Part shown: piece after piece, positions 1-64,000 of the stretch
Layout: each line of letters starts with the position of its first letter
Position numbering within the stretch: position 1 is the first letter of the stretch
Assembly: GCA_037968755.1 (NCBI GenBank)
Contig: JBBKWB010000020.1
Location: 2,228 to 66,227, forward strand
From: Woeseia sp.
Lineage (GTDB): Bacteria; Pseudomonadota; Gammaproteobacteria; Steroidobacterales; Woeseiaceae
Length of the DNA: 64,000 bases
Direction of reading: 5' to 3'
Translations under genes and position numbers: made by a program
The notes under the pieces: generated by a model
Database searches by the model: none
What the model was told of the DNA's origin: nothing
What the model saw: only the letters and a program-made list of their open reading frames with translations

Positions 1-219
1 TGGCATAACCTTAGATCGCTCGGGAACACGTATAACGGCGGAGTCGTCATGCGGAACGCTACCTTGCGCGACCGCGGTTGATCCTGGTTTGAGCACCAAG
101 ATTCGCACCGCCAAAGCGCGGCACCCAGCGTAGGTTCCTTCTGTCCAGACCACCATGACGGTGGCATTGCATACCCGTACGCCAGATACTGTGCGTAAGA
201 ATCCATACGGGGAAGAGCG

Positions 220-1140
220 ATGCAGGTCGGCATGATCGGGCTAGGCAAGATGGGCGGTAACATGGCACGGCGTTTGCGTCGTGCGGAAATTGAAGTCATC
301 GGATTCAATCGAGATACCGACGCGACGGAAGCACTCGCCGCAGACTGCGGACTTATCCCTGCCGAATCGGCAGAGGCGCTCGTTGCGAAGCTCGAGGTGC
401 CACGGCTGGTTTGGTTGATGCTCCCCGCGGGCGACGTTACGGAATCGTACGTGGATATGATGCGTGAGCTGCTACAGCCGGGTGACATTCTTATCGATGG
501 TGCGAACTCTCACTATAAGGACTCGATGCGTCGTGGTGAGTCACTTGCCAAGTCAGGCATTAATTTTGTCGACGCGGGTGTCTCCGGCGGCGTGTGGGGC
601 CTCGAGAACGGCTACGCACTCATGGTCGGCGGAACCGACGAAGCCTTTGCCAAAGTGCAGCCGCTGATCGAGATATTAGCGCCAGCAGCCGATCGCGGTT
701 GGCTGCATACCGGTCCTGTCGGCAGCGGTCACTTCGTCAAGATGATTCACAACGGCATTGAGTACGGCATGATGCAGGCTTACGCCGAAGGCTTCGCCCT
801 CATGGCGGGCCGAGAGGATTTCGGCCTCGACCTGGCTGAGATCGCTGAGTCGTGGCGGCACGGAAGCGTCGTTCGCAGCTGGCTGCTCGATCTGACTGCC
901 GATGTACTGGCTAGCGATCAGCAGCTCGCCAGCGTCGAACCATTCGTTGCTGACTCGGGAGAGGGTCGCTGGACGGCCCTCGAAGGGATTGAACAAGGCA
1001 TACCGACGCCGGTGATGAGCCTTGCCTTGATGGCTCGCTTTGCCAGCCAGGGGCAACAGGATTTTTCCTCGAAATTACTCGCGATGATGCGCAATCAATT
1101 CGGCGGCCATGCAATTCGGACTGCCGACGATGAAGTCTGA
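220..1140 (+). CDS. gnd: 6-phosphogluconate dehydrogenase (decarboxylating), short ~300-aa Gnd-like form
   Basis: 306-aa ORF. N-terminal Rossmann motif MIGLGKMGGNMARRL. HFVKMIHNGIEYG and SGEGRW motifs are typical of the 6PGDH family. Confidence 0.8.
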   Translation: MQVGMIGLGKMGGNMARRLRRAEIEVIGFNRDTDATEALAADCGLIPAESAEALVAKLEVPRLVWLMLPAGDVTESYVDMMRELLQPGDILIDGANSHYKDSMRRGESLAKSGINFVDAGVSGGVWGLENGYALMVGGTDEAFAKVQPLIEILAPAADRGWLHTGPVGSGHFVKMIHNGIEYGMMQAYAEGFALMAGREDFGLDLAEIAESWRHGSVVRSWLLDLTADVLASDQQLASVEPFVADSGEGRWTALEGIEQGIPTPVMSLALMARFASQGQQDFSSKLLAMMRNQFGGHAIRTADDEV

Positions 1141-1185
1141 ATAATAACGTGACCGGATCTGGCGCGGACGCTGTAAGTTGCCGAC

Positions 1186-3711
1186 TCATACGGCACACTC
1201 CTGATTCGGATCCTCACCGCCCGACCGAAACGTAACGATGAGAGTCGGCAGCAGCGCCATATTTGCCAAGAGTGCAGTAAGCATCGCAAGGCCGGTCAAT
1301 AGACCGAAGTAAATAGTTGGAACAAATTGGGAAAACGCGAGAATCGAAAACCCGAGCATGATCGTAATGCTGGTGTAGTAGATCGCGCGCCCGATATTAC
1401 GGTGACAGCGCTCTATGGCGGCCGAGTAATCCCGATCAATAGCAAATTCGCGTCTAAATCGGTGCACATAGTGGATTGTGTCGTCGACACCGATGCCGAC
1501 AGTGATTGCCGCAATAGTAATAGTCATCAAATCCAGCGGTATACCAAACCAGCCCATCAAGCCAAGGACCAGGGTCGCCGATACCAGGTTCGGAATAATG
1601 GCGGCGACGGTCATCCTGATTGAGCGAAACAGTATGAGAAACATTACACAGATGGCCAGGAAGACTGCTCCCAAGGTCAGAATCTGCGATTTGAAAAGGC
1701 TTTGCAGCATATTGTTGTAAAGAACCAGCATACCGGTCAGGTGAATCTGACCATCCTGCAGTTTGAACCGGTCGATGAGGCCAGTGCGAATTTGGTCCAG
1801 GAGTTTCGATCGTCGCAGCGTCCGATCCGACTCGAACACACGAATACTGAATCGCAGCTCGTTACCGTCGTCCGATAAATAGGGCGCAAACAACTCCTCT
1901 TTAAAATTCGCCGGCGAGCGCTCGTAGATGATCGAAAGCAGAAAGTTATCGTGCAGAGCCTGATCATCGAGTTGATCAACGATTTTCGCAACGGTAGCCA
2001 ACGAAATGACTTTCCCGGTTTCTGGAATGCTGTCGAGGTAGTCGTGAATTTCCATGACCTCGCCGAGGGTCCAGCTGTTGAACCAATAGCTTCGCGAGCT
2101 TAGGCCACCTAATGCTTCATCCTGATCGAGGGCAAAATCAAGAAAATCGTCCTGGCCCTCGCTCCCCGGCGGCACATTATCATCCGTGGCAGCATCCACA
2201 ATCGGCGCACTGATGATCACATCAAGCGGTGTGGTACCGCCAAGCTTTCGATCTATCAACTCCATACCCTGATAGATTTCCGTGGATTGTTTGTAGTAGT
2301 CGATAAAGCGGTTCTCGACTGTCAACTGCATTGCTCCCGCCAATCCAACAAAGGCAAGAATCGAGAAGATGATCATGATCATTTTGCTGTGGCGACGAAC
2401 CATCATTGCGAAAAGGTTTGTGATAGCTGCCGTACCGTCGTTCCTCGAACCTGGTACGCCTGACGTTGTGAGCATCAAAGCCGCAGGAAAGAACGTAAAC
2501 GCGAAAACGAAGGCGACAACTATGCCAATCGACATGATCCAGCCAAAATCGATTACAGGTCGGATGCCGCTTACCAGCAAAGAGCCAAAGGCGATGATTG
2601 TTGTCAGCGTTGTATACACGCAAGGCACGACAATGCTGCGAATAGTTTCGCTGACCAGCGTAAATTGGTCTGCATGCGGCTGGCGTTCATGCATCTCCCG
2701 GTAACGTACGATGATATGCAGCGTTAATGCCAAGCATAGAATCAACAGCAAGGCGACGAAGTTTGACGAAACGACGGTGACACGCCAGCCAATAAGTCCA
2801 AGCAAGCCAACCATGAAGACGCATGTCGCCGCACAAGTAATTAGCGGCAGCAAAATCCAGCGCCATCGCCGAAACGCCAACGCAAGAATTAGTACAAGAA
2901 AGAGCAGAACGGCCGAGCCGAATACAATCAGGTCATGTCGAATGAAATCCAGTGAGTCAGCAACAATCATTGGCACGCCGCCAAGGTGCAACGAGGCAGA
3001 ATCGCGATGCTGATCAAGTACATTTCGTACCGATTCGATGTTGCGTCGTTGTTGCGGAACAAGCGCGTGACTTGCGGCCTGAAATCGAGCCGATACTTCA
3101 GTAAGCTCGTTTTCTTCTGAATTTGAGAGTGACGTTACCGACTGCTTTTCACGCAAGTCGTCGCGCCTCTGACGCAGGTGCAAATACTCCTCATCCTCAT
3201 GCATGTCGACACGCAGCGCTGTCGTCAAACCGTCAGAGCTGACGATAAGATTCTGATAAAGCGGGCTGGTCAGCAATTCCCGCCGCGCGAGCGTTCGATC
3301 CGTGTCATCGTTCCCCAGATAGCGAATGCCTGTAGAGATTCTCTTCAGATCGACAGCAGGGCTGCTGACTAGCGGGACATCGAGAATACTGGTTACCGAG
3401 TCAACTGCAGGTATCGCCAATATGTCGTCGCGTAATCCTTGCAGATCAGCAAGTGTGTCACTTTCGAAGAGTGCCTGGTCCGGTGTGTAGGTGACGAGCA
3501 GAAATTCGTCGGATCCGTAGCGCGCTCGAATTTCGCGGTAGTAGCGAAGGCCAGTATCATTTTCGAGCGTCAGTGAGTCAGCAGAAGCATCAAGGGCAAA
3601 GTCTTGTGCGAACCACCCGAGAGATGCCGTAACCAGCCCGACTGATACCAACGTCGCAACAGGCCGACGCAGCACTATGGCTTCATAGAAATCTCGAAAT
3701 TTGGTCAACAT
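1186..3711 (-). CDS. RND-superfamily exporter (MMPL / sterol-sensing-domain type, COG1033-like)
   Basis: 841-aa ORF. Two blocks of about 5-6 hydrophobic helices are each preceded by a large soluble loop, the layout of MMPL/HpnN-type RND exporters. Confidence 0.75.
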   Translation of the reverse strand: MLTKFRDFYEAIVLRRPVATLVSVGLVTASLGWFAQDFALDASADSLTLENDTGLRYYREIRARYGSDEFLLVTYTPDQALFESDTLADLQGLRDDILAIPAVDSVTSILDVPLVSSPAVDLKRISTGIRYLGNDDTDRTLARRELLTSPLYQNLIVSSDGLTTALRVDMHEDEEYLHLRQRRDDLREKQSVTSLSNSEENELTEVSARFQAASHALVPQQRRNIESVRNVLDQHRDSASLHLGGVPMIVADSLDFIRHDLIVFGSAVLLFLVLILALAFRRWRWILLPLITCAATCVFMVGLLGLIGWRVTVVSSNFVALLLILCLALTLHIIVRYREMHERQPHADQFTLVSETIRSIVVPCVYTTLTTIIAFGSLLVSGIRPVIDFGWIMSIGIVVAFVFAFTFFPAALMLTTSGVPGSRNDGTAAITNLFAMMVRRHSKMIMIIFSILAFVGLAGAMQLTVENRFIDYYKQSTEIYQGMELIDRKLGGTTPLDVIISAPIVDAATDDNVPPGSEGQDDFLDFALDQDEALGGLSSRSYWFNSWTLGEVMEIHDYLDSIPETGKVISLATVAKIVDQLDDQALHDNFLLSIIYERSPANFKEELFAPYLSDDGNELRFSIRVFESDRTLRRSKLLDQIRTGLIDRFKLQDGQIHLTGMLVLYNNMLQSLFKSQILTLGAVFLAICVMFLILFRSIRMTVAAIIPNLVSATLVLGLMGWFGIPLDLMTITIAAITVGIGVDDTIHYVHRFRREFAIDRDYSAAIERCHRNIGRAIYYTSITIMLGFSILAFSQFVPTIYFGLLTGLAMLTALLANMALLPTLIVTFRSGGEDPNQECAV

Positions 3712-3873
3712 GAATGCCCGCCGTGCACTGGGGGTATTGCGGAGAAATGCTTGATTCGCTTAATTGTATCTTCGCGCAGCTCTCGTCTGATGTACGTACG
3801 GGTATGTACCGATGAATTAAGGGCTGGACTGGCCTAGCATCAATACAGGTACGATTTCAGAAGGCCAATCATC

Positions 3874-4494
3874 ATGTGTAGCAATATCCGAATGTTCGGC
3901 TTGATAGCGATAGCGCTGGTTCTGACTGGTGCGTGCGCGCCGCAGACCAGTGTAGTAAAACTGTACGATGATCCCGCACGAGGGACAATTACCTACAAAC
4001 GACTGCTAATTGTCAACATTTCCAGCGACCGTAGCCAACAACAACGTTTCGAAGACGACCTCGCGTCCAAACTGCAAAAGGAACGGGTAGACGCGATCCC
4101 TATCCACGACAAGCTTGATACGAGCAAGGGCGTCACCCAGGATGATATCAATCGAATAGGCGACGAGATCGGAGCGGACGCGATTCTGATTGCGCACATT
4201 GCCAGTGTCGATACCAAAACGAACATTGTGAGAGGCCGTGAAGAAATAGATTCGACCTGTCGTGGCGGCAATCCTGTGGACTTTTTCTTGTATGACCATG
4301 ACATTATTGTCGAACCAGATTCGGTGAGGGTGGCGCACACGGTAGTTGTTATAAGCAATTTGTACGATGGCCGTAGTCGCGAACGCGTCTGGTCTATTCA
4401 ATCGACCTGCTTCGGAAAAGATAGCCTCTCTGAAGTCATGAAGACAGAGGCAAGTGCAATTGCCAGCCAACTACGGATTGATAATCTGATCTGA
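3874..4494 (+). CDS. hypothetical lipoprotein
   Basis: 206-aa ORF. Internal Met7 gives MFGLIAIALVLTGAC, a lipobox-like signal. No family recognised. Confidence 0.55.
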   Translation: MCSNIRMFGLIAIALVLTGACAPQTSVVKLYDDPARGTITYKRLLIVNISSDRSQQQRFEDDLASKLQKERVDAIPIHDKLDTSKGVTQDDINRIGDEIGADAILIAHIASVDTKTNIVRGREEIDSTCRGGNPVDFFLYDHDIIVEPDSVRVAHTVVVISNLYDGRSRERVWSIQSTCFGKDSLSEVMKTEASAIASQLRIDNLI

Positions 4495-4617
4495 ATAGCC
4501 TGTACTTATAACCTCCCAATAGCCGCCGGTTCGAATCACTACGGTCGCCGACGTTCCTGGCATTTCGGGTTCATCCAGCGAGACCCACATTCCTGGATTT
4601 TGAGAGGCTCGAGTTAA

Positions 4618-5226
4618 ATGCGGATGAAAGGAAAAGTCGTATCCTGGAACGACGACAAAGGCTACGGCTTCATCACGCCCCTGGGCGGCGGCAAGCAAAT
4701 TTTTATTCACGTGAACGCGCTCAGCAACCGAGATCGGCGCCCTAAAACGAATGAAGTTGTGACGTATTCGATTTCCAAGGACAAGCAGGGACGGCCGTGC
4801 GCGGTTAACGCCACACTTGCCGGCGACAAACACAAAGTAAAGTCCACGCAACGTCCGAGCTCAAAGTCTATTCTATTTGCGCTGCTGTTTCTTGCAACTG
4901 TCGGCGTGTCTGTAGTGACTGGAAACCTTCCTGTCGTCCTGTTGATCGGGTATATGGCGCTGAGTTTGGTCGCATTCGTCGCCTACGCATTGGATAAAGC
5001 GGCTGCCCGCCGAGGCGCCTGGCGAACCAGTGAAGGAACTCTTCAGTTGCTTGGCCTGTTAGGGGGTTGGCCGGGCGCGTTGATTGCGCAGGAGACGCTG
5101 CGGCACAAGTCGAGCAAGACATCCTTCCGTACAGTATTTTGGGCAACGGTGTTGGTGAATTGCGCTGCGCTTATGTGGCTTTACACAGTTAGCGGAAGAG
5201 CATTTGCACAAGCGCTGCTGACGTAG
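4618..5226 (+). CDS. cold-shock-domain / DUF1294 membrane fusion protein
   Basis: N-terminal CSD motif KGKVVSWNDDKGYGFITP followed by three hydrophobic helices, as in CSD-DUF1294 proteins. Confidence 0.8.
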   Translation: MRMKGKVVSWNDDKGYGFITPLGGGKQIFIHVNALSNRDRRPKTNEVVTYSISKDKQGRPCAVNATLAGDKHKVKSTQRPSSKSILFALLFLATVGVSVVTGNLPVVLLIGYMALSLVAFVAYALDKAAARRGAWRTSEGTLQLLGLLGGWPGALIAQETLRHKSSKTSFRTVFWATVLVNCAALMWLYTVSGRAFAQALLT

Positions 5227-5273
5227 GGATCTCTGCGAGTGAATGCCACGAATCGACCGAGGCTAGTCATCGC

Positions 5274-5358
5274 AAATAAAGGGGTCGAACCACATATTTT
5301 TGAAATAAAGGGGTCGAACTACATATTTTTGTATCGGCTAATTCGGTTCGACCCCATT
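5274..5358. repeat. GGGGTCGAAC-type small inverted/direct repeat element (REP/MITE-like)
   Basis: Two direct copies of AAATAAAGGGGTCGAAC(C/T)ACATATTTTT (5274-5301, 5302-5330). One inverted copy, GGTTCGACCCCATTTT, lies at 5345-5360. Confidence 0.7.
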
Positions 5359-5375
5359 TTCTGCATGCTAAGCTC

Positions 5376-6167
5376 GTGCCTATGTTCACGTGGCTATCTT
5401 TGCGAAACCAGGCTCAACGCATCAGCCGGCGCCAGTGGTCCTTGTTGTTTGGGCTGTTAGCCGTTGCTATCGGCATTAGCTGGTACTCTCTGCAAGCGCG
5501 TTCGACGATGCCGGACTTTCGTCAGTACGAAGCCGGGCCTGAGCGCAAAGCTGTGTTTTTTGAATTTGTGCGGCCGCTGATTCAGTCCGAGAACGCTCGC
5601 GTGCGGCAGGATCGTGAGCGCTTGCTGGCGATTGCTGCGGATGGTGACCCAGGTTTTTTCGACCGGCTTTGGCTTACCAGCATCGCAAGGGAATATGCAA
5701 TCGAAGAGCCGGACCCGGATGACCCTGCGCTGCTCGATACCTTGATCCGGCGCATTGATACCGTGCCGCTCTCGCTGGCGCTTGCACAGTCCGCTAAAGA
5801 ATCCGGCTGGGGCACATCCCGATTCGCAAGAAACGGCTACAACCTGTTCGGCGAATGGTGTTTCGATGAGGGCTGCGGCATGGTGCCGAGGTCGCGATCC
5901 GAAAATCGTAGTCATGAAGTCGAGAGCTTTCGATCGCCCCGCGACTCTGTCGCAAGCTATCTAAACAACATCAATACGCACCCGCAGTATCGGTCGTTTC
6001 GCCTGAAGCGTGCACGGCTTAGAGATGAGAGCGACAGGTTGTCCGGTAGCGCCCTGGCTCAGGAACTGTCGCAGTACTCGGAACGGCGTGAAGCGTATGT
6101 CGCAGAAATTCGGCAACTGATTCGTATCAACGATCTGGAAGCACCGCAAAGTAATGAAAGTCACTGA
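5376..6167 (+). CDS. bax: Bax-like protein with glucosaminidase (FlgJ-type) domain
   Basis: N-terminal TM segment. AQSAKESGWGTSRFARNGYNLFG matches the mannosyl-glycoprotein endo-beta-N-acetylglucosaminidase motif. Length is similar to E. coli Bax. Confidence 0.7.
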   Translation: MPMFTWLSLRNQAQRISRRQWSLLFGLLAVAIGISWYSLQARSTMPDFRQYEAGPERKAVFFEFVRPLIQSENARVRQDRERLLAIAADGDPGFFDRLWLTSIAREYAIEEPDPDDPALLDTLIRRIDTVPLSLALAQSAKESGWGTSRFARNGYNLFGEWCFDEGCGMVPRSRSENRSHEVESFRSPRDSVASYLNNINTHPQYRSFRLKRARLRDESDRLSGSALAQELSQYSERREAYVAEIRQLIRINDLEAPQSNESH

Positions 6168-7251
6168 GCTCTGCGCCGTCCGCGCAATTCTTGTGATGCT
6201 CATTGTGGCGGGGATAGCGCTGGCCTCTCCGGCGTTTGGCACAAGTGCTGATGACGGCCACGCCGCTATTCTTATTTATCACCACGTCAGCGAGGATACG
6301 CCGGCGGCAACGTCGGTCAGCCCGGCCATTTTTGAATCTCATCTCGATTTTCTCGAGAGGAACGACTACAACGTTGTGCCACTCACGGATATCGTCTCCG
6401 CACTGCGGGACAAGCGGAGACTCCCAAAGCGCACGGTCGCCATCACCTTCGACGACGGCTACACATCGATTCTGTCCGAAGCCATGCCGCGCATTGCGAA
6501 ACGGAACTGGCCGTTCACGGTCTTTGTTTCGACCGATGCAATTGACCAGCGCTATTCAGGCTTCATGAGTTGGGCGGACTTGCGACGCATTGAAGCAAGC
6601 GGCGGCACTATCGCCAATCACACGCGGACGCACGACCACCTCGTCCGCCACCGGTCCGGCAAGTCTGTCGAAGCGTGGCGGCAACGCATTACGACAGACA
6701 TCGAATCAGCACAGACGAGACTCGAGAGTGAACTTGATCACCCCCTGCATTTTTTTGCCTGGCCGTACGGTGAGTTCGACGCTGACCTCGAGAAACTTGT
6801 CGACGAACTCGGCTACGTTGCCTTCGGCCAGCAGTCGGGACCGGCCGGCCATGTATCCAGCCTGCAAAGCCTGCCTCGCTTTCCCATGGCGACCGGTTTT
6901 GCAGACCTTGAGGGTTTCGCCGAAAAGCTGCGGAGTCGCCCGCTGCCCGTGACCGTACTGGCGCCCGCGAGCCGTGTGCTGAGCACTCTCGCACAGCCAC
7001 CGGAATTAAAGATGCGTATTCCCGACGGGCCGTACCGGCTTTCTGCACTGCGCTGCTACGTGGCCGGTCAGGAACCGGCAGTGATTGAACGGCGCGGTGA
7101 TGTCGTCACGGTGCAGGCGCAAAAACCACTGCGACCTGGGCGTGGCAAGTTCAACTGCACGGCCCCGTCGTCCGAGGAAAGCGGCGTGTACTACTGGTAC
7201 AGCCACCTGTGGATCCAGCCCGAAGACGACGGTTCCTGGTACCCGGAGTGA
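6154..7251 (+). CDS. polysaccharide deacetylase family protein (NodB fold)
   Basis: Signal peptide. NodB motifs ITFDDGY and NHTRTHDH. 14-nt overlap with the upstream gene. Confidence 0.8.
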   Translation: MKVTELCAVRAILVMLIVAGIALASPAFGTSADDGHAAILIYHHVSEDTPAATSVSPAIFESHLDFLERNDYNVVPLTDIVSALRDKRRLPKRTVAITFDDGYTSILSEAMPRIAKRNWPFTVFVSTDAIDQRYSGFMSWADLRRIEASGGTIANHTRTHDHLVRHRSGKSVEAWRQRITTDIESAQTRLESELDHPLHFFAWPYGEFDADLEKLVDELGYVAFGQQSGPAGHVSSLQSLPRFPMATGFADLEGFAEKLRSRPLPVTVLAPASRVLSTLAQPPELKMRIPDGPYRLSALRCYVAGQEPAVIERRGDVVTVQAQKPLRPGRGKFNCTAPSSEESGVYYWYSHLWIQPEDDGSWYPE

Positions 7252-7314
7252 TGCGTCAATCCCGCGTGCGAATGCAGGTATGCACGACGCGACGCCTGCA
7301 ATCGTAACTTCAGA

Positions 7315-8580
7315 TCATGCCAACCCGTTGGCTACATCCGCTTTGTATTCATCCAGCACTTCCGTCATCAGCTGAATATCGCTCTCAAACGTTTCGGGTA
7401 GCAAAGGCCCGAAACTGAACCTGAACATGTCCATGTACGGACTAACGTAACTTGGGTCCTTTGAATGCGGTCTGCCCATATCGCAATCCCGGCCCGCCAG
7501 AATCGCCGCGCCTCGCTGGTACAGGCGTTTGTTCAGGTCATCGCAGTTCAATCCATCCGGCAACTGCATCCAGTGATAAAAGCCGCCGTTGCCGCTGAAA
7601 ACTTTCAGGCCCATTTTCTCAAACGCCTCACCGTAGCGTTGTCGCTGCCAGTTGTAGTGCGCTTCAACAGCCTTCCGCTGCTTTGCCACCCGCTCCGGCT
7701 TGAACAGCTCTACGGCGTATAGCTGGCTGGGATGCGATACCCCTCCCATGCCGAACGAGCTGAAATTAGACAGGGTCTGGATGTTCTTTTTCGATGCGAT
7801 GATCCAGCCAATGCGAATACCCGGGCATTGCAGGCCCTTGGTACACGCGCCGGAAAGAAACACGTTGGAGTTGTCCAGGTCACTGACGTACTGCAGGCCG
7901 CTGACCGACGGCGAGTGATACATCTCATAGGCTTCATCCAGCAGTATGCCGTTCTGCGCTGACTCTGCCATCTGCACGAGCTCCTTCAATTCATCGCCTG
8001 CGCGCGCGTGCCCGGTGGGGTTGCCTGGATTGGAAATCACCGGAAACAGGTTCGTCTTGTGATTCAGGCCCGTGCGATCGAAGTACTCGGCATTTTCAGG
8101 ATGAAAATTATTTTCCGGCGTCATTGCGACTGTTTTCCAGTCGATGTTTGTTTGGGTAAGAATATCCAGGTACGCCGGCCACTCGACATTGCCGATACGA
8201 ACCTGGATGTCTTTTTTCAGGAAAGAAAGAACGGTGTAGATACCCGGCCGGCCACCGGCAAAGATCATCACGTTGTCGGGCGTAATGTTCGAGCCGTAGT
8301 ACGTGTTGTAGTAACCAACGATAGCTTCCCGCAGCTGCGGATGACCCCAGGCTTTCGGATAGAGCCGGTCTTCCCACGTCACCTCAACTGAGGGTGGCAG
8401 TTCAGGCCCGTCGAATTTTTCCAACGGCGTGGTCAATGGAAACCCCTGCGACCATGGATGCGTGCCCTCGGTGCCCATGAACTGCCCATACGCGTCTTTG
8501 AACGCATAAAGAGTTTCGTAAATTCCCATGGGTGGGACGTCGTCGAGGAGGAACGAATCTGTTTTTTTTGTTGGTGTCAT
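7315..8580 (-). CDS. PLP-dependent aminotransferase, class I/II
   Basis: SNPGNPTG and SGACTKGLQCPGIRIGW (Lys) motifs. The longest ORF reaches 8640, but Met21 (ATG at 8580) is preferred because a repeat element starts at 8651. Confidence 0.75.
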   Translation of the reverse strand: MTPTKKTDSFLLDDVPPMGIYETLYAFKDAYGQFMGTEGTHPWSQGFPLTTPLEKFDGPELPPSVEVTWEDRLYPKAWGHPQLREAIVGYYNTYYGSNITPDNVMIFAGGRPGIYTVLSFLKKDIQVRIGNVEWPAYLDILTQTNIDWKTVAMTPENNFHPENAEYFDRTGLNHKTNLFPVISNPGNPTGHARAGDELKELVQMAESAQNGILLDEAYEMYHSPSVSGLQYVSDLDNSNVFLSGACTKGLQCPGIRIGWIIASKKNIQTLSNFSSFGMGGVSHPSQLYAVELFKPERVAKQRKAVEAHYNWQRQRYGEAFEKMGLKVFSGNGGFYHWMQLPDGLNCDDLNKRLYQRGAAILAGRDCDMGRPHSKDPSYVSPYMDMFRFSFGPLLPETFESDIQLMTEVLDEYKADVANGLA

Positions 8581-8650
8581 GCTCTGTCCGTTTGATCTGT
8601 GTGGTCGATCGCCGACCTTGTGCTGGCCCGGCATCCACATTATCAGCGGT

Positions 8651-8886
8651 AAATGGGGTCAGAGTACATTCTTGGTCGGCCAACCCATAAATGGGGTCAG
8701 AGTAGTATGTCGGGCGGGCGACGCGGTTCGGCCGAACGCATTCGGCGAGTCACTGGAACTCAAGCTGCATCGACTCGGGCGGGCGACGGTAGAGGTGACG
8801 CGGTGATGCACGACCAGCTTGCTAGATAATGTACTCTGACCCCTTTTCCCCGACCGGCTTGCTGAAAAATGTACTCTGACCCCTTA
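8651..8886. repeat. GGGGTCAGAGTAC-type MITE-like element with doubled terminal inverted repeats
   Basis: AAATGGGGTCAGAGTA occurs at 8651 and 8689. Its reverse complement AATGTACTCTGACCCCTT occurs at 8828 and 8868. Internal direct repeat CGGGCGGGCGACG at 8711 and 8776. Confidence 0.75.
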
Positions 8887-8908
8887 ATTGGCAGGTATCC
8901 TTGGGCGT

Positions 8909-9955
8909 ATGCCTTCCACTCCAAGACGGACAGCGGAATTCCAACACGAGTATCGTTGGGCAGAGTACGACGACGAGGCGCTGCTGGATCTGCGCTTCAA
9001 GAGCCTCGGACTGACGCTTAAAGGCAGTCCATTGATGGCGGATATCGAGCGGCTCTACGAGAATCTCGAACGCCGCGGCCTGGAGTTCCGGCCACACGTC
9101 TGGCTTTCGACCGAGTGGTTTTCGCCGGACCGCATCTCCGGCTTTGCCATTCCCTTCTATCTCGCCCACCCGCGATTGAACCAACTCGAGCGGCGCATGA
9201 TGGGTGAAGTTGAAGGCGGGGCGCACAGATGGCGCCAGCGAATCCTGCGCCACGAAACCGGGCATGCGATTGACAATGCCTACAGGCTCAGGCGACGCGC
9301 GGACTTCAGGCGCATATTCGGCCGCGCCTCCGCACCGTATCCCGATGACTATTCACCGCGCCCGAGCAGCCGCCGACACGTACTGCATCTCGGGCACTGG
9401 TATGCACAAAGCCATCCGACCGAAGACTTCGCTGAGACTTTTGCCGTCTGGTTGCAGCCAAAAGCGCGCTGGCGACGTGACTACGCCGACTGGCCGGCAA
9501 TCAAAAAGCTCGAGTATGTCGATGAGCTGATGGGCGAGATCGCGACGGCCACGCCGAAGCGCAGCGACCGCTCGGTGATCGAACCCTTGCGACAGACCGA
9601 CGAAACGCTGGGCGAACATTACCTGCTCAAACAGGATCGTTACGGCGGCGAGGACCGGCGCTACGACCGCTGGATGAGCCGGGTATTCGTGGCGCGCACG
9701 AAACGACCGCGAGCGATGGCTGCCAGCCGCTTCGTGCGCGAGATCGAGCCGCAGCTTCGACGACTCCTGGAGCGACGCGCGCGCCTGCACCCCTATTATC
9801 TCGATCACGCAATCAGCCTCGTCAGGCGTCGTTCGCGTCAGCTCGATCTCGTGCTGCGCAGTTCCCGCCGCGAGGCCAAACGACCCGTCGTGCGCCTGCA
9901 TGAGCGGATCGTCCTGGATATCCTGCGACGCAACAGGGAGAACTATGCACTATGA
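8909..9955 (+). CDS. putative zinc metallopeptidase (HExxH), ATP-grasp-associated type
   Basis: HETGH zinc-binding motif. The ORF opens at TTG 8888 inside the repeat; the first ATG is at 8909. ATGA stop/start overlap with the downstream ATP-grasp gene. Confidence 0.6.
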   Translation: MPSTPRRTAEFQHEYRWAEYDDEALLDLRFKSLGLTLKGSPLMADIERLYENLERRGLEFRPHVWLSTEWFSPDRISGFAIPFYLAHPRLNQLERRMMGEVEGGAHRWRQRILRHETGHAIDNAYRLRRRADFRRIFGRASAPYPDDYSPRPSSRRHVLHLGHWYAQSHPTEDFAETFAVWLQPKARWRRDYADWPAIKKLEYVDELMGEIATATPKRSDRSVIEPLRQTDETLGEHYLLKQDRYGGEDRRYDRWMSRVFVARTKRPRAMAASRFVREIEPQLRRLLERRARLHPYYLDHAISLVRRRSRQLDLVLRSSRREAKRPVVRLHERIVLDILRRNRENYAL

Positions 9956-10989
9956 AACGCTACCGCATACTGCTCATGGTGCACGAGCAACTCGTTCCTC
10001 CAAAAGACATCGAAGGACTGAGTGAGAAGGAAATAGATGCTTTCAGAAGCGAGTACAACGTCTACTCGACATTGTGCAATCTCGGTTACGACGTACGCGT
10101 CGTCGGCATCCTGGATCGCTTGTCCGAGCTGCGCGACATTGTGAGGAACTGGAAGCCACACGTCGTCTTTAACATGCTGGACGAGTTTCACGGCATCCCA
10201 GCCTACGAGCAGTATGTCGTCGCCTACCTTGAGATGATTCGCCAGCGCTACACCGGCTGCAATCCACGCGGCCTGTTGCTGTCGCGGGACAAGGTATTGA
10301 CGAAGCAGGTGCTGGCCGCGCACCGCATTGCAACTCCTGCCTTTCACCTGTTTCCGTATGGCGCCCGGTTCAAGGCACCGAGAAAAGGCAAGCTCGAGTT
10401 TCCGCTGTTTGTAAAGTCGGCAACCGAAGATGCGTCGCTGGGCATTGCGCAGGCGTCGATTGTTGACGATATGAACAAGCTTCGCGAACGCGTGGAGTTT
10501 ATTCATGAGAATGTGCAAAGCGATGCATTGGTGGAAGAATACATTGACGGGCGCGAACTCTACATTGGCGTGCTGGGCAACACGCGATTGACAACCCTGC
10601 CGATCTGGGAACTTGACTTCGGCACGCTGGCCGAGAAGCAATCCGGCATCGCGACTCGAAGGGTCAAATGGGACCGCAGCTACCAGGAGAAGCACGGCAT
10701 CAAGACCGGACTTGCCGAAGGCTTGTCAAAAGCGGATACCGACAAACTTGCCCGTCTCGCAAAGCGCATCTTCCGGTCGCTGCACATGTGCGGCTTCGCT
10801 CGCCTGGATTTGCGTATGCGAAAAGACGGCAAGGTTTTTCTGCTGGAGGCCAACGCCAACCCGGATCTAACTCATGGTGAAGATCTGGCGGAGTCGGCTG
10901 CGTCGATCGGGATTAGCTACGACAAGCTGATCTCACGCATCGTCAATCTTGGCATTTCGTATATGCCGGAGTGGCGGTTGTATGAGTGA
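9952..10989 (+). CDS. ATP-grasp ligase of the D-alanine--D-alanine ligase family
   Basis: Motifs FPLFVKSATEDASLGI, EEYIDGRELYIGVLG and ARLDLRMRKDGKVFLLEANANP. Translationally coupled to the upstream peptidase gene. Confidence 0.8.
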   Translation: MKRYRILLMVHEQLVPPKDIEGLSEKEIDAFRSEYNVYSTLCNLGYDVRVVGILDRLSELRDIVRNWKPHVVFNMLDEFHGIPAYEQYVVAYLEMIRQRYTGCNPRGLLLSRDKVLTKQVLAAHRIATPAFHLFPYGARFKAPRKGKLEFPLFVKSATEDASLGIAQASIVDDMNKLRERVEFIHENVQSDALVEEYIDGRELYIGVLGNTRLTTLPIWELDFGTLAEKQSGIATRRVKWDRSYQEKHGIKTGLAEGLSKADTDKLARLAKRIFRSLHMCGFARLDLRMRKDGKVFLLEANANPDLTHGEDLAESAASIGISYDKLISRIVNLGISYMPEWRLYE

Positions 10990-11030
10990 GGTAGTGATTC
11001 CTGATCGAGAAGCACCTTGCGAGGAGCTCA

Positions 11031-11068
11031 GGGGTCAGAGAACATTTCTCAAAAAGTACTCTGACCCC
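11031..11068. repeat. single GGGGTCAGAG(A/T)AC hairpin unit of the same repeat family
   Basis: GGGGTCAGAGAAC, 12-nt loop, GTACTCTGACCCC. 13-bp stem with one mismatch. Confidence 0.75.
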
Positions 11069-11084
11069 AGCATCGCCGGTATCG

Positions 11085-11122
11085 TTTCGTACATGCCGGA
11101 GTGGCGGCTGTATGAATGATGT
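11085..11122 (+). repeat. orphan second copy of the last 38 nt (11 codons plus stop) of the ATP-grasp CDS
   Basis: 34/38 identical to 10955-10992. It still reads SYMPEWRLYE-stop in frame, and the three differences inside codons are synonymous. Confidence 0.8.
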
Positions 11123-11288
11123 GACTATCTCCGCGAGCTGAGCGCTCAACGAAACTAACTTTCTCGAATGAAGAGACTATTGAAAGGGCCTCAAGAGGCA
11201 GCGGAACGATGGCCGACTGATCGGGGGAACTCCACTTCGCCGAAAACCGAATGCTTGGCCCCCTCGGGGCATCAGCCTTGGTTACCTG

Positions 11289-11882
11289 TCAGCCTTCGTC
11301 GTAATGCCGCACCCGATAGTTTATTTGCGCATAGTCGACATCAGGGCGCGATGAGAGTTCGTCGGCCAGTATCCTGGCTATGCTGTCAAAATCGGGCGCG
11401 ACCTCGACGCGCCCATCTCCGCGCATCGTACCTGTTGTGGGTAGTCGATCATCATTGACCGTACGCGCAAGAAAGCGGCTTAGATCACCGCCCGGATCGC
11501 TATCAATGTTGATAACGACGACCTTTTTTTCGTCGTCAACATGCACCTCATCAATTTGCACCGACTCACGGCAGCGATCCGCGATTATGCGAAGCGTTTG
11601 CTCGACCTGAAGTTCGACGATAATTTCGCGTCCTGACGTCAGTCTCGAATACACGAATGGTACTCCGAGCTCTGCCGATAGAGTCGCTACATCCCGGCTT
11701 AGCGTTTCGGCGACGACAGCATCGTCGATTGCGCGCACGACAATGCCGGCCATCGCATGACGATCTGAGAATTTAACGATGATCTCAGGTCCGTCGTTGC
11801 CGGTGCCGCGTCGATCTGCATAGGTACAGCTGAGCACAAGTACGCAGGTCATAGTGAGCAGACTTTTGGCGAAATTCCGCAT
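11289..11882 (-). CDS. lipoprotein resembling a free-standing subtilase propeptide (inhibitor I9-like)
   Basis: Start set at Met35 (MRNFAKSLLTMTCVLVLSC, lipobox). EIIVKFSD and RPDVDYAQINYRVRHY parallel GQIIVKYKT and QPDVEYAQLNYVAHI in the propeptide of the adjacent S8 protease. Lies 2 nt after the exosortase stop. Confidence 0.5.
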   Translation of the reverse strand: MRNFAKSLLTMTCVLVLSCTYADRRGTGNDGPEIIVKFSDRHAMAGIVVRAIDDAVVAETLSRDVATLSAELGVPFVYSRLTSGREIIVELQVEQTLRIIADRCRESVQIDEVHVDDEKKVVVINIDSDPGGDLSRFLARTVNDDRLPTTGTMRGDGRVEVAPDFDSIARILADELSSRPDVDYAQINYRVRHYDEG

Positions 11883-11884
11883 CG

Positions 11885-12403
11885 TCAAGGTCGCGCTTTC
11901 AGGCGCACTGGATTCACGGCTCTCGCAATCCAGTAGCCGGCAATCAGTGCTGTCGCGGCGATGACGACACCCTGACCCAACCACTCGTGTGAGACCACAA
12001 AATATCCCGGTGCGACAACACCAATCGAGAACAATGCGATGACACGCAGCAAATTGATCAGCGTCAGCAATACCGCACCACTCAGTAGACCGAGCACTCG
12101 AGTACGTCGCCGCAGCGGTATGCCGAACGTCATCACGGCGCCCAGAAAAACGACCGGTAATATCGGCGTACAGCCATGGCTAACAGCTGCACGAAACCCG
12201 CCTGCATGTGTCAGCAAGACCCCGTCGACTACAACTGGCATCCCTAGCGCATTTAGTGCGAAGGCAGCGACACGTGCCGTGATCTCCTGCAGAGGAAGGA
12301 CCAAGCCGCGCAAGGCGGTCGATCGTTCGAATGCGATGGCGACCCCGACGGAGAGAAGCAAGGCTGCCGCCAGGCGCAAGTGCCTTGAGTCTATCCGAAT
12401 CAT
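11885..12403 (-). CDS. mini exosortase/archaeosortase-family transpeptidase (XrtH-like size)
   Basis: 172 aa, polytopic. Ordered Cys (VSHGCTPI), Arg (NLLRV) and His (SHEWLG) match the exosortase catalytic arrangement. GAGGAA Shine-Dalgarno sequence upstream. Confidence 0.65.
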   Translation of the reverse strand: MIRIDSRHLRLAAALLLSVGVAIAFERSTALRGLVLPLQEITARVAAFALNALGMPVVVDGVLLTHAGGFRAAVSHGCTPILPVVFLGAVMTFGIPLRRRTRVLGLLSGAVLLTLINLLRVIALFSIGVVAPGYFVVSHEWLGQGVVIAATALIAGYWIARAVNPVRLKARP

Positions 12404-12415
12404 TTCCTCATCCCG

Positions 12416-14296
12416 TCACCTTCGTGCAACGCCGAGTCGTCTGAAACCGAAAAAGCCGATCAGCAGCGCGAGCATAAGCGCTGCGACAATCCCCATTGCG
12501 GGTACCACGCGGACGTCGACATTAACGGTCATTGTTTGCGTCTGACCCGGAATACTGACGGCAAGTTCCGTATCGCCTCGAGTGCCTGCCGATACCTGCA
12601 CCTGTACCTGGCCCATGCTATTTGTAACGGCTGATGCGGGCGATATCGTCGCTACGGCGTCATCGCTGGAGCGCAAACGGACAGTGATACCGTCGGCCGG
12701 GGCGCCGCCAAGCGTAACATTGACGTTGAGTGTCGCCGATTCCCCTTCGTCCAACTCAAACTCCGTGGGATTTACACTGATTGCCAACGTCGCTGGCGGT
12801 GTGCTTCCGCTGGCGTTGATATCTGCATTCAGCAGACCAGCGCCACACGGCAGCGGACACTGGGTGTTACTACGTGGAATGGCGTTGCTGACAATAAGAT
12901 TCTCGACCGCCTGCGGCGTAAGGCCTGGGTCTTGCGCCAGCAAGAGCGCTGCGACGCCGGCGACATGCGGAGCCGCCATCGACGTACCGTTGTAGTATGC
13001 GTAACCGCCATTGACCATGCTCAGGACGCCGTCCGGATTGCCGTCGTTGTCGTCGTCCGCGGTAACGTCTCCACCAGGCGCCATGATATCGACGACATTG
13101 CCGAAATTGGAGTAGCGGCGCACCAGCTCACCGTTGAAGTCGCTTGCGGCTACGGTAATAACATTGTTGCAGCTGGCTGGAAACGAGTTCTGCGCGTCGC
13201 TGGCCTCATTGCCGGCGGCAACGACGACGGTAACACCCGCGGCGACGACGTCATCGATCGCGGCTTGTGTCGATGGCGATGCGGAGCACGGTGCCCCTGC
13301 GCCGAGACTCATGTTGATTACCTTGGCCGGGTGCTGATTCTGCGGCGTGCCGGGCACGGCCAGGCCCGCCGACCAGCGAATGGCGTCGTTGATATCAGCA
13401 ATGCTTCCGCCGCATCGGCCGAGCGCACGCAACGGCACGACACGACTGTTCCAATTTACGCCGGCAATGCCGGCGCCATTATCCGTGCGACCGACGCCCA
13501 CCGTTCCGGCAACGTGGGTGCCATGCCAGCTATCCGGCGATGGCCGCGAACCCGGGCCGCAATCACCGGGGCCTACGGCATCGCCAGAATCCGTCGGATC
13601 ATTGTCTCTGCCGTCGCCATCGTTGGCTGTGAAGTTGTCGGTGATCATGTCAAAACCGTCCAGCAAGTTTTGCGAACCGGTGATGTCGGGATGATTCGGC
13701 AGGATGCCCGTATCAATCACAGCGACCACGGACGTAGTAGCACCGGTCGTACGGTCCCATGCGTCAGGCAAGTTGATACCGCCGGGCGATTCGTCATTGC
13801 CGTTGCCGTTGTTGCGATAGTGCCACTGTTGAGGATAGCCCGGATCGTTTGGTATGCGCACAATGTGCGCGACGTAGTTCAATTGCGCGTACTCGACATC
13901 CGGCTGACCCTGCATGCGTTCGACCGCCGATTCGGCCTGCTCTGACATGTTTCGCACGGACATCGAGCGACTACGCGCTGGCGACAGCGCGTAGATGTAC
14001 TCACCACCACCGGTAACACGCAGGTGCTCTGAAAATCCCATCGTGCCGAGGCGCGGGTCATCGCCGCGTGGCGTTGTTTTGTATTTGACGATGATCTGCC
14101 CTGGTACCCACCGCAAAGCGTCTGTTGCGACTAATGCATCGGACACATCGACGCCGCTTTGGATGTCGATCCCATCGTCCTGCGCGAAACTCCTGGTGCC
14201 GGGCGCGACGAAAAGAACGATCGCAAGCCCCACAACTCCTGATCCTGCAATTCGATTGCTCATTTTGCTCCTCCAGGTAAAGTGACTGATCTGCAC
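12416..14296 (-). CDS. secreted subtilisin-like serine protease (S8) with Ig-like domain and C-terminal exosortase-type sorting tail
   Basis: Triad motifs VAVIDTGI, HGTHVAGT and GTSMAAPHVAG. N-terminal signal plus propeptide. The C-terminus VPAMGIVAALMLALLIGFFGFRRLGVARR is motif, TM helix and Arg cluster. Confidence 0.9.
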   Translation of the reverse strand: MQISHFTWRSKMSNRIAGSGVVGLAIVLFVAPGTRSFAQDDGIDIQSGVDVSDALVATDALRWVPGQIIVKYKTTPRGDDPRLGTMGFSEHLRVTGGGEYIYALSPARSRSMSVRNMSEQAESAVERMQGQPDVEYAQLNYVAHIVRIPNDPGYPQQWHYRNNGNGNDESPGGINLPDAWDRTTGATTSVVAVIDTGILPNHPDITGSQNLLDGFDMITDNFTANDGDGRDNDPTDSGDAVGPGDCGPGSRPSPDSWHGTHVAGTVGVGRTDNGAGIAGVNWNSRVVPLRALGRCGGSIADINDAIRWSAGLAVPGTPQNQHPAKVINMSLGAGAPCSASPSTQAAIDDVVAAGVTVVVAAGNEASDAQNSFPASCNNVITVAASDFNGELVRRYSNFGNVVDIMAPGGDVTADDDNDGNPDGVLSMVNGGYAYYNGTSMAAPHVAGVAALLLAQDPGLTPQAVENLIVSNAIPRSNTQCPLPCGAGLLNADINASGSTPPATLAISVNPTEFELDEGESATLNVNVTLGGAPADGITVRLRSSDDAVATISPASAVTNSMGQVQVQVSAGTRGDTELAVSIPGQTQTMTVNVDVRVVPAMGIVAALMLALLIGFFGFRRLGVARR

Positions 14297-14308
14297 AAAC
14301 CTCGATTG

Positions 14309-15529
14309 TCAAAACTCCTTGCGCAGACCAAGTGCAATACCGTTGGTATCAAGAAAGCGATGGGCTGCTATGCCGCGGTACTCGAGCATAAACTGCCAGC
14401 CGTTTTGCACAATAAATGTTGTGCTGACATTGAATTCAAGAAAGTCGCGATCAGGAACTTCCGTTTGATATGAGAATCGCTGCGACCGGCTATCTTCTAC
14501 AAAACTGGCGTCAATGCTACGCTGGTCCTGATCAGTCTCATGCCGGTACAGAATATTTTGCTCAAATAGTACGACACCAAACCGTGTGCTGATTGCGGCT
14601 GAGCCCGCTAACCCTGCCGAAAACTGGCTTGACGTTTCCTCGTTATCAAAAAACGTAAGTGCTAGCCCGCTATCGTCGACCTCGTTGTACGTGTCGTAGC
14701 CGATTTCGCTCCAGTCGTAGGCCATGCGCGGCCCAAGCGTGACATTGTCCCAGACCCAGTCGTAGGAAAACTTGATGCCGGCCAGTATCTGCCCCGCGTT
14801 GAAGTCAGCCGTTGGTGCGCCGACGCGTGTGAACACGTCTCCAGTGTCAATGGTTTCGGTAAAAGTCGCCCGCCGGGTACGCTCGTTGGTGTGGTCGGCA
14901 TAGCCAGCATAAAAGTCGACGGCGCCGTTGTCGCCGAGCAGATAGGCGCCGTAAAAGGTAAGACCGATGGTCGTGTTTTCGAAATCGCCGCCATCAGTGA
15001 AATCACCGTCTTGCGTTGCGCCATCAACAGCGGCGCCCAGCAACCACCGGCCGCCGGCGATGACGTCGAAGCCTGCCGCGACACGCAGAACATCCGATGC
15101 ATAGCCGTCCTCGAAAGGCGACGGAATACGTTTGACTGCATCATGACCGACGGTGAAGAACAAACCGCGTTGCGGCGAAGATGCTGGATCCATCGGATCC
15201 TCTTTTTCCAGCCGAGCATCGACAGCGGCCGGTGCGGAGGGCGGCGTTGCGGCAAAACCGCCGCCAACCGACGAGGGTGGCACGCCTCCCATGTTGGTCG
15301 GGCGGCTACAGATCTCCGATAGTCCAGCCGTGCCAAGCACGGACACCGGGTCACCGGATAACAGTACAGCGCACGGCGTCTGGCTTTCATCGGCCGCGAG
15401 TTGCGTGACAACCGCCGTGTTCAGGTTCTGCGCATTGACCGCTGTAAACATTGTGAGCAGGCAAGCACCTGCCGCTATCATTCTCCGCAACGCTTTGTCT
15501 AGCAAACGCATAAGTGTGTTCATTTCCAT
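14309..15529 (-). CDS. outer-membrane beta-barrel protein (autotransporter-barrel-like, short passenger)
   Basis: Signal peptide ending TAVNAQ. Alternating amphipathic strands. C-terminal LGLRKEF ends in an aromatic residue. Start set at an ATG (15529 or 15523) rather than GTG 15550. Confidence 0.6.
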   Translation of the reverse strand: MEMNTLMRLLDKALRRMIAAGACLLTMFTAVNAQNLNTAVVTQLAADESQTPCAVLLSGDPVSVLGTAGLSEICSRPTNMGGVPPSSVGGGFAATPPSAPAAVDARLEKEDPMDPASSPQRGLFFTVGHDAVKRIPSPFEDGYASDVLRVAAGFDVIAGGRWLLGAAVDGATQDGDFTDGGDFENTTIGLTFYGAYLLGDNGAVDFYAGYADHTNERTRRATFTETIDTGDVFTRVGAPTADFNAGQILAGIKFSYDWVWDNVTLGPRMAYDWSEIGYDTYNEVDDSGLALTFFDNEETSSQFSAGLAGSAAISTRFGVVLFEQNILYRHETDQDQRSIDASFVEDSRSQRFSYQTEVPDRDFLEFNVSTTFIVQNGWQFMLEYRGIAAHRFLDTNGIALGLRKEF

Positions 15530-15546
15530 TGCTCCTGTAATCGTGA

Positions 15547-17271
15547 TCACCGCGGCACAAGGAAAAACTCGCCGAACTCGTGACCTGCGAGATTGATTGG
15601 TGCGTAGACCGGAACCTGTTCAAACCGGTCGCGGTCGAATGCGGCCTGAGCGACGTTCGAACGAATCTGCAATAGCAATTGCTGGCCATCGATGACCCCG
15701 CTATTCGAGCGCAGGGCATCGATAAGCGCATTCGCAAATACAGAATGACCGCCGCGTCCGCTGTCGAGCACGGGCATCAGCCCGCCCGATGTCAATGCCG
15801 TGCGCGAGCGCCTCTTGTTCAACGCGATGAAGTCCGCGGTAAGTTGCGCTGGCGTCTGCCCGGAGCGCAGCGTGGTTGCAGTAGTGCGCGTCAGCGACCC
15901 GGAATAGCAGGAATCAGCGATAACCAGAATGTGGCGAGCAGCCATGATGTTGAGTTGATCGGTCAGTGACGTATTCGAAATCCAGTTACTGCTGTCGTCG
16001 GGCGCCGCGTCGACCGGCAGCCAGTGACCACGATCATTTTTCTCATCAAGCGTGCCGTGACCGGCGTAATAGATCAGCAGGTTGTCGTTGTCCGTTAGGT
16101 TCTTGCGAAGGTCATTGAGTTCTCGCATGATCTCGCCGCGATCAGCGTTTTCCAGATGCCTGACATTGAAGCCGTAGCGCTCACGCAGGACCTCGGCGAC
16201 AACACGCGCGTCTTTGACCGCGCTGACGAGCGGGTTCATATTCTGGTAGTCGTTGATGCCGATCACGAGTGCGTGGAATCTGCCGAGCTCGGCACCAATT
16301 TGCTGTGGATCTCGGCCGTCGGGCTGCAGCACGAACACTCGCTGACCACGTCTCCCAAGCTCGTCAACAGCGACCACCGACACTCTCGACCCTTCCTCCC
16401 TGACCGGAACGCGCGTCTGAAACAGACCGTTGGGTTCGAACACCACCGCCGTGTCGTTAACGGTGATCGCGCGTAGCTGGGAGCTTGCCCGGACTTTGCC
16501 AATGATCAGACGTTCCGTTACGGCGGAGGCAACCGTCGCCACCGCGACGCCTCTCGTTTGCGGCACTTGCGGATCAATCATGTCGATGACGGGCCCGTCC
16601 GCGTCGCTGCTGGCATCCGGTAGTGATGCGGGTTGCAATCCCGGTGTTTCCTGCAATGCCGGCAGGCCTGCCGCCTCCCGATACCAGGTCAGGGCTTTTT
16701 CTCGATCGGCCGGTACCCCACGGCCGGTCTCATACAACTTGCCAAGATTAAACTGTGCCGATGCGTTTCCCTGTTGCGCAGCAAGCTCGTACCAGTGCGC
16801 AGCAACGCCGAAGTCCGGATCAGTGCCGAGACCTTTTTCGAAGATCTCTCCGATGGTGTTTTGTGCCACTGCATCGCCCTGCTGTGCGCGCGAAAGCCAT
16901 ACCTCTTTTGCCGTTTGCAGATTGGCCCGGTCGTATTCTACGTATTCACCGCCACGAATCGCGCAGTCGCCCGCCGTAAGCCGCGCCGGTCGTCGAGGTC
17001 CAATAAATGAAAACCGGTTGCCGATTCGCTTGTGCTGACCAGGTAGCAAGCAATCGACGACCAACATTTCGTCAAAAGACGATTGCGCTGGCTGGGCCTG
17101 GCAGAGTGTCGGAACGATGAGCGCGAATAGCGTCAGCGTCGAGACCGTTCCGAGGAGACGAGCCCCGATCAGGGACAATAGGCCGGATCGCCGGGACCCG
17201 GTGTTCGGTCGTATGGTGCGCACCGTAATGCCCTCCACTGACAACCTGCAAATCCGCTGCATCGATACCAT
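15547..17271 (-). CDS. exported Sel1-repeat / caspase-like (peptidase C14) protein
   Basis: Signal-like N-terminus. Sel1 repeats (AQQGDAVAQNTIGEIFEKG, AAQQGNASAQFNLGKLYETG). Caspase dyad YYAGHG and ADSCYSG. Confidence 0.85.
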   Translation of the reverse strand: MVSMQRICRLSVEGITVRTIRPNTGSRRSGLLSLIGARLLGTVSTLTLFALIVPTLCQAQPAQSSFDEMLVVDCLLPGQHKRIGNRFSFIGPRRPARLTAGDCAIRGGEYVEYDRANLQTAKEVWLSRAQQGDAVAQNTIGEIFEKGLGTDPDFGVAAHWYELAAQQGNASAQFNLGKLYETGRGVPADREKALTWYREAAGLPALQETPGLQPASLPDASSDADGPVIDMIDPQVPQTRGVAVATVASAVTERLIIGKVRASSQLRAITVNDTAVVFEPNGLFQTRVPVREEGSRVSVVAVDELGRRGQRVFVLQPDGRDPQQIGAELGRFHALVIGINDYQNMNPLVSAVKDARVVAEVLRERYGFNVRHLENADRGEIMRELNDLRKNLTDNDNLLIYYAGHGTLDEKNDRGHWLPVDAAPDDSSNWISNTSLTDQLNIMAARHILVIADSCYSGSLTRTTATTLRSGQTPAQLTADFIALNKRRSRTALTSGGLMPVLDSGRGGHSVFANALIDALRSNSGVIDGQQLLLQIRSNVAQAAFDRDRFEQVPVYAPINLAGHEFGEFFLVPR

Positions 17272-17584
17272 CGAACTAAGGTCAGCGGATTTCAGGAAAC
17301 CTAGTAAATTTAGTCTGCTCTCCTCTTAAAGCGTGATTCTTGGTCGAATTCCATCAGACCTAAGCGATTCCGCCTCCGTAGTAGTGGGAAAATTCGACGC
17401 TGTCTGTGCGTCCGTGCTGCCGAGCGAGAAATCCCCAAGCGTTGCGATACTGTCGGGGGCTGCATCCGGATCAGTCTGGGTGTGAAAGTCTAGTCCTTTG
17501 TGCGAGGTATGCCAAATATGGTCACGTGCTGCCACCGGTTTCGCTATAATCGCACCTAGCCCAAAGTAGCCATCGACTTCCCCA

Positions 17585-19225
17585 ATGCGACAGTTGCAAC
17601 GAATATTGATCGCTTGTGTGCTCACACTGGGCGCCTGGTCGGCCGGACCAGCGGACGAGCGCGGTGTTGCCGCCTCCGCGTCGCCGGAATTGACAGCACC
17701 CGGCCGCCTTGTGCTGGCGGTTATCGGTATTGATGACTACCGGCATTGGCAACATCTGGACAATGCCGTCAGTGATGCCGTTGGCTTTCAAAATGCGTTG
17801 GTCGAGAAAGCGGGATTCGCCGTGCCGATCGAGCCCCTGTTAAATGAAGATGCCACGAAGTCGGCGATCATGGAATTCATTCAGGACAAACTGCATGGTG
17901 AGTTGCTGGCTGACGATCAGCTGGTCCTGTTTTTTGCAGGGCATGGTCAGACTCGCGAAACTAACCTCGGTGATATCAAGCGGGAGTCGGGTTACCTCGT
18001 TCCGGTCGATGCACCCGCCGCTGGTGCAGGCGAACGATGGAGTGCCTACATTCCTATCGATGAATTTCTGCGTGCCGTCGACGAGCTGCCAGCGCGGCAC
18101 ATTCTGGTTGTTCTCGACGCATGCCATAGTGGTTTTGCTCTCGGCGATGCGGTCGACAAGATGCGCGGTGTTGACGAGTATCGCGATGTTTTGGCGAGCA
18201 AGATCAGTCGGCGTGCTATTACCTCGGCTCGCAAAGACCAGCTCGCGTCGGACAGTGGCCCGCTTCCAAACCATTCGTTGTTTACAGGGTCATTTGTGGA
18301 TGGGCTAACATGGGGCAAGATCGATATCGATGGCAATGGCCTGGTAACATCGTCGGAAATTGGTTTGTACCTGCGGCAAGTTGTCGGACAGGAAAGCAAT
18401 TCAGCACAAACACCAGACTTCGGCGCATTCGGTTTCGATGATCGAGGCGAACTTACAATATCGCTGAACAACCAGAGTTTCAGTGCGCTTATTGCGCGTT
18501 CAATGAACGCGCTCGATCATGGACGCCATGAGCAACTGGCGGCACTCAGCAATGAAATGTCAGCGACAAAACCCGACAATCCGACGACGCTTTATTTTCG
18601 CTACCGTCTGGCATTGTTGAATGGCAATATCGAAGATGCTATGGACGCTATCGATGCGCTGACCGAGACGCCGTTCGCCGCGGGTGAAATTCCGCTGACC
18701 GAAGTCGATGTACGGGACCTGCAGGTTCAGCTGCCGTACTGGAAGTCGGTTCTCGAGCTACCGGATCGCGGTAATGGCTTCGTTGATATTGGCGTAGAAC
18801 TTAAGTCGGGTGAAATTGTGTCGGCGGAGAGTCGAGGAGATGTGCAGGCCTTTCCCGTGCCCATCAACGACGAGTTTCGATTGCGCATCAAGAATAAAAC
18901 GAACCTCCCGCAATTCGTGTCGTTGCTGCTGATCTCCGAGACTGGCCACATAAGAACCGTACGGTTGTGGGAGCAGTTACAGCGCCACTTCGGCGGCATG
19001 CAGGAAGGTGAGACTGTTCTGTCGGTTCCCCTCCAGAAATACAGCGTGACGGGTATAGAAGAACTGCGTTTTATCGTTGCGCCGGCGCCGATCGAGGAAT
19101 TGTTGTTGCCGCTGGACACAAAGTCCAGGGGTGTCAGCAGGATTCGGGAGGAAAGCCTTGAGGTCATCGCGGACTCTCACCAAACGGTCGTTCGATTGGT
19201 GAGTTCTCACGACATTGCGAACTAA
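17585..19225 (+). CDS. exported caspase-like (C14) protein with DUF4384-like C-terminal domain
   Basis: Signal peptide MRQLQRILIACVLTLGAWSA. Dyad FFAGHG and LDACHSG. The C-terminal segment FPVPINDEFRLRIKNKTNLPQFVSLLLISETG is DUF4384-like. Confidence 0.85.
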   Translation: MRQLQRILIACVLTLGAWSAGPADERGVAASASPELTAPGRLVLAVIGIDDYRHWQHLDNAVSDAVGFQNALVEKAGFAVPIEPLLNEDATKSAIMEFIQDKLHGELLADDQLVLFFAGHGQTRETNLGDIKRESGYLVPVDAPAAGAGERWSAYIPIDEFLRAVDELPARHILVVLDACHSGFALGDAVDKMRGVDEYRDVLASKISRRAITSARKDQLASDSGPLPNHSLFTGSFVDGLTWGKIDIDGNGLVTSSEIGLYLRQVVGQESNSAQTPDFGAFGFDDRGELTISLNNQSFSALIARSMNALDHGRHEQLAALSNEMSATKPDNPTTLYFRYRLALLNGNIEDAMDAIDALTETPFAAGEIPLTEVDVRDLQVQLPYWKSVLELPDRGNGFVDIGVELKSGEIVSAESRGDVQAFPVPINDEFRLRIKNKTNLPQFVSLLLISETGHIRTVRLWEQLQRHFGGMQEGETVLSVPLQKYSVTGIEELRFIVAPAPIEELLLPLDTKSRGVSRIREESLEVIADSHQTVVRLVSSHDIAN

Positions 19226-19294
19226 CGTCGCCTTGCAGCGGTAGCGACCGGCGACGGTCAGCAGTGCTACATTGATCCGCATAAAGTCATTCTT

Positions 19295-19379
19295 GCCCTA
19301 ACCCGGGGCTCTTCCTGCGCTGGCATTCTGATCGGTGTGGCGCGGAAATGTTCCAATGAAAAACAACAACGCTCGCTCG
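19295..19379 (+). repeat. orphan copy of the leader plus first 8 codons of the 21817 gene
   Basis: About 68% ungapped identity over 81 nt with 21756-21838, including the identical 13-mer GGCATTCTGATCG. Encodes MKNNNARS versus MKSNNARS. Similarity stops at the CHAT gene stop codon (19380). Confidence 0.6.
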
Positions 19380-21620
19380 CTAGTGACCACCAACACCTGG
19401 ATCGCCACTGAGCGTAAAGGCCGCCCAGAAATAGGGATGCGGATACTGTTCGCGAACGTAACGCTGTGCCGCAGCCAGCGCCGCTGTTTTCGATTGACCG
19501 GATCGGAGTTGACGATAAAATTCAATCATTAACGCGCTCGTCGCCGCATCGTCGACTGGCCACAGGCTCGCAATTACAGAGTCGGCGCCCGCGGACAAAA
19601 ATGCACGGCTCAGGCCGACGACATCTTCGCCGGCACTCAGCTTACCCATCTGTGAATCGCACGCACTCAACACAATGAGCTCAACGCTTTCCAGCCGCAT
19701 GGAATAGATCTCATGCACTTCCAGCGAACCGTCCGCGCGGCGATCGCGGCCTAACAAAATGCGGGAGAACAGTGGTTTGACGGGATTAAGCTCTCCATGT
19801 GCGGCGATGTGAATGATGTCGGCGCCAGTCGCTCTGTCAACGAAGGCACTTTCCGTTGCCTGTGGGCCAAGAATAGCTTCGACGCCGTAAAGATCGGCGA
19901 TGGCCTGTGCTTCGGCATCAGCATGATCAAGTCTGTCAAACCCTTCAACCTCGGCCTGCGACATGACCAATATCTGCCCCCCAATGTGCAATGACGGTTT
20001 GAGATGAACACGTACACTTGCGGCAGGAAGATACGAGATCGTAAATCGGTCCGCGAGGTAGCCGTCGCCATCGGTCAGCGACGCGAATGACAGGTAGTTG
20101 AGCGCACGATGCGGCACGATGATCAGATTGCCTTCAGCGACACCACTTTCCAGTGGGGCAAACAACTTGCCATACAAATCGGTAAGGCTCTGTCGGAGTG
20201 GCGGTCCAACGGCATTGTTCGCAGCGGTGATACCACGAGCGCTCGAGCCTGCGAGCTGATCCAACCGCGAAACCATGTCCTGTATTTCGAGGTATCCGGC
20301 GTCGAGAACCACGACATTCAGTGATGAATTGTCGACGATGAAGGCGAAGGTTTCATCGACTGAAACGAAGTAGCTAATCAAAGTCGTCCCATCCGGCAGC
20401 GTCGCCTGCAAGTCTGCGAGCGATGCAACAGCGACGCTACTCAAGCTGGATGCGGCGACATCATCGCCGAGGTTCTCCCGGCTGCTGTCGCGGCTGCGCT
20501 CAAGACTGCTGATCTCTTCGCGCAATGATCGCGCGCGATCGTCACCCTCACGGGCTTCCTCTCGCTGTAGATCACGTTGCAATTCCAGCAATTGCCAGTT
20601 CAGGCTTTCAACGCGGCTAAGCTCGAACGCCGTGCGATTATTCGTCCGTGTAGCGCCGAGCTGATCTATAAATATACGCGCGCGGGATCGCTCGCTGTAT
20701 AAAAACGCTTTCTCGATTTCACCTTGATGCACGGCTGCCGTAACCGCACCAATGTATGCCGGTCCCGATACAGTCGGGGCAGACAGACGAAAGACTTCAG
20801 GCTCACCGGCGGAGACCACGGCTTCCTGTATCTCGATGGCCTCTTCAAACACCACAAGTGCTTCGTCGTAACGTTCTTGTGCTAGGTAGACGCTCCCGAT
20901 GCCCACTAACGGTAGCAACGACCAGGTCGGAATCGGCAGGCGACGCGCTCGCACGAGAGCATCTTCATAAGTGGCGAGCGCCAGATCGTAATTTTTCTGT
21001 TCTTGGTAAACGTTGCCCTTGGCGGCAATGACGCCGGCGCGCGCTCCGGAATCTAGCAGCGCAGAGCCAAGTGCTCGGTCGTAAGCTTCGATGGCATCTT
21101 CATTGTGTCCTTCGGCCACCAACACGCTGCCCATATTCGCAAACAGGGTCGGGGCGGCGGCAGCATAATAAGTTGTGCCCCTAAGTACCTCATGTGCTTC
21201 CAAATACTGTTTGGCGGCAGCTTCGTTGTTTCGCATTAAAAAGTGGGTATTGCCAATTTTCTGCAGCAATACCGCGTAGTTGTCCTTGGCGCCAATCTGT
21301 CTGGCGAATTCTGCGGCATCTTCGTAATACGTCCGCGCGCGCTCAGGCTGACCGAGGGCCGCATAGGTATCGCCAATCAAGCCGACTGCAACAGCCTCGT
21401 TAAACAGATCTTTCTCGCGTTGCAGAGTTTCGCGGGCGCTCAACAATTCAAGCAAGCCTAAGCGGTACCGCCCGGACGTGACGTAGCCGATACCGCGCTG
21501 CATCTGGGGGTACCAGTCTGGCGTATTTCCGCTGACGCGGCTGCTACGTTCGTACTGAATCGAGCATGCCGTCAGAACAAGCGTAAGAATTGCCAGCCAC
21601 ATTGGAAGAGCGTTGCGCAT
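19380..21620 (-). CDS. TPR-repeat CHAT-domain lipoprotein
   Basis: Lipobox LVLTAC. TPR-like repeats over about 300 aa. CHAT dyad IIHIAAHG and LSACDS, followed by SLWPVDD. Confidence 0.85.
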   Translation of the reverse strand: MRNALPMWLAILTLVLTACSIQYERSSRVSGNTPDWYPQMQRGIGYVTSGRYRLGLLELLSARETLQREKDLFNEAVAVGLIGDTYAALGQPERARTYYEDAAEFARQIGAKDNYAVLLQKIGNTHFLMRNNEAAAKQYLEAHEVLRGTTYYAAAAPTLFANMGSVLVAEGHNEDAIEAYDRALGSALLDSGARAGVIAAKGNVYQEQKNYDLALATYEDALVRARRLPIPTWSLLPLVGIGSVYLAQERYDEALVVFEEAIEIQEAVVSAGEPEVFRLSAPTVSGPAYIGAVTAAVHQGEIEKAFLYSERSRARIFIDQLGATRTNNRTAFELSRVESLNWQLLELQRDLQREEAREGDDRARSLREEISSLERSRDSSRENLGDDVAASSLSSVAVASLADLQATLPDGTTLISYFVSVDETFAFIVDNSSLNVVVLDAGYLEIQDMVSRLDQLAGSSARGITAANNAVGPPLRQSLTDLYGKLFAPLESGVAEGNLIIVPHRALNYLSFASLTDGDGYLADRFTISYLPAASVRVHLKPSLHIGGQILVMSQAEVEGFDRLDHADAEAQAIADLYGVEAILGPQATESAFVDRATGADIIHIAAHGELNPVKPLFSRILLGRDRRADGSLEVHEIYSMRLESVELIVLSACDSQMGKLSAGEDVVGLSRAFLSAGADSVIASLWPVDDAATSALMIEFYRQLRSGQSKTAALAAAQRYVREQYPHPYFWAAFTLSGDPGVGGH

Positions 21621-21755
21621 GCGCCCAAAACCTCGGTGGTCGTCTCACCTGATTATGCCAGACCGGGGATCTGCTGGCAGGAACAACGAGTACAGTGGCG
21701 GCGGCGGCCCCAGCGGCGGCGGCCGGTGCTAGAATAAGCTATACACGGTTTATTC

Positions 21756-21816
21756 GCCCTGCCCTGGGACCGCTCCCTTGCGGGCATTCTGATCGTTCAG
21801 ATGCAGGAGCATTCCG
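21756..21816 (+). promoter_or_regulatory. conserved upstream leader shared with 19295-19355
   Basis: Paralogous with the orphan copy. Lies in the divergent intergenic region between the CHAT gene (minus) and the 21817 gene (plus). Confidence 0.4.
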
Positions 21817-22824
21817 ATGAAAAGTAACAATGCCCGGTCGCCGATAGTAGCGCGCGCGGTAGCTTTTTTGTTACCCGCACTTTTAATTCCGTGGGTTGCC
21901 GCCGCGGCGGAAGTTGGTAGTGGCGGTGTCATTATTCGGGTTGACGACGGCTTGTCGCAGGAATTTTGTGTCGATGGCAGCAGCGATCAAATTTGGCTGC
22001 ACCTGCGCCGATTCATCGCGCGCAGGGACAGCAATGTATTCAAAGCTGACTCCAGCATTGGAATGGTTATTGACACCACGATTACAGGCGACATCGGGCG
22101 GCAAAAAGACAAGATCAATTTTCCGATCGTCTTCCAGGCCACAGTACGCAGCTACCAAAAAGGCCTGGTCTCAATTCCTATCGAGAAAGGCATCTTGTCA
22201 GGCTTTGCGTTGAGATCCGGCGACACTCGCTACACGCAGGTCGACTTCTCGTTTCGGTTTCTGAAAGTGCAGGAAGATACGACCATCAGTCGTGCGATCA
22301 AGTCTATTGCCGGTATCACGGAGGCCTTCAATATTCCAGCAGAATTGTTTGGTGGTTCATTTCAGATGTACGCATCCGTCGCATCGTCGTTGATCGACAA
22401 TGTGTTCACCGACAACCGTTACAGCACTAAGGATCCGCTGGCATCCATTGTCCTGGCGTTCGATCCTACCGGACAGTGTGACAATTTATTGTTCGAGAAA
22501 ACTGGTACCAAGGCAGTCATCTTGAGCGCGGGTGGTGACGAAAAAGATGGCATCGTCAGTATCGATACGATCAACGGCTACTGTTTTGCCGCAGAGCTGC
22601 GGCCGGCTTTCGAATTGTGGTTCTGGAACCGGGTCGGTGGAATTTGCGAGGCCCGGCCCGCTGATGCGAAGCAGCTGCGCAATCCTTATTTCGGTTTCTA
22701 CGTGACTGCGACTCCGACCGATAATGCAGCGCCAACGCGTGGTGCACGCGATCAAAGCATGTTGAGCCTGTGCGCCGCGCATGGGCTAACGGATCCGATG
22801 CAATGCGGCGGCATCAGCGAATAG
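21817..22824 (+). CDS. hypothetical exported protein (no family recognised)
   Basis: 335-aa ORF with signal peptide AFLLPALLIPWVAAAAEV. Its 3' end overlaps the start of the downstream CHAT gene. Confidence 0.5.
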   Translation: MKSNNARSPIVARAVAFLLPALLIPWVAAAAEVGSGGVIIRVDDGLSQEFCVDGSSDQIWLHLRRFIARRDSNVFKADSSIGMVIDTTITGDIGRQKDKINFPIVFQATVRSYQKGLVSIPIEKGILSGFALRSGDTRYTQVDFSFRFLKVQEDTTISRAIKSIAGITEAFNIPAELFGGSFQMYASVASSLIDNVFTDNRYSTKDPLASIVLAFDPTGQCDNLLFEKTGTKAVILSAGGDEKDGIVSIDTINGYCFAAELRPAFELWFWNRVGGICEARPADAKQLRNPYFGFYVTATPTDNAAPTRGARDQSMLSLCAAHGLTDPMQCGGISE

Positions 22825-25484
22825 CGACACGCGCGCTTGTCAAAACCGCGCTTCTGATCGCGGCAGCGAACGCTTTGGCGATGAGCGGTGGGACGCCGTG
22901 GGCCGAGATTAGTGCAGCGGTGCCCGAGGCCAGCCGCGATCCCAGTCTCGCTGGACCTGTACTGAACTCGGTAAAAGAAGTGCTGCTCAATGCGCGCGCC
23001 GACAATGATGCTATCGGTTTGGCAATGGCCAGTTTCGTAGTCGGCGAAATCCTTGAGCAGAACCAGGTTTACCAGGAAGCGCTGCAATACTACGAAAGTG
23101 GGCTGCAGGTACTGGCGGACAGTGACACGGTCGTTGCCATCGATGTCGATTTTCTGCTGCAGCGCATTCAAGGATTTGAAAAGCGATTCAGCGGGCCTGC
23201 CCAAATGCCTGGCAGCGCTGACCTGTACCGCGGCCGTGCGAATTCTGGGCAAATCGCATCGCTGTCAAAAGCTGCCGCATCACAACATCTGGCAACAGCG
23301 CTGGCAGTGAATGTCGGCAACCTCTACCTGCGGCAAATGCAGCTTCAACCGGCGGCCGAGTATTTTATGGCGGCGGTCTCATCCGCAAAGCAGTCCGGTG
23401 ATATTTCCGCCGAAGCAGAGGCGTACTCCAACCTTGCGTGGACGTCGATCACTGGTGGTGACTTCGAGTCGGCGACGCTGCATTTGCGCGAGGCGATGGA
23501 GCTGGGCGGCAACAACGGGGTTCGTGAGCCGCTCCGCAAAGCGACCCTGGCAATTGGAGTAAATGCACGCGAAAGCGGCCAAGTCGAAGCTGCGATTGAA
23601 AATCTAACGAAAGCTGTTGGCTTGTATAACGATGTGGGCGACGAGGTTGGCGTGGGGCGCGCCCGCGCACACCTGGGTACGGCACTACTCCTCGCCGAAC
23701 AACTGCACAGCGCAAAGGATGCATACTTGGCTGCGCTACTTATAGGTCGGGAAACAGGGGACGAGGAAACAATCCAGCACAGCCGTGGCGGCCTGGCGCG
23801 AACGTATCAGAAACTGGGCGACTGGCCGTCATCGGCGGCAGCTTTCGCAGGCTATTTTGATGCGTTAGATGAATTCGTTAGCGCTTGGCGCACAGATCAG
23901 GGCCGCGTTGCGATATTCGAAAGTCAACAGGCAATGCTTGACGATTACGCAACCGTTGAAAGCGAGATTGCGATGCAGTCGGGCGACTTTTCCCGCTTGC
24001 ACGCGGTTATACAGAAAGTGCGGGGTCGCGCACTGGCCTGCTTATTGCAGTCCAAGCAAAACCGAATTGTCCGTCCGGCAGGTATGCTGGACGGTGGTAC
24101 CGTCTTCTACGGAAAAAACTGGGATTACATACAGCGAGAATATGCGCATGCGATAGGCACTGACGCGGCTATGTCAATGATGGAACAACGTGCGCCAGCC
24201 GTTGCGGTGGGCACGACCACAACGGCCGACGCCGTCACCGATCACTGCGGAATTCAGACTGGCTTCGCCGAACGAACGCATAGCGGCCCTCCGATACTTG
24301 AATACTATGTGGCGCCAGACCGCCTCGTTATTCTGTTGACGGATGAGCGCGGGATTCATGGTCAGATTATCGACATTGGGGCATCTGACCTACGAACACG
24401 AGTGAACCGCTACCTGGAGGCGATTCAAGTCGATCAGCCGCGGGGTGTTGTCGCCGCCGGCACAGCCGCAACAACCCAAGCTCAGGCCGGCGATGTGCAA
24501 GCAGCCATTGCACGCCAACTGTACGACCAGCTGATACGGCCCGTCGAGACGCACCTGCGGCAAAGTACTCACAAGTCCATTGTCATTATTCCGGACGAGT
24601 CGTTGTGGCGTTTACCGTTCGCTGCGCTACTTGATCGAGAAGACCGCTATTTCGGAGATCGTTTTGAAAGCGGTTACATCACTTCTCAAACCGCGCTTAG
24701 TATGCTCCGTTCGCGTCAACGGCACGCGGATCACAATTCGGTGCGGGCCTGGGTTGTCGGTAACCCAACCTTGCCGAATGCCGTCAATGGTTGCGGCGAA
24801 CGCTTTGAGCTCAGTAACCTGCCGAACGCTGAAGCGGAAGCAACAGAAGTTGCCGAAATTTTGGGCGAAAACAATGTCGATCTGTTCGTCGGCGGCGCCG
24901 CAGATCGACTTCGACTGGATGCCTGGCATTCCGATTATTCGGTGTTGCATCTCGCCACGCATGGCATCGCTTGCCCGAGTGATCCACTCAGTTCTTTTGT
25001 CGCACTGACTGCCCTCGACAGCACTACACTCAAAATTCCGCCAGACAACACGATCGCCGAGAATGTTGTCGATTCTCGTTTGCCGGTACAACTGAATTTT
25101 GATTTTGATCTGGAACAGGTTGATGCAGAGCCTTCACCCTCGTATCCCGGTGTATTGCAGGCGCGCCACGTAATCAATGAATACAATCTTCAGGCTGATT
25201 TGGTCACGCTCAGTGCCTGCCAGTCCGGACTTGGGCAGGTGTCAGGTGACGGAACAATCGGTTTTGCGCGGGCTTTTCTTGCCGCGGGTGCGCGATCCGT
25301 TATCGTCAGCTTGTGGAAAGTGGACGATCACGCTACACGTTTGCTCATGACCCAGTTTTACAAAGGTTATGCCGAACACGGTAACAAGGCACGTGCGCTG
25401 CAGAATGCCATGACAGCGACGCGGGCTATTTATCAAGATCCGCAGTACTGGGCCGGTTTCGTTCTGATCGGCATGCAGGAGTAG
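22803..25484 (+). CDS. TPR-repeat CHAT-domain protein, exported
   Basis: Met at 22803 gives signal-like MRRHQRIATRALVKTALLIAAANALA (the ORF opens at 22770). CHAT dyad VLHLATHG and LSACQSG, followed by SLWKVDD. Confidence 0.85.
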   Translation: MRRHQRIATRALVKTALLIAAANALAMSGGTPWAEISAAVPEASRDPSLAGPVLNSVKEVLLNARADNDAIGLAMASFVVGEILEQNQVYQEALQYYESGLQVLADSDTVVAIDVDFLLQRIQGFEKRFSGPAQMPGSADLYRGRANSGQIASLSKAAASQHLATALAVNVGNLYLRQMQLQPAAEYFMAAVSSAKQSGDISAEAEAYSNLAWTSITGGDFESATLHLREAMELGGNNGVREPLRKATLAIGVNARESGQVEAAIENLTKAVGLYNDVGDEVGVGRARAHLGTALLLAEQLHSAKDAYLAALLIGRETGDEETIQHSRGGLARTYQKLGDWPSSAAAFAGYFDALDEFVSAWRTDQGRVAIFESQQAMLDDYATVESEIAMQSGDFSRLHAVIQKVRGRALACLLQSKQNRIVRPAGMLDGGTVFYGKNWDYIQREYAHAIGTDAAMSMMEQRAPAVAVGTTTTADAVTDHCGIQTGFAERTHSGPPILEYYVAPDRLVILLTDERGIHGQIIDIGASDLRTRVNRYLEAIQVDQPRGVVAAGTAATTQAQAGDVQAAIARQLYDQLIRPVETHLRQSTHKSIVIIPDESLWRLPFAALLDREDRYFGDRFESGYITSQTALSMLRSRQRHADHNSVRAWVVGNPTLPNAVNGCGERFELSNLPNAEAEATEVAEILGENNVDLFVGGAADRLRLDAWHSDYSVLHLATHGIACPSDPLSSFVALTALDSTTLKIPPDNTIAENVVDSRLPVQLNFDFDLEQVDAEPSPSYPGVLQARHVINEYNLQADLVTLSACQSGLGQVSGDGTIGFARAFLAAGARSVIVSLWKVDDHATRLLMTQFYKGYAEHGNKARALQNAMTATRAIYQDPQYWAGFVLIGMQE

Positions 25485-25511
25485 CACCATGCGACACGAC
25501 AGGGGTTAGCG

Positions 25512-27650
25512 ATGAAAAACACTCTACGAGTGACGCCGTTTGTCTTTGTATTTGTATCGGCATTGGTAGCGGTGCAGATGTTCGCAATTGGTGATGCGAT
25601 GGCGGCAAAGCGCGCGCTGATTGTAACGATCGGCGAGTATCAGCCCGATACGGGCTGGAAAACAATCAGTTCAAACAGCGATTTACCCATCATGCAACAC
25701 GCTCTTGAACGTCAGGGTTTCGCAATCGACAATATCACGCATCTTTCTCAAGAGCGGGCGACGCACGACGGCATTGTTAAGGCCATTGAAGACCACCTGA
25801 TCAAGCCAGCCGCGCCAGGCGATGTTGTGGTGTTTCACTACTCCGGTCACGGTCAGCAAATTCGTGACGACAATTACGACGAAATAGATGGCTACGATGA
25901 AGCACTCGTGCCAGTCGACGCGCCGGAATCTCCGCCAACAGGATACAACGGTGAAAAGCATCTGCGTGACGACGAACTCGGAGCGCTATTGTACAGATTG
26001 CGGAAACGTGTTGGTCCTAACGGCGACGTACTGGTGTTCCTGGATTCGTGCCATTCGGGAACAGCGACACGCGGTGATGCTTATCCGGACCCAGTGCGCG
26101 GCAGCGCTTCTCCAATAGGTGCGCCGCTGGAACATGATGGTGCGCATCGCAATGACAACGACGCTAGCGGCTTTCTGGATGCTTCATCACAACGGGGAAC
26201 TGGCGGTGATAATCCCGAAGACCTGGCACCAATGGTGGTAATCGCCGCCGAGAATCACAACCGACTCGCTGAAGAAACCACCGACGAAAACGGCGGCCGC
26301 GTTGGCGCCTTGAGCTGGGCACTCAGCAAGGCGCTCGTCGATGCCGACGAACAGACCACCTACCGCGACTTATTCGAGACAGTCAAGCGTCACACTGCGG
26401 CCAAACACATTCCCAATAGTCCGCAGGCGGAGGGGAAACTCGACCGGTTGCTGTTTGCAGGACAGGCAGTCGACCAGAACCCGTACTACCGAGTGAAGGC
26501 AATGAACCTCGATGAAAAGTGGGCGGAACTTGAGGGCGGTGCGCTGGTTGGTTTGCTCAAGGGTTCGGAAGTCGAAATTCATCAGGTGAATACTCGTCTG
26601 CCGCAGCCCGATACTCTGATTGCAAAAGGCAGGGTCAATCATGCAACGCCGTATACCGCCGAAATCGCGATTACTGAGGTGGTTGAGACGGGCGCCGAAT
26701 CCGGCATTGCTTTTGTTACCGCGCAATCTTTCGGTTCGCTGCGCGTCAATGTCTATGTTGATGCGGCGGATGATTCAGTCTGGCGCGAGAAAGTGGTCTA
26801 CACATTGGAACGGGAGGCCGCGCGGCAAACGTCCCTGATCGTGCTGCTCGAAGAAAAACCAGCTGGCCTGGTTGCAACCGACGCGAGCAAGATTGTATTG
26901 GTACGTGAAATCAGGAACGGGGCACCGTCCCAACGTGGTGTCGTTCTGGAGACTTGGGAGAACGGCCAACGTCTGATCCCTGGTCCCTTTAAGACTTCAG
27001 ACCCGGCATTGGCCAGCAAACTGATCGCGCGCATAGAACGGTATGCACAGAATGCCTACCTGCGGGCATTGGATGTACAGGCAGATGGAATGGAGGTTGC
27101 GCTTGATCTGATTCCCTGCGAGACGGAATGCACGGGTTTGAGCGAATGCGGTGGCAGTTGCCGTTGTATTGCAGAAGGTGATCCACAGGATATTTTAGAT
27201 ACTGGCAATAACCTGAGCATGAAAAAAGGCGCGGGATTCGGTCTGCGCCTTAGAAACGTCGGTAGCAAACCGGTTTATGCGACCGTTCTTGACTTGATGC
27301 CTGATGGGGATATCGCGTCGCTGTGGCCACTACCCGGGACGTCCGCCGCCGATACCAAGATTGAGGGAGGCAAGGCTTATCGTATAGCGGACCCCAATCA
27401 CCAGAACGAGTTAGCAGTGTATCTTGCCTGTCCGCCGTTCGGCACCGATATGCTGAAAATCATCGCGACGACAGAACCCGTCGATTTTGGTCCGATTACG
27501 CGCGGCACCCGAACACGTGGCGGTGAACGCGGCCCTCTGGACGTGTTGTTCGAAAACAGCTTGCGCGGAATGCGCGGTGTCGCACCCGCATTCGCTGTCG
27601 GTTCAATCAGCACGTCGTCCGTTTTGTTAATCGTGGAGGACACTGAGTAG
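25512..27650 (+). CDS. exported caspase-like (C14) protein with DUF4384-like C-terminal domain
   Basis: Signal peptide. Dyad HYSGHG and LDSCHSG. The C-terminal segment GFGLRLRNVGSKPVYATVLDLMPDGDIASLWP is DUF4384-like. Confidence 0.85.
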   Translation: MKNTLRVTPFVFVFVSALVAVQMFAIGDAMAAKRALIVTIGEYQPDTGWKTISSNSDLPIMQHALERQGFAIDNITHLSQERATHDGIVKAIEDHLIKPAAPGDVVVFHYSGHGQQIRDDNYDEIDGYDEALVPVDAPESPPTGYNGEKHLRDDELGALLYRLRKRVGPNGDVLVFLDSCHSGTATRGDAYPDPVRGSASPIGAPLEHDGAHRNDNDASGFLDASSQRGTGGDNPEDLAPMVVIAAENHNRLAEETTDENGGRVGALSWALSKALVDADEQTTYRDLFETVKRHTAAKHIPNSPQAEGKLDRLLFAGQAVDQNPYYRVKAMNLDEKWAELEGGALVGLLKGSEVEIHQVNTRLPQPDTLIAKGRVNHATPYTAEIAITEVVETGAESGIAFVTAQSFGSLRVNVYVDAADDSVWREKVVYTLEREAARQTSLIVLLEEKPAGLVATDASKIVLVREIRNGAPSQRGVVLETWENGQRLIPGPFKTSDPALASKLIARIERYAQNAYLRALDVQADGMEVALDLIPCETECTGLSECGGSCRCIAEGDPQDILDTGNNLSMKKGAGFGLRLRNVGSKPVYATVLDLMPDGDIASLWPLPGTSAADTKIEGGKAYRIADPNHQNELAVYLACPPFGTDMLKIIATTEPVDFGPITRGTRTRGGERGPLDVLFENSLRGMRGVAPAFAVGSISTSSVLLIVEDTE

Positions 27651-27689
27651 TTCGAAATATGGCGGTTCTTCAACACTACCAATCGATGC

Positions 27690-30422
27690 CTACAGTTGGC
27701 AGCGACTGCCGCTACAGACCCGTCCTAGTGCACCTAATCCCGGCAAGCTGATGCCGCTCTTCGCCTCGTCGTCGAAGCGTTTGTAACGCCAGCATCCTTT
27801 CAGTTCCATGTCAGGTCGGTCCCATTTGCGCCAGTCCTGTTTGTACTTGATGCGCTGAAACTCGACACCGGTTTCCGCCTTGATTTTGTAGTCCGATTCT
27901 TTCGCACTGCCGTCCCAGCCGTGCGATCCCCACGCAATACGCTTGGCCGGGTCGATCACCATAACAACATGACCGTCGTTACGAACATCGCTGCGGTACA
28001 CCAGTATGTCTCCTAACGACAAGTCTTCATTGGCAGGACATTGTTCAAAATCATCTGCCATTAAGGAATCATCGGCGACCATCTGTGCAGTTGCGAGGTA
28101 GCTATCACTCCGGTTGTAGTCAAGGCCCGCGCGCGTGAATGCGTACCAAATCGCACGCGAGCAATCGATGCCTTCTGCGAGATTTGCTTCGTCGGATGCC
28201 TTCGACCAGTCGTGTTGGAGGTAGGAGAAGCCCTCTCTTCGTGACGCACCGGCTAGCCACTCGGCTTGTTTCAAAACGCGATAAACCGCCGAGTCTGGGT
28301 CGTCAGGCAAGTACGGGCGGACATCGAAGTTTCGTAAGGTGTACTCGCGAATGTCGATATCGTTAGTCGTGGTACTGGCCTTCTTGAACGACTGGTTGGC
28401 ACGGACACGAAACGGCACCGCGCTGATCGTCCAGGTCGTGTCCTCAACAATTCCGCCAGATGCCTGGATGCCACGCGTACCCGGGTTGAGGTAGTTGTGC
28501 AGTGCCCTTGCGAGCGAGGATTTCCGGGGTATACCGGGACCGCGTGCGGCGGCGCTTTTGGTCATCAAATGCCACGGGACCGGGTTGCTTTCCTCGGTAC
28601 CGAACACGAGTATGTGTTCCTGAATATTCAACGGCGGCACGCCGACAAACCCCTCTTCGTTTTTGTTGAAGATGAGCTCTTCGCCCGGTCGCAGAATTTC
28701 TGTTCGACCGTCAAATGGAAAACCAAATGTCGACCCATCGCTCGACAGGGCCACCCCGCCGACGGCCAGTGCTTTCGGCGATTGTTCCGAGAGTCTCACC
28801 TTGACATGCCACTTGTGGCACAACGGGATCAGCTGTTCCTCGTTTGGTTGCGCTGCAACCCAGCTTCCGTCCGCGCATTCCGACTGTGACTCGGATTCAA
28901 CAAGCTGAACCTGCAACGTGCTGTGGTCGACAAAATCAGTGCCGCCCTCACCAACCAACAAAAGCAGAGCGCGTTGCCGGGCATGTTGCCAGAGACTCTG
29001 TGGCACAGTGTCCTCACTTGCGTACACGTTGCGAATTCGATTTTCTGGTCCCCGTAGGATCAATCGACTTCTTTCGTCGATACTCAGTTCAAATTGGTCG
29101 TCATGATCGACGAGTTCAACCAGCGCTTTGGCCTCGGGATCGGTAACAATCATCTCGCGAATCGCATCGGCACGGCGTTGCGGGATACCGCCTGGCAGGT
29201 TTGGGTCACGTAGTCCCACTCTGATCTTTAGTGCGTCGTCGCTGACGCGGACGAGGACCGCGAGATCACCGGGCTCAATGGCGGCGGCACCTGGCATTTC
29301 GGTGGCAATTACGGCACGTGCATTCAACCCCGTTGACTCGGTCACTACTACCGTTGCCTTCGCTTTCGCCGGATCGCCCAGGTCGCCGGGCGTTGCCGCG
29401 CCATCGTAAACCCGGAACTCTGCTCCGCGACCGGCACCGGTTAATGGCGGCCCGCCGATCTCAAGCGGATCTACGTCAATTACGTCCCAGCCTGCGGCGC
29501 GAGTGCCGCTGCGATTGCCGAAGACCGCCCGATTCAGGTCACCCTGAAAATACGGAATCTGATAGCTGTTCGCTGCAACCAAAGGCGGGACCTGGCGAGA
29601 CAGTTGCGCGTACGTCATTATGCCGGCGCGTGGTCGGGACAGGACCTGGATCAGGGCGCCAGTAAACACGCCACTCTCGGCGGTTTCAAGCGCTGGCGTT
29701 CCGTCACTGGCTGCGGTCAACGCAACCAATCCCGGCAGCGAATCGGGGGCCCAATCGCCGCCGCCGTCGCCGCCGCCGTCATCACCGCTACTGGTTGGTG
29801 TCGCGGTGCGCGCCGTTCTCGGCAGGAATCGCGCCTGCAATTCGGAGTCACCGCGCGTTGATGTGCCGGAATTACACGAATCAACAATGGCGACGATGTT
29901 GCGCGTCTTCGCATGCAGTTGCTGCAACATTTTGTGAAAGTCGTCGTCGACCAACTCGTCAGCACCCCAACCATCGGCGTTGTGAAAGACAAACGTTTCA
30001 TCCCATTCGTCAGGTTCATCACCATTCTGGTCAGTCACCTGTGAGCCATGGCCCGCGTAAAACACGACCGCCACATCGTTTTCCCGCGCGCGATCGACAA
30101 GCGCCTCCTTGAACGCGTTGCGGAAGTTGTCACTTGTGGCCGCTTCATTCTGCAGCATGCAGATATTTTCTTTCGGGAAGTTATAGGTGTTGGTCAGAAG
30201 CTGGTATATGCCATTGGCATCAGCGAGCGTCCCTGGCAAGTCGGTGACGGATTCGTTAGCGTAGTCGCCGACGCCAACGATCAGTGCAAGATGACGGGTA
30301 CCGTCGATCGCGATTGCGTCGCCAATGTCACACATGTCGCTTTCGGGTGTGGTAGCCGTCTGGCATGACTGCACACCGAGAATCGATAACAGGGTCACGC
30401 ACACACGTTGCAGCTTATTCAC
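27690..30422 (-). CDS. lipoprotein fusing an N-terminal caspase-like (C14) domain to a C-terminal NlpC/P60 cysteine peptidase domain
   Basis: Lipobox LGVQSC. Caspase dyad FYAGHG and VDSCNSG (about 29780-30300). NlpC/P60 motifs GIDCSRAIWYAF and GDILVYRS...GHVVMVID (about 27900-28200). Confidence 0.8.
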   Translation of the reverse strand: MNKLQRVCVTLLSILGVQSCQTATTPESDMCDIGDAIAIDGTRHLALIVGVGDYANESVTDLPGTLADANGIYQLLTNTYNFPKENICMLQNEAATSDNFRNAFKEALVDRARENDVAVVFYAGHGSQVTDQNGDEPDEWDETFVFHNADGWGADELVDDDFHKMLQQLHAKTRNIVAIVDSCNSGTSTRGDSELQARFLPRTARTATPTSSGDDGGGDGGGDWAPDSLPGLVALTAASDGTPALETAESGVFTGALIQVLSRPRAGIMTYAQLSRQVPPLVAANSYQIPYFQGDLNRAVFGNRSGTRAAGWDVIDVDPLEIGGPPLTGAGRGAEFRVYDGAATPGDLGDPAKAKATVVVTESTGLNARAVIATEMPGAAAIEPGDLAVLVRVSDDALKIRVGLRDPNLPGGIPQRRADAIREMIVTDPEAKALVELVDHDDQFELSIDERSRLILRGPENRIRNVYASEDTVPQSLWQHARQRALLLLVGEGGTDFVDHSTLQVQLVESESQSECADGSWVAAQPNEEQLIPLCHKWHVKVRLSEQSPKALAVGGVALSSDGSTFGFPFDGRTEILRPGEELIFNKNEEGFVGVPPLNIQEHILVFGTEESNPVPWHLMTKSAAARGPGIPRKSSLARALHNYLNPGTRGIQASGGIVEDTTWTISAVPFRVRANQSFKKASTTTNDIDIREYTLRNFDVRPYLPDDPDSAVYRVLKQAEWLAGASRREGFSYLQHDWSKASDEANLAEGIDCSRAIWYAFTRAGLDYNRSDSYLATAQMVADDSLMADDFEQCPANEDLSLGDILVYRSDVRNDGHVVMVIDPAKRIAWGSHGWDGSAKESDYKIKAETGVEFQRIKYKQDWRKWDRPDMELKGCWRYKRFDDEAKSGISLPGLGALGRVCSGSRCQL

Positions 30423-30488
30423 CGAATTTCTCCCAAGGCAGACCGGAGATTAGATAGTATAGTCCCAACCACAGACCGGGAGACAATC

Positions 30489-31919
30489 ATGTTGAAATGG
30501 GCGGACAGACTAGGCCGGCTGGTGCTTCTCTCCTTTGCGGTGATTGTCGTATATCGGTTCTGGGTTTGGTGGATGCCGGATGAACCGGAAACTTATTTGC
30601 GGACAGACTTGGTTAACGCGCAGGAGTCCGACGCGTTTGTTACCGGGTTTGCGATGGTTGCCCTCGTGCAATTCGATACTGGCCGCGACAAACTCGTAGC
30701 CTTCTCGTTCATAGAGCCGGAGGCCAACCGCAGAGACGTCAAGGGGTTTTGCTACCGACTGTACGAACTCGTAATCGGCTACGACAGTCTGTGGGCGACT
30801 GTGAAATCGGCAGAGGCTCGGCAAGGTAGTGAAGTCCAAATCGATCCACCGCGCGTCCTTGCGGCGGATGTCGTCGAGGCTCGCCAGGGTGGCGATGATA
30901 CCAGCCAGGCGAAGTGTGATCGTATTAACCTGGTCAGCGGCGAGACCAACAACGGCGCGCGGCTGGCAATGTTGCAACAGTCCCTGGTTGACAACAATCA
31001 GTGGGACAGTCACGTGCGGCATGCTACCAACGTCATCACGACGTTTTCCGCGACTATCGCTGCACGCCGCCGCGCGGTGTTCGACAATCGCCTGGACAAT
31101 CTTGAAACTGCGAGCAGGGGGTTGGCTGGTACCGCAACGGTGGCGCAATACAATGAGTGGCTCGAGCGATCGCGGGAAGGTTTGTCAGTTGCTGCGAGCG
31201 ACGAAGGCACGCGCGAGCTGCGACGAACAACAAACATAGAAGCCCTGGACTCTGCACAGCCTCTACCCGAAACAAGGGGAATCGATGATCGCGGCGAATC
31301 GCAGAGTCGCGGTTTGCTGGGTGACGCGAAGGATGCCATCGGTGGAGCTCTCGAGTCCGAGGCGAGTCATGTCCGTCTGGCGATTGCCGATGCCGGCGGA
31401 TTTCTCGGCACGCTGAAACTGACGTTTTCCACGATTGGCATCTTCACGCAGCAGGCTCGCAAGTGGGTGTTCTGGAAGAACGGACAGTTCTATATTCGCC
31501 AGGACTTCGCGGACGCAACCTACGGCAGCGACTTTACGCTTGATCTGGCACGTTCCCGGGGCGGCTTGTTCGCACCCCGGCGGCTTGAAATCACTGTGCC
31601 AGAGCCGTATCTGCTGGCGCTTGATCGTTACACAACAGTTATCGTGGCCAGGCCGGACGACTTTCAACTCAAGCTTGAAGACGATACCGGAAATACCATC
31701 GAAGCGGCGATGAAAGCGGATCTGCAAACGCAAATCGATCGAGTGGAGCCGCAGGCTATTCGCTTTGCCAAGGCTCTCTTAACGACGCAAATCCAACAAC
31801 TAGTGGAGGCTGATGTGTCGGAGGTCAGGGTACGTTTTGCAGAACGCGACTCCGCGTCACCGCAACAATTGACCGAATTGATTCGTTTGATGCGCGAAAG
31901 ACCCGAAGAAAACGACTAA
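30489..31919 (+). CDS. hypothetical membrane-anchored protein
   Basis: Start set at Met28 (MLKWADRLGRLVLLSFAVIVVYRFWVWW, single N-terminal TM). 476 aa. No family recognised. Confidence 0.5.
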   Translation: MLKWADRLGRLVLLSFAVIVVYRFWVWWMPDEPETYLRTDLVNAQESDAFVTGFAMVALVQFDTGRDKLVAFSFIEPEANRRDVKGFCYRLYELVIGYDSLWATVKSAEARQGSEVQIDPPRVLAADVVEARQGGDDTSQAKCDRINLVSGETNNGARLAMLQQSLVDNNQWDSHVRHATNVITTFSATIAARRRAVFDNRLDNLETASRGLAGTATVAQYNEWLERSREGLSVAASDEGTRELRRTTNIEALDSAQPLPETRGIDDRGESQSRGLLGDAKDAIGGALESEASHVRLAIADAGGFLGTLKLTFSTIGIFTQQARKWVFWKNGQFYIRQDFADATYGSDFTLDLARSRGGLFAPRRLEITVPEPYLLALDRYTTVIVARPDDFQLKLEDDTGNTIEAAMKADLQTQIDRVEPQAIRFAKALLTTQIQQLVEADVSEVRVRFAERDSASPQQLTELIRLMRERPEEND

Positions 31920-31962
31920 ACTTGACTTGACGCCACCTGGTCAGTACGTCACCTGGGGCGAA

Positions 31963-33531
31963 CTACATCAAGGCCACTGCGCGCTCCGCCAACGCACCGA
32001 TAGTGCGCGTCGGATTGCGCCCTACGGCCTCGGGAATTATCGAGCCATCGATGACAAAGAGATTCTGGTAGCCGAAGACTGAGCCCTTATGGTCTACGAC
32101 GCCGGTGTCGCGGCTAGTGCCCATGTTACAGCCGCCGAGCGGGTGTGGCGTCACCAGGTTTTTCAATAGTGTCCAGGTCGGCGGCACCCACGGGTCGCCG
32201 TCAGTCGCAAATGAGAGCTTCTTGTGCATGTCTACGATCGCGTCCATGACAGCCTCGGACTTATCGATCTCCCAATCCAGTTTCAGAGTCCGGGTCCACG
32301 GCCAGTACCATTTGCGGCCGAGATACATACGACCGTCGGCTGCATCGATGCCTTGCGAAAACCAGGGCATCATCTTGTTCAGAGGGTCGCGGCCTCGCAT
32401 CTTCTTGTGAATTTGGTCCAATGCCGGCCGATATTTACGTAGCTTTTTCCGTGTGAGCATTTCTTCTCTGAGATTGCCGACAACATCAGGAAAGCCACCG
32501 TCTTCGATCCAGAATTGCTGTCCATCCTGGCTGCCGTCCAGAAAATCGATCGCCGAGGTGATCGTCGGACCCTGGGTTGGAGACACGCGCCGTTCTTCGT
32601 AGAAAGCGGGTGTCAGGAAGTCGCCGTTGGAACTCCACCTATGACCGAGAACCGGGCTAATGTCACGCAGCGTCTTAAATTCGTCGCGACATCGCAATAA
32701 TAGTTCGGTCGAATTCAACGACCCCGCTGCAACAACAACGCGCTCCGCCTGCACCGAATCGCGCGCCAGTTTTCCGTCCGACAGTCGATCGTAGTCGAGC
32801 TTGTAACCCGAGCCATCTCTGGAAATACGACGAACGATATGCAGCGGCCGAATCTCAGTGCCAAGTCTTTCGGCAACCGCGAGATAATTCATTTCAAGCG
32901 TGTTTTTCGCGCGCACATCGCAACCAATGTCACAATTGCCAAGATGTATGCAAGTGCCCTGTTCGACGCCATGCTGATTTGTAAACGTTTTTGAGTGCTT
33001 GTGATTGAACTTGTCGTCTAGCCCGTAATGCCAGTCGTCGTCGAAGGTGACGGCGATCGGTAACTTCCGAAAGCGGTCGCTGTGACCGATTGCAGCAGCT
33101 CCGTCGCGCATCAGCTTAAAGCGCTCTGTTAGTTGACCATCCGGTAATTCCTGAACATCCAGCATACGTCCGACTTCGTCATAGTGAGGCTTGAGCTCGT
33201 TGTAGGTGATCTCCGGTGGCCAACCCTTGTCGAAAATAGCCGGCGGAGCCTCGACGGAAATGTTGGCGTAAATCAGCGAACCACCGCCGACAGCCGCTCC
33301 TTGCACAACGGCCATATCGGGAAAAATACGAAAATCGATCCAGCCATTTTGCCGGTGCGGTTCATCGACATCGTAGATCCAGTCATCCGTCAGTGAGCGT
33401 GGATACTCGCTGACGTCCCAACGCCGCCCGCGTTCAAGCACCAGAACCTTTGCGCCCTTCTGCGCCAGCCGGCATGCGGTAATCGCACCGCCGAATCCGC
33501 TGCCGATTACGATAGTGTCAAAGGTCGCCAT
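31963..33531 (-). CDS. GMC-family flavin oxidoreductase (cholesterol-oxidase-like)
   Basis: FAD motif DTIVIGSGFGGAITACRLAQKG. C-terminal HPLGGCNMG...FVIDGSIIP is typical of the GMC C-domain. Confidence 0.85.
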   Translation of the reverse strand: MATFDTIVIGSGFGGAITACRLAQKGAKVLVLERGRRWDVSEYPRSLTDDWIYDVDEPHRQNGWIDFRIFPDMAVVQGAAVGGGSLIYANISVEAPPAIFDKGWPPEITYNELKPHYDEVGRMLDVQELPDGQLTERFKLMRDGAAAIGHSDRFRKLPIAVTFDDDWHYGLDDKFNHKHSKTFTNQHGVEQGTCIHLGNCDIGCDVRAKNTLEMNYLAVAERLGTEIRPLHIVRRISRDGSGYKLDYDRLSDGKLARDSVQAERVVVAAGSLNSTELLLRCRDEFKTLRDISPVLGHRWSSNGDFLTPAFYEERRVSPTQGPTITSAIDFLDGSQDGQQFWIEDGGFPDVVGNLREEMLTRKKLRKYRPALDQIHKKMRGRDPLNKMMPWFSQGIDAADGRMYLGRKWYWPWTRTLKLDWEIDKSEAVMDAIVDMHKKLSFATDGDPWVPPTWTLLKNLVTPHPLGGCNMGTSRDTGVVDHKGSVFGYQNLFVIDGSIIPEAVGRNPTRTIGALAERAVALM

Positions 33532-33567
33532 TGTCTGTTACTCCGCGTACATGAGTTCTATGCCACC

Positions 33568-35538
33568 TTACCGATAGGAAATGGATATTGGCCCTTCGAT
33601 CAGGCTGGAAAGTGTTTCGATATTGCCCGATTTCGGTTCAAACCAAGGCTCGCCGCGGCCGGCGTCTGGCTGCAGCGACCAGCTAGAAAGGCGACGTTCA
33701 ACACTGTCGATTGCCCAACTGGTATCGTGCGGCACCTTGGTCACGCCGACCGGGTAAATCGTCATCGTTCCGTCAGCCTTGATATGAAATCGCAAAAAGT
33801 TCTTGTAGTCCGGATCGCTCTGGCAAAGCAGTATTTCGTTGTCATGCAGATCAAACAGTCGATTCGAAATCCATAGGTAGAGGCCGAAGACCATTCCGCC
33901 GAGAAAACCGCCAATCACCAACATTTCAACGCCGAACAACAACACCTGCCGCCATTCGTCTACGTCGAATTCCAGAATGCCGAGGTTGACGAACGCAATC
34001 GCGCGCATGAAAAACAAAAACAAAACGATGTGTGCCAAGGCATGCAGGACGCCATGCACAATACGTTTAGCGGGATGCTGGAATCCGGAAAAGGCAATCA
34101 GCCCAAGCGTCAGGATAAACATGAAAGTGACACTTATTGGACTGTGCGCAAGTACGCGGACGATTGCCAGTAAATCAAACTGTGTTGCCAACTTGTCAAG
34201 CAATGTCGCGCCACTGCCGCTGGCTCCTGCAGATATCTTGCTGACGCTCTGGATAACCCAGGCAAGCAGCAGGTAAAACGTGCCAATGAACGCCGAGAAT
34301 CCCCAGTTGAGGCGAAAGAATGGAAACAACAAGCTGCGAATAGCGAGACGCTTCGAGGCTTTTCTACCAGGGAAAATCGCTTTACGCTGACAAGTCTCTC
34401 CGCCGAATTTCTCGGGCAACTTGAGTGTTTCGGGCATATTGTGCGTCGGGTATAACGACGCACCGCCGCCACCGGATACGAACCGCTGCTGCCGCCCATC
34501 GCCGTCAGCTTCGTAACGCGTGTAGTTGTGGGCATCGCCGGCCAGGGCAACCGTTATGTTGTGGTCAAACTTCTCTATGAGCGTTTTTTGCAGGTGGCCG
34601 AGGTTGTTGTATTCCTTTTCCTTTTGGCGCTCCTTCTGCACCGGATCGCGTTCCTGATGCGTGTGCATCTCGACATAGGCCCAGCTCGGCTCCGCCGTAC
34701 AAAGAATAATGTTCGAGCCGCGCGGCATTAGTTCCGCAATTGCACCAAAATAGTCGAGCTGCGGCTTGTCGATATTCGCGTTCAATTGAATGTCGATACC
34801 CCAGACCCACAGCTGTTCATCGAGCCGCAATGAAAAATAGCTGCGTTTTTGTTGCGTCTTCCAGCCGCCAATCCAGAGTTTGTGGCAGAACAGCTGAAAG
34901 AAACTGCCGAGGCCGTCATACCAGTCATGATTGCCCGGCACGACGTAGAGGTGCGGCGCTTCGTCGGCATCAGCGACGCTCGGCAGTGCACTGCGATACG
35001 GCCCGATCAGCCGATCACCGTACTCCGTGAGGCTGGACGTGGGATAGACCTGATCGCCCCCCATTACAAGAATGTTGCCGCGTTTCGTCTTTATTGGCGC
35101 ATCGCTTTTTGCGATGCTGCCCATACCATTGGCGTCAAATGCGAGTTCATCTTCGGCAAGCAAGCGCGCTATCGTGTACGTCGGATCCCAGCCGTCGCCC
35201 AGATCGCCGACGTAGTCAATCCAGATCTCGCCGTTACGCTGAAAATAGCCCGAATAGTCATGCCATTCGCTGGGCGCGAGCACAGACTCGATTTCACGCT
35301 TGTCCGCGTATGAACCAAAAATGCCGGACACGACGGCGCGAAAACCGGCAACGAACAACTCCTTCGGACTGTACCAGCCAACCATCGGCTGCGGTGTGAA
35401 GTCCAGGTCCTTGAGTGTCGACGGCACCGGCACGCTGTATTGCTCTTGCGGGTCAGCTTGCGCCGAAGCGCTGTTGGACCAATCGTGCTCGCGTCTGATC
35501 AGAGTACTGTTGTTCATTGCTTCCGCCCCGGCCGACAT
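33568..35538 (-). CDS. membrane-bound metallophosphoesterase
   Basis: Calcineurin-like motifs GDLGDGWD, GGDQVYP, VPGNHDWYDG and LAGDAHNY. The C-terminal half has about 5 TM helices. Confidence 0.7.
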   Translation of the reverse strand: MSAGAEAMNNSTLIRREHDWSNSASAQADPQEQYSVPVPSTLKDLDFTPQPMVGWYSPKELFVAGFRAVVSGIFGSYADKREIESVLAPSEWHDYSGYFQRNGEIWIDYVGDLGDGWDPTYTIARLLAEDELAFDANGMGSIAKSDAPIKTKRGNILVMGGDQVYPTSSLTEYGDRLIGPYRSALPSVADADEAPHLYVVPGNHDWYDGLGSFFQLFCHKLWIGGWKTQQKRSYFSLRLDEQLWVWGIDIQLNANIDKPQLDYFGAIAELMPRGSNIILCTAEPSWAYVEMHTHQERDPVQKERQKEKEYNNLGHLQKTLIEKFDHNITVALAGDAHNYTRYEADGDGRQQRFVSGGGGASLYPTHNMPETLKLPEKFGGETCQRKAIFPGRKASKRLAIRSLLFPFFRLNWGFSAFIGTFYLLLAWVIQSVSKISAGASGSGATLLDKLATQFDLLAIVRVLAHSPISVTFMFILTLGLIAFSGFQHPAKRIVHGVLHALAHIVLFLFFMRAIAFVNLGILEFDVDEWRQVLLFGVEMLVIGGFLGGMVFGLYLWISNRLFDLHDNEILLCQSDPDYKNFLRFHIKADGTMTIYPVGVTKVPHDTSWAIDSVERRLSSWSLQPDAGRGEPWFEPKSGNIETLSSLIEGPISISYR

Positions 35539-35547
35539 TTCGTGTGG

Positions 35548-37107
35548 TCAGTCATCTTTACCGGCGAGTCGCGCGTAGGAATCCCAAAGTTCGCCTAGAA
35601 AGAACTTGCCGAATCGCAGAATCGTCTTCGCCGACTCTGCTGTCGAAGACGTCCCCGTCGCTTTCATCGTCGATACCAGTTTCGCAAGTTGCGTGATACC
35701 GAGTTTGAGTACACCGGCGCCAACAACCTCACCAGCAGTGTCGGTACCACGATACAGGACCGTGTTAAGCGTCGTTGTGTCGGAGAGCAAATCGAATCCG
35801 GGGTCGTCGCGCACGGTCTTGCGCCCGGCAAGGTAGTAGGACTGACCGTCATGCTCGAAACCCAGCTCATAGATCATGTACTTCGTGTCGGGCGCGTCCG
35901 TCGGCGAGAACAGGTTAAATACGCCTGTGCTAGCCGGTATGCCTGTGCCGAGTGGTGTGAAATCGATGCTTCCGGCGATTTCGCCGACGTGCTGCGGGTC
36001 GTCAATAAAACCAGCCAGATCGCGAATGTTGATGCTGGCGTGCATGGCAAGTTTCGTATCCTCCGCTTTACCTTTCCTGGCACCAGCGGCGGAGTCGGTC
36101 TCGTGTAACGCAAAGTAACCCTTCATGGTTTCGCGAAAGCTGATTCCTGCAGCAGAATTGTTCATCTGTGTTACCTCAGGTGAGAAGCCAACGCCGCTGT
36201 TCGTCATTGTGGCGAGATATGATCTTGCGTCCGCGTAACCCATCGCAATCAGAGTGTCAGAGTCTATGCGGCCGAGATAAAGGTCCGGGTCGAGCGGCAG
36301 TGGATTGGCCGGCTTGATAACGTGCAGTCGAACTGGATTTGCCTGGCCATACGGGCTGTCGCCGGCAGCGATACGACGATTCAGATCGTTGATGCGATCG
36401 AACTCCTCGGCCAACCCGCCCGCAGCACTCATTTCGATCATATGAACATACTGCTCGAATGGCCCAGCTTTGTACTCCGTTGTGTTGCCGATGCACCAGA
36501 CCAACCAGATTTCCTCTGCACCACGCCTGACGGCTTCGAAGCAATTGGCGTCTTTGATCCAGACCGAATCGGTATAAACAACACCGTCCTTCAAGACAGG
36601 TGGCATGAACACCGGAAGTGAAATACCTGCGACGAGATAATCGAGGTCGAGATCACGGTGCGATATGGCTTCATTGGTTTTTCGCGAGAAATTGCAGACG
36701 TTAAAGGTGCCTTCCATGCTGGTCGCCTTGTTGATCTTGCCAACGTCGATGCCTAAATGCGGAAAGACCTTCTCGATGATGCCGTCAGCGTCGCCCATGG
36801 CCATCATATCGGCGGCATTGAGGTATTTGTGGAATGGCACGAAAGAAACGAAATCACGAACTTTCAATGTACGCCAGCGAGCACACATTTCCGTCGGGCT
36901 GAGGCCGGAAAACAGCATGGCGAGATTGATCGTGCCACCAGACGTACCGTCGCCATGGCTAAAGTCAATGCCTCCGTCTTCGAGTGCTTTGAGGACGCCC
37001 GCCTGGTAGGCAACCCGGATACCGCCGCCGGCCAGGATAAGCGAGCGCTTCGGTCCTGCAGCATTCGCGGCGCGGGACAGGCTAACGTTAGCGGAGGCGG
37101 GACTCAC
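35548..37107 (-). CDS. patatin-like phospholipase with an uncharacterised ~200-aa C-terminal domain
   Basis: Oxyanion motif LAGGGIRVAYQAG and nucleophile motif GTSGG. 4-nt overlap with the upstream gene. Confidence 0.85.
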   Translation of the reverse strand: MSPASANVSLSRAANAAGPKRSLILAGGGIRVAYQAGVLKALEDGGIDFSHGDGTSGGTINLAMLFSGLSPTEMCARWRTLKVRDFVSFVPFHKYLNAADMMAMGDADGIIEKVFPHLGIDVGKINKATSMEGTFNVCNFSRKTNEAISHRDLDLDYLVAGISLPVFMPPVLKDGVVYTDSVWIKDANCFEAVRRGAEEIWLVWCIGNTTEYKAGPFEQYVHMIEMSAAGGLAEEFDRINDLNRRIAAGDSPYGQANPVRLHVIKPANPLPLDPDLYLGRIDSDTLIAMGYADARSYLATMTNSGVGFSPEVTQMNNSAAGISFRETMKGYFALHETDSAAGARKGKAEDTKLAMHASINIRDLAGFIDDPQHVGEIAGSIDFTPLGTGIPASTGVFNLFSPTDAPDTKYMIYELGFEHDGQSYYLAGRKTVRDDPGFDLLSDTTTLNTVLYRGTDTAGEVVGAGVLKLGITQLAKLVSTMKATGTSSTAESAKTILRFGKFFLGELWDSYARLAGKDD

Positions 37108-37505
37108 TTTGCTCGATGCGCGTCAACGACGCGGCGAATAGAAAACCAATAATAGAAGATAAGCACGGCAGACAGCAGGTCAAAGGCGGCAACACCGAGG
37201 GCCAACCAGGAAAAAAGGTCACGAAAGACCCCCAGGCCGACGGCAACCGCTGCACCGAATTTCTGCAAGCCACACCACATCACGGGCATTGGTTGCGGCG
37301 ATGCTGCGGCCAGACTTTGCCAGAGCAAGCCGCCAAACAGCACCATAAACATGCCGACAATTGCGAAGAAATGATTGGTTGCGGCACTAACGTCGCCACC
37401 GACGATAGCGAGCACCCACTGTGGCTTGATCATCTGCACAAGGCCACTAACGATAGTGAGCAATGCGATAACTTTAAGCAGCCGTACAAGAACTTTCCCG
37501 ATCAT
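37104..37505 (-). CDS. small polytopic membrane protein
   Basis: Start moved to Met46 (ATG 37505), preceded by AAGAGGAA. 133 aa with four hydrophobic segments. Confidence 0.5.
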   Translation of the reverse strand: MIGKVLVRLLKVIALLTIVSGLVQMIKPQWVLAIVGGDVSAATNHFFAIVGMFMVLFGGLLWQSLAAASPQPMPVMWCGLQKFGAAVAVGLGVFRDLFSWLALGVAAFDLLSAVLIFYYWFSIRRVVDAHRAK

Positions 37506-37537
37506 CGAATATTCCTCTTTCACGGTCGCAATCCTGA

Positions 37538-38020
37538 CTACTCTTCGCTGCTCAGCGAGGGCTTCATCAGCAGGTAGACAATGAGCGCAAGCCACATGAT
37601 GGTGACTATGATCCAGCGAATGTCGTTTAGCATCATCCATTCGCTTAGCAATTCAGTCAGTCGCGCCTGCTCGACACCCGATGCTATCTGCTTGTTTACT
37701 GGGATTATCAGAAATCGGCCAACGAGTGTTGCGCCAACGACACCCAAAAGTCCGATGATTGCATGCCAGCGAAAGCGGGTTTTCCATTCCATCCGAATCA
37801 TGTTGATGCTGGTCAGGAACATGATCGGAACGACGATCGTAAAAAAACGAGTCGCTGCGCTGGTTGGCAGAATGAAATGATCCTGCACGTTGTCGACGTT
37901 CATGACCTCCCAGCTTGGATACCAAAAATAGTGCAGCGCCCACAAGACCCCCATGTAGACGGTCGCGCCAAACATCAGCAGGATGTGGTTTGCGCCAACT
38001 AACAACTGTTTCGTATTCAT
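37538..38020 (-). CDS. DUF1772-like (anthrone-oxygenase-type) membrane protein
   Basis: 160 aa with 4 TM helices. The PVNKQI...W..LNDIRW pattern resembles DUF1772. Confidence 0.45.
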   Translation of the reverse strand: MNTKQLLVGANHILLMFGATVYMGVLWALHYFWYPSWEVMNVDNVQDHFILPTSAATRFFTIVVPIMFLTSINMIRMEWKTRFRWHAIIGLLGVVGATLVGRFLIIPVNKQIASGVEQARLTELLSEWMMLNDIRWIIVTIMWLALIVYLLMKPSLSSEE

Positions 38021-38032
38021 GATCGTGCTCCC

Positions 38033-38926
38033 CTATTCTTGATTCTCGTCCACCGATCGCCTGTCTGGCGGCTCTAGCCAGTCTTCACTTAGCCCGAGGT
38101 TTGCAACACTCTCCAGTCCTTCAGGCTGCTCGTTAACAGCGCCGTCGGACGTGATAAACCACGACTCAAAGTAATCGTCGAGTACTCCATTGGATGCCGG
38201 TAAGAATGCAGTAAACAATGGCCGAGACCGGACATTCAGCGACTTCAGAGGGGCCAGCCGCGGGTGGTCGCCGATAATCAGCCTGGCGCCCTTATTGCCG
38301 AACAACGAGAGGCCCATCTTGCCGCGGAAATAGATGTATGACTTCATCAACATACCGCGGAACTGGCAGAAATTTGCGGCACCAATATGAAACGGCACGC
38401 TGATCGGTGTGCTGCTCGGTCGATCAATCGTAATCCGCATTGCCAGTTGACCGTCGAGATCATACTGACTACTGACCAGATTTTCGGTGATGACAAAATC
38501 GAGGTTCGCCTTGTGCTTCGGCATTCCCCAAATGCCTTTGCCGCCTTTGACAGAAATTTCGGAGCTAACCGGCAGGTCAACGACAAACTGACCGACATCA
38601 TAGAATTTGAACAGCAGCGCATTGAGCACGGGCGGCGCTGGTTTTTTGCCATGAGTGCAGGCGATCGCAATACTGTACTCGACGTACTTGCCTATATCGG
38701 TGATGCGATAGTCGATCACAGTGATCATGAGAATTGCGCGATTGCCCCACAACCGAAACGGGTGCAGCTCATTCCCGGGCATGAGTGCAGTCGCCTTGTC
38801 GGCGTCAATCACGAATCCAGCCATCAACGCGGGTGATTCTTCTGAATTGACAGGCAAGTTGAACGGAATGCCGTCCACGAGCGCATGACGACCAGCTTGT
38901 CGCTTCAGACGTCTTGGGACTCCCAT
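38033..38926 (-). CDS. acetoacetate-decarboxylase-like (ADC-fold) protein
   Basis: 297 aa. The segment AILMITVIDYRITDIGKYVEYSIAIAC resembles the conserved ADC-family strand pair. Weak call made by eye. Confidence 0.4.
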   Translation of the reverse strand: MGVPRRLKRQAGRHALVDGIPFNLPVNSEESPALMAGFVIDADKATALMPGNELHPFRLWGNRAILMITVIDYRITDIGKYVEYSIAIACTHGKKPAPPVLNALLFKFYDVGQFVVDLPVSSEISVKGGKGIWGMPKHKANLDFVITENLVSSQYDLDGQLAMRITIDRPSSTPISVPFHIGAANFCQFRGMLMKSYIYFRGKMGLSLFGNKGARLIIGDHPRLAPLKSLNVRSRPLFTAFLPASNGVLDDYFESWFITSDGAVNEQPEGLESVANLGLSEDWLEPPDRRSVDENQE

Positions 38927-38945
38927 ATCAGGCCACCTTTGGTTG

Positions 38946-39980
38946 TTATCGTTCCAGTTCCGCGACCATCAGCGGAAATACGTCCTGCGCAGCATTCTTG
39001 CCCATGAACATATCCAGGTGACCGTACCCGGGAACAATGTGCAGGGTATCGATGTCGCGATATCGACGCAGGTACTCGTGAGTTTCAGCCTGGCTCTTGG
39101 CGAGAAAACAAAGATTATCTTCGCCTGCAAAGAGCGCAAATCGAGCAGTTGTTTGTGGCGCGCTGGCGGCAATGTCGTCCGGCAACTGTTGTGCATGATC
39201 AAACGGAATCAGGCTGCCATGATGAACGCATCGTGTAATCTGCTTGTAGAACGTCATTGGTACGTGATCGAATTCGTCACGCAGCCACTCATGCGTTTCA
39301 TCATTAAGATTCTCATGGCTCCACAACGCGGGGAATCCGGCACCGTAATAAAAACTCACCTGATGACAGACTGAATTGTCGCATTCCTTATGCGTGATCT
39401 GGCTGACCCGATAAAGAAATCGCGCTATGAAACTATCCGCGTTACTGTCCCACTTTGGATTCAGGTATTTCGTGAACAACCCAACGATGGGTACGACGAA
39501 AGTCAGCTTGAACCACGACCACTTCGGTACCACCGGGTGCAGTGAGACTGCATTGCTGACAATCGTATCAACCTGGGGCAGGAGCCCCGCCATCGCCGCC
39601 ATCGTGAAGCTGGTGGAGCCCTGGCAATGGATGATGGCCTTGATGGTTTCGGCGCCGGTTTCCTCGATGACCTTGGCGACGGCCCGCGGGTGATCGAATA
39701 GTGCCGCCTGATCCAACGTCCATTGGTTCGGTGGCAGATCGATGCTTGCACGCCAGTTTTCGAGCCAGACGTCAAAACCATGTTGCACGAGATAGTCGAC
39801 TACAGAGGTGGCAACCGGGGCACAGAAAATATTGGCGCGAACACCGGCGCCATGAACCAGCAGAACCGGCGCTTTGGTTGGTGGCTCAGTGCCGCGAACA
39901 TTGATCAGTGTGCACCCAAGGCCGTCGCCGGCCGTAAACGGCACGATTCTTTCGGTTAGCTCAAGTGTGCGAGATTCCAT
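38946..39980 (-). CDS. alpha/beta-fold hydrolase
   Basis: LLVHGAGV oxyanion-region motif, nucleophile-elbow-like IIHCQGST, late GYGHLDMF His motif. Confidence 0.65.
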   Translation of the reverse strand: MESRTLELTERIVPFTAGDGLGCTLINVRGTEPPTKAPVLLVHGAGVRANIFCAPVATSVVDYLVQHGFDVWLENWRASIDLPPNQWTLDQAALFDHPRAVAKVIEETGAETIKAIIHCQGSTSFTMAAMAGLLPQVDTIVSNAVSLHPVVPKWSWFKLTFVVPIVGLFTKYLNPKWDSNADSFIARFLYRVSQITHKECDNSVCHQVSFYYGAGFPALWSHENLNDETHEWLRDEFDHVPMTFYKQITRCVHHGSLIPFDHAQQLPDDIAASAPQTTARFALFAGEDNLCFLAKSQAETHEYLRRYRDIDTLHIVPGYGHLDMFMGKNAAQDVFPLMVAELER

Positions 39981-40168
39981 TTGTCAATACGGTCTCTTGG
40001 CGGAGCACTGCTGTCTGGAGCTGGCGTCGCGACCGACATAATACCTCGAATCGCCCTCTAGATGCGACTTCAATCCCATATACGCCGGGCGTTCTGGGGC
40101 GCATAATAGGCTACCGATGGCGGCGTCAGACGCGCCCAGGTGGCGATACAGGCGAGGAGTAATGGCAG

Positions 40169-41854
40169 ATGAAACGGCGAGTTACTCTCTTGCTTCTAAC
40201 AGCATCGATCGTCATTGCGAGCTGCACGCATATTCGCATTCACGACCTGGACACATCTGCTCCAGAGCAGACCGTCGAGCTCAAGAATCGGGACGTTGCA
40301 AAATGGACCGAACATTACGCCGCGTCAATCGTTCCACCGATCCAGTTCTGCCGTTCGCTCGGTAGCGGTGACGGCCCGATTTGTGACAACGCACTGCCGC
40401 AATCGGACGGTCGCGTCATTTTCTCGTTCGTGCATCTGTCAGACGTGCAACTTTATGATGAGCGTGTCGTCATTGTCAGTCGCGCCGTCGCCGAGCTGTT
40501 CGACCGGTTTGTTGACTCCGCACGACTGGAAATCGCGCAGGCAAAGCACGATGCGGCAGTCTATCTAGCGATGGTTGAAGCCATCAATCGATGGAATGAT
40601 GGTCTGTGCGAGGCGAACGGCGGCGCCACCGAACACAATCCGATGTTCGTAGTACACACAGGGGATGAGATTCATGCAGACGTCTACCAGGAATTGTGGG
40701 AGTTTCTGCATATCACGTCCAAACTGCGATTACCCTGGTTTCCGCTCATTGGCAATCACGATGTAATGACGTTCGGAACGCGGCCCGCGGCCCGGGAAAC
40801 TGTGACTAAGATAGAAACCGATCGGCCGTCACTTGCAATGAACCTCGTGCGTACCCCCGACGAATTCATGAGCTTTCACAATACGGACAAGAGCGCCACG
40901 TTGCCGCCGGGTATCGAGATGACGTTGCCACCGTATTCACCGTCATCGCCAACCTGCGACGTGGGCGTGCGCGGCGACGACGAGCCTCCCGCCCGCAACC
41001 CGTTTGACGACTATGAAATTGAAGGCGCACGAGGCGCAAGCGAGGCGGGATCGGCGTGTGCCGCCTGGTCCAATTACCAAAGCGAGCTGGCTGAAACGGG
41101 CGGGCGCCGAGGATACTATTCCTGGACCTACAATAGCCCGATGTCGAGAATTCCCCAGTCATGGCGCGAACGGACTGTAGCGAAGCAGAATATTCGCCTG
41201 CGCTATCTGTTCCTGAATACTGCCCAGGATATTACTTTCAGCTCCGGCGGCATGAAGCGTGACCAGTTGGCCTGGGCGCAGTGCCAGCTGGAGCGTGCCG
41301 CTGAGAACAACGAGTACGTGCTGGCATTTGGGCATCACCCGCTGTCTTCATTATTTTCCGAAAGCGAAGGTATCGGCGCGCGCAATGCCGACTATACTCA
41401 GATTGCGAAGTCGCTGATCGAATCGTTTGCCGACAATGAACGGTTTCTTGGCTATTTTACCGGTCACACGCATCGCTACGACCATCAAAAATTGTGCGGC
41501 CAATCCGGACGCTGCTTTTATGAAGTGCAGGCGCCATCGGCCGTCCAGCAGGTCCCGCAAGCTGGCTTGCTGGTGCGCGTTGTAGAGCCGCGGCTCTCAC
41601 AGGGGCGCAAAGTTATTGTCGAGGTACACCCTTTCGTTGGGCCGTATGTTGAAACCGGCTACGCGGATCTCGACTGCGATAACGATATTGCCGATGCGGG
41701 TCCCGAGTTGCCGACGCTGGCAGAGGCTGCACGACTGGGTTCGATGGGATCATTGCGGCATACGGGTTGCCGCAAGACTGGTGGCTACCGCAACGAACTC
41801 GAAAAGTTGCAACCGCTGATTCTCGAGACGGAAGTATCGGCGCCGATGGGCTAA
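40169..41854 (+). CDS. metallophosphoesterase lipoprotein
   Basis: Lipobox IVIASC. Motifs FVHLSDVQ, HTGDEIH, GNHDV, GHHP and GHTHRYD. GAGGAG Shine-Dalgarno sequence upstream. Confidence 0.75.
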   Translation: MKRRVTLLLLTASIVIASCTHIRIHDLDTSAPEQTVELKNRDVAKWTEHYAASIVPPIQFCRSLGSGDGPICDNALPQSDGRVIFSFVHLSDVQLYDERVVIVSRAVAELFDRFVDSARLEIAQAKHDAAVYLAMVEAINRWNDGLCEANGGATEHNPMFVVHTGDEIHADVYQELWEFLHITSKLRLPWFPLIGNHDVMTFGTRPAARETVTKIETDRPSLAMNLVRTPDEFMSFHNTDKSATLPPGIEMTLPPYSPSSPTCDVGVRGDDEPPARNPFDDYEIEGARGASEAGSACAAWSNYQSELAETGGRRGYYSWTYNSPMSRIPQSWRERTVAKQNIRLRYLFLNTAQDITFSSGGMKRDQLAWAQCQLERAAENNEYVLAFGHHPLSSLFSESEGIGARNADYTQIAKSLIESFADNERFLGYFTGHTHRYDHQKLCGQSGRCFYEVQAPSAVQQVPQAGLLVRVVEPRLSQGRKVIVEVHPFVGPYVETGYADLDCDNDIADAGPELPTLAEAARLGSMGSLRHTGCRKTGGYRNELEKLQPLILETEVSAPMG

Positions 41855-41939
41855 CCCGACCTGGCGAATCGACATGGCGGCAAGTCGGCAGGCACTCGGA
41901 ATAGTAGAGAGGGGCAATGACGCGGGTGAAACGGGGCGT

Positions 41940-42272
41940 ATGAATTTCGCGAACAACAATACTGGCAAGGTTACTTGGCTGACATTGGTGGTTGTCATCG
42001 TCGCCCTGTTGCTGATTGCGCCGTTTATTGTGCGCCTGATTACCCCAATGGAATCGAAATTGCCGAACACTAGCCTCGTAACGGAAGATGATGACGAGGC
42101 CGCGGGTACGCCCAACACCGCACCCAGCCTGGTGACCGAGGACGATGACATTGAATATGGCGCGGTAATCGCCCCAGATGTACCGACAGATGCCGAGCCC
42201 ATCGCGATCGATGGTGCCGCTCAACCCGACTCTACTAGCGGCGAAAGAGCGCTTACCGATGAACCAAAATAG
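41940..42272 (+). CDS. small single-pass membrane protein with acidic repeat tail
   Basis: Start set at Met23. TM segment WLTLVVVIVALLLIAPFIV. SLVTEDDD occurs twice. 14-nt overlap with the CHAT gene start. Confidence 0.45.
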   Translation: MNFANNNTGKVTWLTLVVVIVALLLIAPFIVRLITPMESKLPNTSLVTEDDDEAAGTPNTAPSLVTEDDDIEYGAVIAPDVPTDAEPIAIDGAAQPDSTSGERALTDEPK

Positions 42273-45042
42273 CGTACGCGGCAAATCCCGCTTGTTATCG
42301 GCTATGGCCATAATTGCGCTGTCGTTAGCCGCACACGCGCAGGAGCCTGGGCCTGCTCCGAGCCTGAGCGCTGAGGAAAGTCCGGCGTTACTTGAGCAGG
42401 CCGTTATTTCGCAGCCCCAGCGAAACTCGATCCAGGAATGCGATAAGCAGTACAAATCGAAGCACTACGACGAGGCGTTGCGCGACTGTCGCCAGGTGCT
42501 CAACAACCTCAGCGCTGACGCCGACGGGGCCAATGTTGCCGCCGCACGCTACCGTGTTGCGCTGGTGCTCAACGCGATGAACCAACCGCAGGAAGCCCTC
42601 ACGGAATTGCGCCAAAGCCAGGAGGAAGCGCAGCAATCGGGTGCCTGGAAAGAAGCACTATATGCCCTCAATCGGCAAGGTACGATTCTGCAAAAAACCG
42701 GCAACCCCAGAAGCGCAGCCGCTGCGTATACCGAGGCAATTCAACTTCAAGACAGACTTCCGGATTCACCAACGTTAGTGCATGCACGATCGAACCGTGG
42801 TGCAGCCCTGTTCGAACTTGGCGACTACAGCGGTGCATTGGAAGATCTCGAAATGGCGGTTCGCGACTACGAGAATTTGCAGCACACGGCTGGCTTGACG
42901 TCCGCGCATATCAATCTCGGTCTCATCCACCAGGCGTTAGGTGACTATCGATTTGCCGAGGACGAGTTTAGCCAATCGCTCGACATCGCGCGCAATGTAT
43001 CCGCGGACAAGAGACGGACGGCCGAGGCGTTGCACAATCTGGGTTATCTCGCAGGCATGCGAGGAGACCATGCGTCCGCCCAGAATTTCTACAGTGACGC
43101 GCTAACGAACTACGCTGCGCGCGAGCCAGGGCGAACAACGACGATGAATAATCTTGGTGTGACGCTCGGTGAACGTGGCGACTACGTTGCCGCCGAGCGT
43201 ACGCTAAATCAAGCACTGTCCAGTGCGCGTACAAATGAGCAGCGGGCGGTTGAGGGCCGAACACTTGACAGCCTGGCAACCGTGCAAGCGTACCAAGGGA
43301 AGAACCAGGCAGCATTGGGGAATTATCAGCTCGCGCTAGTCATTGAGCAGGAAACCGGGGACCGTGAGGGACAGCGCATGACGCTGGCCAATATCGGCGA
43401 ACAGTTGCGCAACCGCGGCGAGCTCGAACTTGCGACAGTATTCTACAAGCGCTCCGTGAACGTCACCGAAACGATACGTAGCGATCTCAAGACATTAACT
43501 CGTACACAACAAAGCATGTACGCCCGTACCGTGGCAGATACCTATCGCGAGTTGTCTGCCTTGCTACTCCAGCAGGGTCGCGTACTCGAAGCACAACGGG
43601 TGATCGACCTTCTGCAATTACAGGAGCTGGATGATTACCTCGGTACGCTACGCGGGAACGACGATTCTCAAGGCGTCCCACAGACGGTAGCGGAGCAAGA
43701 GCTGTTTGAGGAATACGATTCCCTCGCGGCGCGAGCTGTCAAAATTGGTCAGGAGCTCAACGCACTACGCGAAATACCGCCGGCCGAGCGGACTCCAGAG
43801 CAGCAGCGGCGCATGGATAGACTGGATGCGCTGCAAAAAAGACTGAATGAGGAATTTGCAGCGTTCATTACCAGTGATGAAGTGCAGCAGGCAGCTGCGC
43901 GTCTGAAGGATCAGATAGGGGATGAAGCGATCGAACTGGCAACACTCAAGAAGATAGGCAACAAATTAAGCGATCTTGACCACTCAGCCGTCGTACTTTT
44001 TCCCCTGGTTCTCGATGACCGCCTCGAGCTGGTGCTGGCAACGCCTGAGTCGCGGCCCATACACAAGAGTGTTGCGGTAACGCGTAACGAGTTGCGTGCG
44101 ACGGTCCTGGCATTTCGCGAAGCGCTACTCGATCCGGCACTTGATCCCAAGCCGCCCGCACAACAACTGTACAATTGGATTATCGCGCCACTAGCATCGC
44201 AACTCGAGGAGTTGCAAACGATCGCGATACTTTACGCGCCCGAAGACGCGCTGCGTTATGTGCCGCTTGCTGCTTTTCATGACGGCAAAAATTGGCTGAT
44301 CGACCGGTTTCGTATCAACAACTGGACGAGTTCATCGACCATGGATCTGGCGTCCTCAATATCGGGTGACCTTAAGATCGTCGGCGGCGCGTATACAACC
44401 GGCGAATACAGCTTCGAGATTGCGAATCAACAGTTCACTTTTTCTGGCTTGCCATTTGCCGGAGAAGAGATGGAAACGCTGGCCGCACGATTTGAGGGGA
44501 CCCTGTCTTTTCCGGGAGAAAAATTCGTTTTCGACGACATCTACCGTGAACGGGCGAACTTCAATGTACTCCATCTCGCAACCCACGCCGCAGCGGTGGT
44601 CGGACAACCGAGCGACTCGTTCATCTTGTTCGGCGATGGCGTACGGAAATCGATTCGCGACATACAGGCCCTGGATTTCGATCTTGATCTTGCCGTCCTG
44701 AGCGCCTGTGAAACCGCCGTCGGTGACACTCTCAGTAACGGCGTGGAGGTGCTGGGTCTTGGCTATGCGATGCAACAAAGTGGTGCGCGGTCGACAATCG
44801 CGTCGCTGTGGAGCGTTTCCGACGGCGGGACGCACGCTTTGATGAGCGAGTTTTACCGTCAGTTGCAAAACGGCAAGAGCCGTGCAGAGTCGTTACAGCT
44901 GGCGCAACGCTTACTGATTTCCAACGACAGGGTCGCGATTGCCAGTGCCAACCGCGGCGTAGTGATTGCAGGCGAGATCGAAAGCAAATTGTCTCATCCC
45001 TTTTATTGGGCACCGTTCATCATCGTTGGCAGCGGTCTGTAA
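42259..45042 (+). CDS. TPR-repeat CHAT-domain protein, exported
   Basis: Start set at MNQNSVRGKSRLLSAMAIIALSLAAHAQEP (signal peptide). Long TPR array. CHAT motifs VLHLATHA and LSACETA, followed by SLWSVSD. Confidence 0.85.
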   Translation: MNQNSVRGKSRLLSAMAIIALSLAAHAQEPGPAPSLSAEESPALLEQAVISQPQRNSIQECDKQYKSKHYDEALRDCRQVLNNLSADADGANVAAARYRVALVLNAMNQPQEALTELRQSQEEAQQSGAWKEALYALNRQGTILQKTGNPRSAAAAYTEAIQLQDRLPDSPTLVHARSNRGAALFELGDYSGALEDLEMAVRDYENLQHTAGLTSAHINLGLIHQALGDYRFAEDEFSQSLDIARNVSADKRRTAEALHNLGYLAGMRGDHASAQNFYSDALTNYAAREPGRTTTMNNLGVTLGERGDYVAAERTLNQALSSARTNEQRAVEGRTLDSLATVQAYQGKNQAALGNYQLALVIEQETGDREGQRMTLANIGEQLRNRGELELATVFYKRSVNVTETIRSDLKTLTRTQQSMYARTVADTYRELSALLLQQGRVLEAQRVIDLLQLQELDDYLGTLRGNDDSQGVPQTVAEQELFEEYDSLAARAVKIGQELNALREIPPAERTPEQQRRMDRLDALQKRLNEEFAAFITSDEVQQAAARLKDQIGDEAIELATLKKIGNKLSDLDHSAVVLFPLVLDDRLELVLATPESRPIHKSVAVTRNELRATVLAFREALLDPALDPKPPAQQLYNWIIAPLASQLEELQTIAILYAPEDALRYVPLAAFHDGKNWLIDRFRINNWTSSSTMDLASSISGDLKIVGGAYTTGEYSFEIANQQFTFSGLPFAGEEMETLAARFEGTLSFPGEKFVFDDIYRERANFNVLHLATHAAAVVGQPSDSFILFGDGVRKSIRDIQALDFDLDLAVLSACETAVGDTLSNGVEVLGLGYAMQQSGARSTIASLWSVSDGGTHALMSEFYRQLQNGKSRAESLQLAQRLLISNDRVAIASANRGVVIAGEIESKLSHPFYWAPFIIVGSGL

Positions 45043-45309
45043 TGTAATGAACGAGGACTTCGTCAACTAAGTAGTGCCGCGTATTCTGCAATTTGTGAAT
45101 TGACACGATGTAAGACTAGCCCTGTGAGTACGTCGAAAATAGAGCCCTCGGCAACATGCGCCAGTTTCCAATTGGTCCGGGGCGGGCTCCGCGGCTTCAG
45201 AGTATCCAAGCGCCGCCAGTTACTACGCGCCATTGAACGACACCTCTCAAGCAACCTGGCTGCCATGCCACACACACGAAGACATGCGAGCTGGCAGCTG
45301 CCCGACACC

Positions 45310-47109
45310 TCAGTCCTGTCGCAACACACCAGTAAGCGTCAGCACCACAATCGTCGACAGCGCCGCGCCGATGATAACGAACGCGCTGTGCAACAACAGC
45401 CAAAGCCAGCGCCACGAACCCACTGGCGTGAAGCGGCAGCGCAGGTCCTGGCCGACATCGATCACGGGCAGCGCCGCGTCGAGCGCATAGTGCATGACGT
45501 CCAGTCCCGGGCAGCCCTGTTCCACTGCAATTTCCGCCAGGCCGAATCCAAGCACGTAGGTGACTGGTTCCGGCGGGCTCTCGACCGGCAGGAACGGTTG
45601 ATTAAAGCCGAACAGCGCGGACGCGTACATCGCGCTGCCTAGCAAGACGAAGACAATGAACGACAGCACCGCGCGGCTCGTCGAGTAACCGTGCTGGCTG
45701 ACCAACATCAGGAGCTTCGGGAACAGCCGCCGCCAAGGGCGATCGACGCGGGCTGTGAGACGCATGCGAATCTTCTCAACAGCAATCTCGTTCGCTTCCT
45801 GGGTCTGGCCGTGTTGCCGCAATACGCGGGACAGCTGCTCGTAGGGCTGCGGCCGGAAACTCGCTGCGTTCGGCGTGCCATCCGGAAACTGGCGGCGCAA
45901 CCATGCGATGCGCTTGGCGACCAACTCGCCGCCTTCAACATGGTTGATGCGCACGTACGATGCGCCGTCGATATCGAGAAAGCCCGCGGCAGGCCAACCA
46001 CTCTCGGAATTGTCGAGGATGGCCGTGACCTGCATGCCGGTCAGCAGGAACCAGCCCCGCACCGGTACCAGCCCTTCCTCGTCCAGTGCATAGATGTTGC
46101 GAAAGCCGAGGGCATTCGAGATACGTGCTTGCCGCAGGTTAACGGCAATCGGCCCGCCCTTACGCAGCAGGCCACCGTAATCCGGCCCCGGCTGCAGTCG
46201 CGCGTTAGTGAGGAAGAAGCCACCGCCAATAATCGCCGTGAGGAAATTGAGCCGGCCGCGGGCCTCGAACGGAAGATCCGCATCCTGGTTCGCCACCAGG
46301 AACACGGACTCGACTTGCAGGTCCTCGCAATGCAAGGCGCGCCCTTCCGGATTCGACAAGCGCGCGCCTGCGCAACTCAGGTCGCCCGCGATATTGGCCG
46401 CTGCGAAGATGACCTCGCCGTTAGCTTCGAAACGATGCTCGCCGACTGTGACGAGATCCACATCGTTGCCAACCTTGATGGCCCGCGCGCTGAGCGCGGC
46501 CGCGCCGGCGCCGTCGAGCGAGGCGCCGGCCAGCGAGACGTCGCCGTCAATAGGTGCACCTGCGAGACGCACGGTACGTTTCGCGATAAACCGCGACGTC
46601 GCGGTGGACGACAGGTCGAGCTTGCCGCCGATAGCCGCATTGTTCAGGTGGATGGCGCAGCTGCCGACGTGACTGAGCTCCGATTCGTAATCGCTGACAC
46701 CGGACAACTGCGAACCCGACAGGTCCAGGTCGGCACGAACGCGCAGGCTTGCACCGATGAAGGCCGGCAACGTGCAGTCAACGAACCGCAGCACCAGGAA
46801 TTCGGCACCGCTCATGTCAACGGGGGAATTGAAGTCGCAGTTTCTGAACTGCACTGCCAGGCGACCACTGTTCGTAGTTGCAGATGGCGGCGTCAATGCC
46901 CCGATAATACGAGCACCGCGAATACGCAATGGGCAGCACAAATCACCGTGCGCGCCGGATATGACGCGCTGCAGAAACTCGGCGGGAATCTGACGTTGTG
47001 CTTCCGGGAGTGTCGAAAAATCGGCAACCGTCCGACCTTCGAGTGCGTCGAAGATCCGCTGTTGCACTGCGTCCGCGGGGTCCGCGGAGTTATTCGATAC
47101 CTCGACCAT
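45310..47109 (-). CDS. repeat-containing (pentapeptide/beta-helix-like) protein with C-terminal TM helices
   Basis: Start moved to Met50 (ATG 47109), preceded by GGAGGGGAG. The central region has degenerate short repeats (LDLSGSQLSGV, LDLSSTATS, VSLAGASLDGAG). Three C-terminal TM helices. Confidence 0.55.
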   Translation of the reverse strand: MVEVSNNSADPADAVQQRIFDALEGRTVADFSTLPEAQRQIPAEFLQRVISGAHGDLCCPLRIRGARIIGALTPPSATTNSGRLAVQFRNCDFNSPVDMSGAEFLVLRFVDCTLPAFIGASLRVRADLDLSGSQLSGVSDYESELSHVGSCAIHLNNAAIGGKLDLSSTATSRFIAKRTVRLAGAPIDGDVSLAGASLDGAGAAALSARAIKVGNDVDLVTVGEHRFEANGEVIFAAANIAGDLSCAGARLSNPEGRALHCEDLQVESVFLVANQDADLPFEARGRLNFLTAIIGGGFFLTNARLQPGPDYGGLLRKGGPIAVNLRQARISNALGFRNIYALDEEGLVPVRGWFLLTGMQVTAILDNSESGWPAAGFLDIDGASYVRINHVEGGELVAKRIAWLRRQFPDGTPNAASFRPQPYEQLSRVLRQHGQTQEANEIAVEKIRMRLTARVDRPWRRLFPKLLMLVSQHGYSTSRAVLSFIVFVLLGSAMYASALFGFNQPFLPVESPPEPVTYVLGFGLAEIAVEQGCPGLDVMHYALDAALPVIDVGQDLRCRFTPVGSWRWLWLLLHSAFVIIGAALSTIVVLTLTGVLRQD

Positions 47110-47325
47110 GCCGAACTCCCCTCCACGTGTGGAGCTGTGCCGCGAATGATAGCAGCCTTGTTGGTGCGCCAGTCGTTCGTGCCGTGGTTCGCCACTCCGG
47201 GTTAGCGGACAACTTGGGAGATGATCGGAAGGCCGACTGAGCTGGTGGGGCAACATTCACTTCGGCAAATGAAGAACTCGGCGGCTCTGGATCTCAGTCT
47301 TTTCGCAGTACGCTGATATAAATGC

Positions 47326-47373
47326 TGGCAAAGAGCGGAATCGAACCACCGACACGCGGATTTTCAGAGCGCA
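47326..47373 (-). other. tRNA-Phe(GAA)-like 3' fragment (anticodon loop to acceptor 3' strand), att-like direct repeat copy 1
   Basis: Reverse complement reads CTGAAAA-TCCGC-GTGTC-GGTGG-TTCGATT-CCGCT-CTTTGCC-A. No matching acceptor 5' strand or D-arm upstream. The 34-nt core 47335-47368 is identical to 49623-49656. Confidence 0.7.
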
Positions 47374-47377
47374 CGCG

Positions 47378-47596
47378 TTGGCTGACAAATTGGCGTGGGT
47401 AAAAGAGTATATCGGTGACGTCGCTTACAAGCGCTTGATCCTTTCTCACCACAAGAATCTGAATCGGGGCGACTTTCTCGTGGACGATCGCCCAAATAAT
47501 GGTGCTGATCGGTTTGCCGGTAAACTAATCTTGTTCGGGTCCGACAGTTTTTCGGACTGGTCGGCCGTTTTGAAATATCTGAAAGCGCGAGCATGA
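47378..47596 (+). pseudogene. C-terminal fragment of a 5'(3')-deoxyribonucleotidase (NT5C/HAD)-like gene
   Basis: The 72-aa ORF (KLAWVKEYIG...GDFLVDDRPNNG...ILFGS) matches only the C-terminal third of NT5C-type phosphatases. Its reading frame runs straight into the tRNA fragment. Confidence 0.5.
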
Positions 47597-47770
47597 GATG
47601 ATTGCAACACGTATGTCTTTATCGCTCGCGCGTCATGCTTTCTCGATAAGTTCCGCGTGCTTCGGTTTGTTGGCACCATCGCCGAACTTGCGAGCGGCAA
47701 GACCGTTAATAGGCCGTCTGCCTAATCCAACTTTAGCGGTTGTCATTCTTTCGTCGCCTCGCCATGTCAA

Positions 47771-48199
47771 TCAAACAACCTGTTTATTAGTGAGTCCGTC
47801 AACAGTCTCCGGCGCCATTTCATATAGCCAGCCCCCTACTGATCTAATCCTCTCGTAGAAATTCTCGTCCACCATTGCAGCGTCAAGATAATTTTGGCTA
47901 TTCAATATCTTGTTCGCGCCGCGTATAACGCGCGTAACTATTAATCCGGGAATGAACGCCCACCAATGCCATGTAAATGATAAGTAGACCGAATAGACCA
48001 GCGCTCCGAGCGCGATCCAGTTCCAAAAATGTCCGGCTGCGTTTGCTGTCGTTGTGGTCGGTCCCAGACCCGGAGTATCGAGAATCTTCGCGGCGATATC
48101 GATATCCATGCCTAGATTAAGTTTTCCCGCGCGTCGCAACTCCAACATCTCGGCGTGACGGATACTCACTTCTTCGCTCGTAAATTCCCGCATCGTCAA
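47771..48199 (-). CDS. hypothetical membrane protein (islet cargo)
   Basis: 142-aa ORF with AGGAGA upstream and two hydrophobic helices. No family recognised. Confidence 0.4.
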   Translation of the reverse strand: MTMREFTSEEVSIRHAEMLELRRAGKLNLGMDIDIAAKILDTPGLGPTTTTANAAGHFWNWIALGALVYSVYLSFTWHWWAFIPGLIVTRVIRGANKILNSQNYLDAAMVDENFYERIRSVGGWLYEMAPETVDGLTNKQVV

Positions 48200-48446
48200 C
48201 CTATTTCTCCTTTCGCTAGACTATTGATCGTTATGGTTGACTGTTAGGCTGACCGCCCCAAAGGTTTACCGCAATATGTACGCGGTTGCCGCCATATTGT
48301 TGGCTTTTCCCGCCTCTATTCCTTAGAGCGAATCCCGCGCCAGTTTGTTGCACTAAGGACGGTGACACAGTGAACCAGATGGTAAGTGTCTATTTGAAGG
48401 AAATCAGGGCTTAAGTCGCAGTTCGATACAGCGAAGTATCAAATAA

Positions 48447-49479
48447 CTACACACTGCAATATGTCGTTCGAACTGAGGTACGTTGACTAATCTCGATCTC
48501 GCCCGGATGCGGTACGACATCTTCAGTTAAGCGATGAACGAGCCAATGGTCTGCTCCGGAACAACGCTCCCATTGGTTAGCAGAAAACACTATCTCCATT
48601 CCCGCTAGGTCAGACGGTTTCGGCAAACCTCTTATCCGAATCTCAGGTTCACCTTGTAAGTCATCACCGTCCCACTTTAAGTCTTGAATGGAAACGCGGT
48701 CCGCATAACGTGGCCTATTTTTTTCAAAGTATTCTGCGCATTGACTCTAACTCCGAGTCGATGTTCAGCAACCTGAATCGTTCCGGAAATACGTGCTCGA
48801 AGACACTAAGTGCTCCCAGACCAAACTGTGATGTTGACTTAATCGCGTGATCCAAAAACAGTTCACCGCTATGAAAGTAGCGCATCTGGACAGTACTCTG
48901 GTCAACACCCTATTCAAGCGTCATGCCGCTTGAAACTTCTCTTTCATTCGGGTGCGCTCCAAACTCAATCGTTCGCACGTACAATTGAACTATTTTCTCA
49001 TGAAGACGCGAGTCCTTAGTCTGAAGAGCGTTCACAACGTTTACATGCATGAACTCCCGTCGGCACCTCTTTAACGAAGGTCCATCGTCATGGCGACGTA
49101 TCCACACTTTCCCTAACTCAGGATTCACGTTTATGTGTAGGGCATAAAGAGCATATTCGATGCAGGAACGAAGTACCGGAAATGTTTCCGCAACCTGTCC
49201 GCTACAAGCCAGCCTAGCGGAAGCGCGATATGCCGAGTGAGCGCGAACTAGAAGAAAAGATGCCAGGAAATCTGACGGGTTTGAGAGGTTTTCCACAATC
49301 TTGTGAAACGCTTTATCGACTCTCAGCAGAGTTTCGAACTGTGGTCGTTTCCGAACAAACGTCGCCAAAGAATTGTTGAATGCGTCTGTAAAGGACTCGG
49401 AGAGTTGATCGTCGCCCCAGTAAGGTGGCAGCGGCAGAGTCGTTTCAAAGTTGGACATGGCGAGTCCTCGAAGGGACAA
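48447..49479 (-). pseudogene. decayed hypothetical gene (in-frame TAG plus probable frameshift)
   Basis: The 189-codon ORF 48910-49479 ends at TAG. The same frame stays open for 61 more codons to 48724. A 99-codon open stretch in the adjacent frame then continues to 48447. Confidence 0.5.
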
Positions 49480-49610
49480 GGCCCGGAGGCTGAATAATCA
49501 CTGTATCCGCCGCTTAACTTGCTGTGCGGCTCTTTGCTAAGCGATGTTAAAGCTACTCAACGCATAGCTTACCAATTGTTCCGGACACATGGTTTACACT
49601 TTGTTCTGAA

Positions 49611-49661
49611 TGGTGGCCAGCGGCGGAATCGAACCACCGACACGCGGATTTTCAGAACGCA
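49611..49661 (-). other. tRNA-Phe(GAA)-like 3' fragment ending GCTGGCCACCA, att-like direct repeat copy 2
   Basis: Same 34-nt core (49623-49656), with a proper discriminator plus CCA. The sequence where the 5' half should be does not pair with the acceptor 3' strand. Confidence 0.7.
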
Positions 49662-49735
49662 GTCGGAGGCGGTTTGTCTATGTTCTTCAATTTGTTGCCC
49701 GCGCGTCCGTCATCCAGGCTGCATCACTGCGCAGT

Positions 49736-50671
49736 TTAATGAATGGCTGACTCAATATTTTCGCATCGCACCAGCTCCGGCCGCGCCGCAAGACTATCAG
49801 CCGTGACCAGATCCAAAACCAGCCCAACACGCTCTAGCGCCACCAAAACCCACCAACCCGGATCCCACTGCCCAGGCTCAAGTCCGAGCCTGGCCGAACC
49901 CGGGTACGCATGATGATTGTTGTGCCAGCTCTCACCCATTGTCAGTAGCGCGGCAAACGGCACATTGAAACCCTGCACAGCTGCGCCGTTGACATGCCAG
50001 TCGCGATGCCCGGTGTTGTGAGCAAAATGCCCGATAAGCCAATGACCCAGGATCGATACACTCACGCGGCTGCAAATGCCCCAGAACACCCAGGCCCAGC
50101 CGCCGATGGCGAAGAAAACAAGCGCCCATGGCAGCTGTTGCAACATCCAGTGCTTTTCCATGAACTGATGCACGCGGTCATTGGCAATCTCTGGCTCAAT
50201 CGCGATCTCTGGCGGGTTATCGAGCCGGATCGAGCAGAACAACTGCCACCAGAAATCCCGGTACCAGGACTCACTGTGTGAAAAATAGCTGTGGCATTCG
50301 GGTTGACGTTGCGCCCAGTCCCGGAGGTCATGCGTCTGCAACATGCCGAACGGCCCTGCCAGGCCCACCAGCACACCAAGATGTACGAACAGGTATTCCA
50401 TCCAGCTTGGGCAGTTATAGCTGCGGTGGATGAAGCGGCGATGCATCCCGAGCGAGTGCCCGAGGCACAACGTAATGCCTGTTGAGACCACGAACAGCAA
50501 CAGCGCACTTGTCGAGAACGTTAACGCGCTGCCGATGGTGCCGAGAAGAAACATTGAACCGACCCAGATGACCTTTACGGAGTCTGCGCAGACGGTGCCC
50601 CGCAGTGCGTCGGCACGATCTTCAGGTCGATCAATCCGGGGGTTTGCATAGGCATTGATTTTTTTAGTCAC
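49736..50671 (-). CDS. membrane fatty-acid (acyl-CoA/acyl-lipid delta-9-type) desaturase
   Basis: Histidine boxes HSLGMHRRFIHRS, HNTGH and WHNNHHAYPGSA. Multiple TM helices. Confidence 0.85.
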   Translation of the reverse strand: MTKKINAYANPRIDRPEDRADALRGTVCADSVKVIWVGSMFLLGTIGSALTFSTSALLLFVVSTGITLCLGHSLGMHRRFIHRSYNCPSWMEYLFVHLGVLVGLAGPFGMLQTHDLRDWAQRQPECHSYFSHSESWYRDFWWQLFCSIRLDNPPEIAIEPEIANDRVHQFMEKHWMLQQLPWALVFFAIGGWAWVFWGICSRVSVSILGHWLIGHFAHNTGHRDWHVNGAAVQGFNVPFAALLTMGESWHNNHHAYPGSARLGLEPGQWDPGWWVLVALERVGLVLDLVTADSLAARPELVRCENIESAIH

Positions 50672-51629
50672 GGATAATTACCACTTCGATCAGATGGCTA
50701 GCCATCGCTCGCATCGCGTACTGTTGAACGGGCTGGAAATACCAGGCCGGGTCGAGGCGACGCTCATAGCTAACGGTTAATGAAACATGGGTGAGGCCGT
50801 TCTCGTCGGTCACGAACTGGATATCAGATCCGACCAACGTCACATAGGAAGAGAAAAAGCTGGTGTCGCGAACAAACGAGACGGTGACCCGCTCGGGCGT
50901 TACGGAGTCGATGCGCAGTTCAATTACGCCCTCATGTGTGTTGGTGACGAACCAGCGGTGATAGCGCGTATGCACACGGTGGATATCGCCCGCTGCGAGT
51001 GAGCCGGCCTCGATGGAATGCGGCATCGGAAAAAGGCCCAGCATCCAGTCATCACTGCTCGGTAGCTCAAACGGCGTTGCAAGGTTTTGCAGCAATTGTT
51101 CGCTCGGGATCGTAGTCGTCGCCGTTGCGCTTGCCATGTTGTGTCGGTCGAAGGTGGTCACATCAGAGGTCCCCTCGATCGACAGGAATGCGATCAGTAG
51201 AGGAATGGCCGTCGCATAGGTATTGCCTTTGCGCCCGCTCCGGGCGACACCGATCCAGCTTGCGATGAACGCCAGCGTGACGCCGAAGAAGTAGATCGGC
51301 ATGAAGAACAGTACGCAGATAAAACCCTCGAACAGCACCGTGGAGCTGGCCAGAAAAACGACCAGCGCCGTTACCGAGTGGCTGACGTACCGCGCCCACC
51401 ACTTGTCGTTGTCTTTGTATGGCCGCAGCAGGGTGATCAGCACCGCAACGACGTAGGGCACGGCGAGGTATAACAAGGCGGTGTGGTCCAGGTCATGCCG
51501 AATGAGTTGCTGGATCACGAGCGACGCAAGCCCGGTGATGAACAGCACTGCAAGCATGACAATGCGCTTTTGCCCGTATCGGTCCTGAAGGCCGTCCAGC
51601 CATTCGTCCCAGTACTTGCGTCTCGTCAC
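50664..51629 (-). CDS. hypothetical membrane protein with soluble C-terminal domain
   Basis: 321-aa ORF. About 5 N-terminal TM helices. 8-nt overlap with the desaturase gene start. Confidence 0.5.
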   Translation of the reverse strand: MTRRKYWDEWLDGLQDRYGQKRIVMLAVLFITGLASLVIQQLIRHDLDHTALLYLAVPYVVAVLITLLRPYKDNDKWWARYVSHSVTALVVFLASSTVLFEGFICVLFFMPIYFFGVTLAFIASWIGVARSGRKGNTYATAIPLLIAFLSIEGTSDVTTFDRHNMASATATTTIPSEQLLQNLATPFELPSSDDWMLGLFPMPHSIEAGSLAAGDIHRVHTRYHRWFVTNTHEGVIELRIDSVTPERVTVSFVRDTSFFSSYVTLVGSDIQFVTDENGLTHVSLTVSYERRLDPAWYFQPVQQYAMRAMASHLIEVVIIRD

Positions 51630-51761
51630 CTGATACTCCCGATTCCAGTACGTATTGGGATCGTAGATTCAGGTCAACGGCGCTGGCCTCCTGTTTGATC
51701 TTTCAGGAACAGGTACTTCGGGAATGCTTTTGATTCAGGGGGTTACAGAGATCCGGAATGA

Positions 51762-52823
51762 TCAGTCAGGAGTGTCTCGATAGGCCCCGGGCGCCATTCC
51801 CGCAATCTCCCGGAAGGCGGCGTAGAAATTCGACTGCGAACGAAAGCCCGTCGCCAGGCTGATCGACAGGATCGAGGCGTTTTTGTCTTCCATCAGCAAG
51901 CGCTTGGCCTCGGCTATGCGTTGTTCTCGTACGTACTGCGAAAAACCAGTGCCGAAGCGCGTATTGATGAGTTCGGACAACTGATGCCCGGACAGGCCAA
52001 TGGCCTCGGCCAGCATCTTTAGATTCAGGTTCTCATTCTGGTAGAGCTTGTCGGCCGACATTGCCTGTTCCAGGTCACGGACTTTCGTGTCGATATCGAC
52101 ATCATTGAGCGTGGTTTTGGCGTAGGTGATGCGGGCAACGTCGGTGATGTCGTCAAGCATCTCCGGGAATACGATCAGTGCGGCGACCACCAGCAACAAG
52201 GCAACGCCCGTAAAATTTGCGTACGAGATGTAGAACACCGACGCATCGAGGTACGGCACAAGAACAAAGAGCAGCAACACCAGGATGGCGAGGACAGCAA
52301 AGAAGCCGAAGAAAAACATCTCGAAGCGAAACCGTCCTACATGGCGGCGCATGCCGTAAACGATACGTACAAGCCAGATTGAGTAACCAGCGCCAATCGC
52401 GAGTGCGACCGGTGCCACAACGTTGACGAGCATGAACAAACCCAGCAGCACCGGAATAACATGCGGTAATTGCCACAGCGACCAGGTGGAATCGGGTAGC
52501 AAGAGTTCGCGGCTGAAGAAATAGAACGCGGGCGGTGTCGCCAGTAGCAGCACTACGTAGGGACGATGCTCGAACAGATCACCTGCACCGAGAAGCAGGT
52601 AGCTGAAGTGATACAGCTGCAGGCCCGCCAGCGACAGCAGCAAAACGGCGCAGGCTGATTTTCCTGCGATCGTTTTCTGCATGTTCGCTAGAAAGAACAG
52701 GTAGGCGAGGAGCAAGATGGCCGCTGCAAAGACAGAGAAGCCAATGATTAGCAGCGTAACAATGTGAACCGCGGGCAATGACATTGCTGAGAGTCTACCG
52801 TAGATCGGTCGAACCACCGACAC
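51762..52823 (-). CDS. membrane-anchored AraC-family transcriptional regulator
   Basis: About 6 TM helices, then an AraC HTH region (LKMLAEAIGLSGHQLSELINTRFG...LATGFRSQSNFYAAFREIAG). The start is GTG 52823 or, perhaps more likely, ATG 52784. Confidence 0.8.
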   Translation of the reverse strand: MSVVRPIYGRLSAMSLPAVHIVTLLIIGFSVFAAAILLLAYLFFLANMQKTIAGKSACAVLLLSLAGLQLYHFSYLLLGAGDLFEHRPYVVLLLATPPAFYFFSRELLLPDSTWSLWQLPHVIPVLLGLFMLVNVVAPVALAIGAGYSIWLVRIVYGMRRHVGRFRFEMFFFGFFAVLAILVLLLFVLVPYLDASVFYISYANFTGVALLLVVAALIVFPEMLDDITDVARITYAKTTLNDVDIDTKVRDLEQAMSADKLYQNENLNLKMLAEAIGLSGHQLSELINTRFGTGFSQYVREQRIAEAKRLLMEDKNASILSISLATGFRSQSNFYAAFREIAGMAPGAYRDTPD

Positions 52824-52835
52824 AGGGTTCGATTC
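52809..52835. repeat. degenerate third copy of the tRNA-Phe T-arm core, arranged as an inverted repeat
   Basis: TCGAACCACCGACAC (15/15 match to the att core) is followed by GGGTTCGATTC, whose reverse complement GAATCGAACCC resembles the core start GGAATCGAACC. Confidence 0.45.
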
Positions 52836-52857
52836 AGTGAGTCATGTTAGGAGAGAT

Positions 52858-54138
52858 TCATTTCGCACTCCGAGAAGCGTCGCGTTCCTTATGTCCTGTT
52901 ATCAAGCGCGCACCACGCCCATAGGTCAGGTACTGCCATAGCCAGTTGCTGGCGACAACGATCGGGCTGCGCACGCCAATGAGGAAATAGATGTGAGCGA
53001 TTCCCCATGCCCACCAGGCGATAAACCCCGACAAGCGCAGATGGGGAAGTTCGATAACAGCGGATTTGCGGCCAATTGTTGCGAGGTGGCCGGCGTGTCG
53101 ATAGTTGAACGGTGCAGGCGCTTTCTTCGAATCCAGACGCGCTCGGATCACCTTTGCAACGTATCGCCCTTGCTGTTTTGCCGCCGGTGCTATGCCAGGT
53201 ACTGGCTTGCCGTTCTTGTCATTAACAGCCGCCGTGTCGCCGACTACGAAAATATTGGGGTGGCCGGGCACAGACAAGTCAGCGTCCACAACAACACGCC
53301 CGGCTCGATCGATGTCGGCACCAATCCAGTTGCCTGCGGGCGACGCTGCGACGCCCGCCGCCCACAATACAGTGGACGAAGGAATCTTATTGCCGCCCAC
53401 AATGACGCCGTTCGCGTCGCAATGCGTAACCGCCTCTCCCAGCAGCACCTCGACACCAAGTTTCTCGAGTGCTTCCTGGGCGTAAGTCGACAACTTCTCA
53501 GTAAATGCCGTCAAGACGCGTGGGCCTGCCTCAACCAACAGTACGCGCGCACTGCGCGAATCTATTCGCCTGAAGTCAGCGGCCAGGGTTCTCCTCGCGA
53601 GCTCGGCAATCGTGCCGGCCAATTCAACGCCGGTCGGTCCCGCGCCAACCACTACGAAGTTCAGTAATCGTTCGCGCTCTTGCACGTCGTCCGTCATCTC
53701 GGCACGCTCGAACGCCATCAGCACGCGCCGGCGGATGGCCGTTGCATCGTCGATACTCTTCAGGCCAGGCGCGAATTCCTCCCACGCCTCGTGTCCAAAA
53801 TAGGCGTGCCGCGCGCCTGTAGCAATCACCAGGTAGTCGTACGGCACTCTATGCTCAGGTGTAATGACTTCTTTTGCAGCCCTGTCCACACCCGTTACCC
53901 GGCTGAGCAGCACGGTCGCGTTTTTTTGTTTACGCAAAATGCCCCGAATTGGCCAGGCCACATCCGAGGGCGCCAAGCCGGCAGTGGCTACCTGGTAGAG
54001 CAAGGGTTGAAACAGGTGATAGTTGTGTTGATCAATTAAGGTGACATCAACATTCGCGCGGCGCAGCCCGCGTGTCGCAAACAGGCCGGCAAAACCGGCT
54101 CCCACGATTACGACTCTCTTTTTTACGTTACTGTCCAT
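52858..54138 (-). CDS. ndh: type II NADH dehydrogenase (NDH-2)
   Basis: Two dinucleotide-binding motifs, VVIVGAGFAGL and VVVGAGPTGVELAG. C-terminal membrane-anchoring helix. Confidence 0.85.
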   Translation of the reverse strand: MDSNVKKRVVIVGAGFAGLFATRGLRRANVDVTLIDQHNYHLFQPLLYQVATAGLAPSDVAWPIRGILRKQKNATVLLSRVTGVDRAAKEVITPEHRVPYDYLVIATGARHAYFGHEAWEEFAPGLKSIDDATAIRRRVLMAFERAEMTDDVQERERLLNFVVVGAGPTGVELAGTIAELARRTLAADFRRIDSRSARVLLVEAGPRVLTAFTEKLSTYAQEALEKLGVEVLLGEAVTHCDANGVIVGGNKIPSSTVLWAAGVAASPAGNWIGADIDRAGRVVVDADLSVPGHPNIFVVGDTAAVNDKNGKPVPGIAPAAKQQGRYVAKVIRARLDSKKAPAPFNYRHAGHLATIGRKSAVIELPHLRLSGFIAWWAWGIAHIYFLIGVRSPIVVASNWLWQYLTYGRGARLITGHKERDASRSAK

Positions 54139-54604
54139 TTGCGTAGTCGTCCTGGTACAGCCAGCTGCGGCACCTTTCGTTCTCTGCAGGCATGTTCTGG
54201 TACAACCACAACATGCGGTCGAGAAGCCAGCAACGAACGCAACGGCATCCAGTACGAAAAGGCCGTAAACCGCAGGTGCGAAACCGGCAAGAGTGATCAG
54301 GTTGAGGATACACTGGCCCGCCGTTGATGGCCGAGAATCGCCGTCAACGAGTGCTGGTTGCCACGTTCAAGTAAACTTTTTGCGAGAATCTATACACGTA
54401 TTGGGCCTTGCGGAAACATCCTTTACTTGAGCTTTGAGCGAGTTCCGCAGCGGGATTCAGCCCTCTTCCGAGGTGCACTCTGCTCGAACGGATCGGGGCC
54501 GAAACCGGGTCAGGGATATAGTCCATACACACTGTGACACCCATCGTGTCCGTGCCAATTATTCCATCCTATGATTGGTGCAGATTGTCTGAGAGGCGCG
54601 CGAT

Positions 54605-55132
54605 ATGAGATCCGCTGCAATGTTAGCCCTGGTTACGGTATTGGCCGGTTGTGCTTCCAGTTCGACCCCGGTGGTTGACGCGGTCGAGGAGGAATACGGA
54701 ACGCCCGATCTGACGGTTCAAGCGTTCATCCCGCCCATTATCATGGCGGGGTCGGGCGCCACCATTTACCTTTCAGACCTCGTAGCTAACGTCGGCGAAG
54801 CCCGTTCGGCCGAATCGACCGTTCGCTACTACATTTCCGATGAACCGGAGATAGATGTCCGCACGGCGATCGTAATCGGCGAGCGAACGCTGCGATCGCT
54901 TGGCCCCAAGGAGAAAGACCAGAGCATGGAACTGCCCTTCGTCATTCCGATGGGGGTGGGTGTGCCGCCACTATTCCTGGCAGCGTGTGTCAACGTCGAC
55001 GATACGTTGGTCGAAATCAACAAGAGCAACAATTGCGCGACCAGCGAATCTGTCAACAATTCGATGTACATGACCCCCGCAATATACGATGGCATTGGCG
55101 TCATGCCGGGCCTCGATCAATTGCAGAGATGA
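54605..55132 (+). CDS. lipoprotein with CARDB-like domain
   Basis: Lipobox VLAGC. DLTVQ...GATIYLSDLVANVGEARSAESTVRYYIS fits the CARDB pattern. Confidence 0.55.
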   Translation: MRSAAMLALVTVLAGCASSSTPVVDAVEEEYGTPDLTVQAFIPPIIMAGSGATIYLSDLVANVGEARSAESTVRYYISDEPEIDVRTAIVIGERTLRSLGPKEKDQSMELPFVIPMGVGVPPLFLAACVNVDDTLVEINKSNNCATSESVNNSMYMTPAIYDGIGVMPGLDQLQR

Positions 55133-55198
55133 CGGACGTTTCACTTCGTACTCTGAAGCTGCAATTTGATTAGGCCGTTGATACCCGAATCGCTACAA

Positions 55199-55477
55199 AT
55201 GTTTTTGATGATGTGCCCCGCTCTGCTGGCCTTTATCGCCTACCTGTATTCAGCGAGCAAGCTTGATAGAGAAGTGCGCCGTAGGCACCCGGCGATTTGG
55301 GATCGAATAATCGGTGAGAAAGACAGACACTGGAGCTCGAACGCTTTTCGTCTGTTCTTGAAGGGCAAAGCGCTTCGCGCTCTCGACGATGAAGATATCT
55401 CAAAACAGCTCAACTTGATCCGGTACATTTTTTGGGCGTTTTTGTTGGGGCTGGTTTTCGCGTTTCTTTTTGCTTAG
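55199..55477 (+). CDS. small membrane protein
   Basis: The ORF opens at TTG 55166; the first ATG (55199) gives MFLMMCPALLAFIAYLY. Two TM helices. Confidence 0.35.
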   Translation: MFLMMCPALLAFIAYLYSASKLDREVRRRHPAIWDRIIGEKDRHWSSNAFRLFLKGKALRALDDEDISKQLNLIRYIFWAFLLGLVFAFLFA

Positions 55478-55559
55478 CCGCCTCCCCGAAAACAAACCCT
55501 GGCCAGAATTCGGCGGTCTAATCGCCCAGTCCGATATCAGCACCGCCAGGTGTGTGCGA

Positions 55560-56258
55560 CTACTCGCTCGGCGATGCGGCGCGACCACCGGCCATTCCGT
55601 GACGCCACCAGATACGGGCGACGACCACGTAGTAACCGCTGACCACGACAAAGGCATTCCACGCACCGATGTTATTGGTCTGGTGCCGTGGCGCACCCAG
55701 CCACTTTGCCAGTTCCATGGCAATGGCCAGCGCCGGCGGTGCAATACAAAGCACGACCAGCCAGCGATAGAGTTTCCGCGTCGTCTCGATCCGCATCGGG
55801 CGGTACAGGGCAATAAACAGAATTTGTACAATCAGGTTGCCAAGCGCGAAACCGTCGATACTAATTCGTCGCAGCTGCCGGAAATCATCCCCTTTAAAAC
55901 CCAGGGCGATCACATGGACTACCAGTGACAGCGCTGCAAGCACACTGAATACCCGTATTAAGACCACTCGCGATGAAGGCTTGCCGCCCGGTTGCAGAAA
56001 TGCGGCGATTCGATGCCACAACAGAACAAGGGTGACGGCCGACAACACCATACCGGACTTGAATATCAGGCTTTCAGGCACGGCACGTCCCGCCGCACTA
56101 ACCGTGGTGCAACCCGAGACATACGGAATGCACGCTGGCAGATGCTCTACGGCAACCGCCACCAGGTAGCTAATATTGATCGTGACGAGCGGCAACACTG
56201 CGACCGAAAGCGGCAGGTAATGCAGGTACCGACTATTCGTATGTGTCATGCACAACAT
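55560..56258 (-). CDS. hypothetical polytopic membrane protein
   Basis: 232-aa ORF with about 6 hydrophobic helices. No family recognised. Confidence 0.45.
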   Translation of the reverse strand: MLCMTHTNSRYLHYLPLSVAVLPLVTINISYLVAVAVEHLPACIPYVSGCTTVSAAGRAVPESLIFKSGMVLSAVTLVLLWHRIAAFLQPGGKPSSRVVLIRVFSVLAALSLVVHVIALGFKGDDFRQLRRISIDGFALGNLIVQILFIALYRPMRIETTRKLYRWLVVLCIAPPALAIAMELAKWLGAPRHQTNNIGAWNAFVVVSGYYVVVARIWWRHGMAGGRAASPSE

Positions 56259-56283
56259 TATGCACGCACGTTGACCGCGTTCG

Positions 56284-57087
56284 TTAGAGCTTGTGAAAAC
56301 TACCGGTGAGCCGACGCAGGATCGACAACGCCTGGCCGAGATACCCAGAGCCGAACAGGTTCAGGTGATTAAGAACGTGGTAGAGCTTGTACAGCTCGAG
56401 ACGCTCAGCATTTCCGGCTGCGAGCGGCCAGGCGCGTTCGTATTCACGGTAGAACGCGGCGCCGAAACCACCGAACAACTGCGTCATCGCGATGTCGGTC
56501 TCGCGATCGCCAAAGTAAACGGCCGGATCGAAGATTACCGGCACGCCCTCAGCCACTCCCCAGTTGCCGGCCCACAGGTCGCCGTGCAGCAATGACGGTG
56601 CCGGGTCATAGCCTTCGAAAAGATCGCCGAGCCGCTCCGCGAGCTGGTTGCCCCGGTCCTGTAATTCGCCCGCGTAACCGTTGCGGGCGGCCAGGTCGAG
56701 CTGAAACTGCAGGCGATGTGCGCGGAAGAACGCGACCCAGTCATCGGTCTGGGGGTTGAGCTGCGGCGTCGGCCCGATCGTGTTGTCGCGGTGCCAGCCG
56801 TGCAGGTCTGCTGTGTGCCGGTGCAGCGTCGCGAGCCCTGCACCGAGTGTGGCCGCATCGCGTTCCCCACCGCGCTCGAACTCGAAACGCTCTATCACGA
56901 TGTAGGCACCCTCCGCATCGGTGCCAACGTCGTAGACTTCGGGCACGCGAACGGCGCCGGCTTTCTTCAATTCCGCCATGCCTTCGGCTTCCGCCTCAAA
57001 CATCGTCAATGCGGACGGCGGACCCTGCTTTCTGAAGTTGGTCGATGACATGGGGATCAGTATTCCGGCGCGTTGCTTGCCGGGCAT
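56284..57087 (-). CDS. fructosamine/ketosamine kinase family protein (N-terminal 23 codons cut off by an in-frame TAA)
   Basis: LLHGDLWAGNWG and MFEAEAEGM motifs. The upstream in-frame piece MARIIVTKAIHDTLGLNR (57103-57156) is separated only by TAA at 57100-57102. Confidence 0.75.
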   Translation of the reverse strand: MPGKQRAGILIPMSSTNFRKQGPPSALTMFEAEAEGMAELKKAGAVRVPEVYDVGTDAEGAYIVIERFEFERGGERDAATLGAGLATLHRHTADLHGWHRDNTIGPTPQLNPQTDDWVAFFRAHRLQFQLDLAARNGYAGELQDRGNQLAERLGDLFEGYDPAPSLLHGDLWAGNWGVAEGVPVIFDPAVYFGDRETDIAMTQLFGGFGAAFYREYERAWPLAAGNAERLELYKLYHVLNHLNLFGSGYLGQALSILRRLTGSFHKL

Positions 57088-57256
57088 TCTACAGGCGCTT
57101 TAACGGTTCAGTCCCAGGGTGTCGTGGATTGCTTTTGTCACGATGATTCTGGCCATCGCCGTCGTTTTTGCGCTGCGACCTAAGGGTGCTAGCTGGCGGG
57201 ACCCGGATGTGCTGGAAAGGGTGATGGCCGAGTCGCGGCAATCCGGGGCGTTGCCT

Positions 57257-60200
57257 TTACAGGCTTCCCGTCACGTTAAGAAAAACACCCTGGTGATCGA
57301 AGCTGAGATCGGTCAGGTCATCGGAGAAGTCCGTAAAGTTGTAGCCCAGCCCAACTTTCAGATTGTCCCCGAAGTAGCGCGACACAGTGGTCAGGAATCC
57401 GCTGCGACTTTCACTCAGGTCCGGCATGTCGAGCAAGCGGACTTCGGTCATGAATTCCCAGTCGTCACCGAACTTGTAATCACCACGCAACACGTACAGA
57501 TGCGCGTTGTTTTCGAAGAAGGTCGGGTCGTTGCGATCCAGGCTCACCTGTCCAAGACGATAAGCGTACTTGCCACCGATGGAGAATCGCGGCGTCAAAT
57601 CGTAAATGACGTCGACTGCTGCGATGTGGCTCTTTTGGATAAACTCCGCAGCGATGTTTTGCAGCGTCACCTGGTCCGATGTCGGTACGTTGTAGAAATA
57701 AGTGTATTTGACCATCGCATTGAGACGATCATTGCTGACGGGGCGGTAGGCGTAACCTGCCACCGCCTCGGTAAACCCGCCGTCGTAGAACGTACCCAGT
57801 GAACTCTCGCTTTCCGAGTGATTAAGCTTGCCAACGATGCGTCCCGACGGTCCGACCTGGTACTTAAGACTGTTCCGGAACAACCAGGTCTGCCGCTCGT
57901 TGCGGCTTAGATCGGTTTGCTCTACATCGTCGTTTCGATACTCTATGCCGCTGGCAAGTTGCATATCGCCCGTCGCGAAACCAATCTGAATGCCACCGGC
58001 AACGCGATCGGTTTCAGCGCCTGTATACGTGTCTTGCAACGTACCGACATCGGTGTTCAGGCCGAAACTCCACTTCTCGCCCGGCGCGAAATTGATGCCA
58101 GTTGAATGGGTCAGTCCCAGCATCGTGCCTTTGCGCTGGTAGCGCTCTTCGAGGAAAACGCTGGTGCTGTCTGAAAATCGCGACTTCACACCGGCAACGA
58201 GATTGCCCTGGCTGCCACGAGCAGTATTCAGGCCGTTGTCGGCACGCTCGTTCTCCAGCGTGTAGTTGAGATACAGGCTCGTGTAATCCGAGTACTTGTA
58301 GTTCGAGCCGAGTCGCCCGCCGCCACCGAGATCGCCATCCGAGACCTCGGCGTCGATTTGCAGTTTCTCTGAAATCTGCACCGTGCCGCCCAAGCCAGCA
58401 CGTGCGTTCTCTTCCCGGCTACCGGTGACGGACATTGTGTCCTGCACAAATCCGTACACATTCCAGTCCGATCGCGAGTCGAAGCCGACCTGCAGGACCG
58501 CGTCTGCTCGTTCGCCTTCGTCCTGGGTCAGGGGCACGATAATGGATCGATCAGTACGCTCATCCTCGCGGTAACCAAGGCTTATGTCCCAATGGTCGCC
58601 GACTCGATAACCGATGTTGTATTCCTGTGCGCGCGTTTCGATGCGTTGCAACTGATCTCGATTGTCGATCTTGGCGCCGAGCCTGAATCGATCGCCCACC
58701 GGCAGACTGAATGTGCCGCCATAGTTTTTCGAGTCCGTGAGAGCCGTCAGCCCCGGGGCCGAATAGCCCGCATCGACTTCCTGCACGTACATCGTCATGC
58801 GCGCGTTGATGCCGAAGTCTATGATGTCGTCGACTTTCAAGCTGAGGTCAGCACGACTGGCATCGGCCTTGGCGTTCACGAACTGAGTTGCGTCGTAGCT
58901 ATTGAATTCGTAGCCGCCGTCTGTGGAAAACAACGGCATCGACAACAAGCCTTCGCTCGTCGCTTGCTGAACTTTCAACCACGACTCCGGCGCGAGCCTC
59001 AATGTCAGGTCAGCGCCCTGTAGAGAGCTGTCTTCGCCGTCTTGCTCATTGGCGTTAGAGGTCACCCCGAGCTTCACGTGATCACCGATCCAGTAATGCG
59101 CCTGGCCGCCGACGGACAACGCATCAATTGAATCAAACCCCGGGCTGTATTCGTACCGCACGACGAGGTACGCGTCGTCGCCCGAAACGGCACCACTGCG
59201 AATCAGCAGATTATCGTCCGCCGTCGATGCCAGCGGCTCGCTCAGCACGACGCGGCCCTGCAGATAGTCGATGTCGTAATCGATCATCGGTGTCAGGTTG
59301 ACCACGCCGGTCACGATGCCTGACGCTTTGTCGCGCAGCTCGATACGAACGCGCTCCGATCCCTGCAACAGGTCCTGACGTTTCAGGAAGTACAAGGAAC
59401 CACCCGTACCCCGGAATTCTTCGCGGCTGCCAATCGTGCCCGGCTCGGCCGCGTAAACATCTGCACTGTAGCGTTGCTCGCCGAAATCCGTCGTCGCGTC
59501 GGACTGGTGGTGCAGATTCGCGCCATACAGACCGCGGTCGACGTGTGCCAGCTCGTTGTTAACGTAGCCAACCTTGAAGTTGCCCCATTGGCCGTAGTTG
59601 TCGTCCTGGCTGACGCGCACGAAAAATTTGCCCATCGTCGGAGCCAACTCTGCAACGGTGCTATCGTCGCCGAACGTCGGGTAGTAATACTTTTCGTCAA
59701 TGCGGCGGAAAAATGCGTCAGGCGACTTATCCATGAAGCCGCTGAAGATATCTTCGATTGAGCCTTCGCGGGTGTCGGCGCTGGCCATGACGCGCCAGTG
59801 ATCGCCGAATTTTCCGTTCACGAAAAAAGCCAGTCGACCGTCGACGCTGGAATCCGGGTCGACTCCGGAGTTCGCGCCTTGCAGCAGATCCATCGGACCA
59901 CTGGATTTGCTGCTCGATACGGTCAGGTCCGCCATGCCGACGTAAAACCAGTCCTTCTCATCAAACTCCAGGTCACGCAAAAAGAGCTCGCCGCGGCCTT
60001 CCTTGTCCAGCACGGCAACCTCGACCGTGTGCAGGCCCTGCGGCAGAATTTCCTCGGCAACGAACTCACCGTTTTCATTCACGGGAATCGGCCGCCCGGC
60101 GACCCATACTTCCTTGTCTGCGGAAATACCGCTGCCGCGTACGCTGACCGTTCCGCTGCTGAGCCCGACGTTCTGCAGTCCCAGCGTATTTTCACCGTAT

Positions 60201-62350
60201 GCCGCGAACAGCACGCCATCCGGGTTGGGCTTCTTGATGCCGTCCTGAGTTTCGGTCCCATTGATCTCAACGTCGGCGTCGTAATCGATTGACAATGCTT
60301 TGGGCTGAGTTTCATCAAAATTACCATCCGCGCCGTAGGCTCTTACCACGTAGGCCAGCTTCCCGACCGGCGCCCGGAAGTCCTCGGATGTCGGCCGCCA
60401 TCTCGATGTGCCGCCGACCTCTAACTCGACAACATCCAGCGGTTCACTCTCCAGCGATTGCCCGGTTTCAAAAATTCGTACTTCGGCGCGATCGAGAAAG
60501 TGTGAGTAGTTGGTGTACATCCGGAACTGCACATCCGTAGCAATCGTTTCGCCGTCATCCAGTTCCACGACAGCAATACGTTCCGGCTCCGCCGAAACGC
60601 TGAGTCGCGGAGCTGACCGCATGTTGTCGAAGCCAAATTTAATATCGGCCCCTGCCAAGGCGACATCCGTACAACGCTGGATATCCGCCGAACTACGTTT
60701 CGGATCGTCGATGGGTTCGCCGTCCACGGTAATCCGCATCAGGTTCAGCCCAAGCGGGTTCTCCGGGTTGACCTCGCGCGTCATGCGAGTGATATCGACA
60801 CCTTCGTAGTCATCCAGCAATGCGAGTTCGTCGTAGACGACCTGCACCGAGACATGCGATGTCTCGCCTTGAATGAATCCGGCATTGACGACGTCATCCG
60901 AGTGCACAAAACCACGGCCTTCGAACTCTGCCTGTTCCGGACCAAGCTGCATATCGGCCGCGATTTGTTCCATTGCCCGACGCGCACGTGATGCGGACAA
61001 GCCGACGTCATCTTCGTAAACACTCGCAGTACGACGGGCCAGGCGCTCGTTCCGCGTGTAGCCAACGAAGCGCAGCCGCGGATTGGTCTTGTCCGCTACA
61101 TCCTGGAGGCCGCGATTCAAGATCGCTGAATAGCCATCCGGGACGACGGGGTGGCCGTCGGCAAATGTAATATCGGCAATGGTGCCCCACGGCGGATCGT
61201 AGATTCTCGTTACCATTTCCGCGCCGGCGTCACCCGGACACAATTGTGGCTCGTCCGGCAGATCCTGCAAGGAGTCGTCATACCAGAATTCAACTTCTAC
61301 GCGACGATTGAGCGCTCGTCCTTGTGCCGTTGCGTTGTTACTCAGCGGCTTCTCGGAACCCTGGCCATCGCTTTCGACAGCGCTGGTCGGCAGTGCCAGT
61401 TTATCCTGCACGGCCAACGCAACACGACGCGCATGCGCTTTGGACAGACCCGTGTGGTCACCGTAAATTCGTGCCGTGCGACCACTCAGTGGCATGCCAT
61501 CGGTGAAGCCAACGAACTTCACGACGACGTTTTCTTTGTCGTCGAGGTTGCTGAATCCCTGTTGGACCTGCTCGAGGAATGCATCGTTTATCTCGACGGC
61601 TTCTGCGTCGTAGTGCAGCGGTGCAATCAGATTCTGCACCCGGGCGCGCCGCGCGTGGCCATCGACGTATTTTAGCTTACACACTGTTTCGAGACGACAG
61701 ACCTTAACCGTTGTGACCTCGTGTTTGACGAGGTACTCCTCGAGCGTAACCTGGTCACGCACTTCGTCGTACCACACTTCGATTTCGACGCGGCGATTCT
61801 GTGCGCGTCCGGCCGCAGAGCTATTGGATGCGACCGGGCTCAGGTCACCCTGCCACGAATACGCAACTGCTTCGGCTGGCAACGCGAGTGCCGTTTGCAT
61901 GTACTCCGCTACTTCGCCTGCTCGTTCCTCCGACAGGCCCATGTTGTCCCCGTAAACGGCAACGAGACGCGGCGAAAGCGGTTGGTTGTCTGCGTGACCC
62001 ACCAGGTGCAGGCGAACATTCAGCCGGTCTTTCATGCCATCGAGAATCTTGCTCAATTCCCCGACCGTATCTTCAGGAATCTGTGCAACACCGGTTTCGA
62101 AGAGTATTGGCGCGACGACGTTACCCAGCTTGATTGTTTCGAGGCCGTCTTCGAGCGTTTCGCGAATCTCTATCTCATCACTTGCTTCTGTCTTGAGGCG
62201 CGCCGGGTCCTGCACCCACTGTGTGAACTCCAGGTCATTCGTCAAATGACGTTCGACGGCCTCGCCCATTGACATCTCATCGACATCCTGTGCCATCGCC
62301 GCCAGCGGCAGCCACAACAGCAGTGCGATCGTGCGGGCCAGTGCTTTCAT
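57257..62350 (-). CDS. giant outer-membrane protein: three N-terminal OmpA_C-like modules plus a very large C-terminal beta-rich region
   Basis: Signal peptide ending AAMAQD. The modules read LVGHADNQPLS...NRRVEIEVWY, VGFTDGMPLS...NRRVEVEFWY and VGYTRNERLA... The C-terminal ~900 aa has an alternating beta-strand pattern. Confidence 0.7.
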   Translation of the reverse strand: MKALARTIALLLWLPLAAMAQDVDEMSMGEAVERHLTNDLEFTQWVQDPARLKTEASDEIEIRETLEDGLETIKLGNVVAPILFETGVAQIPEDTVGELSKILDGMKDRLNVRLHLVGHADNQPLSPRLVAVYGDNMGLSEERAGEVAEYMQTALALPAEAVAYSWQGDLSPVASNSSAAGRAQNRRVEIEVWYDEVRDQVTLEEYLVKHEVTTVKVCRLETVCKLKYVDGHARRARVQNLIAPLHYDAEAVEINDAFLEQVQQGFSNLDDKENVVVKFVGFTDGMPLSGRTARIYGDHTGLSKAHARRVALAVQDKLALPTSAVESDGQGSEKPLSNNATAQGRALNRRVEVEFWYDDSLQDLPDEPQLCPGDAGAEMVTRIYDPPWGTIADITFADGHPVVPDGYSAILNRGLQDVADKTNPRLRFVGYTRNERLARRTASVYEDDVGLSASRARRAMEQIAADMQLGPEQAEFEGRGFVHSDDVVNAGFIQGETSHVSVQVVYDELALLDDYEGVDITRMTREVNPENPLGLNLMRITVDGEPIDDPKRSSADIQRCTDVALAGADIKFGFDNMRSAPRLSVSAEPERIAVVELDDGETIATDVQFRMYTNYSHFLDRAEVRIFETGQSLESEPLDVVELEVGGTSRWRPTSEDFRAPVGKLAYVVRAYGADGNFDETQPKALSIDYDADVEINGTETQDGIKKPNPDGVLFAAYGENTLGLQNVGLSSGTVSVRGSGISADKEVWVAGRPIPVNENGEFVAEEILPQGLHTVEVAVLDKEGRGELFLRDLEFDEKDWFYVGMADLTVSSSKSSGPMDLLQGANSGVDPDSSVDGRLAFFVNGKFGDHWRVMASADTREGSIEDIFSGFMDKSPDAFFRRIDEKYYYPTFGDDSTVAELAPTMGKFFVRVSQDDNYGQWGNFKVGYVNNELAHVDRGLYGANLHHQSDATTDFGEQRYSADVYAAEPGTIGSREEFRGTGGSLYFLKRQDLLQGSERVRIELRDKASGIVTGVVNLTPMIDYDIDYLQGRVVLSEPLASTADDNLLIRSGAVSGDDAYLVVRYEYSPGFDSIDALSVGGQAHYWIGDHVKLGVTSNANEQDGEDSSLQGADLTLRLAPESWLKVQQATSEGLLSMPLFSTDGGYEFNSYDATQFVNAKADASRADLSLKVDDIIDFGINARMTMYVQEVDAGYSAPGLTALTDSKNYGGTFSLPVGDRFRLGAKIDNRDQLQRIETRAQEYNIGYRVGDHWDISLGYREDERTDRSIIVPLTQDEGERADAVLQVGFDSRSDWNVYGFVQDTMSVTGSREENARAGLGGTVQISEKLQIDAEVSDGDLGGGGRLGSNYKYSDYTSLYLNYTLENERADNGLNTARGSQGNLVAGVKSRFSDSTSVFLEERYQRKGTMLGLTHSTGINFAPGEKWSFGLNTDVGTLQDTYTGAETDRVAGGIQIGFATGDMQLASGIEYRNDDVEQTDLSRNERQTWLFRNSLKYQVGPSGRIVGKLNHSESESSLGTFYDGGFTEAVAGYAYRPVSNDRLNAMVKYTYFYNVPTSDQVTLQNIAAEFIQKSHIAAVDVIYDLTPRFSIGGKYAYRLGQVSLDRNDPTFFENNAHLYVLRGDYKFGDDWEFMTEVRLLDMPDLSESRSGFLTTVSRYFGDNLKVGLGYNFTDFSDDLTDLSFDHQGVFLNVTGSL

Positions 62351-64000
62351 TGCTCAACCCTCCGCGGCTGTTTGGCCGGCTTGCCGAGGCGCCAATGAAC
62401 TTCGGGTTCGATAACGAGCTCGTAGCAACAATTCAGCTCTTCCCAAGCGGTTCGAATCTGAGATTTCATGCTTTGCAGTCTGTGCTCAACCAGTGCCTCG
62501 GATTCGATATCTGCGACGTAAGAAAGACGCAGTGTCGCCGGCGCCCTCTGCAACTCTTCGATCAGCATGTCGATGCGCGGAATCCACTGCTGACGCATGG
62601 CCACTTCACCGGGTTCGAATACCGCGTCGGCGATGTCGAGACCGACAACCCGGTGAATCGACGCGCCGAAGTTCAGTCGCAGCGCCTTACCACGCGTCGC
62701 TCTCTGCACCTGAACGGGTCGCGTTGATGGTCGGAAGCCACTCGGCAATGTCCGGTTATCAAGCTTCAGCACGAAATTACTGCCGCGATTTGCATTCGGC
62801 ACGATCGCGCAAGTGATGTGATAGCGGCCGTGCGCATCGGTGTTTGCGACCAATCCGGTCGGCGTCACCAGGCGCACGCCAGACAGGCCTTCTTCTCCGC
62901 TGTCCTGAATACCGTCGCGATTGGCGTCATTGAAGACTTTGCCGGTCACATCGGTACAGTCGAAGGTCGGGTCCGGAATAATGCGTACGGTCGCCGAGGC
63001 TTCTTCGGAAATGGCACTGCCCAGAATTGAGTTCAACGCCTGGGCGCGATTTACGAATTCGCCTTCCGTGAGCCCGCCACCCGCCGCGAGTAAGAGTTTG
63101 ATCGTATGGCGACCATCGACAGCCAGCGTAAAGTCTGACCAGGTCAGCTCACGTCCGGCGATGGTGGGTTCCAGTGGCTGGTCGTCGAATCTCGCCGACC
63201 CTTCGATGTAGCGGAATCCAGGCGGGAAGCGATCGACGACGTCAACGTCCTGCAGCGCGACACCAAAGGTATTGCTTACCGTAATGATGTAGGGAATCAG
63301 TTGTCCGCGAGTCACGTTCAGCATCGGTGTCGTCTTGGTGACTGCAACTGCACCACCGAGGCGCGGATCCAGCGGCACGTGGTTGTTGAACAGCTGGCTC
63401 GAGCCGGGTGACTGGCTGGCATCCAGTCTCACGAAAAGATGGTAATCGGTTGCCGCACTGCGCGCGGCGACAGACGTCGGGGGCGGGAATTCTGACAGTT
63501 GCGCTTCGCAAGTCTGCGGCGTTCCGGGAACTGCATCCGCCGCCGAACCCGGGCACAGCGGAACATCGAATGGCAATGTAGTGACATCCGATGCTGGCGG
63601 AATCAGCTCGGATACACCCGGCACGAACGTCGTGTCCGGTGCTACAACCTGCAGCAGATAGTTCAAGCCGCTCGGGCAGCTCGGGTCCGAGAAATTGATG
63701 TCGAATTTGTAGTAGCCATTCGGAACAGTGACCTGGCCCTGGTGATTCGGATCATCGAAACAGGCGGACGGCAGCGCCACTCCATTGCGTGGATCCACCA
63801 TTGTCACGACCGCGCCGCCGACCGGAGTTCTTCCAACAGAATCGTAGATGACGCCGTTGGGATCGACCGGCATATTCAGGGCAAGTAGATTGCTACCTTC
63901 CTGTACATCAATCTCGTCGATGCGTTGTTGGCCATCGGTAAAGTCCGAGTCTGTTTGGCCGAGCAGCGCCGTTGTGGATAGGGCCCCGGGTGCACTGAAG
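62347..64000 (-). CDS. large surface protein with SdrD B-like (Cna-B type) repeat, 5' end outside the window
   Basis: The frame stays open from 63873 to the window edge with no in-frame stop. Motif GKVFNDANRDGIQDSGEEGLSGVRLV. 4-nt overlap with the downstream giant OmpA gene. Confidence 0.6.
   Translation of the reverse strand, partial: FSAPGALSTTALLGQTDSDFTDGQQRIDEIDVQEGSNLLALNMPVDPNGVIYDSVGRTPVGGAVVTMVDPRNGVALPSACFDDPNHQGQVTVPNGYYKFDINFSDPSCPSGLNYLLQVVAPDTTFVPGVSELIPPASDVTTLPFDVPLCPGSAADAVPGTPQTCEAQLSEFPPPTSVAARSAATDYHLFVRLDASQSPGSSQLFNNHVPLDPRLGGAVAVTKTTPMLNVTRGQLIPYIITVSNTFGVALQDVDVVDRFPPGFRYIEGSARFDDQPLEPTIAGRELTWSDFTLAVDGRHTIKLLLAAGGGLTEGEFVNRAQALNSILGSAISEEASATVRIIPDPTFDCTDVTGKVFNDANRDGIQDSGEEGLSGVRLVTPTGLVANTDAHGRYHITCAIVPNANRGSNFVLKLDNRTLPSGFRPSTRPVQVQRATRGKALRLNFGASIHRVVGLDIADAVFEPGEVAMRQQWIPRIDMLIEELQRAPATLRLSYVADIESEALVEHRLQSMKSQIRTAWEELNCCYELVIEPEVHWRLGKPAKQPRRVEQ

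Follow-up and report, generated by a model that had tools for sequence, protein, structure and literature searches.

The question raised by this locus is whether five genes packed on the minus strand at positions 11289-17271 of the window (the whole 64-kb stretch of DNA analysed) form one system, as the first-pass annotation had proposed, or are merely adjacent. An ORF check of the window re-found all five reading frames, and profile matches bore out the domains that had been assigned to them. We consider it quite probable that this 6-kb stretch is two independent gene modules, module 1 (14309-17271) and module 2 (11289-14263), that lie side by side by chance on one strand. The genes are called A to E:

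15547..17271, minus strand: A, exported protein of Sel1 repeats and a C14 caspase-like domain, module 1 (Pfam, motifs, synteny)
14309..15523, minus strand: B, type Va autotransporter-type outer-membrane barrel, module 1 (PF03797, AF2, Foldseek)
12416..14263, minus strand: C, secreted S8 subtilase precursor, module 2 (PF00082, catalytic motifs)
11885..12403, minus strand: D, XrtH-like mini-exosortase, candidate transpeptidase for sorting via the S8 tail, module 2 (Exosortase_EpsH)
11289..11882, minus strand: E, exported prodomain-mimic protein, candidate trans-acting S8 inhibitor or chaperone, module 2

The first-pass annotation had given B the coordinates 14309-15529 and C the coordinates 12416-14296, with gaps of 17, 12, 12 and 2 nt between the five genes. 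Later starts are probable for both proteins. The likelier start of C is the ATG at 14263, 5 nt downstream of GGAGGA and in agreement with the 615-aa gene call P0003, and thus the B-to-C gap becomes 45 nt rather than 12 nt. Likewise, the ATG at 15523 is the likelier start of B (8 nt downstream of AGGAG, in agreement with the 404-aa gene call P0273), so that the A-to-B gap becomes 23 nt rather than 17 nt; the C-to-D gap (12 nt) and the D-to-E gap (2 nt) were unchanged on re-check. A scan of the region found no terminator-like or promoter-like sites between the five genes, its six terminator-like matches (6.6 expected by chance) being all intragenic. Given the common strand, the gaps of at most 45 nt and the lack of a predicted terminator, the proposed co-transcription of all five genes is plausible here, and read-through transcription may pass over the 45-nt junction between the modules. 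A candidate terminator lies between E and the convergent ATP-grasp gene:

11031..11068, strand not assigned: hairpin (inverted repeat I1), candidate terminator closing the transcription unit

Its 17-nt arms are 88% complementary with a loop of 4 nt, and it was not picked up by the T-tract terminator scan.

The centre of module 2 is the S8 subtilase, which is composed, in order, of a signal peptide, a prodomain, a catalytic domain, an Ig-like domain and a C-terminal sorting tail. The catalytic domain matches Peptidase_S8 (PF00082, E 1.6e-54) and contains the DTG, HGTH and GTSMA motifs. The Big_1 match was weak and under its cut-off, and the Fervidolysin_NPro-like match was also weak, with no single stretch passing alone. 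Two parts of the protein bear on what follows:

13859..14110, minus strand: the N-terminal prodomain of the S8 itself, QIIVKY to PDVEYAQLNYVAHIV (weak Fervidolysin_NPro-like match, E-family profile)
12419..12508, minus strand: C-terminal sorting signal of C, a VP-x-x-G motif, a membrane helix and an Arg cluster

Among solved structures, 7w2a, 5yl7 and AprV2/BprV have the closest catalytic domains. The Dichelobacter nodosus proteases AprV2, AprB2 and BprV and Pseudoalteromonas Pro21717 (PDB 3lpa, 3lpc, 3ti7 and 5yl7) are among these closest domains (E 1e-69 to 1e-77), and the mature chains of the solved homologs start at residue 137-138 of the 615-aa C, just past its prodomain. The chains deposited for these proteases (339-357 aa) comprise the catalytic domain alone, and within that comparison neither a tail for an exosortase nor a partner gene can be seen.

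We sampled 43 related loci, 25 informative S8-cassette loci and 18 barrel loci, with all homologs coming from uncultured metagenome assemblies. The S8 loci span several bacterial classes and phyla, and across them a real and widely conserved unit is made up of S8 protease, mini-exosortase and prodomain-like E. In L002, L004, L006, L007 and L009 the S8 gene (50-70% identity) precedes genes for a mini-exosortase and a homolog of E; in L008 E lies upstream and is divergently transcribed. The same association was found in the genomes of 19 GTDB species, the taxa being Woeseiaceae, Pseudomonadales, Burkholderiales, Acidiferrobacteraceae, Chromatiaceae, Competibacteraceae, Gemmatimonadales and one delta-proteobacterium.

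E homologs adjoin the S8 gene in all 25 informative loci. The signal peptide of E itself contains an LVLSC lipobox, and E is a lipoprotein in the clade of the window. By hhalign it aligned with the S8 prodomain over the last 28 columns (probability 99.1, E 9e-19), and BLASTP aligned RPDVDYAQINY of E to QPDVEYAQLNY of the prodomain. An E-family profile matched the prodomain of every S8 ortholog, covering about 100 residues in several, and the last residues of E align at the S8 position to which the mature N-termini of the solved homologs map. As judged by these alignments, E mirrors the helix-strand unit at the prodomain's C-terminal end and terminates level with the processing site, this unit being the extent of its demonstrable prodomain likeness. 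The single-sequence AF2 model of E was poor (pLDDT 57.8) and gave nothing significant in Foldseek. E had been described as an I9-propeptide-like lipoprotein; it has no Pfam I9 match, nor any family match in Pfam or NCBIfam. E is probably a trans-acting inhibitor or folding chaperone of the S8 protease, a function suggested by the homology of its C-terminal unit.

Such proteins have precedents. Yeast PBI2 is a free-standing subtilisin propeptide-like inhibitor of MEROPS family I9. A free-standing subtilisin propeptide-like protein also potently inhibits Plasmodium SUB1 (PMC6993865). Like these inhibitors, E is a separate small protein that resembles the cognate prodomain and would be expected to sit in the active-site cleft. 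It differs from them in being roughly as long as two prodomains, in its two beta-alpha-beta-beta-alpha-beta units (predicted with low confidence), in being exported or lipidated and lacking the I9 match, and in its invariable location within the cassette of its own protease.

A different role for E would be as part of the sorting machinery, either an adaptor that hands the exosortase the tail of the S8 or the acceptor of the ligated protease. This would fit a lipoprotein, as well as the translational coupling of E to the exosortase across a 2-nt gap here and the single stop-free ORF that contains both exosortase and E in L019 (a Rubrivivax MAG). However, E still adjoins the S8 gene in L017, L021 and L026, which have lost the tail and the exosortase, and hence the partner of E is the protease. 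Moreover, the conserved motif of E mirrors the end of the S8 prodomain and nothing in the exosortase, and the lipobox is missing from the distant orthologs L008 and L009. We therefore regard a sorting role as unlikely and prefer E as a partner of the protease.

D matches Pfam Exosortase_EpsH and passes the exosortase/archaeosortase signature TIGR04178 (26.3 versus a cut-off of 23). XrtH (TIGR04177) was the top NCBIfam model for all 23 cassette exosortases, which are about 170 aa long and in which C78, N117, R120 and H139 are invariant; the scores ranged from 55.5 bits for the window enzyme to 91.2 bits for that of L008, only the latter of these two being over the cut-off of 86. The S8 tail, VVPAMGIVAALMLALLIGFFGFRRLGVARR, has no counterpart at any other C-terminus in the 64-kb window, and its sole NCBIfam match was to IPTL-CTERM (TIGR04174), at 13.4 bits below the cut-off of 20.5. 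Motif, membrane helix and basic tail are present in 118 of the 120 top S8 homologs, and the motif differs by clade (VVPGIG, VPDLS, ALSWWY and others), with some orthologous tails having VPTLG or VPLLPLWG. As the tail is a non-canonical IPTL-CTERM of clade-variable motif, its recognition by the exosortase is assumed. XrtH systems, as described by NCBIfam, have several targets per genome, whereas the window cassette has a single protease next to the enzyme, and a prodomain mimic.

An exosortase gene was found in 22 of 23 loci encoding tailed S8 proteins versus none of the three tail-less loci (Fisher p = 0.0015, uncorrected for phylogeny). The tail-less orthologs are those of L017, L021 and L026, which lack the exosortase and keep E; in the tail-bearing L014 no exosortase was found within 15 kb. 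Sorting systems in which a dedicated enzyme is encoded beside its single target are an established pattern (Haft and colleagues; PMC3237569), and S8 proteases are known bearers of C-terminal sorting tails (PMC3237569). The S8 cassette has the appearance of an exosortase system devoted to one protease: as in dedicated sortase, exosortase and rhombosortase systems, an enzyme lies beside one motif-helix-basic-tail protein, and tail and enzyme co-occur. It departs from them in its XrtH-like mini-exosortase, in having VP-x-x-G or a VPDLS-like motif where they have PEP or GlyGly, and in its third conserved gene, E.

The tail could instead be a permanent membrane anchor, with the adjacent exosortase serving substrates elsewhere in the genome. 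The tail score under the IPTL-CTERM cut-off is consistent with this, the 64 kb inspected would allow further substrates outside, and a Methylomirabilis S-layer protein bears IPTL-CTERM, so non-protease substrates carry the signal (PMC8671808). Against a permanent anchor are the strict adjacency over very divergent lineages, the joint loss of tail and exosortase, and the layout of motif, helix and basic cluster typical of sorting signals (PMC3237569). We consider it very unlikely and retain sorting by the adjacent exosortase.

Module 1 has a different composition. A has Peptidase_C14 (94 bits) and Sel1 (65 bits) matches in Pfam, both His/Cys dyad motifs, YAGHG (402) and DSCYSG (453), and a signal-like segment at its N-terminus. 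B has an autotransporter beta-domain (PF03797, E 5.5e-31) preceded by a "passenger" of only about 85 aa. Its AF2 model (pLDDT 74) has a beta-barrel over residues 121-402 and in Foldseek matched EstA (3kvn, E 5.7e-14) as well as NalP, EspP and BrkA, which confirms the barrel fold at the level of a predicted structure. Outer-membrane beta-barrel proteins typically end in an aromatic residue, and B, with the C-terminal motif FRKEF, ends in F. B shares the beta-domain of the type Va autotransporters, but its short N-terminal segment with two invariant Cys residues is no functional passenger, and B recurs beside a separately encoded exported protease, either caspase or S8. Orthologs of A (60-85% identity) are directly upstream of the barrel in L032-L035, and the barrel follows a Sel1-caspase gene in four of five close relatives, within islands that encode exported proteases of the caspase and CHAT types; the S8-exosortase-E cassette is absent from the five close-relative barrel loci. 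By gene order, module 1 is a pair of Sel1-caspase and mini-passenger barrel that is conserved separately from module 2, and it is the edge of a 16-kb island (window 14.3-30.4 kb) of exported caspase and CHAT proteases:

17585..30422, strand not assigned: rest of the exported caspase/CHAT island that contains A and B (Pfam matches)
17585-19225, plus strand: F, C14 (Pfam)
19380-21620, minus strand: G, TPR-CHAT (Pfam)
22770-25484, plus strand: I, TPR-CHAT (Pfam)
25512-27650, plus strand: J, C14 with DUF4384 (Pfam)
27690-30422, minus strand: K, C14 (Pfam)

A profile search found four C14 ORFs in the 64-kb window, and the five further island proteins all open with signal-peptide-like segments. Gene content resembling that of the island was found in L032, L033 and L036, with additional C14 and TPR-CHAT genes close by; PADLOC gave only generic domain matches. 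As in prokaryotic caspase homologs (orthocaspases and metacaspase-like proteins; PMC5756287, PMC7475262), a p20-type C14 domain with a His/Cys dyad is joined to repeat modules, and the genes cluster with others for caspases and CHAT proteins. Unlike in those homologs, every island member has a signal peptide, and an outer-membrane barrel accompanies one of them.

The first-pass annotation had held that its single system would fall if the five genes were never neighbours elsewhere, and in the 43 related loci they were never found together. None of the 25 informative S8-cassette loci had a C14 or autotransporter-barrel ORF (profile search, flanks up to 10 kb), and in the 18 barrel loci there was neither an S8 of this family nor the exosortase nor E. 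Sample SRR25569769 contains the closest relative available: its barrel, 66% identical, comes after a caspase 85% identical to A and before another caspase gene instead of an S8 gene; the S8 (82% identical), with its exosortase, is on a separate contig. The two modules of ERR11809032 are likewise on separate contigs and have different neighbours. The reading of the five genes as one surface-anchored cascade or zymogen-activation module, in which caspase and subtilase cross-process and barrel and exosortase place both, draws on the shared strand, the short gaps lacking a predicted terminator, five products that are all exported or membrane proteins, and barrel relatives elsewhere paired with S8 proteases, but the latter S8 proteases form a different family, are encoded upstream of the barrel and lack an exosortase; by the annotation's own measure this reading is already largely refuted, and we consider it very unlikely. 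The loci compared lend no support to the caspase acting on the subtilase or the reverse. A lineage-specific functional link among the five genes in this organism is possible, given their tight packing here and the distant barrel relatives beside S8 proteases of the other family.

With two independent modules, the S8 subtilase would be exported by Sec as a zymogen, as its signal peptide implies, and its C-terminal helix and Arg cluster would tether it to the inner membrane. The XrtH-like Cys/Arg/His exosortase would then cleave at VP-x-x-G and hand the protease on toward the cell surface, a step suggested by adjacency, tail/enzyme co-variation and the conserved catalytic residues. E would act in trans in the periplasm, binding the S8 protease much as a prodomain would, to inhibit it or to assist its folding. 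Barrel B, from its recurrent pairing, would most likely dock or export the protease encoded upstream of it. The island-wide signal peptides and the pairing with a barrel suggest that the caspase/CHAT island works in the cell envelope rather than in the cytoplasm.

All five minus-strand open reading frames that the first-pass annotation had joined into one operon are present in the window, with the domains it described:

15547-17271, minus strand: A, the Sel1-caspase, with Sel1 repeats and a Peptidase_C14 domain
14309-15529 as first described, minus strand: B, the outer-membrane barrel, with a PF03797 autotransporter beta-domain (108.7 bits, E 5.5e-31)
12416-14296 as first described, minus strand: C, the S8 subtilase, with a Peptidase_S8 domain and weak prodomain and Ig-like matches
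11885-12403, minus strand: D, the mini-exosortase, which passes the exosortase/archaeosortase signature and has XrtH as its best model
11289-11882, minus strand: E, the prodomain-like protein, which has no Pfam or NCBIfam family and starts with a signal peptide whose lipobox reads LVLSC

A is a C14 peptidase by profile score (PF00656, 94.2 bits) and by the His/Cys dyad motifs YAGHG402 and DSCYSG453, and C is an S8 peptidase by the same measures (PF00082, 185.6 bits; DTG184, HGTH247 and GTSMA426 in 615-aa numbering). The intergenic gaps had been given as 17, 12, 12 and 2 nt. The last two (12 and 2 nt) stand, and the first two become about 23 and 45 nt with later starts: the barrel gene probably begins at ATG 15523, behind AGGAG, in agreement with the independent gene call P0273, and the S8 gene probably at ATG 14263, behind GGAGGA, in agreement with gene call P0003. 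A scan found no terminator-like sites between the five genes (matches within the genes were at chance level), and read-through transcription from the caspase-barrel pair (A and B) into the S8 cassette (C, D and E) is possible in the window genome.

The proposal that caspase, barrel, subtilase, exosortase and E form one conserved system did not survive comparison with other loci. None of the 25 informative S8-cassette loci and none of the 18 barrel loci combines the two modules. Profile searches that took in as much as 10 kb either side of the S8 cassettes detected no C14 or barrel gene in these loci, and the barrel loci contained neither the S8 family of C nor an exosortase nor E. For both halves the closest relatives come from one sample, SRR25569769. 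One contig carries a caspase gene (85% identity to A) followed by a barrel (66%) and another caspase gene, and another contig carries an S8 gene (82% identity) followed by an exosortase (67%). The same separation of modules is seen in sample ERR11809032 (loci L003 and L036). Hence, when the annotation's own question of whether the genes are neighbours elsewhere was put to other genomes, the caspase-subtilase link failed. Judged by comparative gene order, the cascade in which the caspase activates the subtilase is a false lead, an accident of gene order.

By the same kind of comparison the S8 protease, exosortase and E constitute a genuine, widespread cassette. A word-indexed homolog search with D as the probe returned one relative only, and homologs were gathered with S8 and E as probes instead. 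The S8 protein belongs to a large family of about 610 aa. Upon examination of the neighbours of six S8 orthologs on long contigs, the S8 gene was followed by a gene encoding a 174-203 aa Exosortase_EpsH protein in all six and then, in five, by one encoding a 190-224 aa protein without a Pfam match; at L008 (Methylomirabilales) the E-type gene is divergent and lies upstream of S8. The genes 5' of S8 varied among all six loci (META, Tricorn-like, PALP, CorA and others), and in none was a caspase or barrel the upstream neighbour. When a four-sequence E alignment was run against GTDB, with each species represented by one genome, 19 further true loci emerged, from Woeseiaceae, Pseudomonadales, Burkholderiales, Acidiferrobacteraceae, Chromatiaceae, Competibacteraceae, Rubrivivax, Gemmatimonadales and a delta-proteobacterium. 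E adjoined an S8 ortholog (50-64% identity) in all 19, and iterated profile searches placed an exosortase between S8 and E in most. Scan loci L029-L031, where the E motif matched only ordinary S8 prodomains, were left out. Carriers of the cassette occur in Proteobacteria, Gemmatimonadota and Methylomirabilota. Neither its S8 nor its E protein is captured by any curated model in NCBIfam or Pfam. In a Rubrivivax MAG (L019, 9149-10558) an XrtH-like exosortase and an E-like protein share one stop-free frame, the E part of which still has a segment resembling a signal peptide. Possible causes are a fusion of the two genes, an error in sequencing, or a frame that stays open by chance in GC-rich DNA.

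D belongs to the exosortase/archaeosortase superfamily (TIGR04178, 26.3 bits against a cut-off of 23; PF09721, 44.8 against 25.7). C78, N117, R120 and H139 are invariant across 23 cassette exosortases, and the conserved Cys, Arg and His are the predicted catalytic residues. XrtH (TIGR04177) is the best model for all 23, with scores of 55.5-91.2 bits that straddle the curated cut-off of 86. D itself, at 55.5 bits, falls under that cut-off as XrtH proper; its orthologs score 78-85 bits and only that of L008 clears 86, at 91.2. The L008 cassette (10001-12427 in a Methylomirabilales MAG) thus holds the sole cassette exosortase above the XrtH cut-off. As a published Methylomirabilis S-layer protein bears IPTL-CTERM (PMC8671808), the L008 lineage may use one exosortase for S8 and the S-layer protein alike.

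The candidate sorting signal of the window S8 is its tail, VVPAMGIVAALMLALLIGFFGFRRLGVARR, the only C-terminus of its kind within the 64-kb window. Its sole family match is IPTL-CTERM (TIGR04174), at 13.4 bits under a cut-off of 20.5, and the orthologous tails also fall under that cut-off, at 15 bits or less. In 118 of the 120 best S8 homologs the C-terminus consists of a hydrophobic helix and, after it, basic residues. Clades differ in the motif ahead of the helix: the commonest is VPDLS, those near the window have VVPGIG, a few tails have VPTLG or VPLLPLWG, and ALSWWY also occurs. The S8 tails of L009 and L011 gave weak matches (about 15 bits) to the NCBIfam midcut-by-XrtH model (NF033207), a family thought to bear the XrtH site in mid-protein; E did not match this model.

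An exosortase was present in 22 of 23 loci with a tailed S8 versus none of three without (Fisher p = 0.0015). The exception, L014, has the tail and no exosortase within 15 kb. The tail-less S8s (L017, L021 and L026) are proteins of 772-779 aa with another C-terminal extension (ending CETTPG) in place of the membrane tail; these loci lack the exosortase, yet retain E directly after S8. The three may represent a single loss event. The cassette resembles the dedicated systems described by Haft, in which a sorting enzyme is encoded beside its single target (PMC3237569): the enzyme gene adjoins that of its target, and tail and enzyme are co-distributed. S8 proteases are recurrent carriers of sorting tails (PMC3237569). 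The trio is best described as a predicted XrtH-like exosortase system dedicated to a subtilase, together with a partner protein that mimics the prodomain.

Four lines of evidence bear on the nature of E. BLASTP aligned RPDVDYAQINY of E with QPDVEYAQLNY of S8. A profile of 26 E proteins matched the N-terminal prodomain of every S8 ortholog, over about 100 residues in several. Comparison of the E and S8 prodomain families by hhalign gave a probability of 99.1 (E 9e-19) over only the last 28 columns. In the closest solved subtilases the mature chains start at a position equivalent to residue 137-138 of the 615-aa S8, which corresponds to the last two or three residues of E in the E alignment. Hence, by these alignments E copies the final helix and strand of the S8 prodomain and ends at about the processing site. 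In subtilisin biology the last segment of the prodomain is the part left in the active-site cleft after cleavage. E had no match in Pfam (E <= 0.01), including the prodomain/I9 models PF05922 and PF22148; the L006 ortholog gave a faint PF22148 match. A PDB sequence-profile search with E found nothing. The single-sequence AF2 model of E was weak (pLDDT 57.8), with secondary structure approximating two beta-alpha-beta-beta-alpha-beta units, and Foldseek with this model gave nothing significant, the matches being ferredoxin-like tandems.

As E stays with S8 where tail and exosortase have been lost, its predicted partner is the protease. A free-standing propeptide-like subtilase inhibitor is known in Plasmodium (PMC6993865). 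The S8 protease, exosortase and E may constitute an undescribed zymogen-control scheme, in which the subtilase, anchored by its tail, would be held inactive by a free-standing double prodomain mimic (E) until its release by the exosortase.

The caspase-barrel pair is a second conserved unit. A word-indexed search found only 19 detectable relatives of the barrel. The gene immediately 5' of the barrel in L032, L033, L034 and L035 encodes Sel1 repeats with a C14 domain and is 60-85% identical to A; L032 and L033 also contain TPR-CHAT and more C14 genes. At L036 another gene is 5' of the barrel; a pair of C14 genes follows the barrel at a distance of no more than about 2 kb, and one of the pair is an ortholog (71%) of the second caspase in the window. 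The barrel partner in the window's own clade is the upstream caspase. The AF2 model of B from the 19-sequence alignment (pLDDT 74) has a short helical N-domain and a disordered linker ahead of a beta-barrel of residues 121-402, and with it Foldseek retrieved EstA, AaaA, EspP, NalP and BrkA (E down to 5.7e-14). By PF03797 and this structural match B is a type Va autotransporter beta-domain, a fold that is 12-stranded in solved examples. The protein ends in FRKEF. No functional N-terminal passenger was found in B: only about 85 conserved residues, with two invariant Cys, and the linker precede the barrel.

A metagenome scan gave more distant barrel relatives (33-36% identity). At L037-L041, L045 and L049 a large S8 from another family (617-1182 aa, in some cases with DUF4114) lies directly 5' of the barrel; the gap is 7 nt at L038 (S8 6475-9996, barrel 10004-11203). 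At L044 a Sel1-caspase is directly downstream. The barrels of L045 and L046 bear AMIN domains, and no protease adjoins the barrel in L042, L043, L046 or L047. Given the upstream S8s and the L044 caspase, the barrel family tends to sit beside a separately encoded, predicted exported protease. A domain shared by the Sel1-caspase and these S8s was considered as the cause of the pairing, and BLASTP found none. One reading makes the B-type barrel the membrane component of a split autotransporter, which would serve a separate exported protease as its dock or exporter in the outer membrane. As the window barrel stands between one caspase and one S8 subtilase, it could serve both, and the five-gene block could be a functional surface-protease assembly. 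We consider this reading, like the zymogen-control scheme, improbable.

Beyond A the window continues with:

17585-19225: C14 protein
19380-21620: TPR-CHAT protein
22770-25484: TPR-CHAT protein
25512-27650: C14 protein with DUF4384
27690-30422: C14 protein

These match the caspase/CHAT content of the barrel loci, L033 in particular resembling the window, so A and B form the edge of a putative exported caspase/CHAT island at 14.3-30.4 kb. In total the 16-kb island (14309-30422) has genes for the barrel, for four C14 caspase-like proteins and for two of the TPR-CHAT type. Every island protein starts with a signal-peptide- or lipoprotein-like segment, which suggests a caspase network of the cell envelope rather than the cytoplasm. 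PADLOC gave only generic caspase, subtilase and TPR matches and no known anti-phage defence system.

On the other side of the S8 cassette lie plus-strand genes for a putative zinc metallopeptidase (8888-9955; Peptidase_Mx, 30.8 bits) and, with a 4-nt overlap, a D-Ala-D-Ala-ligase-like ATP-grasp protein (9952-10989) that scored under every cut-off of the Ddl equivalog models listed. They look like a coupled peptide-ligase/peptidase pair. The 3' end of the ATP-grasp gene (38 nt at 10955-10992, stop codon included) recurs with 89% identity 130 nt downstream (11085-11122), and between the two copies, and between the convergent ATP-grasp and E genes, is a hairpin with 17-nt arms (11031-11068). Repeat and hairpin may be a rearrangement scar at the cassette edge.

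The searchable literature yielded no account of an exosortase and a subtilase in one cassette, or of a caspase paired with an autotransporter, and we found neither module described in NCBIfam, Pfam or PADLOC; both are variants of well-known kinds. The compact three-gene cassette now defined (S8, exosortase and E) offers a simple model in which to work out how an exosortase acts on its substrate: it has a single enzyme, a single protease substrate that is easy to assay and a single candidate inhibitor. Autotransporter barrels with mini-passengers recur beside separate exported proteases, and this pairing merits a systematic survey.

Follow-up and report, generated by a model that had tools for sequence, protein, structure and literature searches.

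A marine-sediment member of the Woeseiaceae carries a cluster of genes for exported caspase-like and CHAT proteases which probably acts on the cell envelope. We tentatively favor reading it as a lineage-restricted mosaic neighborhood, found mainly in Woeseiaceae, whose products would form a module resident in the envelope and coupling caspase-fold proteases to peptidoglycan hydrolases. As judged from sequence, its conserved core comprises a 910-aa lipoprotein combining Peptidase_C14 with a putative NlpC/P60-clan domain, a C14-DUF4384 protease, and a 476-aa protein with a predicted inner-membrane anchor. A predicted exported, Cys-rich protein of 335 aa and a TPR-CHAT protease, encoded by overlapping genes, form a second co-occurring pair.

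A dense island of exported caspase-fold proteases

Pfam searches of the 64-kb stretch of DNA analyzed here (the window) identified Peptidase_C14 in four ORFs and TPR together with CHAT in three, with His/Cys dyads intact in all. These ORFs, one of them outlying at 42259-45042, had been proposed in the initial annotation. The four caspase ORFs matched C14 with E-values of 1e-26 to 3e-17 and aligned dyads, and the TPR-CHAT ORFs matched CHAT with E-values of 9e-68 to 6e-55, the catalytic His and Cys being invariant in 8 of 8 aligned CHAT sequences. Each domain family named for the profile search (C14, CHAT, TPR, Sel1, and DUF4384) was recovered by Pfam. The C14 motifs align with one another and match the HYSGHG/DSCHSG of solved metacaspase-1 structures. 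Six of nine consecutive genes in the island encode caspase-fold proteins, a density exceeding any case in a 2012 survey of 1463 genomes, where the maximum was three metacaspases per operon (PMC3501461). Base composition is uniform across the window, and the genes around the island serve housekeeping or lipid metabolism; the setting is not a defense island.

Every C14/CHAT ORF, as well as the 335-aa protein, opens with a basic n-region and then a hydrophobic stretch. All seven C14/CHAT proteins have Sec or lipoprotein-type N-termini, as called by heuristic reading and conservation in orthologues, with lipobox-like motifs in two of them (LTAC, 19380-21620; VQSC, 27690-30422). Orthologues on other contigs keep matching signal types, and the export signals are thus independent of start-codon choice. 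The whole C14/CHAT set is predicted to be extracytoplasmic, as had been proposed. Both new-family proteins (335 aa and 476 aa) contain conserved cysteines, which fit an oxidizing compartment.

The conserved core and a second paired module

The first core gene (27690..30422, minus strand) encodes the 910-aa lipoprotein. An N-terminal Peptidase_C14 domain (E 3e-22; dyad FYAGHG / VDSCNSG) is followed by an uncharacterized region of about 330 aa and a C-terminal, putative NlpC/P60-clan cysteine hydrolase domain (GIDCSRAIW ... DGHVVMV) that the initial annotation had missed. Pfam matches of the full protein to Amidase_5, NLPC_P60, and DUF4846 were weak. The C-terminal domain alone scored 22.1 bits for Amidase_5 (cut-off, 21 bits), and its homologues matched Amidase_5 in 10 of 19 cases and NLPC_P60 in 6 of 19. 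Aligned family members all share the hydrolase-domain Cys and His, and a homologue from JGI bears the name 'cell wall-associated NlpC family hydrolase'. The assignment to the NlpC/P60 clan is borderline, like its Pfam scores, and no solved structure of a homologue supports it. Orthologues 50-68% identical to the 910-aa protein are present in L001, L003, L004, L005, L010, L011, and L013, and the VQSC lipobox is kept in orthologues as LAAC, LSGC, or LQSC.

The second core gene (25512..27650, plus strand) encodes a 712-aa exported protease with a C14 domain (E 1e-19; HYSGHG / LDSCHSG) and a C-terminal DUF4384 (28.7 bits against a Pfam cut-off of 27). Its dyad aligns to solved metacaspase-1 and GSU0716, and its predicted signal peptide is kept in orthologues. 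The same architecture adjoins a 910-aa or 476-aa homologue in L001, L003, L004, L006, L010, L011, and the P0020 contig.

The third core gene (30489..31919, plus strand) diverges from the 910-aa gene across a 66-bp gap and represents a rare new family, with 18 homologues among 5.8 billion proteins. A profile of this family searched against 1.84 billion representatives returned 123 matches at E≤1e-3, 20 of them at E≤1e-30. The 476-aa and 335-aa products had been described as two exported proteins of no recognizable family. Neither matched Pfam, NCBIfam, or PADLOC, and the family part of this description stands; the 476-aa protein, however, starts at ATG 30489 with an uncleaved transmembrane anchor and has no signal peptide. 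This anchor is conserved across homologues together with two invariant cysteines in the body of the protein, which is predicted to be periplasmic. Foldseek searches of PDB and BFVD with its AlphaFold model (pLDDT 72) found no match. In L002, L003, L004, L005, L006, L010, L011, and the P0020 contig, a 476-aa homologue has C14/CHAT genes within 10 kb of it; such genes are missing only around the homologue in L009, the most distant one, and on a single short contig.

The 335-aa protein (21817..22824, plus strand) carries a predicted signal peptide and belongs to a very small family, for which only 12 homologues were found, with about six conserved cysteines. A profile search of PDB gave no match and structure prediction no interpretable fold (pLDDT 32). 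The end of its gene overlaps the start of a TPR-CHAT gene by 22 nt (22803..25484, plus strand; ORF from 22770). This downstream gene encodes an 893-aa protease (HLATHG / LSACQSG; CHAT E 9e-68, TPR_12) with a predicted signal peptide from ATG 22803, and its orthologues are found in L001 (49%), L004 (38%), and L012 (48%). The 335-aa gene was immediately upstream of a TPR-CHAT orthologue in all four loci seen (the window, L001, the P0005 contig, and L012).

Conservation and linkage in relatives

The island gene families recur together on at least 10 other contigs, mostly from Woeseiaceae, where the 476-aa family shows 31-82% identity. All-against-all ORF clustering of eight loci yielded as recurrent families only C14, CHAT, the 476-aa family, and two small unknown families. 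L011 and the P0020 contig repeat the order in which the C14-DUF4384 and 910-aa genes converge, followed by the divergent 476-aa gene; L003, L004, L005, and L010 contain the core genes reshuffled. The expectation of conserved gene order was borne out for linkage, whereas order is partly shuffled and membership variable. We see no single fixed system here but a mosaic: the genes fall into at least four transcription units on both strands, and which genes belong varies from one relative to the next. As gene content varies in this way, even 'one machine' may be too strong a description.

Such variability raises the possibility that there is no system, only unlinked paralogues that are chance neighbors in a peptidase-rich genome. 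Several transcription units on both strands and changing membership would suit this explanation, as would the third CHAT gene, 10 kb off among unrelated genes. It is countered by the joint recurrence of the same families on independent contigs and by two fixed pairs (335-aa with TPR-CHAT, 910-aa with 476-aa). The initial annotation had held that scattered homologues would indicate simple paralogue expansion; in other genomes the 335-aa and 476-aa families were found almost only beside C14/CHAT genes. Window paralogues are 25-36% identical and orthologues elsewhere 50-74%, by which recent paralogue expansion was rejected; the sequence comparison indicates that the paralogues are old, each with its own orthologues. 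Since the neighborhoods are conserved, the no-system explanation is largely refuted, and we consider it very improbable.

Variable members and peptidoglycan hydrolases

Around the core, membership changes. The 746-aa TPR-CHAT lipoprotein (19380..21620, minus strand; HIAAHG / LSACDS; CHAT E 7e-65 plus TPR families) gave only sub-threshold matches to the Csx29 and BovA models, and the closest relative, L012, lacks it at the corresponding place. There, the orthologue (71% identical) of the 546-aa exported C14 protease (17585..19225, plus strand; FFAGHG / LDACHSG; E 3e-17) directly abuts the 335-aa orthologue from upstream. The window's 546-aa protein has a predicted signal peptide and an uncharacterized C-terminal half. 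A 574-aa exported protease (15547..17271, minus strand; YYAGHG / ADSCYSG; C14 E 1e-26) contains two Sel1 repeats (E 6e-18), and an SRRSGLL motif within its long N-terminal signal may be of the Tat type.

The Sel1-C14 gene heads a tightly packed minus-strand unit, overlapping the next gene by 4 nt. This coupled, co-oriented gene (14309..15550, minus strand) encodes a 413-aa autotransporter-type outer-membrane beta-barrel (Autotransporter E 6e-31) with a very short passenger; its orthologue in L012 (59% identical) adjoins an Amidase_3/C14 pair. Next is a 626-aa exported S8 subtilase with Big_1 (12416..14296, minus strand; S8 E 2e-55), whose C-terminal tail, with a VPAM motif, TM helix, and Arg-rich end, looks like a sorting signal of the PEP-CTERM type. 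The gene immediately downstream encodes a 172-aa exosortase-family membrane protein (11885..12403, minus strand; NCBIfam TIGR04178, 26.3 bits against a 23-bit cut-off), likely the dedicated sorting enzyme of the S8 protease. Its best subfamily match was XrtH-like (E 6e-15), below that model's own cut-off. The S8/exosortase pair is also present in L010, where an S8-Big_1 gene with the same VPAM tail adjoins a 476-aa homologue.

The variable extras are further C14/CHAT genes together with Amidase_3, lysozyme, trypsin, beta-barrel proteins, and an S8 protease that has its own exosortase. An Amidase_3 gene overlaps a C14 gene in L012, and the P0020 contig has a Phage_lysozyme gene in its island. 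The term 'self-contained protease network', used in the initial annotation, is hence too narrow: it omits the fused NlpC/P60-like and adjacent Amidase_3 and lysozyme peptidoglycan hydrolases, along with the recurring beta-barrel proteins and S8 plus exosortase.

This inventory could also be that of a nutritional exo-enzyme kit, digesting detrital cell envelopes outside the cell for amino acids and muropeptides, with the clan-CD proteases acting degradatively alongside S8, trypsin, lysozyme, amidase, and NlpC/P60 enzymes. We regard this as possible, if rather unlikely. The islands hold broad-specificity S8 and trypsin proteases together with glycan or peptide-stem hydrolases, no regulator or NTPase is required, and the sorting signal, exosortase, and beta-barrel proteins would suit surface display. 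Gingipains (C25) and clostripain (C11) are likewise exported caspase-fold cysteine proteases, the former surface-attached, and as degradative enzymes of clan CD they illustrate use in feeding by a proteolytic bacterium. They belong, however, to other MEROPS families than C14/CHAT, and export of gingipains depends on type IX secretion and on a C-terminal sorting domain absent from the island C14/CHAT proteins. To our knowledge, the C14 and CHAT enzymes characterized so far are specific processing proteases, which counts against the kit. Sec signals by themselves reach only the periplasm; the island has no linked TonB-dependent receptor, peptide permease, or secretion system in the window; and strict pairing with two non-enzymatic new families, one inner-membrane-anchored, is hard to explain by feeding. 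Woeseiales are proteolytic heterotrophs with 50-60 peptidase genes per Mb, and growth on detrital walls and membranes has been proposed for them (PMC7082342; PMC12175321). In such a proteolytic sediment lineage, a nutritional role is at least as plausible as cell death, kin discrimination, or defense (PMC7082342).

Absence of known partners and conflict-related roles

The initial annotation had also noted that no NTPase, nuclease, CRISPR, or nucleotide-signaling partner was visible, and our domain, Rfam, and CRISPR searches of the window agree. STAND/AAA NTPase, nuclease, Cas, cyclase, and ECF sigma domains were found in no sizeable ORF of the 64-kb window; Rfam and CRISPR searches had no matches; and the window contained no gasdermin, anti-sigma module, or regulator or sensor with a known output. 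No curated defense-family threshold was reached (PADLOC, NCBIfam), with partial matches to the PADLOC caspase and BovA models.

These results bear on a role in envelope immunity or cell death, in which TPR, Sel1, and DUF4384 sensors would detect phage or predator in the periplasm and a caspase cascade would lyse the cell. Caspase-fold and CHAT proteases are effectors of several defense systems, the PADLOC models matched in part, and cell-wall hydrolases are plausible executioners. Myxococcus DdvA, a periplasmic TPR-CHAT protein, has been proposed as a phage-infection sensor (PMC11506125). Set against this are the unreached thresholds, the missing executor and signaling modules, the housekeeping neighbors, and the uniform base composition, and we judge such a role improbable.

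Antagonism we consider unlikely as well; it would cast the caspase-NlpC/P60 lipoprotein, with its partners, as toxins against competitor walls and the 476-aa and/or 335-aa proteins as periplasmic immunity factors. The pairing of the 910-aa and 476-aa genes is tight and conserved, and conflict loci typically show such mosaic content, changing fast among close relatives. A contractile-injection-system operon (with sheath, tube, spike, and baseplate genes) directly borders a CHAT gene and a 476-aa homologue in L002 and a related contig. A precedent exists in the type VI Tae/Tai systems, where NlpC/P60-type amidase effectors are matched by periplasmic immunity proteins. The window, however, has no delivery system, the putative effector is a predicted lipoprotein exported by Sec and not cargo of a secretion system, its gene and the 476-aa gene diverge instead of forming an effector-then-immunity operon, and the polymorphic C-terminal toxin pattern was not seen.

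Comparison with known systems and a working model

Precedents temper the novelty that had been implied. A metacaspase survey (Asplund-Samuelsson et al. 2012) reported probable N-terminal signal peptides in about 15% of sequences, fusions to Amidase_2 and peptidoglycan-binding domains, and multi-metacaspase operons, and surface cell death or fratricide was already suggested (PMC3501461). Prokaryotic metacaspases/orthocaspases (MEROPS C14B; PF00656) share with the island the p20-type fold signature, the GHG / DxCxSG dyad, Sel1 and TPR-type partner domains, probable export signals, cell-wall-hydrolase fusions, and multi-gene operons. The island differs in its NlpC/P60-clan rather than Amidase_2 fusion, its four C14 and two CHAT genes together, and its conserved pairing with two new non-enzymatic exported families, none of which was described in the 2012 survey (PMC3501461).

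DdvA is likewise a published periplasmic TPR-CHAT protein with a canonical His-Cys dyad, for which limited proteolysis in response to an extracytoplasmic signal has been proposed (PMC11506125). In DdvA, a TM helix and a zinc-binding anti-sigma domain in the cytoplasm accompany this module; the protein also has a cognate ECF sigma and controls a CBASS/CRISPR island. The window CHAT proteins instead begin with predicted cleavable signals or lipoprotein N-termini, lack an anti-sigma domain, and are encoded with no sigma factor close by. TPR-CHAT architecture is also found in Csx29/Csx30 (type III-E CRISPR, Craspase) and separase/securin, each with one dedicated adjacent partner, cleaved or inhibitory, that may serve as a model for the 335-aa protein. 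Csx29 and separase are cytoplasmic and RNA- or cell-cycle-controlled, unlike the predicted exported window CHAT proteins. NCBIfam Csx29 scores in the window were 36 and 23 bits against a cut-off of 300, and no Cas genes were present.

In our favored reading of an envelope-resident module, TPR, Sel1, and DUF4384 would act as binding domains that recruit particular envelope ligands or partner proteins. The two new-family proteins might each be a dedicated substrate, inhibitor, or anchor of the neighboring protease, by analogy with securin for separase and Csx30 for Csx29; as neither protein has an interpretable fold, these roles are purely inferred. Limited periplasmic proteolysis would then switch the fused or adjacent cell-wall hydrolases on or off. 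In E. coli, the outer-membrane TPR lipoprotein NlpI brings the NlpC/P60 lipoprotein endopeptidase MepS to the periplasmic protease Prc, the three acting together (PMC11211486, PMC10671308). This is a functional analogy only, for a TPR-protease governing a cell-wall hydrolase: Prc is an S41 protease unrelated to the island's caspase fold, and the island proteins join TPR to protease in a single chain and, in the 910-aa protein, protease to hydrolase. In this reading, murein or murein-bound proteins would be cleaved in a controlled way, either those of the cell's own wall (remodeling or lysis) or those of foreign wall material, both options being compatible with the data. Candidate outputs would include self-lysis or remodeling, detritus feeding, and antagonism.

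The third exported TPR-CHAT protein (928 aa; 42259..45042, plus strand, ORF from 42178; CHAT E 6e-55, TPR_12 E 7e-36) has a predicted signal peptide from the internal ATG 42259. It had been counted with the set; a link to the island is putative. Among the loci compared, it is closest to a 930-aa TPR-CHAT protein of L002 (30% identity over 848 aa), which itself sits in a C14/CHAT island.

Catalytic domains and export signals

The four C14 and three TPR-CHAT genes called in the initial annotation were borne out, coordinates included, by the ORF listing and Pfam. Peptidase_C14 was found at 15547-17271 (-) together with two Sel1 repeats, at 17585-19225 (+), at 25512-27650 (+) together with DUF4384, and at 27690-30422 (-), scoring 64-94 bits (cut-off 21.4). 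A TPR array followed by CHAT (caspase HetF-associated with TPRs) was found at 19380-21620 (-), 22770/22803-25484 (+), and 42178/42259-45042 (+). The CHAT model (PF12770) scored 187-229 bits in these three ORFs, covering model positions ~2-289 of 289, and each also matched TPR_12 and other TPR models.

Catalytic residues were assigned by alignment. The HYSGHG and DSCHSG motifs of the 712-aa C14-DUF4384 protein aligned residue for residue with the metacaspase-1 structure 7qp0, and the bacterial GSU0716 structure (3bij) carries its dyad at the same positions. The His and Cys of the dyad were kept in all four C14 domains of the window, and those of CHAT were invariant in the eight domains aligned from the window and related loci. 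By profile score and in-register dyad, the four ORFs are members of Peptidase_C14, and proteolysis is predicted. Against PDB sequences, the CHAT domain alone gave no match and the full TPR-CHAT profile retrieved TPR proteins only.

Export was judged from N-terminal hydrophobicity, charge, and lipobox patterns, followed by a check of conservation in orthologues. Sec-type N-termini are present in each of the seven protease ORFs and in the 335-aa Cys-rich protein at 21817-22824 (+), in agreement with the signal peptides or lipoboxes first reported for the C14/CHAT set. Lipoprotein-like motifs are borne by the 19380-21620 protein (LTAC) and by the 910-aa C14 protein at 27690-30422 (VQSC; LAAC, LSGC, or LQSC in orthologues). 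The long signal of the Sel1-C14 protein contains SRRSGLL and may be of the Tat type. The 476-aa protein at 30489-31919 (+), listed at first as exported, has its true start at ATG 30489; in place of a signal peptide it begins with a conserved uncleaved transmembrane helix that leaves its bulk outside the cytoplasm. Since both the 335-aa and 476-aa proteins contain invariant cysteines, an oxidising compartment fits them. These N-terminal features place all parts of the island in a predicted extracytoplasmic location.

Conservation of gene neighbourhoods

Catalytic domains of the window paralogues share 25-36% identity with one another, while orthologues of each elsewhere share 50-74%, so the duplications are old. 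When ORFs from eight loci and the window were clustered all against all, the recurrent families numbered just five: C14, CHAT, the 476-aa family, and two small families of unknown function.

A search of 5.8 billion proteins yielded just twelve homologues of the 335-aa protein, including one in a Woeseiaceae MAG, and an exact-sequence look-up found the protein itself not on record. In every readable locus (L001, L012, and the P0005 contig), its gene lies immediately upstream of, and overlaps, a TPR-CHAT orthologue. A 298-aa protein upstream of the TPR-CHAT gene in locus L002 was considered as a relative and proved unrelated.

The 476-aa protein had 18 homologues. A profile search of 1.84 billion representatives returned 123 matches, 20 at E≤1e-30, and profile scans found a single locus among genome contigs, in a Woeseiaceae MAG, and four among metagenome contigs. 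Two loci (L011 and the P0020 contig) repeat the window order exactly: C14-DUF4384 forward, the 910-aa homologue reverse, and the 476-aa homologue forward. The divergent 910/476 pair is kept in L005. In L006, genes for TPR-CHAT, C14-DUF4384, and a further TPR protein come after the 476-aa homologue, and in L002 that homologue lies between a CHAT gene and a C14/TPR-CHAT/C14 group. The sole neighbourhood lacking caspase genes was that of the most distant homologue (L009, 31% identity).

Three further loci (L003, L004, and L010) combine the three core genes (C14-DUF4384, 910-aa, and 476-aa) with an exported protein of 323-343 aa. Its gene, absent from the window, sits between the C14-DUF4384 and 476-aa genes in each case (L003 3152-4123 (-), L004 4438-5469 (-), and L010 8931-9905 (-)). 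The protein has no family match and a beta-barrel-like C-terminus (...GIGFRFG).

In L002 (1-9816; ENA ERZ25039600 contig_22958), the CHAT gene abuts a contractile-injection-system operon encoding sheath, tube, spike, gp25, baseplate J, and Pvc16-like proteins. The operon ends at this 452-aa, signal-peptide-bearing CHAT gene and the 476-aa-family gene, a junction also present on a second contig.

Because shared neighbourhoods recur, the homologues are linked in relatives and not scattered, as simple paralogue expansion would have left them. The proposal of the initial annotation that the island forms one system is supported as to linkage, but not as a fixed operon. By gene content, the island is a mosaic of modules shuffled between relatives, and gene order shows the two new families each locked to a particular protease gene. 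Mere coincidence of neighbours is, given this recurrence, very unlikely.

Structure prediction for the two new families

AlphaFold was unusable for the 335-aa family (11 sequences; pLDDT 32). For the 476-aa family it predicted two beta-sheet domains linked by long helices (pLDDT 72, pTM 0.63). Foldseek found no match to this model in the PDB (best E 0.13, TM 0.1) or BFVD (TM ≤0.18), so that a gasdermin-like or other known fold would be ruled out for the predicted structure. Profile searches of both families against PDB sequences were likewise empty. Internal duplication of the 476-aa protein was rejected (hhalign probability 3%). When the 1.84-billion-protein library was searched, its two halves, residues ~40-190 and ~295-455, matched different groups of separate membrane-anchored proteins, each ~190 aa long and one weakly DUF4230-like at a score below threshold.

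Coupling to predicted cell-wall hydrolases and a probable protease/sortase pair

The C-terminus of the 910-aa lipoprotein, overlooked at first, is a putative NlpC/P60-clan cysteine hydrolase domain. The whole protein gave weak hydrolase-domain matches in Pfam. Once isolated, the domain reached 22.1 bits for Amidase_5 (cut-off 21) and just 18.3 for NLPC_P60 (cut-off 23). Across 19 homologues, Amidase_5 was matched by 10, DUF4846 by seven, and NLPC_P60 by six. The Cys and His are invariant in this family, one member of which is annotated as a cell-wall-associated NlpC hydrolase. The family profile had no match among PDB sequences.

In the closest relative, L012, the gene for a 432-aa exported C14 protein shares its end with an overlapping Amidase_3 (N-acetylmuramoyl-L-alanine amidase) gene (1431-3465 (-)). 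This second, independent caspase/cell-wall-hydrolase coupling replaces the Sel1-C14 gene of the window beside a conserved autotransporter. Gene maps thus show caspase-fold proteases repeatedly fused or adjacent to predicted peptidoglycan hydrolases.

A further copy of the NlpC/P60-like domain, 58% identical, lies inside a C14/CHAT cluster of a MAG labelled Desulfobacterales (GCA_039767955.1, JBDNBM010000062.1). The homologue bearing it has genes for CHAT, C14-PEGA, a TPR protein, and a second 910-like protein as neighbours, and signal peptides are present throughout. This occurrence reflects either transfer of the island between phyla or mis-binning of the contig.

Also overlooked were four genes running end to end on the minus strand: Sel1-C14, an autotransporter-type beta-barrel, an S8-Big_1 subtilase, and a 172-aa ORF. 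The last carries the exosortase/archaeosortase signature TIGR04178 (26.3 bits, cut-off 23), which its counterpart in L010 matches at 40.2 bits; the XrtH score was 55 bits against a cut-off of 86. In both loci the S8 C-terminus consists of VPAM, a transmembrane helix, and an Arg-rich tail, resembling a PEP-CTERM-type sorting signal, so that signature domain and substrate C-terminus are both present. The S8-Big_1 gene and its mini exosortase (172-174 aa), at 11885-14296 (-) in the window and 11391-13996 (-) in L010, look like a dedicated protease/sortase pair, XrtH-like at a score below cut-off, conserved in these two caspase islands.

The P0020 contig additionally encodes a trypsin and a phage-type lysozyme. 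Such S8, trypsin, and lysozyme genes fit a feeding role, the main rival to envelope control and a lesser, though real, possibility. Woeseiales are proteolytic and have been proposed to subsist on cell-wall and membrane detritus (PMC7082342). Clan-CD enzymes can be degradative, as gingipains are. Two points speak against feeding: the island lacks linked genes for uptake or secretion, and such a role hardly accounts for the strict pairing with non-enzymatic partners.

Comparison with known caspase and CHAT systems

The island had been described as having no NTPase, nuclease, or CRISPR partner, and Pfam scans of the ~40 ORFs across the 64-kb window agreed: no NACHT, NB-ARC, AAA, Cas, nuclease, cyclase, TIR, or sigma-factor partner was detected. 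Rfam and tRNA scans of the window were empty, and no CRISPR array was present. PADLOC and NCBIfam gave just partial, sub-threshold similarity to generic caspase, CHAT, TPR, BovA, and Csx29 models; neither the 335-aa nor the 476-aa protein matched a PADLOC model.

Individual systems were then compared by their defining features. Scores for type III-E Csx29 (Craspase) were 36 and 23 bits against the NCBIfam cut-off of 300, and the window contained no Cas domain or CRISPR array to stand for the gRAMP/Cas7-11 and Csx30 neighbours of Craspase. STAND/NTPase-coupled conflict systems (Kaur et al. 2020, PMC7159879) were rejected, as the window ORFs scanned (≥80 aa) contained no NACHT, NB-ARC, AAA, GTPase, or effector-associated adaptor domain. 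The NCBIfam model caspase_w_EACC1 scored 32-74 bits (cut-off 140). For the PADLOC models of Borvo and gasdermin-protease systems, the BovA match was restricted to model positions 530-669 of 711 (37 bits), and only the first 130-180 of the 453 positions of the caspase model were matched. A gasdermin-protease system was set aside, since the 476-aa model matched no PDB chain. By these features, the window proteins do not belong to Craspase, Borvo, gasdermin, or STAND-coupled systems.

The Myxococcus anti-sigma factor DdvA provides a solved example of a periplasmic TPR-CHAT (PMC11506125); it combines a cytoplasmic zinc anti-sigma domain, a transmembrane helix, periplasmic TPR-CHAT, and a cognate ECF sigma gene. 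In contrast, the window CHAT proteins have neither anti-sigma domain nor sigma partner: their N-termini pass from signal peptide or lipobox directly to TPR, and no sigma-70 region domain was found by Pfam in the window.

Promoter and terminator scans were at chance level. Recent horizontal acquisition was not supported, since GC is flat at 0.54-0.60 across the window and integrase and tRNA are absent.

Proposed function and significance

Our data tentatively favor an envelope-resident protease and cell-wall-hydrolase module. TPR, Sel1, and DUF4384 would serve as recruitment domains, and limited proteolysis would switch cell-wall hydrolase activity. TPR-CHAT-type enzymes can have one dedicated partner, as Csx29 has Csx30 and separase has securin; by this precedent, the 335-aa protein may be a dedicated substrate or inhibitor of its TPR-CHAT. 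The one-partner precedent is discussed in PMC11506125. The 476-aa membrane protein could play a similar role for the caspase-NlpC/P60 lipoprotein, or anchor it. A functional analogue for protease-controlled hydrolase switching is NlpI-Prc-MepS of E. coli, in which MepS, an NlpC/P60 endopeptidase, is brought to the protease Prc by the TPR lipoprotein NlpI (PMC11211486, PMC10671308).

A bolder form, a self-contained extracytoplasmic caspase/CHAT cascade, is doubtful. Here the two dedicated partners would restrain the periplasmic proteases until these sense envelope attack or damage, and the fused and adjacent peptidoglycan hydrolases would then be unleashed to lyse the cell or its neighbours. 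If true, caspase-driven cell death would have a counterpart on the envelope side, operating with no NTPase, nucleotide signal, or CRISPR input. Antagonism with immunity is a minor possibility, as is immunity or cell death at the envelope level. A 2012 survey of prokaryotic caspase homologues had already raised the idea of surface cell death or fratricide (PMC3501461). The initial reading of the island as a self-contained exported protease network is partly supported, and the observation behind it confirmed.

In the same survey, ~15% of sequences had N-terminal helices that are probably signal peptides, and Sel1 and TPR were the most frequent partner domains; it also reported fusions to Amidase_2 and peptidoglycan-binding domains, and operons with up to three metacaspases (PMC3501461). 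New here are a family of predicted caspase-NlpC/P60 fusions, C14 and CHAT genes mixed at this density, two putatively dedicated exported families with conserved pairing, and the recurrence of the set as a shuffled island in Woeseiaceae.

We found no published function for exported bacterial caspase homologues in the literature. They have been catalogued for more than a decade, and the cassette supplies defined partners for experiments: a caspase joined to a putative cell-wall hydrolase in one polypeptide, and two new exported proteins always found with specific proteases. Should murein hydrolases prove to be under the control of these proteases, caspase-fold enzymes would govern cell-wall integrity outside the cytoplasm, a second mechanism beside NlpI-Prc. 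If their role is nutritional, clan-CD enzymes would join the toolkit with which a bacterial group that ranks among the most abundant on the seafloor recycles dead cell envelopes. Either outcome would be informative, for a finding that is comparative-genomic and concerns a narrow lineage.

Other genes in the window

A few kb upstream of the island, 5376-10989 (+) encodes a glucosaminidase-domain protein, a polysaccharide deacetylase, and a Peptidase_Mx-like protein coupled to a D-Ala-D-Ala-ligase-type ATP-grasp enzyme. The co-oriented run at 31963-39980 (-) is probably a separate operon of lipid-type enzymes, comprising a GMC oxidoreductase, a 656-aa protein with no family match, a patatin-like phospholipase, a 178-aa membrane protein, an acetoacetate-decarboxylase-like protein, and an alpha/beta hydrolase. 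At 57257-63873 (-), a 1697-aa exported protein has an OmpA peptidoglycan-binding domain at its N-terminus and no other assigned domain; a gene for a 508-aa SdrD_B/DUF11 protein precedes its gene and overlaps it.

Follow-up and report, generated by a model that had tools for sequence, protein, structure and literature searches.

The window, by which we mean the whole 64-kb stretch of DNA analysed, holds a complete gene on its minus strand whose 910-aa product carries a metacaspase-type domain and a papain-like domain. A GGGAGA Shine-Dalgarno sequence lies 6 bases 5' of the GTG start, and no sigma-70-like promoter was detected around the gene. The gene and its features are:

27690..30422, minus strand: complete target gene, 910 codons plus stop, GTG start with GGGAGA upstream
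30363..30422, minus strand: signal peptide and lipobox, residues 1-20 (...LGVQSC; Cys20 presumed lipidated), from the homologue alignment
29526..30296, minus strand: metacaspase-type Peptidase_C14 domain, residues 43-299, from Pfam, PDB profile matches and Foldseek
30048-30050, minus strand: catalytic His125
29997-30032, minus strand: acidic motif DQNGDEPDEWDE of the C14 domain
29874-29876, minus strand: catalytic Cys183
29751..29867, minus strand: disordered loop after the catalytic Cys, residues 186-224 (pLDDT <50)
28395..29525, minus strand: middle module, residues 300-676, from the AlphaFold model, with no curated-family match
28350..28394, minus strand: variable 14-17-aa linker, residues 677-691, from the alignment (pLDDT <50 at 685-690)
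27693..28349, minus strand: divergent NlpC/P60-CHAP papain-like domain, residues 692-910, from sub-threshold Pfam scores, PHROG 1015, Foldseek and hhalign
28161-28163, minus strand: Cys754
27969-27971, minus strand: His818
27921-27923, minus strand: His834, candidate third catalytic residue
27912-27914, minus strand: Asp837, alternative candidate third residue

The sequence-only reading had described a single-gene fusion of a caspase-like domain to a cell-wall peptidase, and every motif it quoted is present in the ORF: FYAGHG (H125), VDSCNSG (C183), GIDCSRAIWYAF (C754), GDILVYRS...GHVVMVID (H818), AWGSHG (H834), LGVQSC (C20) and SSGDDGGGDGGGDW. In a protein-cluster search, 275 proteins matched the target at E ≤ 1e-3, and the 119 matches listed (its own protein aside) are 816-970 aa long with 48-67% identity and 90-100% query coverage. 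Relatives occur in 366 species genomes in a scan of one genome per species, from which 79 homologue loci were kept, 56 of them with the full-length architecture. Independent clusters with the same full-length architecture number more than 100 and come from NCBI, ENA, JGI and Logan assemblies, and the AlphaFold model of the full-length protein has a pTM of 0.83. These results lead us to reject an artefact, in which two genes were joined by a sequencing frameshift or the ORF arose by chance, as having next to no likelihood. NCBIfam has no family for this architecture.

In the homologue alignment, Cys20 is matched in 51 of 56 sequences, many with the canonical L-x-[GA]-C, and a relaxed lipobox pattern is found in 36 of 56. 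This agrees with the envelope location proposed earlier, though the target's own lipobox, MNKLQRVCVTLLSILGVQS-C, is atypical in having Gln at -2. Eight further non-catalytic cysteines are conserved, five invariantly and three in 54-55 of 56 homologues, and they would suit an oxidising compartment. The product is an exported, probably lipid-anchored polypeptide with an intact caspase dyad and an intact papain-like pair.

We found that the N-terminal domain scores 80 bits against Peptidase_C14 (PF00656; cutoff 21.4) over residues 43-299, and that its dyad, H125 (AGHGS) and C183 (DSCNSG), is invariant (56/56 homologues). PDB profile searches retrieved Yca1, MCA2, AtMC4/9 and GSU0716, so the best PDB sequence matches are metacaspases, not caspases. 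Corroborating these matches, Foldseek returned AtMC9, AtMC4, GSU0716 and Yca1 at E-values of 3e-11 to 7e-8 and target TM-scores of 0.53-0.69, and pLDDT is mostly 83-96 across the core strands and helices of the caspase-hemoglobinase fold. The score against NCBIfam NF047832 (caspase, EACC1-associated type) is 55 bits, below the cutoff of 140. Judged by these matches, and indirectly by its acidic motif and the conserved Arg residues of its loop, the N-terminal domain is a metacaspase-type (C14B) protease, for which Arg/Lys specificity and autoprocessing are predicted. It shares the caspase-hemoglobinase fold with the bacterial orthocaspases (MEROPS C14B; Microcystis MaOC1, Geobacter GSU0716 3BIJ) and with Yca1 and AtMC4/9, along with the AGHG/DSC dyad motifs, acidic D/E residues clustered behind the His and, behind the Cys, a disordered loop that contains Arg. 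Unlike these metacaspases, the target is exported and predicted to be lipid-anchored, and it has in addition a second cysteine peptidase and a module of ~375 aa peculiar to the family.

The loop at residues 186-224 occupies the p20-p10 linker position and holds the invariant Arg190 and Arg198 as well as a Gly/Asp low-complexity run; across homologues a conserved TRG...ARF is followed by a variable acidic stretch. We infer that this loop is a candidate autoprocessing site. The Gly/Asp run had been assigned to the spacer between the two enzymatic domains, but it lies at residues ~210-223, within the C14 envelope of 43-299 and in the post-Cys loop. The spacer itself had been put at about 500 aa, whereas it is actually ~375-390 aa (residues 300-691); most of it is confidently folded and beta-rich in the AlphaFold model, so that overall it is no flexible linker. 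The middle module consists of three confidently modelled beta-rich and alpha/beta subdomains, with Cys516 and Cys535 invariant. Pfam at E ≤ 10 found nothing in either half of it, and most of what Foldseek returned for the full-length query fell on the metacaspase domain, with only generic Ig-like/beta-sandwich matches (E ≥ 0.02) in the middle region. A DUF4384-like identity for the middle beta-sandwich, as in the neighbouring C14 protein, was unsupported by hhalign (five sub-alignments, probabilities <3%). The variable linker that follows is flanked by conserved RVEAN-x-RF and (K/R)-R-EYT, and the near-invariant Arg692, directly after this low-confidence stretch, is a candidate Arg-specific cleavage site.

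The C-terminal domain had been called NlpC/P60. Its membership of the superfamily and the intact Cys/His pair stood, whereas the match falls short of the family cutoff of 23 bits for NLPC_P60 (PF00877), the full-length protein scoring 16.6 bits and the isolated domain 18.9. Among 23 homologues searched against Pfam, NLPC_P60 was hit in 19 (counted at E ≤ 0.1; best E 6.3e-6), DUF4846 in 20, Amidase_5 in 15 and CHAP in eight, and one homologue, P0117, has a precomputed PF00877 match. C754 and H818 are invariant (56/56). In the structural model, DSSP places C754 at the start of a helix (754-764) and H818 in a strand (816-824), in the non-permuted Cys...His order of the NlpC/P60-CHAP superfamily. 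For the third residue, D837 is found in 56/56 homologues and H834 in 52/56 (Met in four); compared with CHAP triads, the spacing of the candidate residue from the His seems more CHAP-like than P60-like.

Searches beyond Pfam matched the domain to PHROG 1015, 'tail protein with lysin activity', at E=8.9e-9. The top Foldseek match in the PDB was CwlO (8WT3; probability 0.99, E=0.019, target TM-score 0.70), followed by PlyPy, Ly7917, Gsp amidase and LysK CHAP, all at weak E-values (~0.02 or more). BFVD gave six matches at E ≤ 1e-3, of which two bear the name of CHAP-domain proteins; some weaker matches are named as endolysins or lysins. Alignment by hhalign with MepS/Spr paired GIDCS and GHV with GIDCS and HVGIY (E=3.6e-4). 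PDB searches with the domain sequence and with a profile built from 23 sequences returned only a lysostaphin SH3b fragment (E=0.8). The domain is NlpC/P60-CHAP at the superfamily level only, and on sequence similarity its nearest relatives are phage tail lysins. With CwlO, MepS/Spr, NlpC, the phage CHAP endolysins and PHROG 1015 it has in common a non-permuted Cys...His papain-like core, the GIDCS and GDxxxxR...GHV motifs and, as in MepS and NlpC, lipoprotein anchoring. It differs from these peptidases in scoring below the Pfam cutoffs, in forming its own narrow family (175 representative proteins), in an N-terminal helical extension (residues 692-745), in a Cys-rich C-terminal tail and in a third catalytic residue that is only a candidate.

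From the PHROG 1015 match and from wall-directed neighbours (described below), we infer the peptidoglycan-hydrolase class for this domain. The domain could instead be a protease, amidase or acyltransferase acting on something else in the envelope, for example a small-molecule amide, a lipoprotein or the link between a protein and peptidoglycan, which would make the target a two-headed periplasmic protease in a proteolytic network. In agreement with such a substrate, the domain family is private, its profile matching only 175 of 1.84 billion representative proteins and retrieving no canonical NlpC/P60 enzymes; its Pfam scores are sub-threshold; no peptidoglycan-binding domain (LysM, SH3b, PG_binding) was recognised in the protein; and the fold matches include non-wall enzymes of the superfamily, namely glutathionylspermidine and trypanothione amidases, AvrPphB and the PCAT peptidase domain. 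The FGE-sulfatase and YARHG domains to which it is fused elsewhere also have no proven function. However, the best sequence match is a phage tail lysin family, the best structural matches are CwlO and CHAP endolysins, and wall-directed neighbours (PASTA proteins and a lipoprotein lysozyme) recur, and we consider a substrate other than peptidoglycan unlikely.

The C-terminal domain shows itself in its gene architectures to be a detachable module: it is found elsewhere on its own or joined to FGE-sulfatase or YARHG, always after a signal peptide, and a short form of the family stops exactly at the inter-domain linker, its match reaching only ~residue 673. Nitrosomonas marina has this natural short form, which lacks the lysin domain. 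Cultured hosts of the family include Thiococcus pfennigii, Marinobacterium sedimentorum, M. profundum, Methylomonas aurea, Desulfobacter curvatus DSM 3379 and Thioalkalicoccus limnaeus. Across phyla, the alignments show a fixed architecture with both active sites intact and invariant. A separate lysozyme is encoded at nine of 22 short-form loci vs 11 of 56 full-length loci, a trend towards compensation for the missing domain that is not significant (Fisher p=0.08).

The general idea of joining a metacaspase to a peptidoglycan hydrolase is not new, as Asplund-Samuelsson et al. (2012) listed metacaspase-Amidase_2 fusions (PMC3501461), and Coggill and Bateman (2012) noted a caspase-YARHG protein (PMC3355149). 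Like these catalogued fusions, the target couples an extracytoplasmic metacaspase to a wall domain (Amidase_2, PG-binding or YARHG in the earlier cases). It is distinguished by its NlpC/P60-type partner, which was not reported there, by its larger family and by its fixed three-part architecture; none of the catalogued fusions is characterised. As the sequence-only reading had surmised, no characterised example of the target architecture was found in the literature searched.

The target gene converges with a three-gene operon of exported partners and adjoins a larger island of exported proteases, on which the sequence-only reading was silent:

21817..27650, plus strand: three-gene operon, convergent to the target
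21817-22824, plus strand: operon gene 1, 335-aa secreted protein
22770-25484, plus strand: operon gene 2, TPR-CHAT protein
25512-27650, plus strand: operon gene 3, C14+DUF4384 protein
30408..31919, plus strand: divergent gene for an N-terminally membrane-anchored protein of unknown function
12416..21620, both strands: rest of the exported-protease island
12416-14296, minus strand: S8 subtilase
14309-15550, minus strand: autotransporter beta-barrel
15547-17271, minus strand: Sel1+C14 protein
17585-19225, plus strand: C14 protein
19380-21620, minus strand: TPR-CHAT lipoprotein

In three other loci (L048, L054 and L065) this trio follows immediately downstream of the target homologue and shares its strand, and in a Nitrospirales genome S8 and autotransporter genes adjoin the homologue. 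The divergent gene likely starts at an ATG near 30489, leaving ~66 bp to the target gene, and a relative of its product stands beside target homologues in only one or two loci. All island partners have N-terminal signal-like segments, and the window as a whole encodes four C14 proteins, three TPR-CHAT proteins and one patatin. There is a parallel in E. coli, where MepS, an NlpC/P60 lipoprotein, is controlled by the protease Prc together with NlpI, a TPR lipoprotein (PMC11211486). As there, a periplasmic NlpC/P60-type lipoprotein is found alongside TPR and protease functions, which the TPR-CHAT proteins of the window merge, one of them with a lipobox. The two systems differ in that CHAT and C14 proteases (clan CD) take the place of the S41 protease Prc, in that one protease is fused to the hydrolase, and in that interaction and degradation are hypothetical here.

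An island of this content also brings to mind a programmed-death or abortive-infection effector, the suicide role raised in the sequence-only reading, in which a stress or phage signal leads the caspase to activate the lysin for altruistic lysis. Caspase and CHAT proteases cluster in bacterial conflict islands, related contractile injection systems (CIS) of Streptomyces mediate cell death (PMC10066040), and a cell-death role was argued for metacaspase-amidase fusions (PMC3501461). However, PADLOC matched no defence system, giving only generic caspase, TPR and BovA domain matches: in PADLOC-DB v2 the target matches only the generic 'caspase' model (55.8 bits), and the adjacent TPR-CHAT and unknown-function proteins match nothing. 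No NTPase, sensor or nuclease partner adjoins the target gene, which is chromosomal in many phyla with no mobile-element hallmarks nearby, and the window has no tRNA genes or Rfam families marking a mobile island. Since every component is exported, direct sensing of a cytoplasmic infection is impossible, and the export signal together with the missing PADLOC system match argues against a cytoplasmic phage-sensing suicide module. We judge a death effector improbable.

Other genomes associate the family with CIS, an association visible only through them and so beyond the reach of the sequence-only reading. Of the full-length loci, 33 have at least 5 kb of flanking sequence to each side, and among these we found TPR-CHAT genes at 19, CIS core genes at 17, another C14 gene at 13, PASTA genes at eight and lysozyme genes at eight, the CIS cluster being syntenic and within 10 kb of the target homologue in the 17. 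The order tube-VgrG-gp25-BaseplateJ-P2_I-PASTA is syntenic in 23 loci; the PASTA protein is bitopic, its gene follows straight on from the baseplate genes, and these neighbourhoods repeatedly include a lipoprotein lysozyme. The target homologue lies at either end of the cluster and faces different ways with respect to the CIS, so that co-regulation is conjectural. A periplasmic module at the ends of a syntenic CIS cluster with PASTA and lysozyme suggests wall cleavage for CIS deployment. In the 64-kb window, no sheath, tube or baseplate genes were found among the scanned ORFs of at least 150 aa; hence, the target here is best read as the wall-cleaving output of the exported-protease island.

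The ends of the cluster are also the usual position of eCIS payloads, and Foldseek gave a distant fold match to the type VI effector Tae3 (rank 23, E=0.47). Both would fit a toxin cargo of the neighbouring CIS, injected to degrade the walls of other cells as type VI Tae amidases do. That role is highly improbable: CIS cargo is loaded in the cytoplasm, but the Sec/lipoprotein signal routes this protein to the envelope of the cell that makes it; an immunity gene is not apparent next to it; its orientation to the CIS is variable; the gene occurs in this window without a CIS; and a rigid multi-domain body of 910 aa is large for tube loading.

Tailocins carry lysis cassettes. Like these cassettes and CIS accessory proteins, the family is often encoded beside CIS structural genes, with products acting at the membrane or wall and not in the particle; one such accessory envelope protein is CisA of the Streptomyces CIS, which is bitopic (PMC12237407). 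The family differs from known accessory systems in that no caspase, CHAT or PASTA component of any CIS is described in the literature searched, where results for eCIS are swamped by the impedance-sensing acronym ECIS, and in that the window has no CIS genes. Likewise, no description of CIS accessory functions of this kind for wall passage or release was found in that literature.

We lean, with modest confidence, towards reading the target as an exported periplasmic lipoprotein that acts as a protease-controlled peptidoglycan peptidase, its gating and substrate being deduced. The metacaspase (C14B) domain would be held apart from the phage-tail-lysin-related NlpC/P60-CHAP domain by the rigid beta-rich module of ~375 aa, and the C-terminal domain would cleave peptidoglycan stem peptides under proteolytic control. 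The controller may be the metacaspase domain of the same protein, cutting Arg-specifically within the 186-224 loop, at Arg692 or at both, or alternatively the co-encoded TPR-CHAT proteases, in the manner of NlpI and Prc on MepS. In CIS-bearing relatives, controlled wall cleavage may serve CIS deployment, by local opening of the wall or by particle-releasing lysis.

A broader and doubtful proposal is an undescribed class of envelope-anchored CIS, with the PASTA protein as anchor and with a periplasmic arm made up of the family, the lipoprotein lysozyme and the exported TPR-CHAT and C14 proteases. If true, an extracytoplasmic caspase-like cascade would time wall cutting for CIS firing or lytic release, and in bacteria caspase-fold proteases would be tied to both wall breakdown and a phage-tail weapon.

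For two decades it has been debated, largely from domain co-occurrence, whether the caspase homologues of bacteria control cell lysis. In hundreds of species, this family joins a metacaspase and a lysin-like domain, both intact, in the compartment of the wall, which makes the question directly testable. Its recurrent placement by one syntenic CIS lineage with PASTA points to CIS accessory functions in wall passage or release.

The gene for the 910-aa protein lies on the minus strand (27690..30422) and begins at a GTG, preceded at six bases by the Shine-Dalgarno sequence GGGAGA, and we found all motifs quoted in the sequence-only reading at the expected residues. GC content near the gene is 0.56-0.58, the same as in the remainder of the window, and an assembly artefact is refuted, since the same full-length architecture recurs across independent NCBI, ENA, JGI and Logan assemblies. 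Full-length relatives of the same architecture are present in protein databases: a search of 5.8 billion proteins gave 275 matches at E<=1e-3, and, apart from the window's own protein, 119 matches were listed, with lengths of 816-970 aa, 48-67% identity and 90-100% query coverage. The fullest names on the relatives are 'caspase family protein' or, at JGI, 'cell wall-associated NlpC family hydrolase'. Scanning one genome per species, we found relatives in 366 genomes, from Gammaproteobacteria, Desulfobacteraceae, Nitrospirales, Acidobacteriota, Myxococcota and other taxa. At two genome loci (L008 1426-5088 and L016 10001-13604), the tblastn match spans about 3.6 kb versus the usual 2.7 kb or so, which suggests an insertion, duplication or frameshift in those homologues. 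The protein is divided as follows.

Residues 1-20: signal peptide, ending LGVQS-C
Residues 43-299: Peptidase_C14 domain
Residues 186-224: disordered loop just past the catalytic Cys, with invariant Arg190 and Arg198, then a variable acidic stretch
Residues 300-676: middle module of three confidently modelled subdomains, beta-rich and alpha/beta
Residues 677-691: linker, variable and of low model confidence, 14-17 aa across the family
Residues 692-910: C-terminal domain, the second enzyme

The proposed lipobox holds, as the signal peptide ends at a Cys that is aligned in 51/56 homologues; many of these have canonical lipoboxes, and that of the window's protein is atypical, with Gln at -2. Pfam confirmed the C14 domain (80 bits, cutoff 21.4), and the PDB matches of the family profile for this domain are metacaspases only (Yca1 at 2e-22, AtMC4/9, TbMCA2 and GSU0716). 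The AlphaFold model of the protein (mean pLDDT 84.5, pTM 0.83) matches the same metacaspase structures with E of about 3e-11, and the catalytic His125 and Cys183 are invariant. A Gly/Asp linker had been placed in the spacer between the two enzymes; it is actually the window's version of the variable acidic stretch in loop 186-224. Hence, it is part of the caspase domain. The middle module has no Pfam or NCBIfam family match and by fold resembles generic beta-sandwiches only, and its comparison with the DUF4384 of a neighbouring caspase protein gave no relationship. The linker after it is flanked by conserved RVEAN-x-RF and (K/R)-R-EYT.

The C-terminal domain had been read as NlpC/P60. The family assignment did not stand, with Pfam NLPC_P60 scores of 16.6-18.9 bits versus a cutoff of 23; the broader NlpC/P60-CHAP superfamily did, with Cys754 (at a helix start) and His818 (in a beta-strand) both invariant. 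Among 23 homologues, the domain marginally matches DUF4846 (20/23), NLPC_P60 (19/23), Amidase_5 (15/23) and CHAP (8/23), and PDB sequence searches with it found nothing. A model of the domain alone (pLDDT 80.8) has the D,L-endopeptidase CwlO as its best fold match (probability 0.99, target TM-score 0.70, E=0.019), followed by the CHAP lysins PlyPy, Ly7917 and LysK and by Gsp amidase. Six viral models match at E<=1e-3, two of them named CHAP-domain proteins, and weaker viral matches include endolysin and lysin names. PHROG 1015, annotated 'tail protein with lysin activity', is matched with E=8.9e-9 over the lysin end of the profile. As supporting evidence only, GIDCS and GDILVYR...GHV fall on the catalytic motifs of E. 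coli MepS/Spr in an hhalign alignment (E=3.6e-4). Hence, judged from sequence and model, the invariant Cys/His pair, the fold matches, PHROG 1015 and the hhalign result place the domain in the NlpC/P60-CHAP superfamily. Candidates for a third catalytic residue are His834, which is Met in 4/56 sequences, and the invariant Asp837. Disulfide pairs are predicted among the cysteines C31, C88, C516, C535, C795, C877, C903 and C908 of the full-length protein. The domain would probably cleave peptidoglycan peptides; that it acts instead on a non-wall substrate is unlikely.

We found the C-terminal domain family to be narrow and private: an exhaustive profile search of 1.84 billion representative proteins gave 175 matches, most of them the full-length fusion or its fragments. 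The others include the domain behind a signal peptide, either standing alone (proteins P0225 and P0229), fused to FGE-sulfatase (P0196 and P0202) or fused to YARHG repeats (P0197 and P0200); FGE-sulfatase and YARHG are already-known partner domains of bacterial metacaspases (PMC3501461; PMC3355149). In addition, a short form in 22/79 genome loci breaks off near residue 673, right where the linker lies. Hence, the lysin-like domain is a detachable module added to a core of C14 domain and middle module. Thr replaces the catalytic Cys (GLDTSR) in one stand-alone secreted copy (P0190, 268 aa), which may be an inactive paralogue with a binding or regulatory role.

In the window, the gene sits in an island of proteases that are predicted to be exported from their signal-like N-termini, which are found on all of the island proteins listed here.

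12416-15550: S8 subtilase and autotransporter barrel
15547-17271: Sel1-C14 protein
17585-19225: C14 protein
19380-21620: TPR-CHAT lipoprotein (lipobox LTAC)
21817-27650: operon of a 335-aa protein, TPR-CHAT and C14-DUF4384, converging on the 910-aa gene
42178-45042: further TPR-CHAT protein

C14 caspase-like genes number four in the window and TPR-CHAT genes three, beside one S8 subtilase and one stand-alone autotransporter beta-barrel, and a neighbouring C14 domain is a paralogue of that in the 910-aa protein (30% identity over about 350 aa). Known defence-system models gave no match, and by sequence 12416-27650 together with 42178-45042 resemble a network of extracytoplasmic proteases more than they do a cytoplasmic defence island. 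The sequence-only reading had raised a protease-gated autolysin or suicide effector; we consider an altruistic-suicide effector improbable, the main argument against one that senses phage in the cytoplasm being the extracytoplasmic location.

A similar neighbourhood occurs in a distant phylum, where S8 subtilases, an autotransporter barrel and a Big_1 protein adjoin the homologue on a Nitrospirales chromosome (L003 1-9470, OZ245007.1), echoing 12416-15550 of the window. Since tblastn over the 79 genome loci found the barrel in only one and S8 in none, this linkage is either rare or too divergent for tblastn to detect. Downstream of the island, lipid and redox enzymes are encoded one after another in 31963-41854. 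They comprise a GMC oxidoreductase, two Metallophos-like proteins, one of which has four TM-like segments at its C-terminus, a patatin-like phospholipase, an acetoacetate-decarboxylase-like protein and an alpha/beta hydrolase. Three of these genes were probed, and none was near a homologue in the 79 loci. Far from the 910-aa gene, 5376-10989 is a separate cell-wall cluster (glucosaminidase-domain protein, polysaccharide deacetylase, D-Ala-D-Ala-ligase-like ATP-grasp protein and putative Zn metallopeptidase). A 1697-aa ORF (57257-62350, minus) carries in its N-terminal part a peptidoglycan-binding domain of the OmpA family (residues 83-186), is unusually large for that family, and over its remainder matches no family except, weakly, DUF2490.

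We surveyed neighbourhoods in the 79 genome loci with window and locus proteins as tblastn probes, counting over those 33 full-length loci whose two flanks each reach 5 kb or more. Within 10 kb of the homologue, we found TPR-CHAT in 19/33, core genes of a contractile injection system (CIS) in 17/33 and another C14 in 13/33 loci; a 229-aa polytopic membrane protein is present in 13, a PASTA protein in 8 and a phage-type lysozyme in 8. The trio of 335-aa protein, TPR-CHAT and C14 lies directly downstream of the homologue on the same strand in three loci (L048, L054 and L065), versus convergent in the window, where no CIS genes were found among the scanned ORFs. The order of the CIS genes is conserved across 23 loci (tube, VgrG-like spike, gp25, Baseplate_J, P2-I-like, then PASTA) and the genes are 30-75% identical, which by sequence makes them one CIS lineage. 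The homologue flanks this cluster on one side or the other. Cultivable hosts in which it adjoins the CIS genes are Thiococcus pfennigii, Thioalkalicoccus limnaeus, Marinobacterium sedimentorum and Methylomonas aurea. Gene order in Nitrosomonas marina runs baseplate, 3xPASTA protein, 182 aa, 231-aa membrane protein (opposite strand), TPR-CHAT, 285-aa protein, short C14 form, 321 aa, TPR-CHAT and lysozyme. It is very improbable that the 910-aa protein is itself cargo of the linked CIS, the main counter-argument being its lipoprotein signal.

In this CIS lineage, the PASTA gene directly follows the P2-I-like baseplate gene, with examples at three loci.

L006 7700-8512: PASTA gene
L058 2117-3343: PASTA gene, three PASTA repeats by Pfam
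L001 19042-20424, minus: PASTA gene

In Afp/PVC clusters, this position is taken by the tail fibre. The PASTA protein lacks a signal peptide and consists of an N-terminal domain of some 120 aa, one central TM segment and one to several PASTA repeats, a predicted topology that puts the N-terminus on the baseplate side and the repeats in the periplasm. This resembles the topology of bitopic CisA, which the Streptomyces CIS needs for firing (PMC12237407). Hence, a bitopic PASTA protein encoded after the baseplate gene suggests that this CIS is anchored in both the inner membrane and the cell wall.

Another recurrent gene (25/79 loci, e.g. L006 9157-9846, minus, and L058 3949-4644, minus) lies between the homologue and the CIS/PASTA genes, often divergent from the homologue. 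Its product of 229-231 aa has some 8-9 hydrophobic segments, matches no family and might be a membrane component resembling a transporter or holin. A Phage_lysozyme-family protein is nearby in 20/79 loci (e.g. L001 8929-9633, minus, with the lipoprotein signal LAGC, and L058 16261-16992), somewhat more commonly beside short forms (9/22) than full-length ones (11/56; p=0.08).

The protein has an export signal, two intact invariant active sites, a modular architecture and co-encoded exported clan-CD proteases. We draw three inferences, in decreasing confidence, of which peptidoglycan cleavage is the first. Second, and tentatively by analogy, the C-terminal domain would be held in check and then released or destroyed by proteolysis, either by the protein's own, presumably Arg/Lys-specific metacaspase domain, at the 186-224 loop and/or Arg692, or by the TPR-CHAT partners, much as NlpI and Prc act on the NlpC/P60 lipoprotein MepS (PMC11211486). 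Third, and somewhat doubtfully, wall cleavage in CIS-linked genomes would serve to let the injection machine through or to release it.

Metacaspase fusions to wall-directed domains (Amidase_2, PG-binding and YARHG) were catalogued in 2012 and never characterised (PMC3501461; PMC3355149). In open-access papers and preprints, we found no report of a C14 fusion to an NlpC/P60-type domain, nor of a CIS together with metacaspase, CHAT, C14 or PASTA, an absence that is not proof. Both enzyme folds are known; their combination is conserved and uncharacterised, the lysin family is divergent, and the genomic association is unreported in the literature covered.
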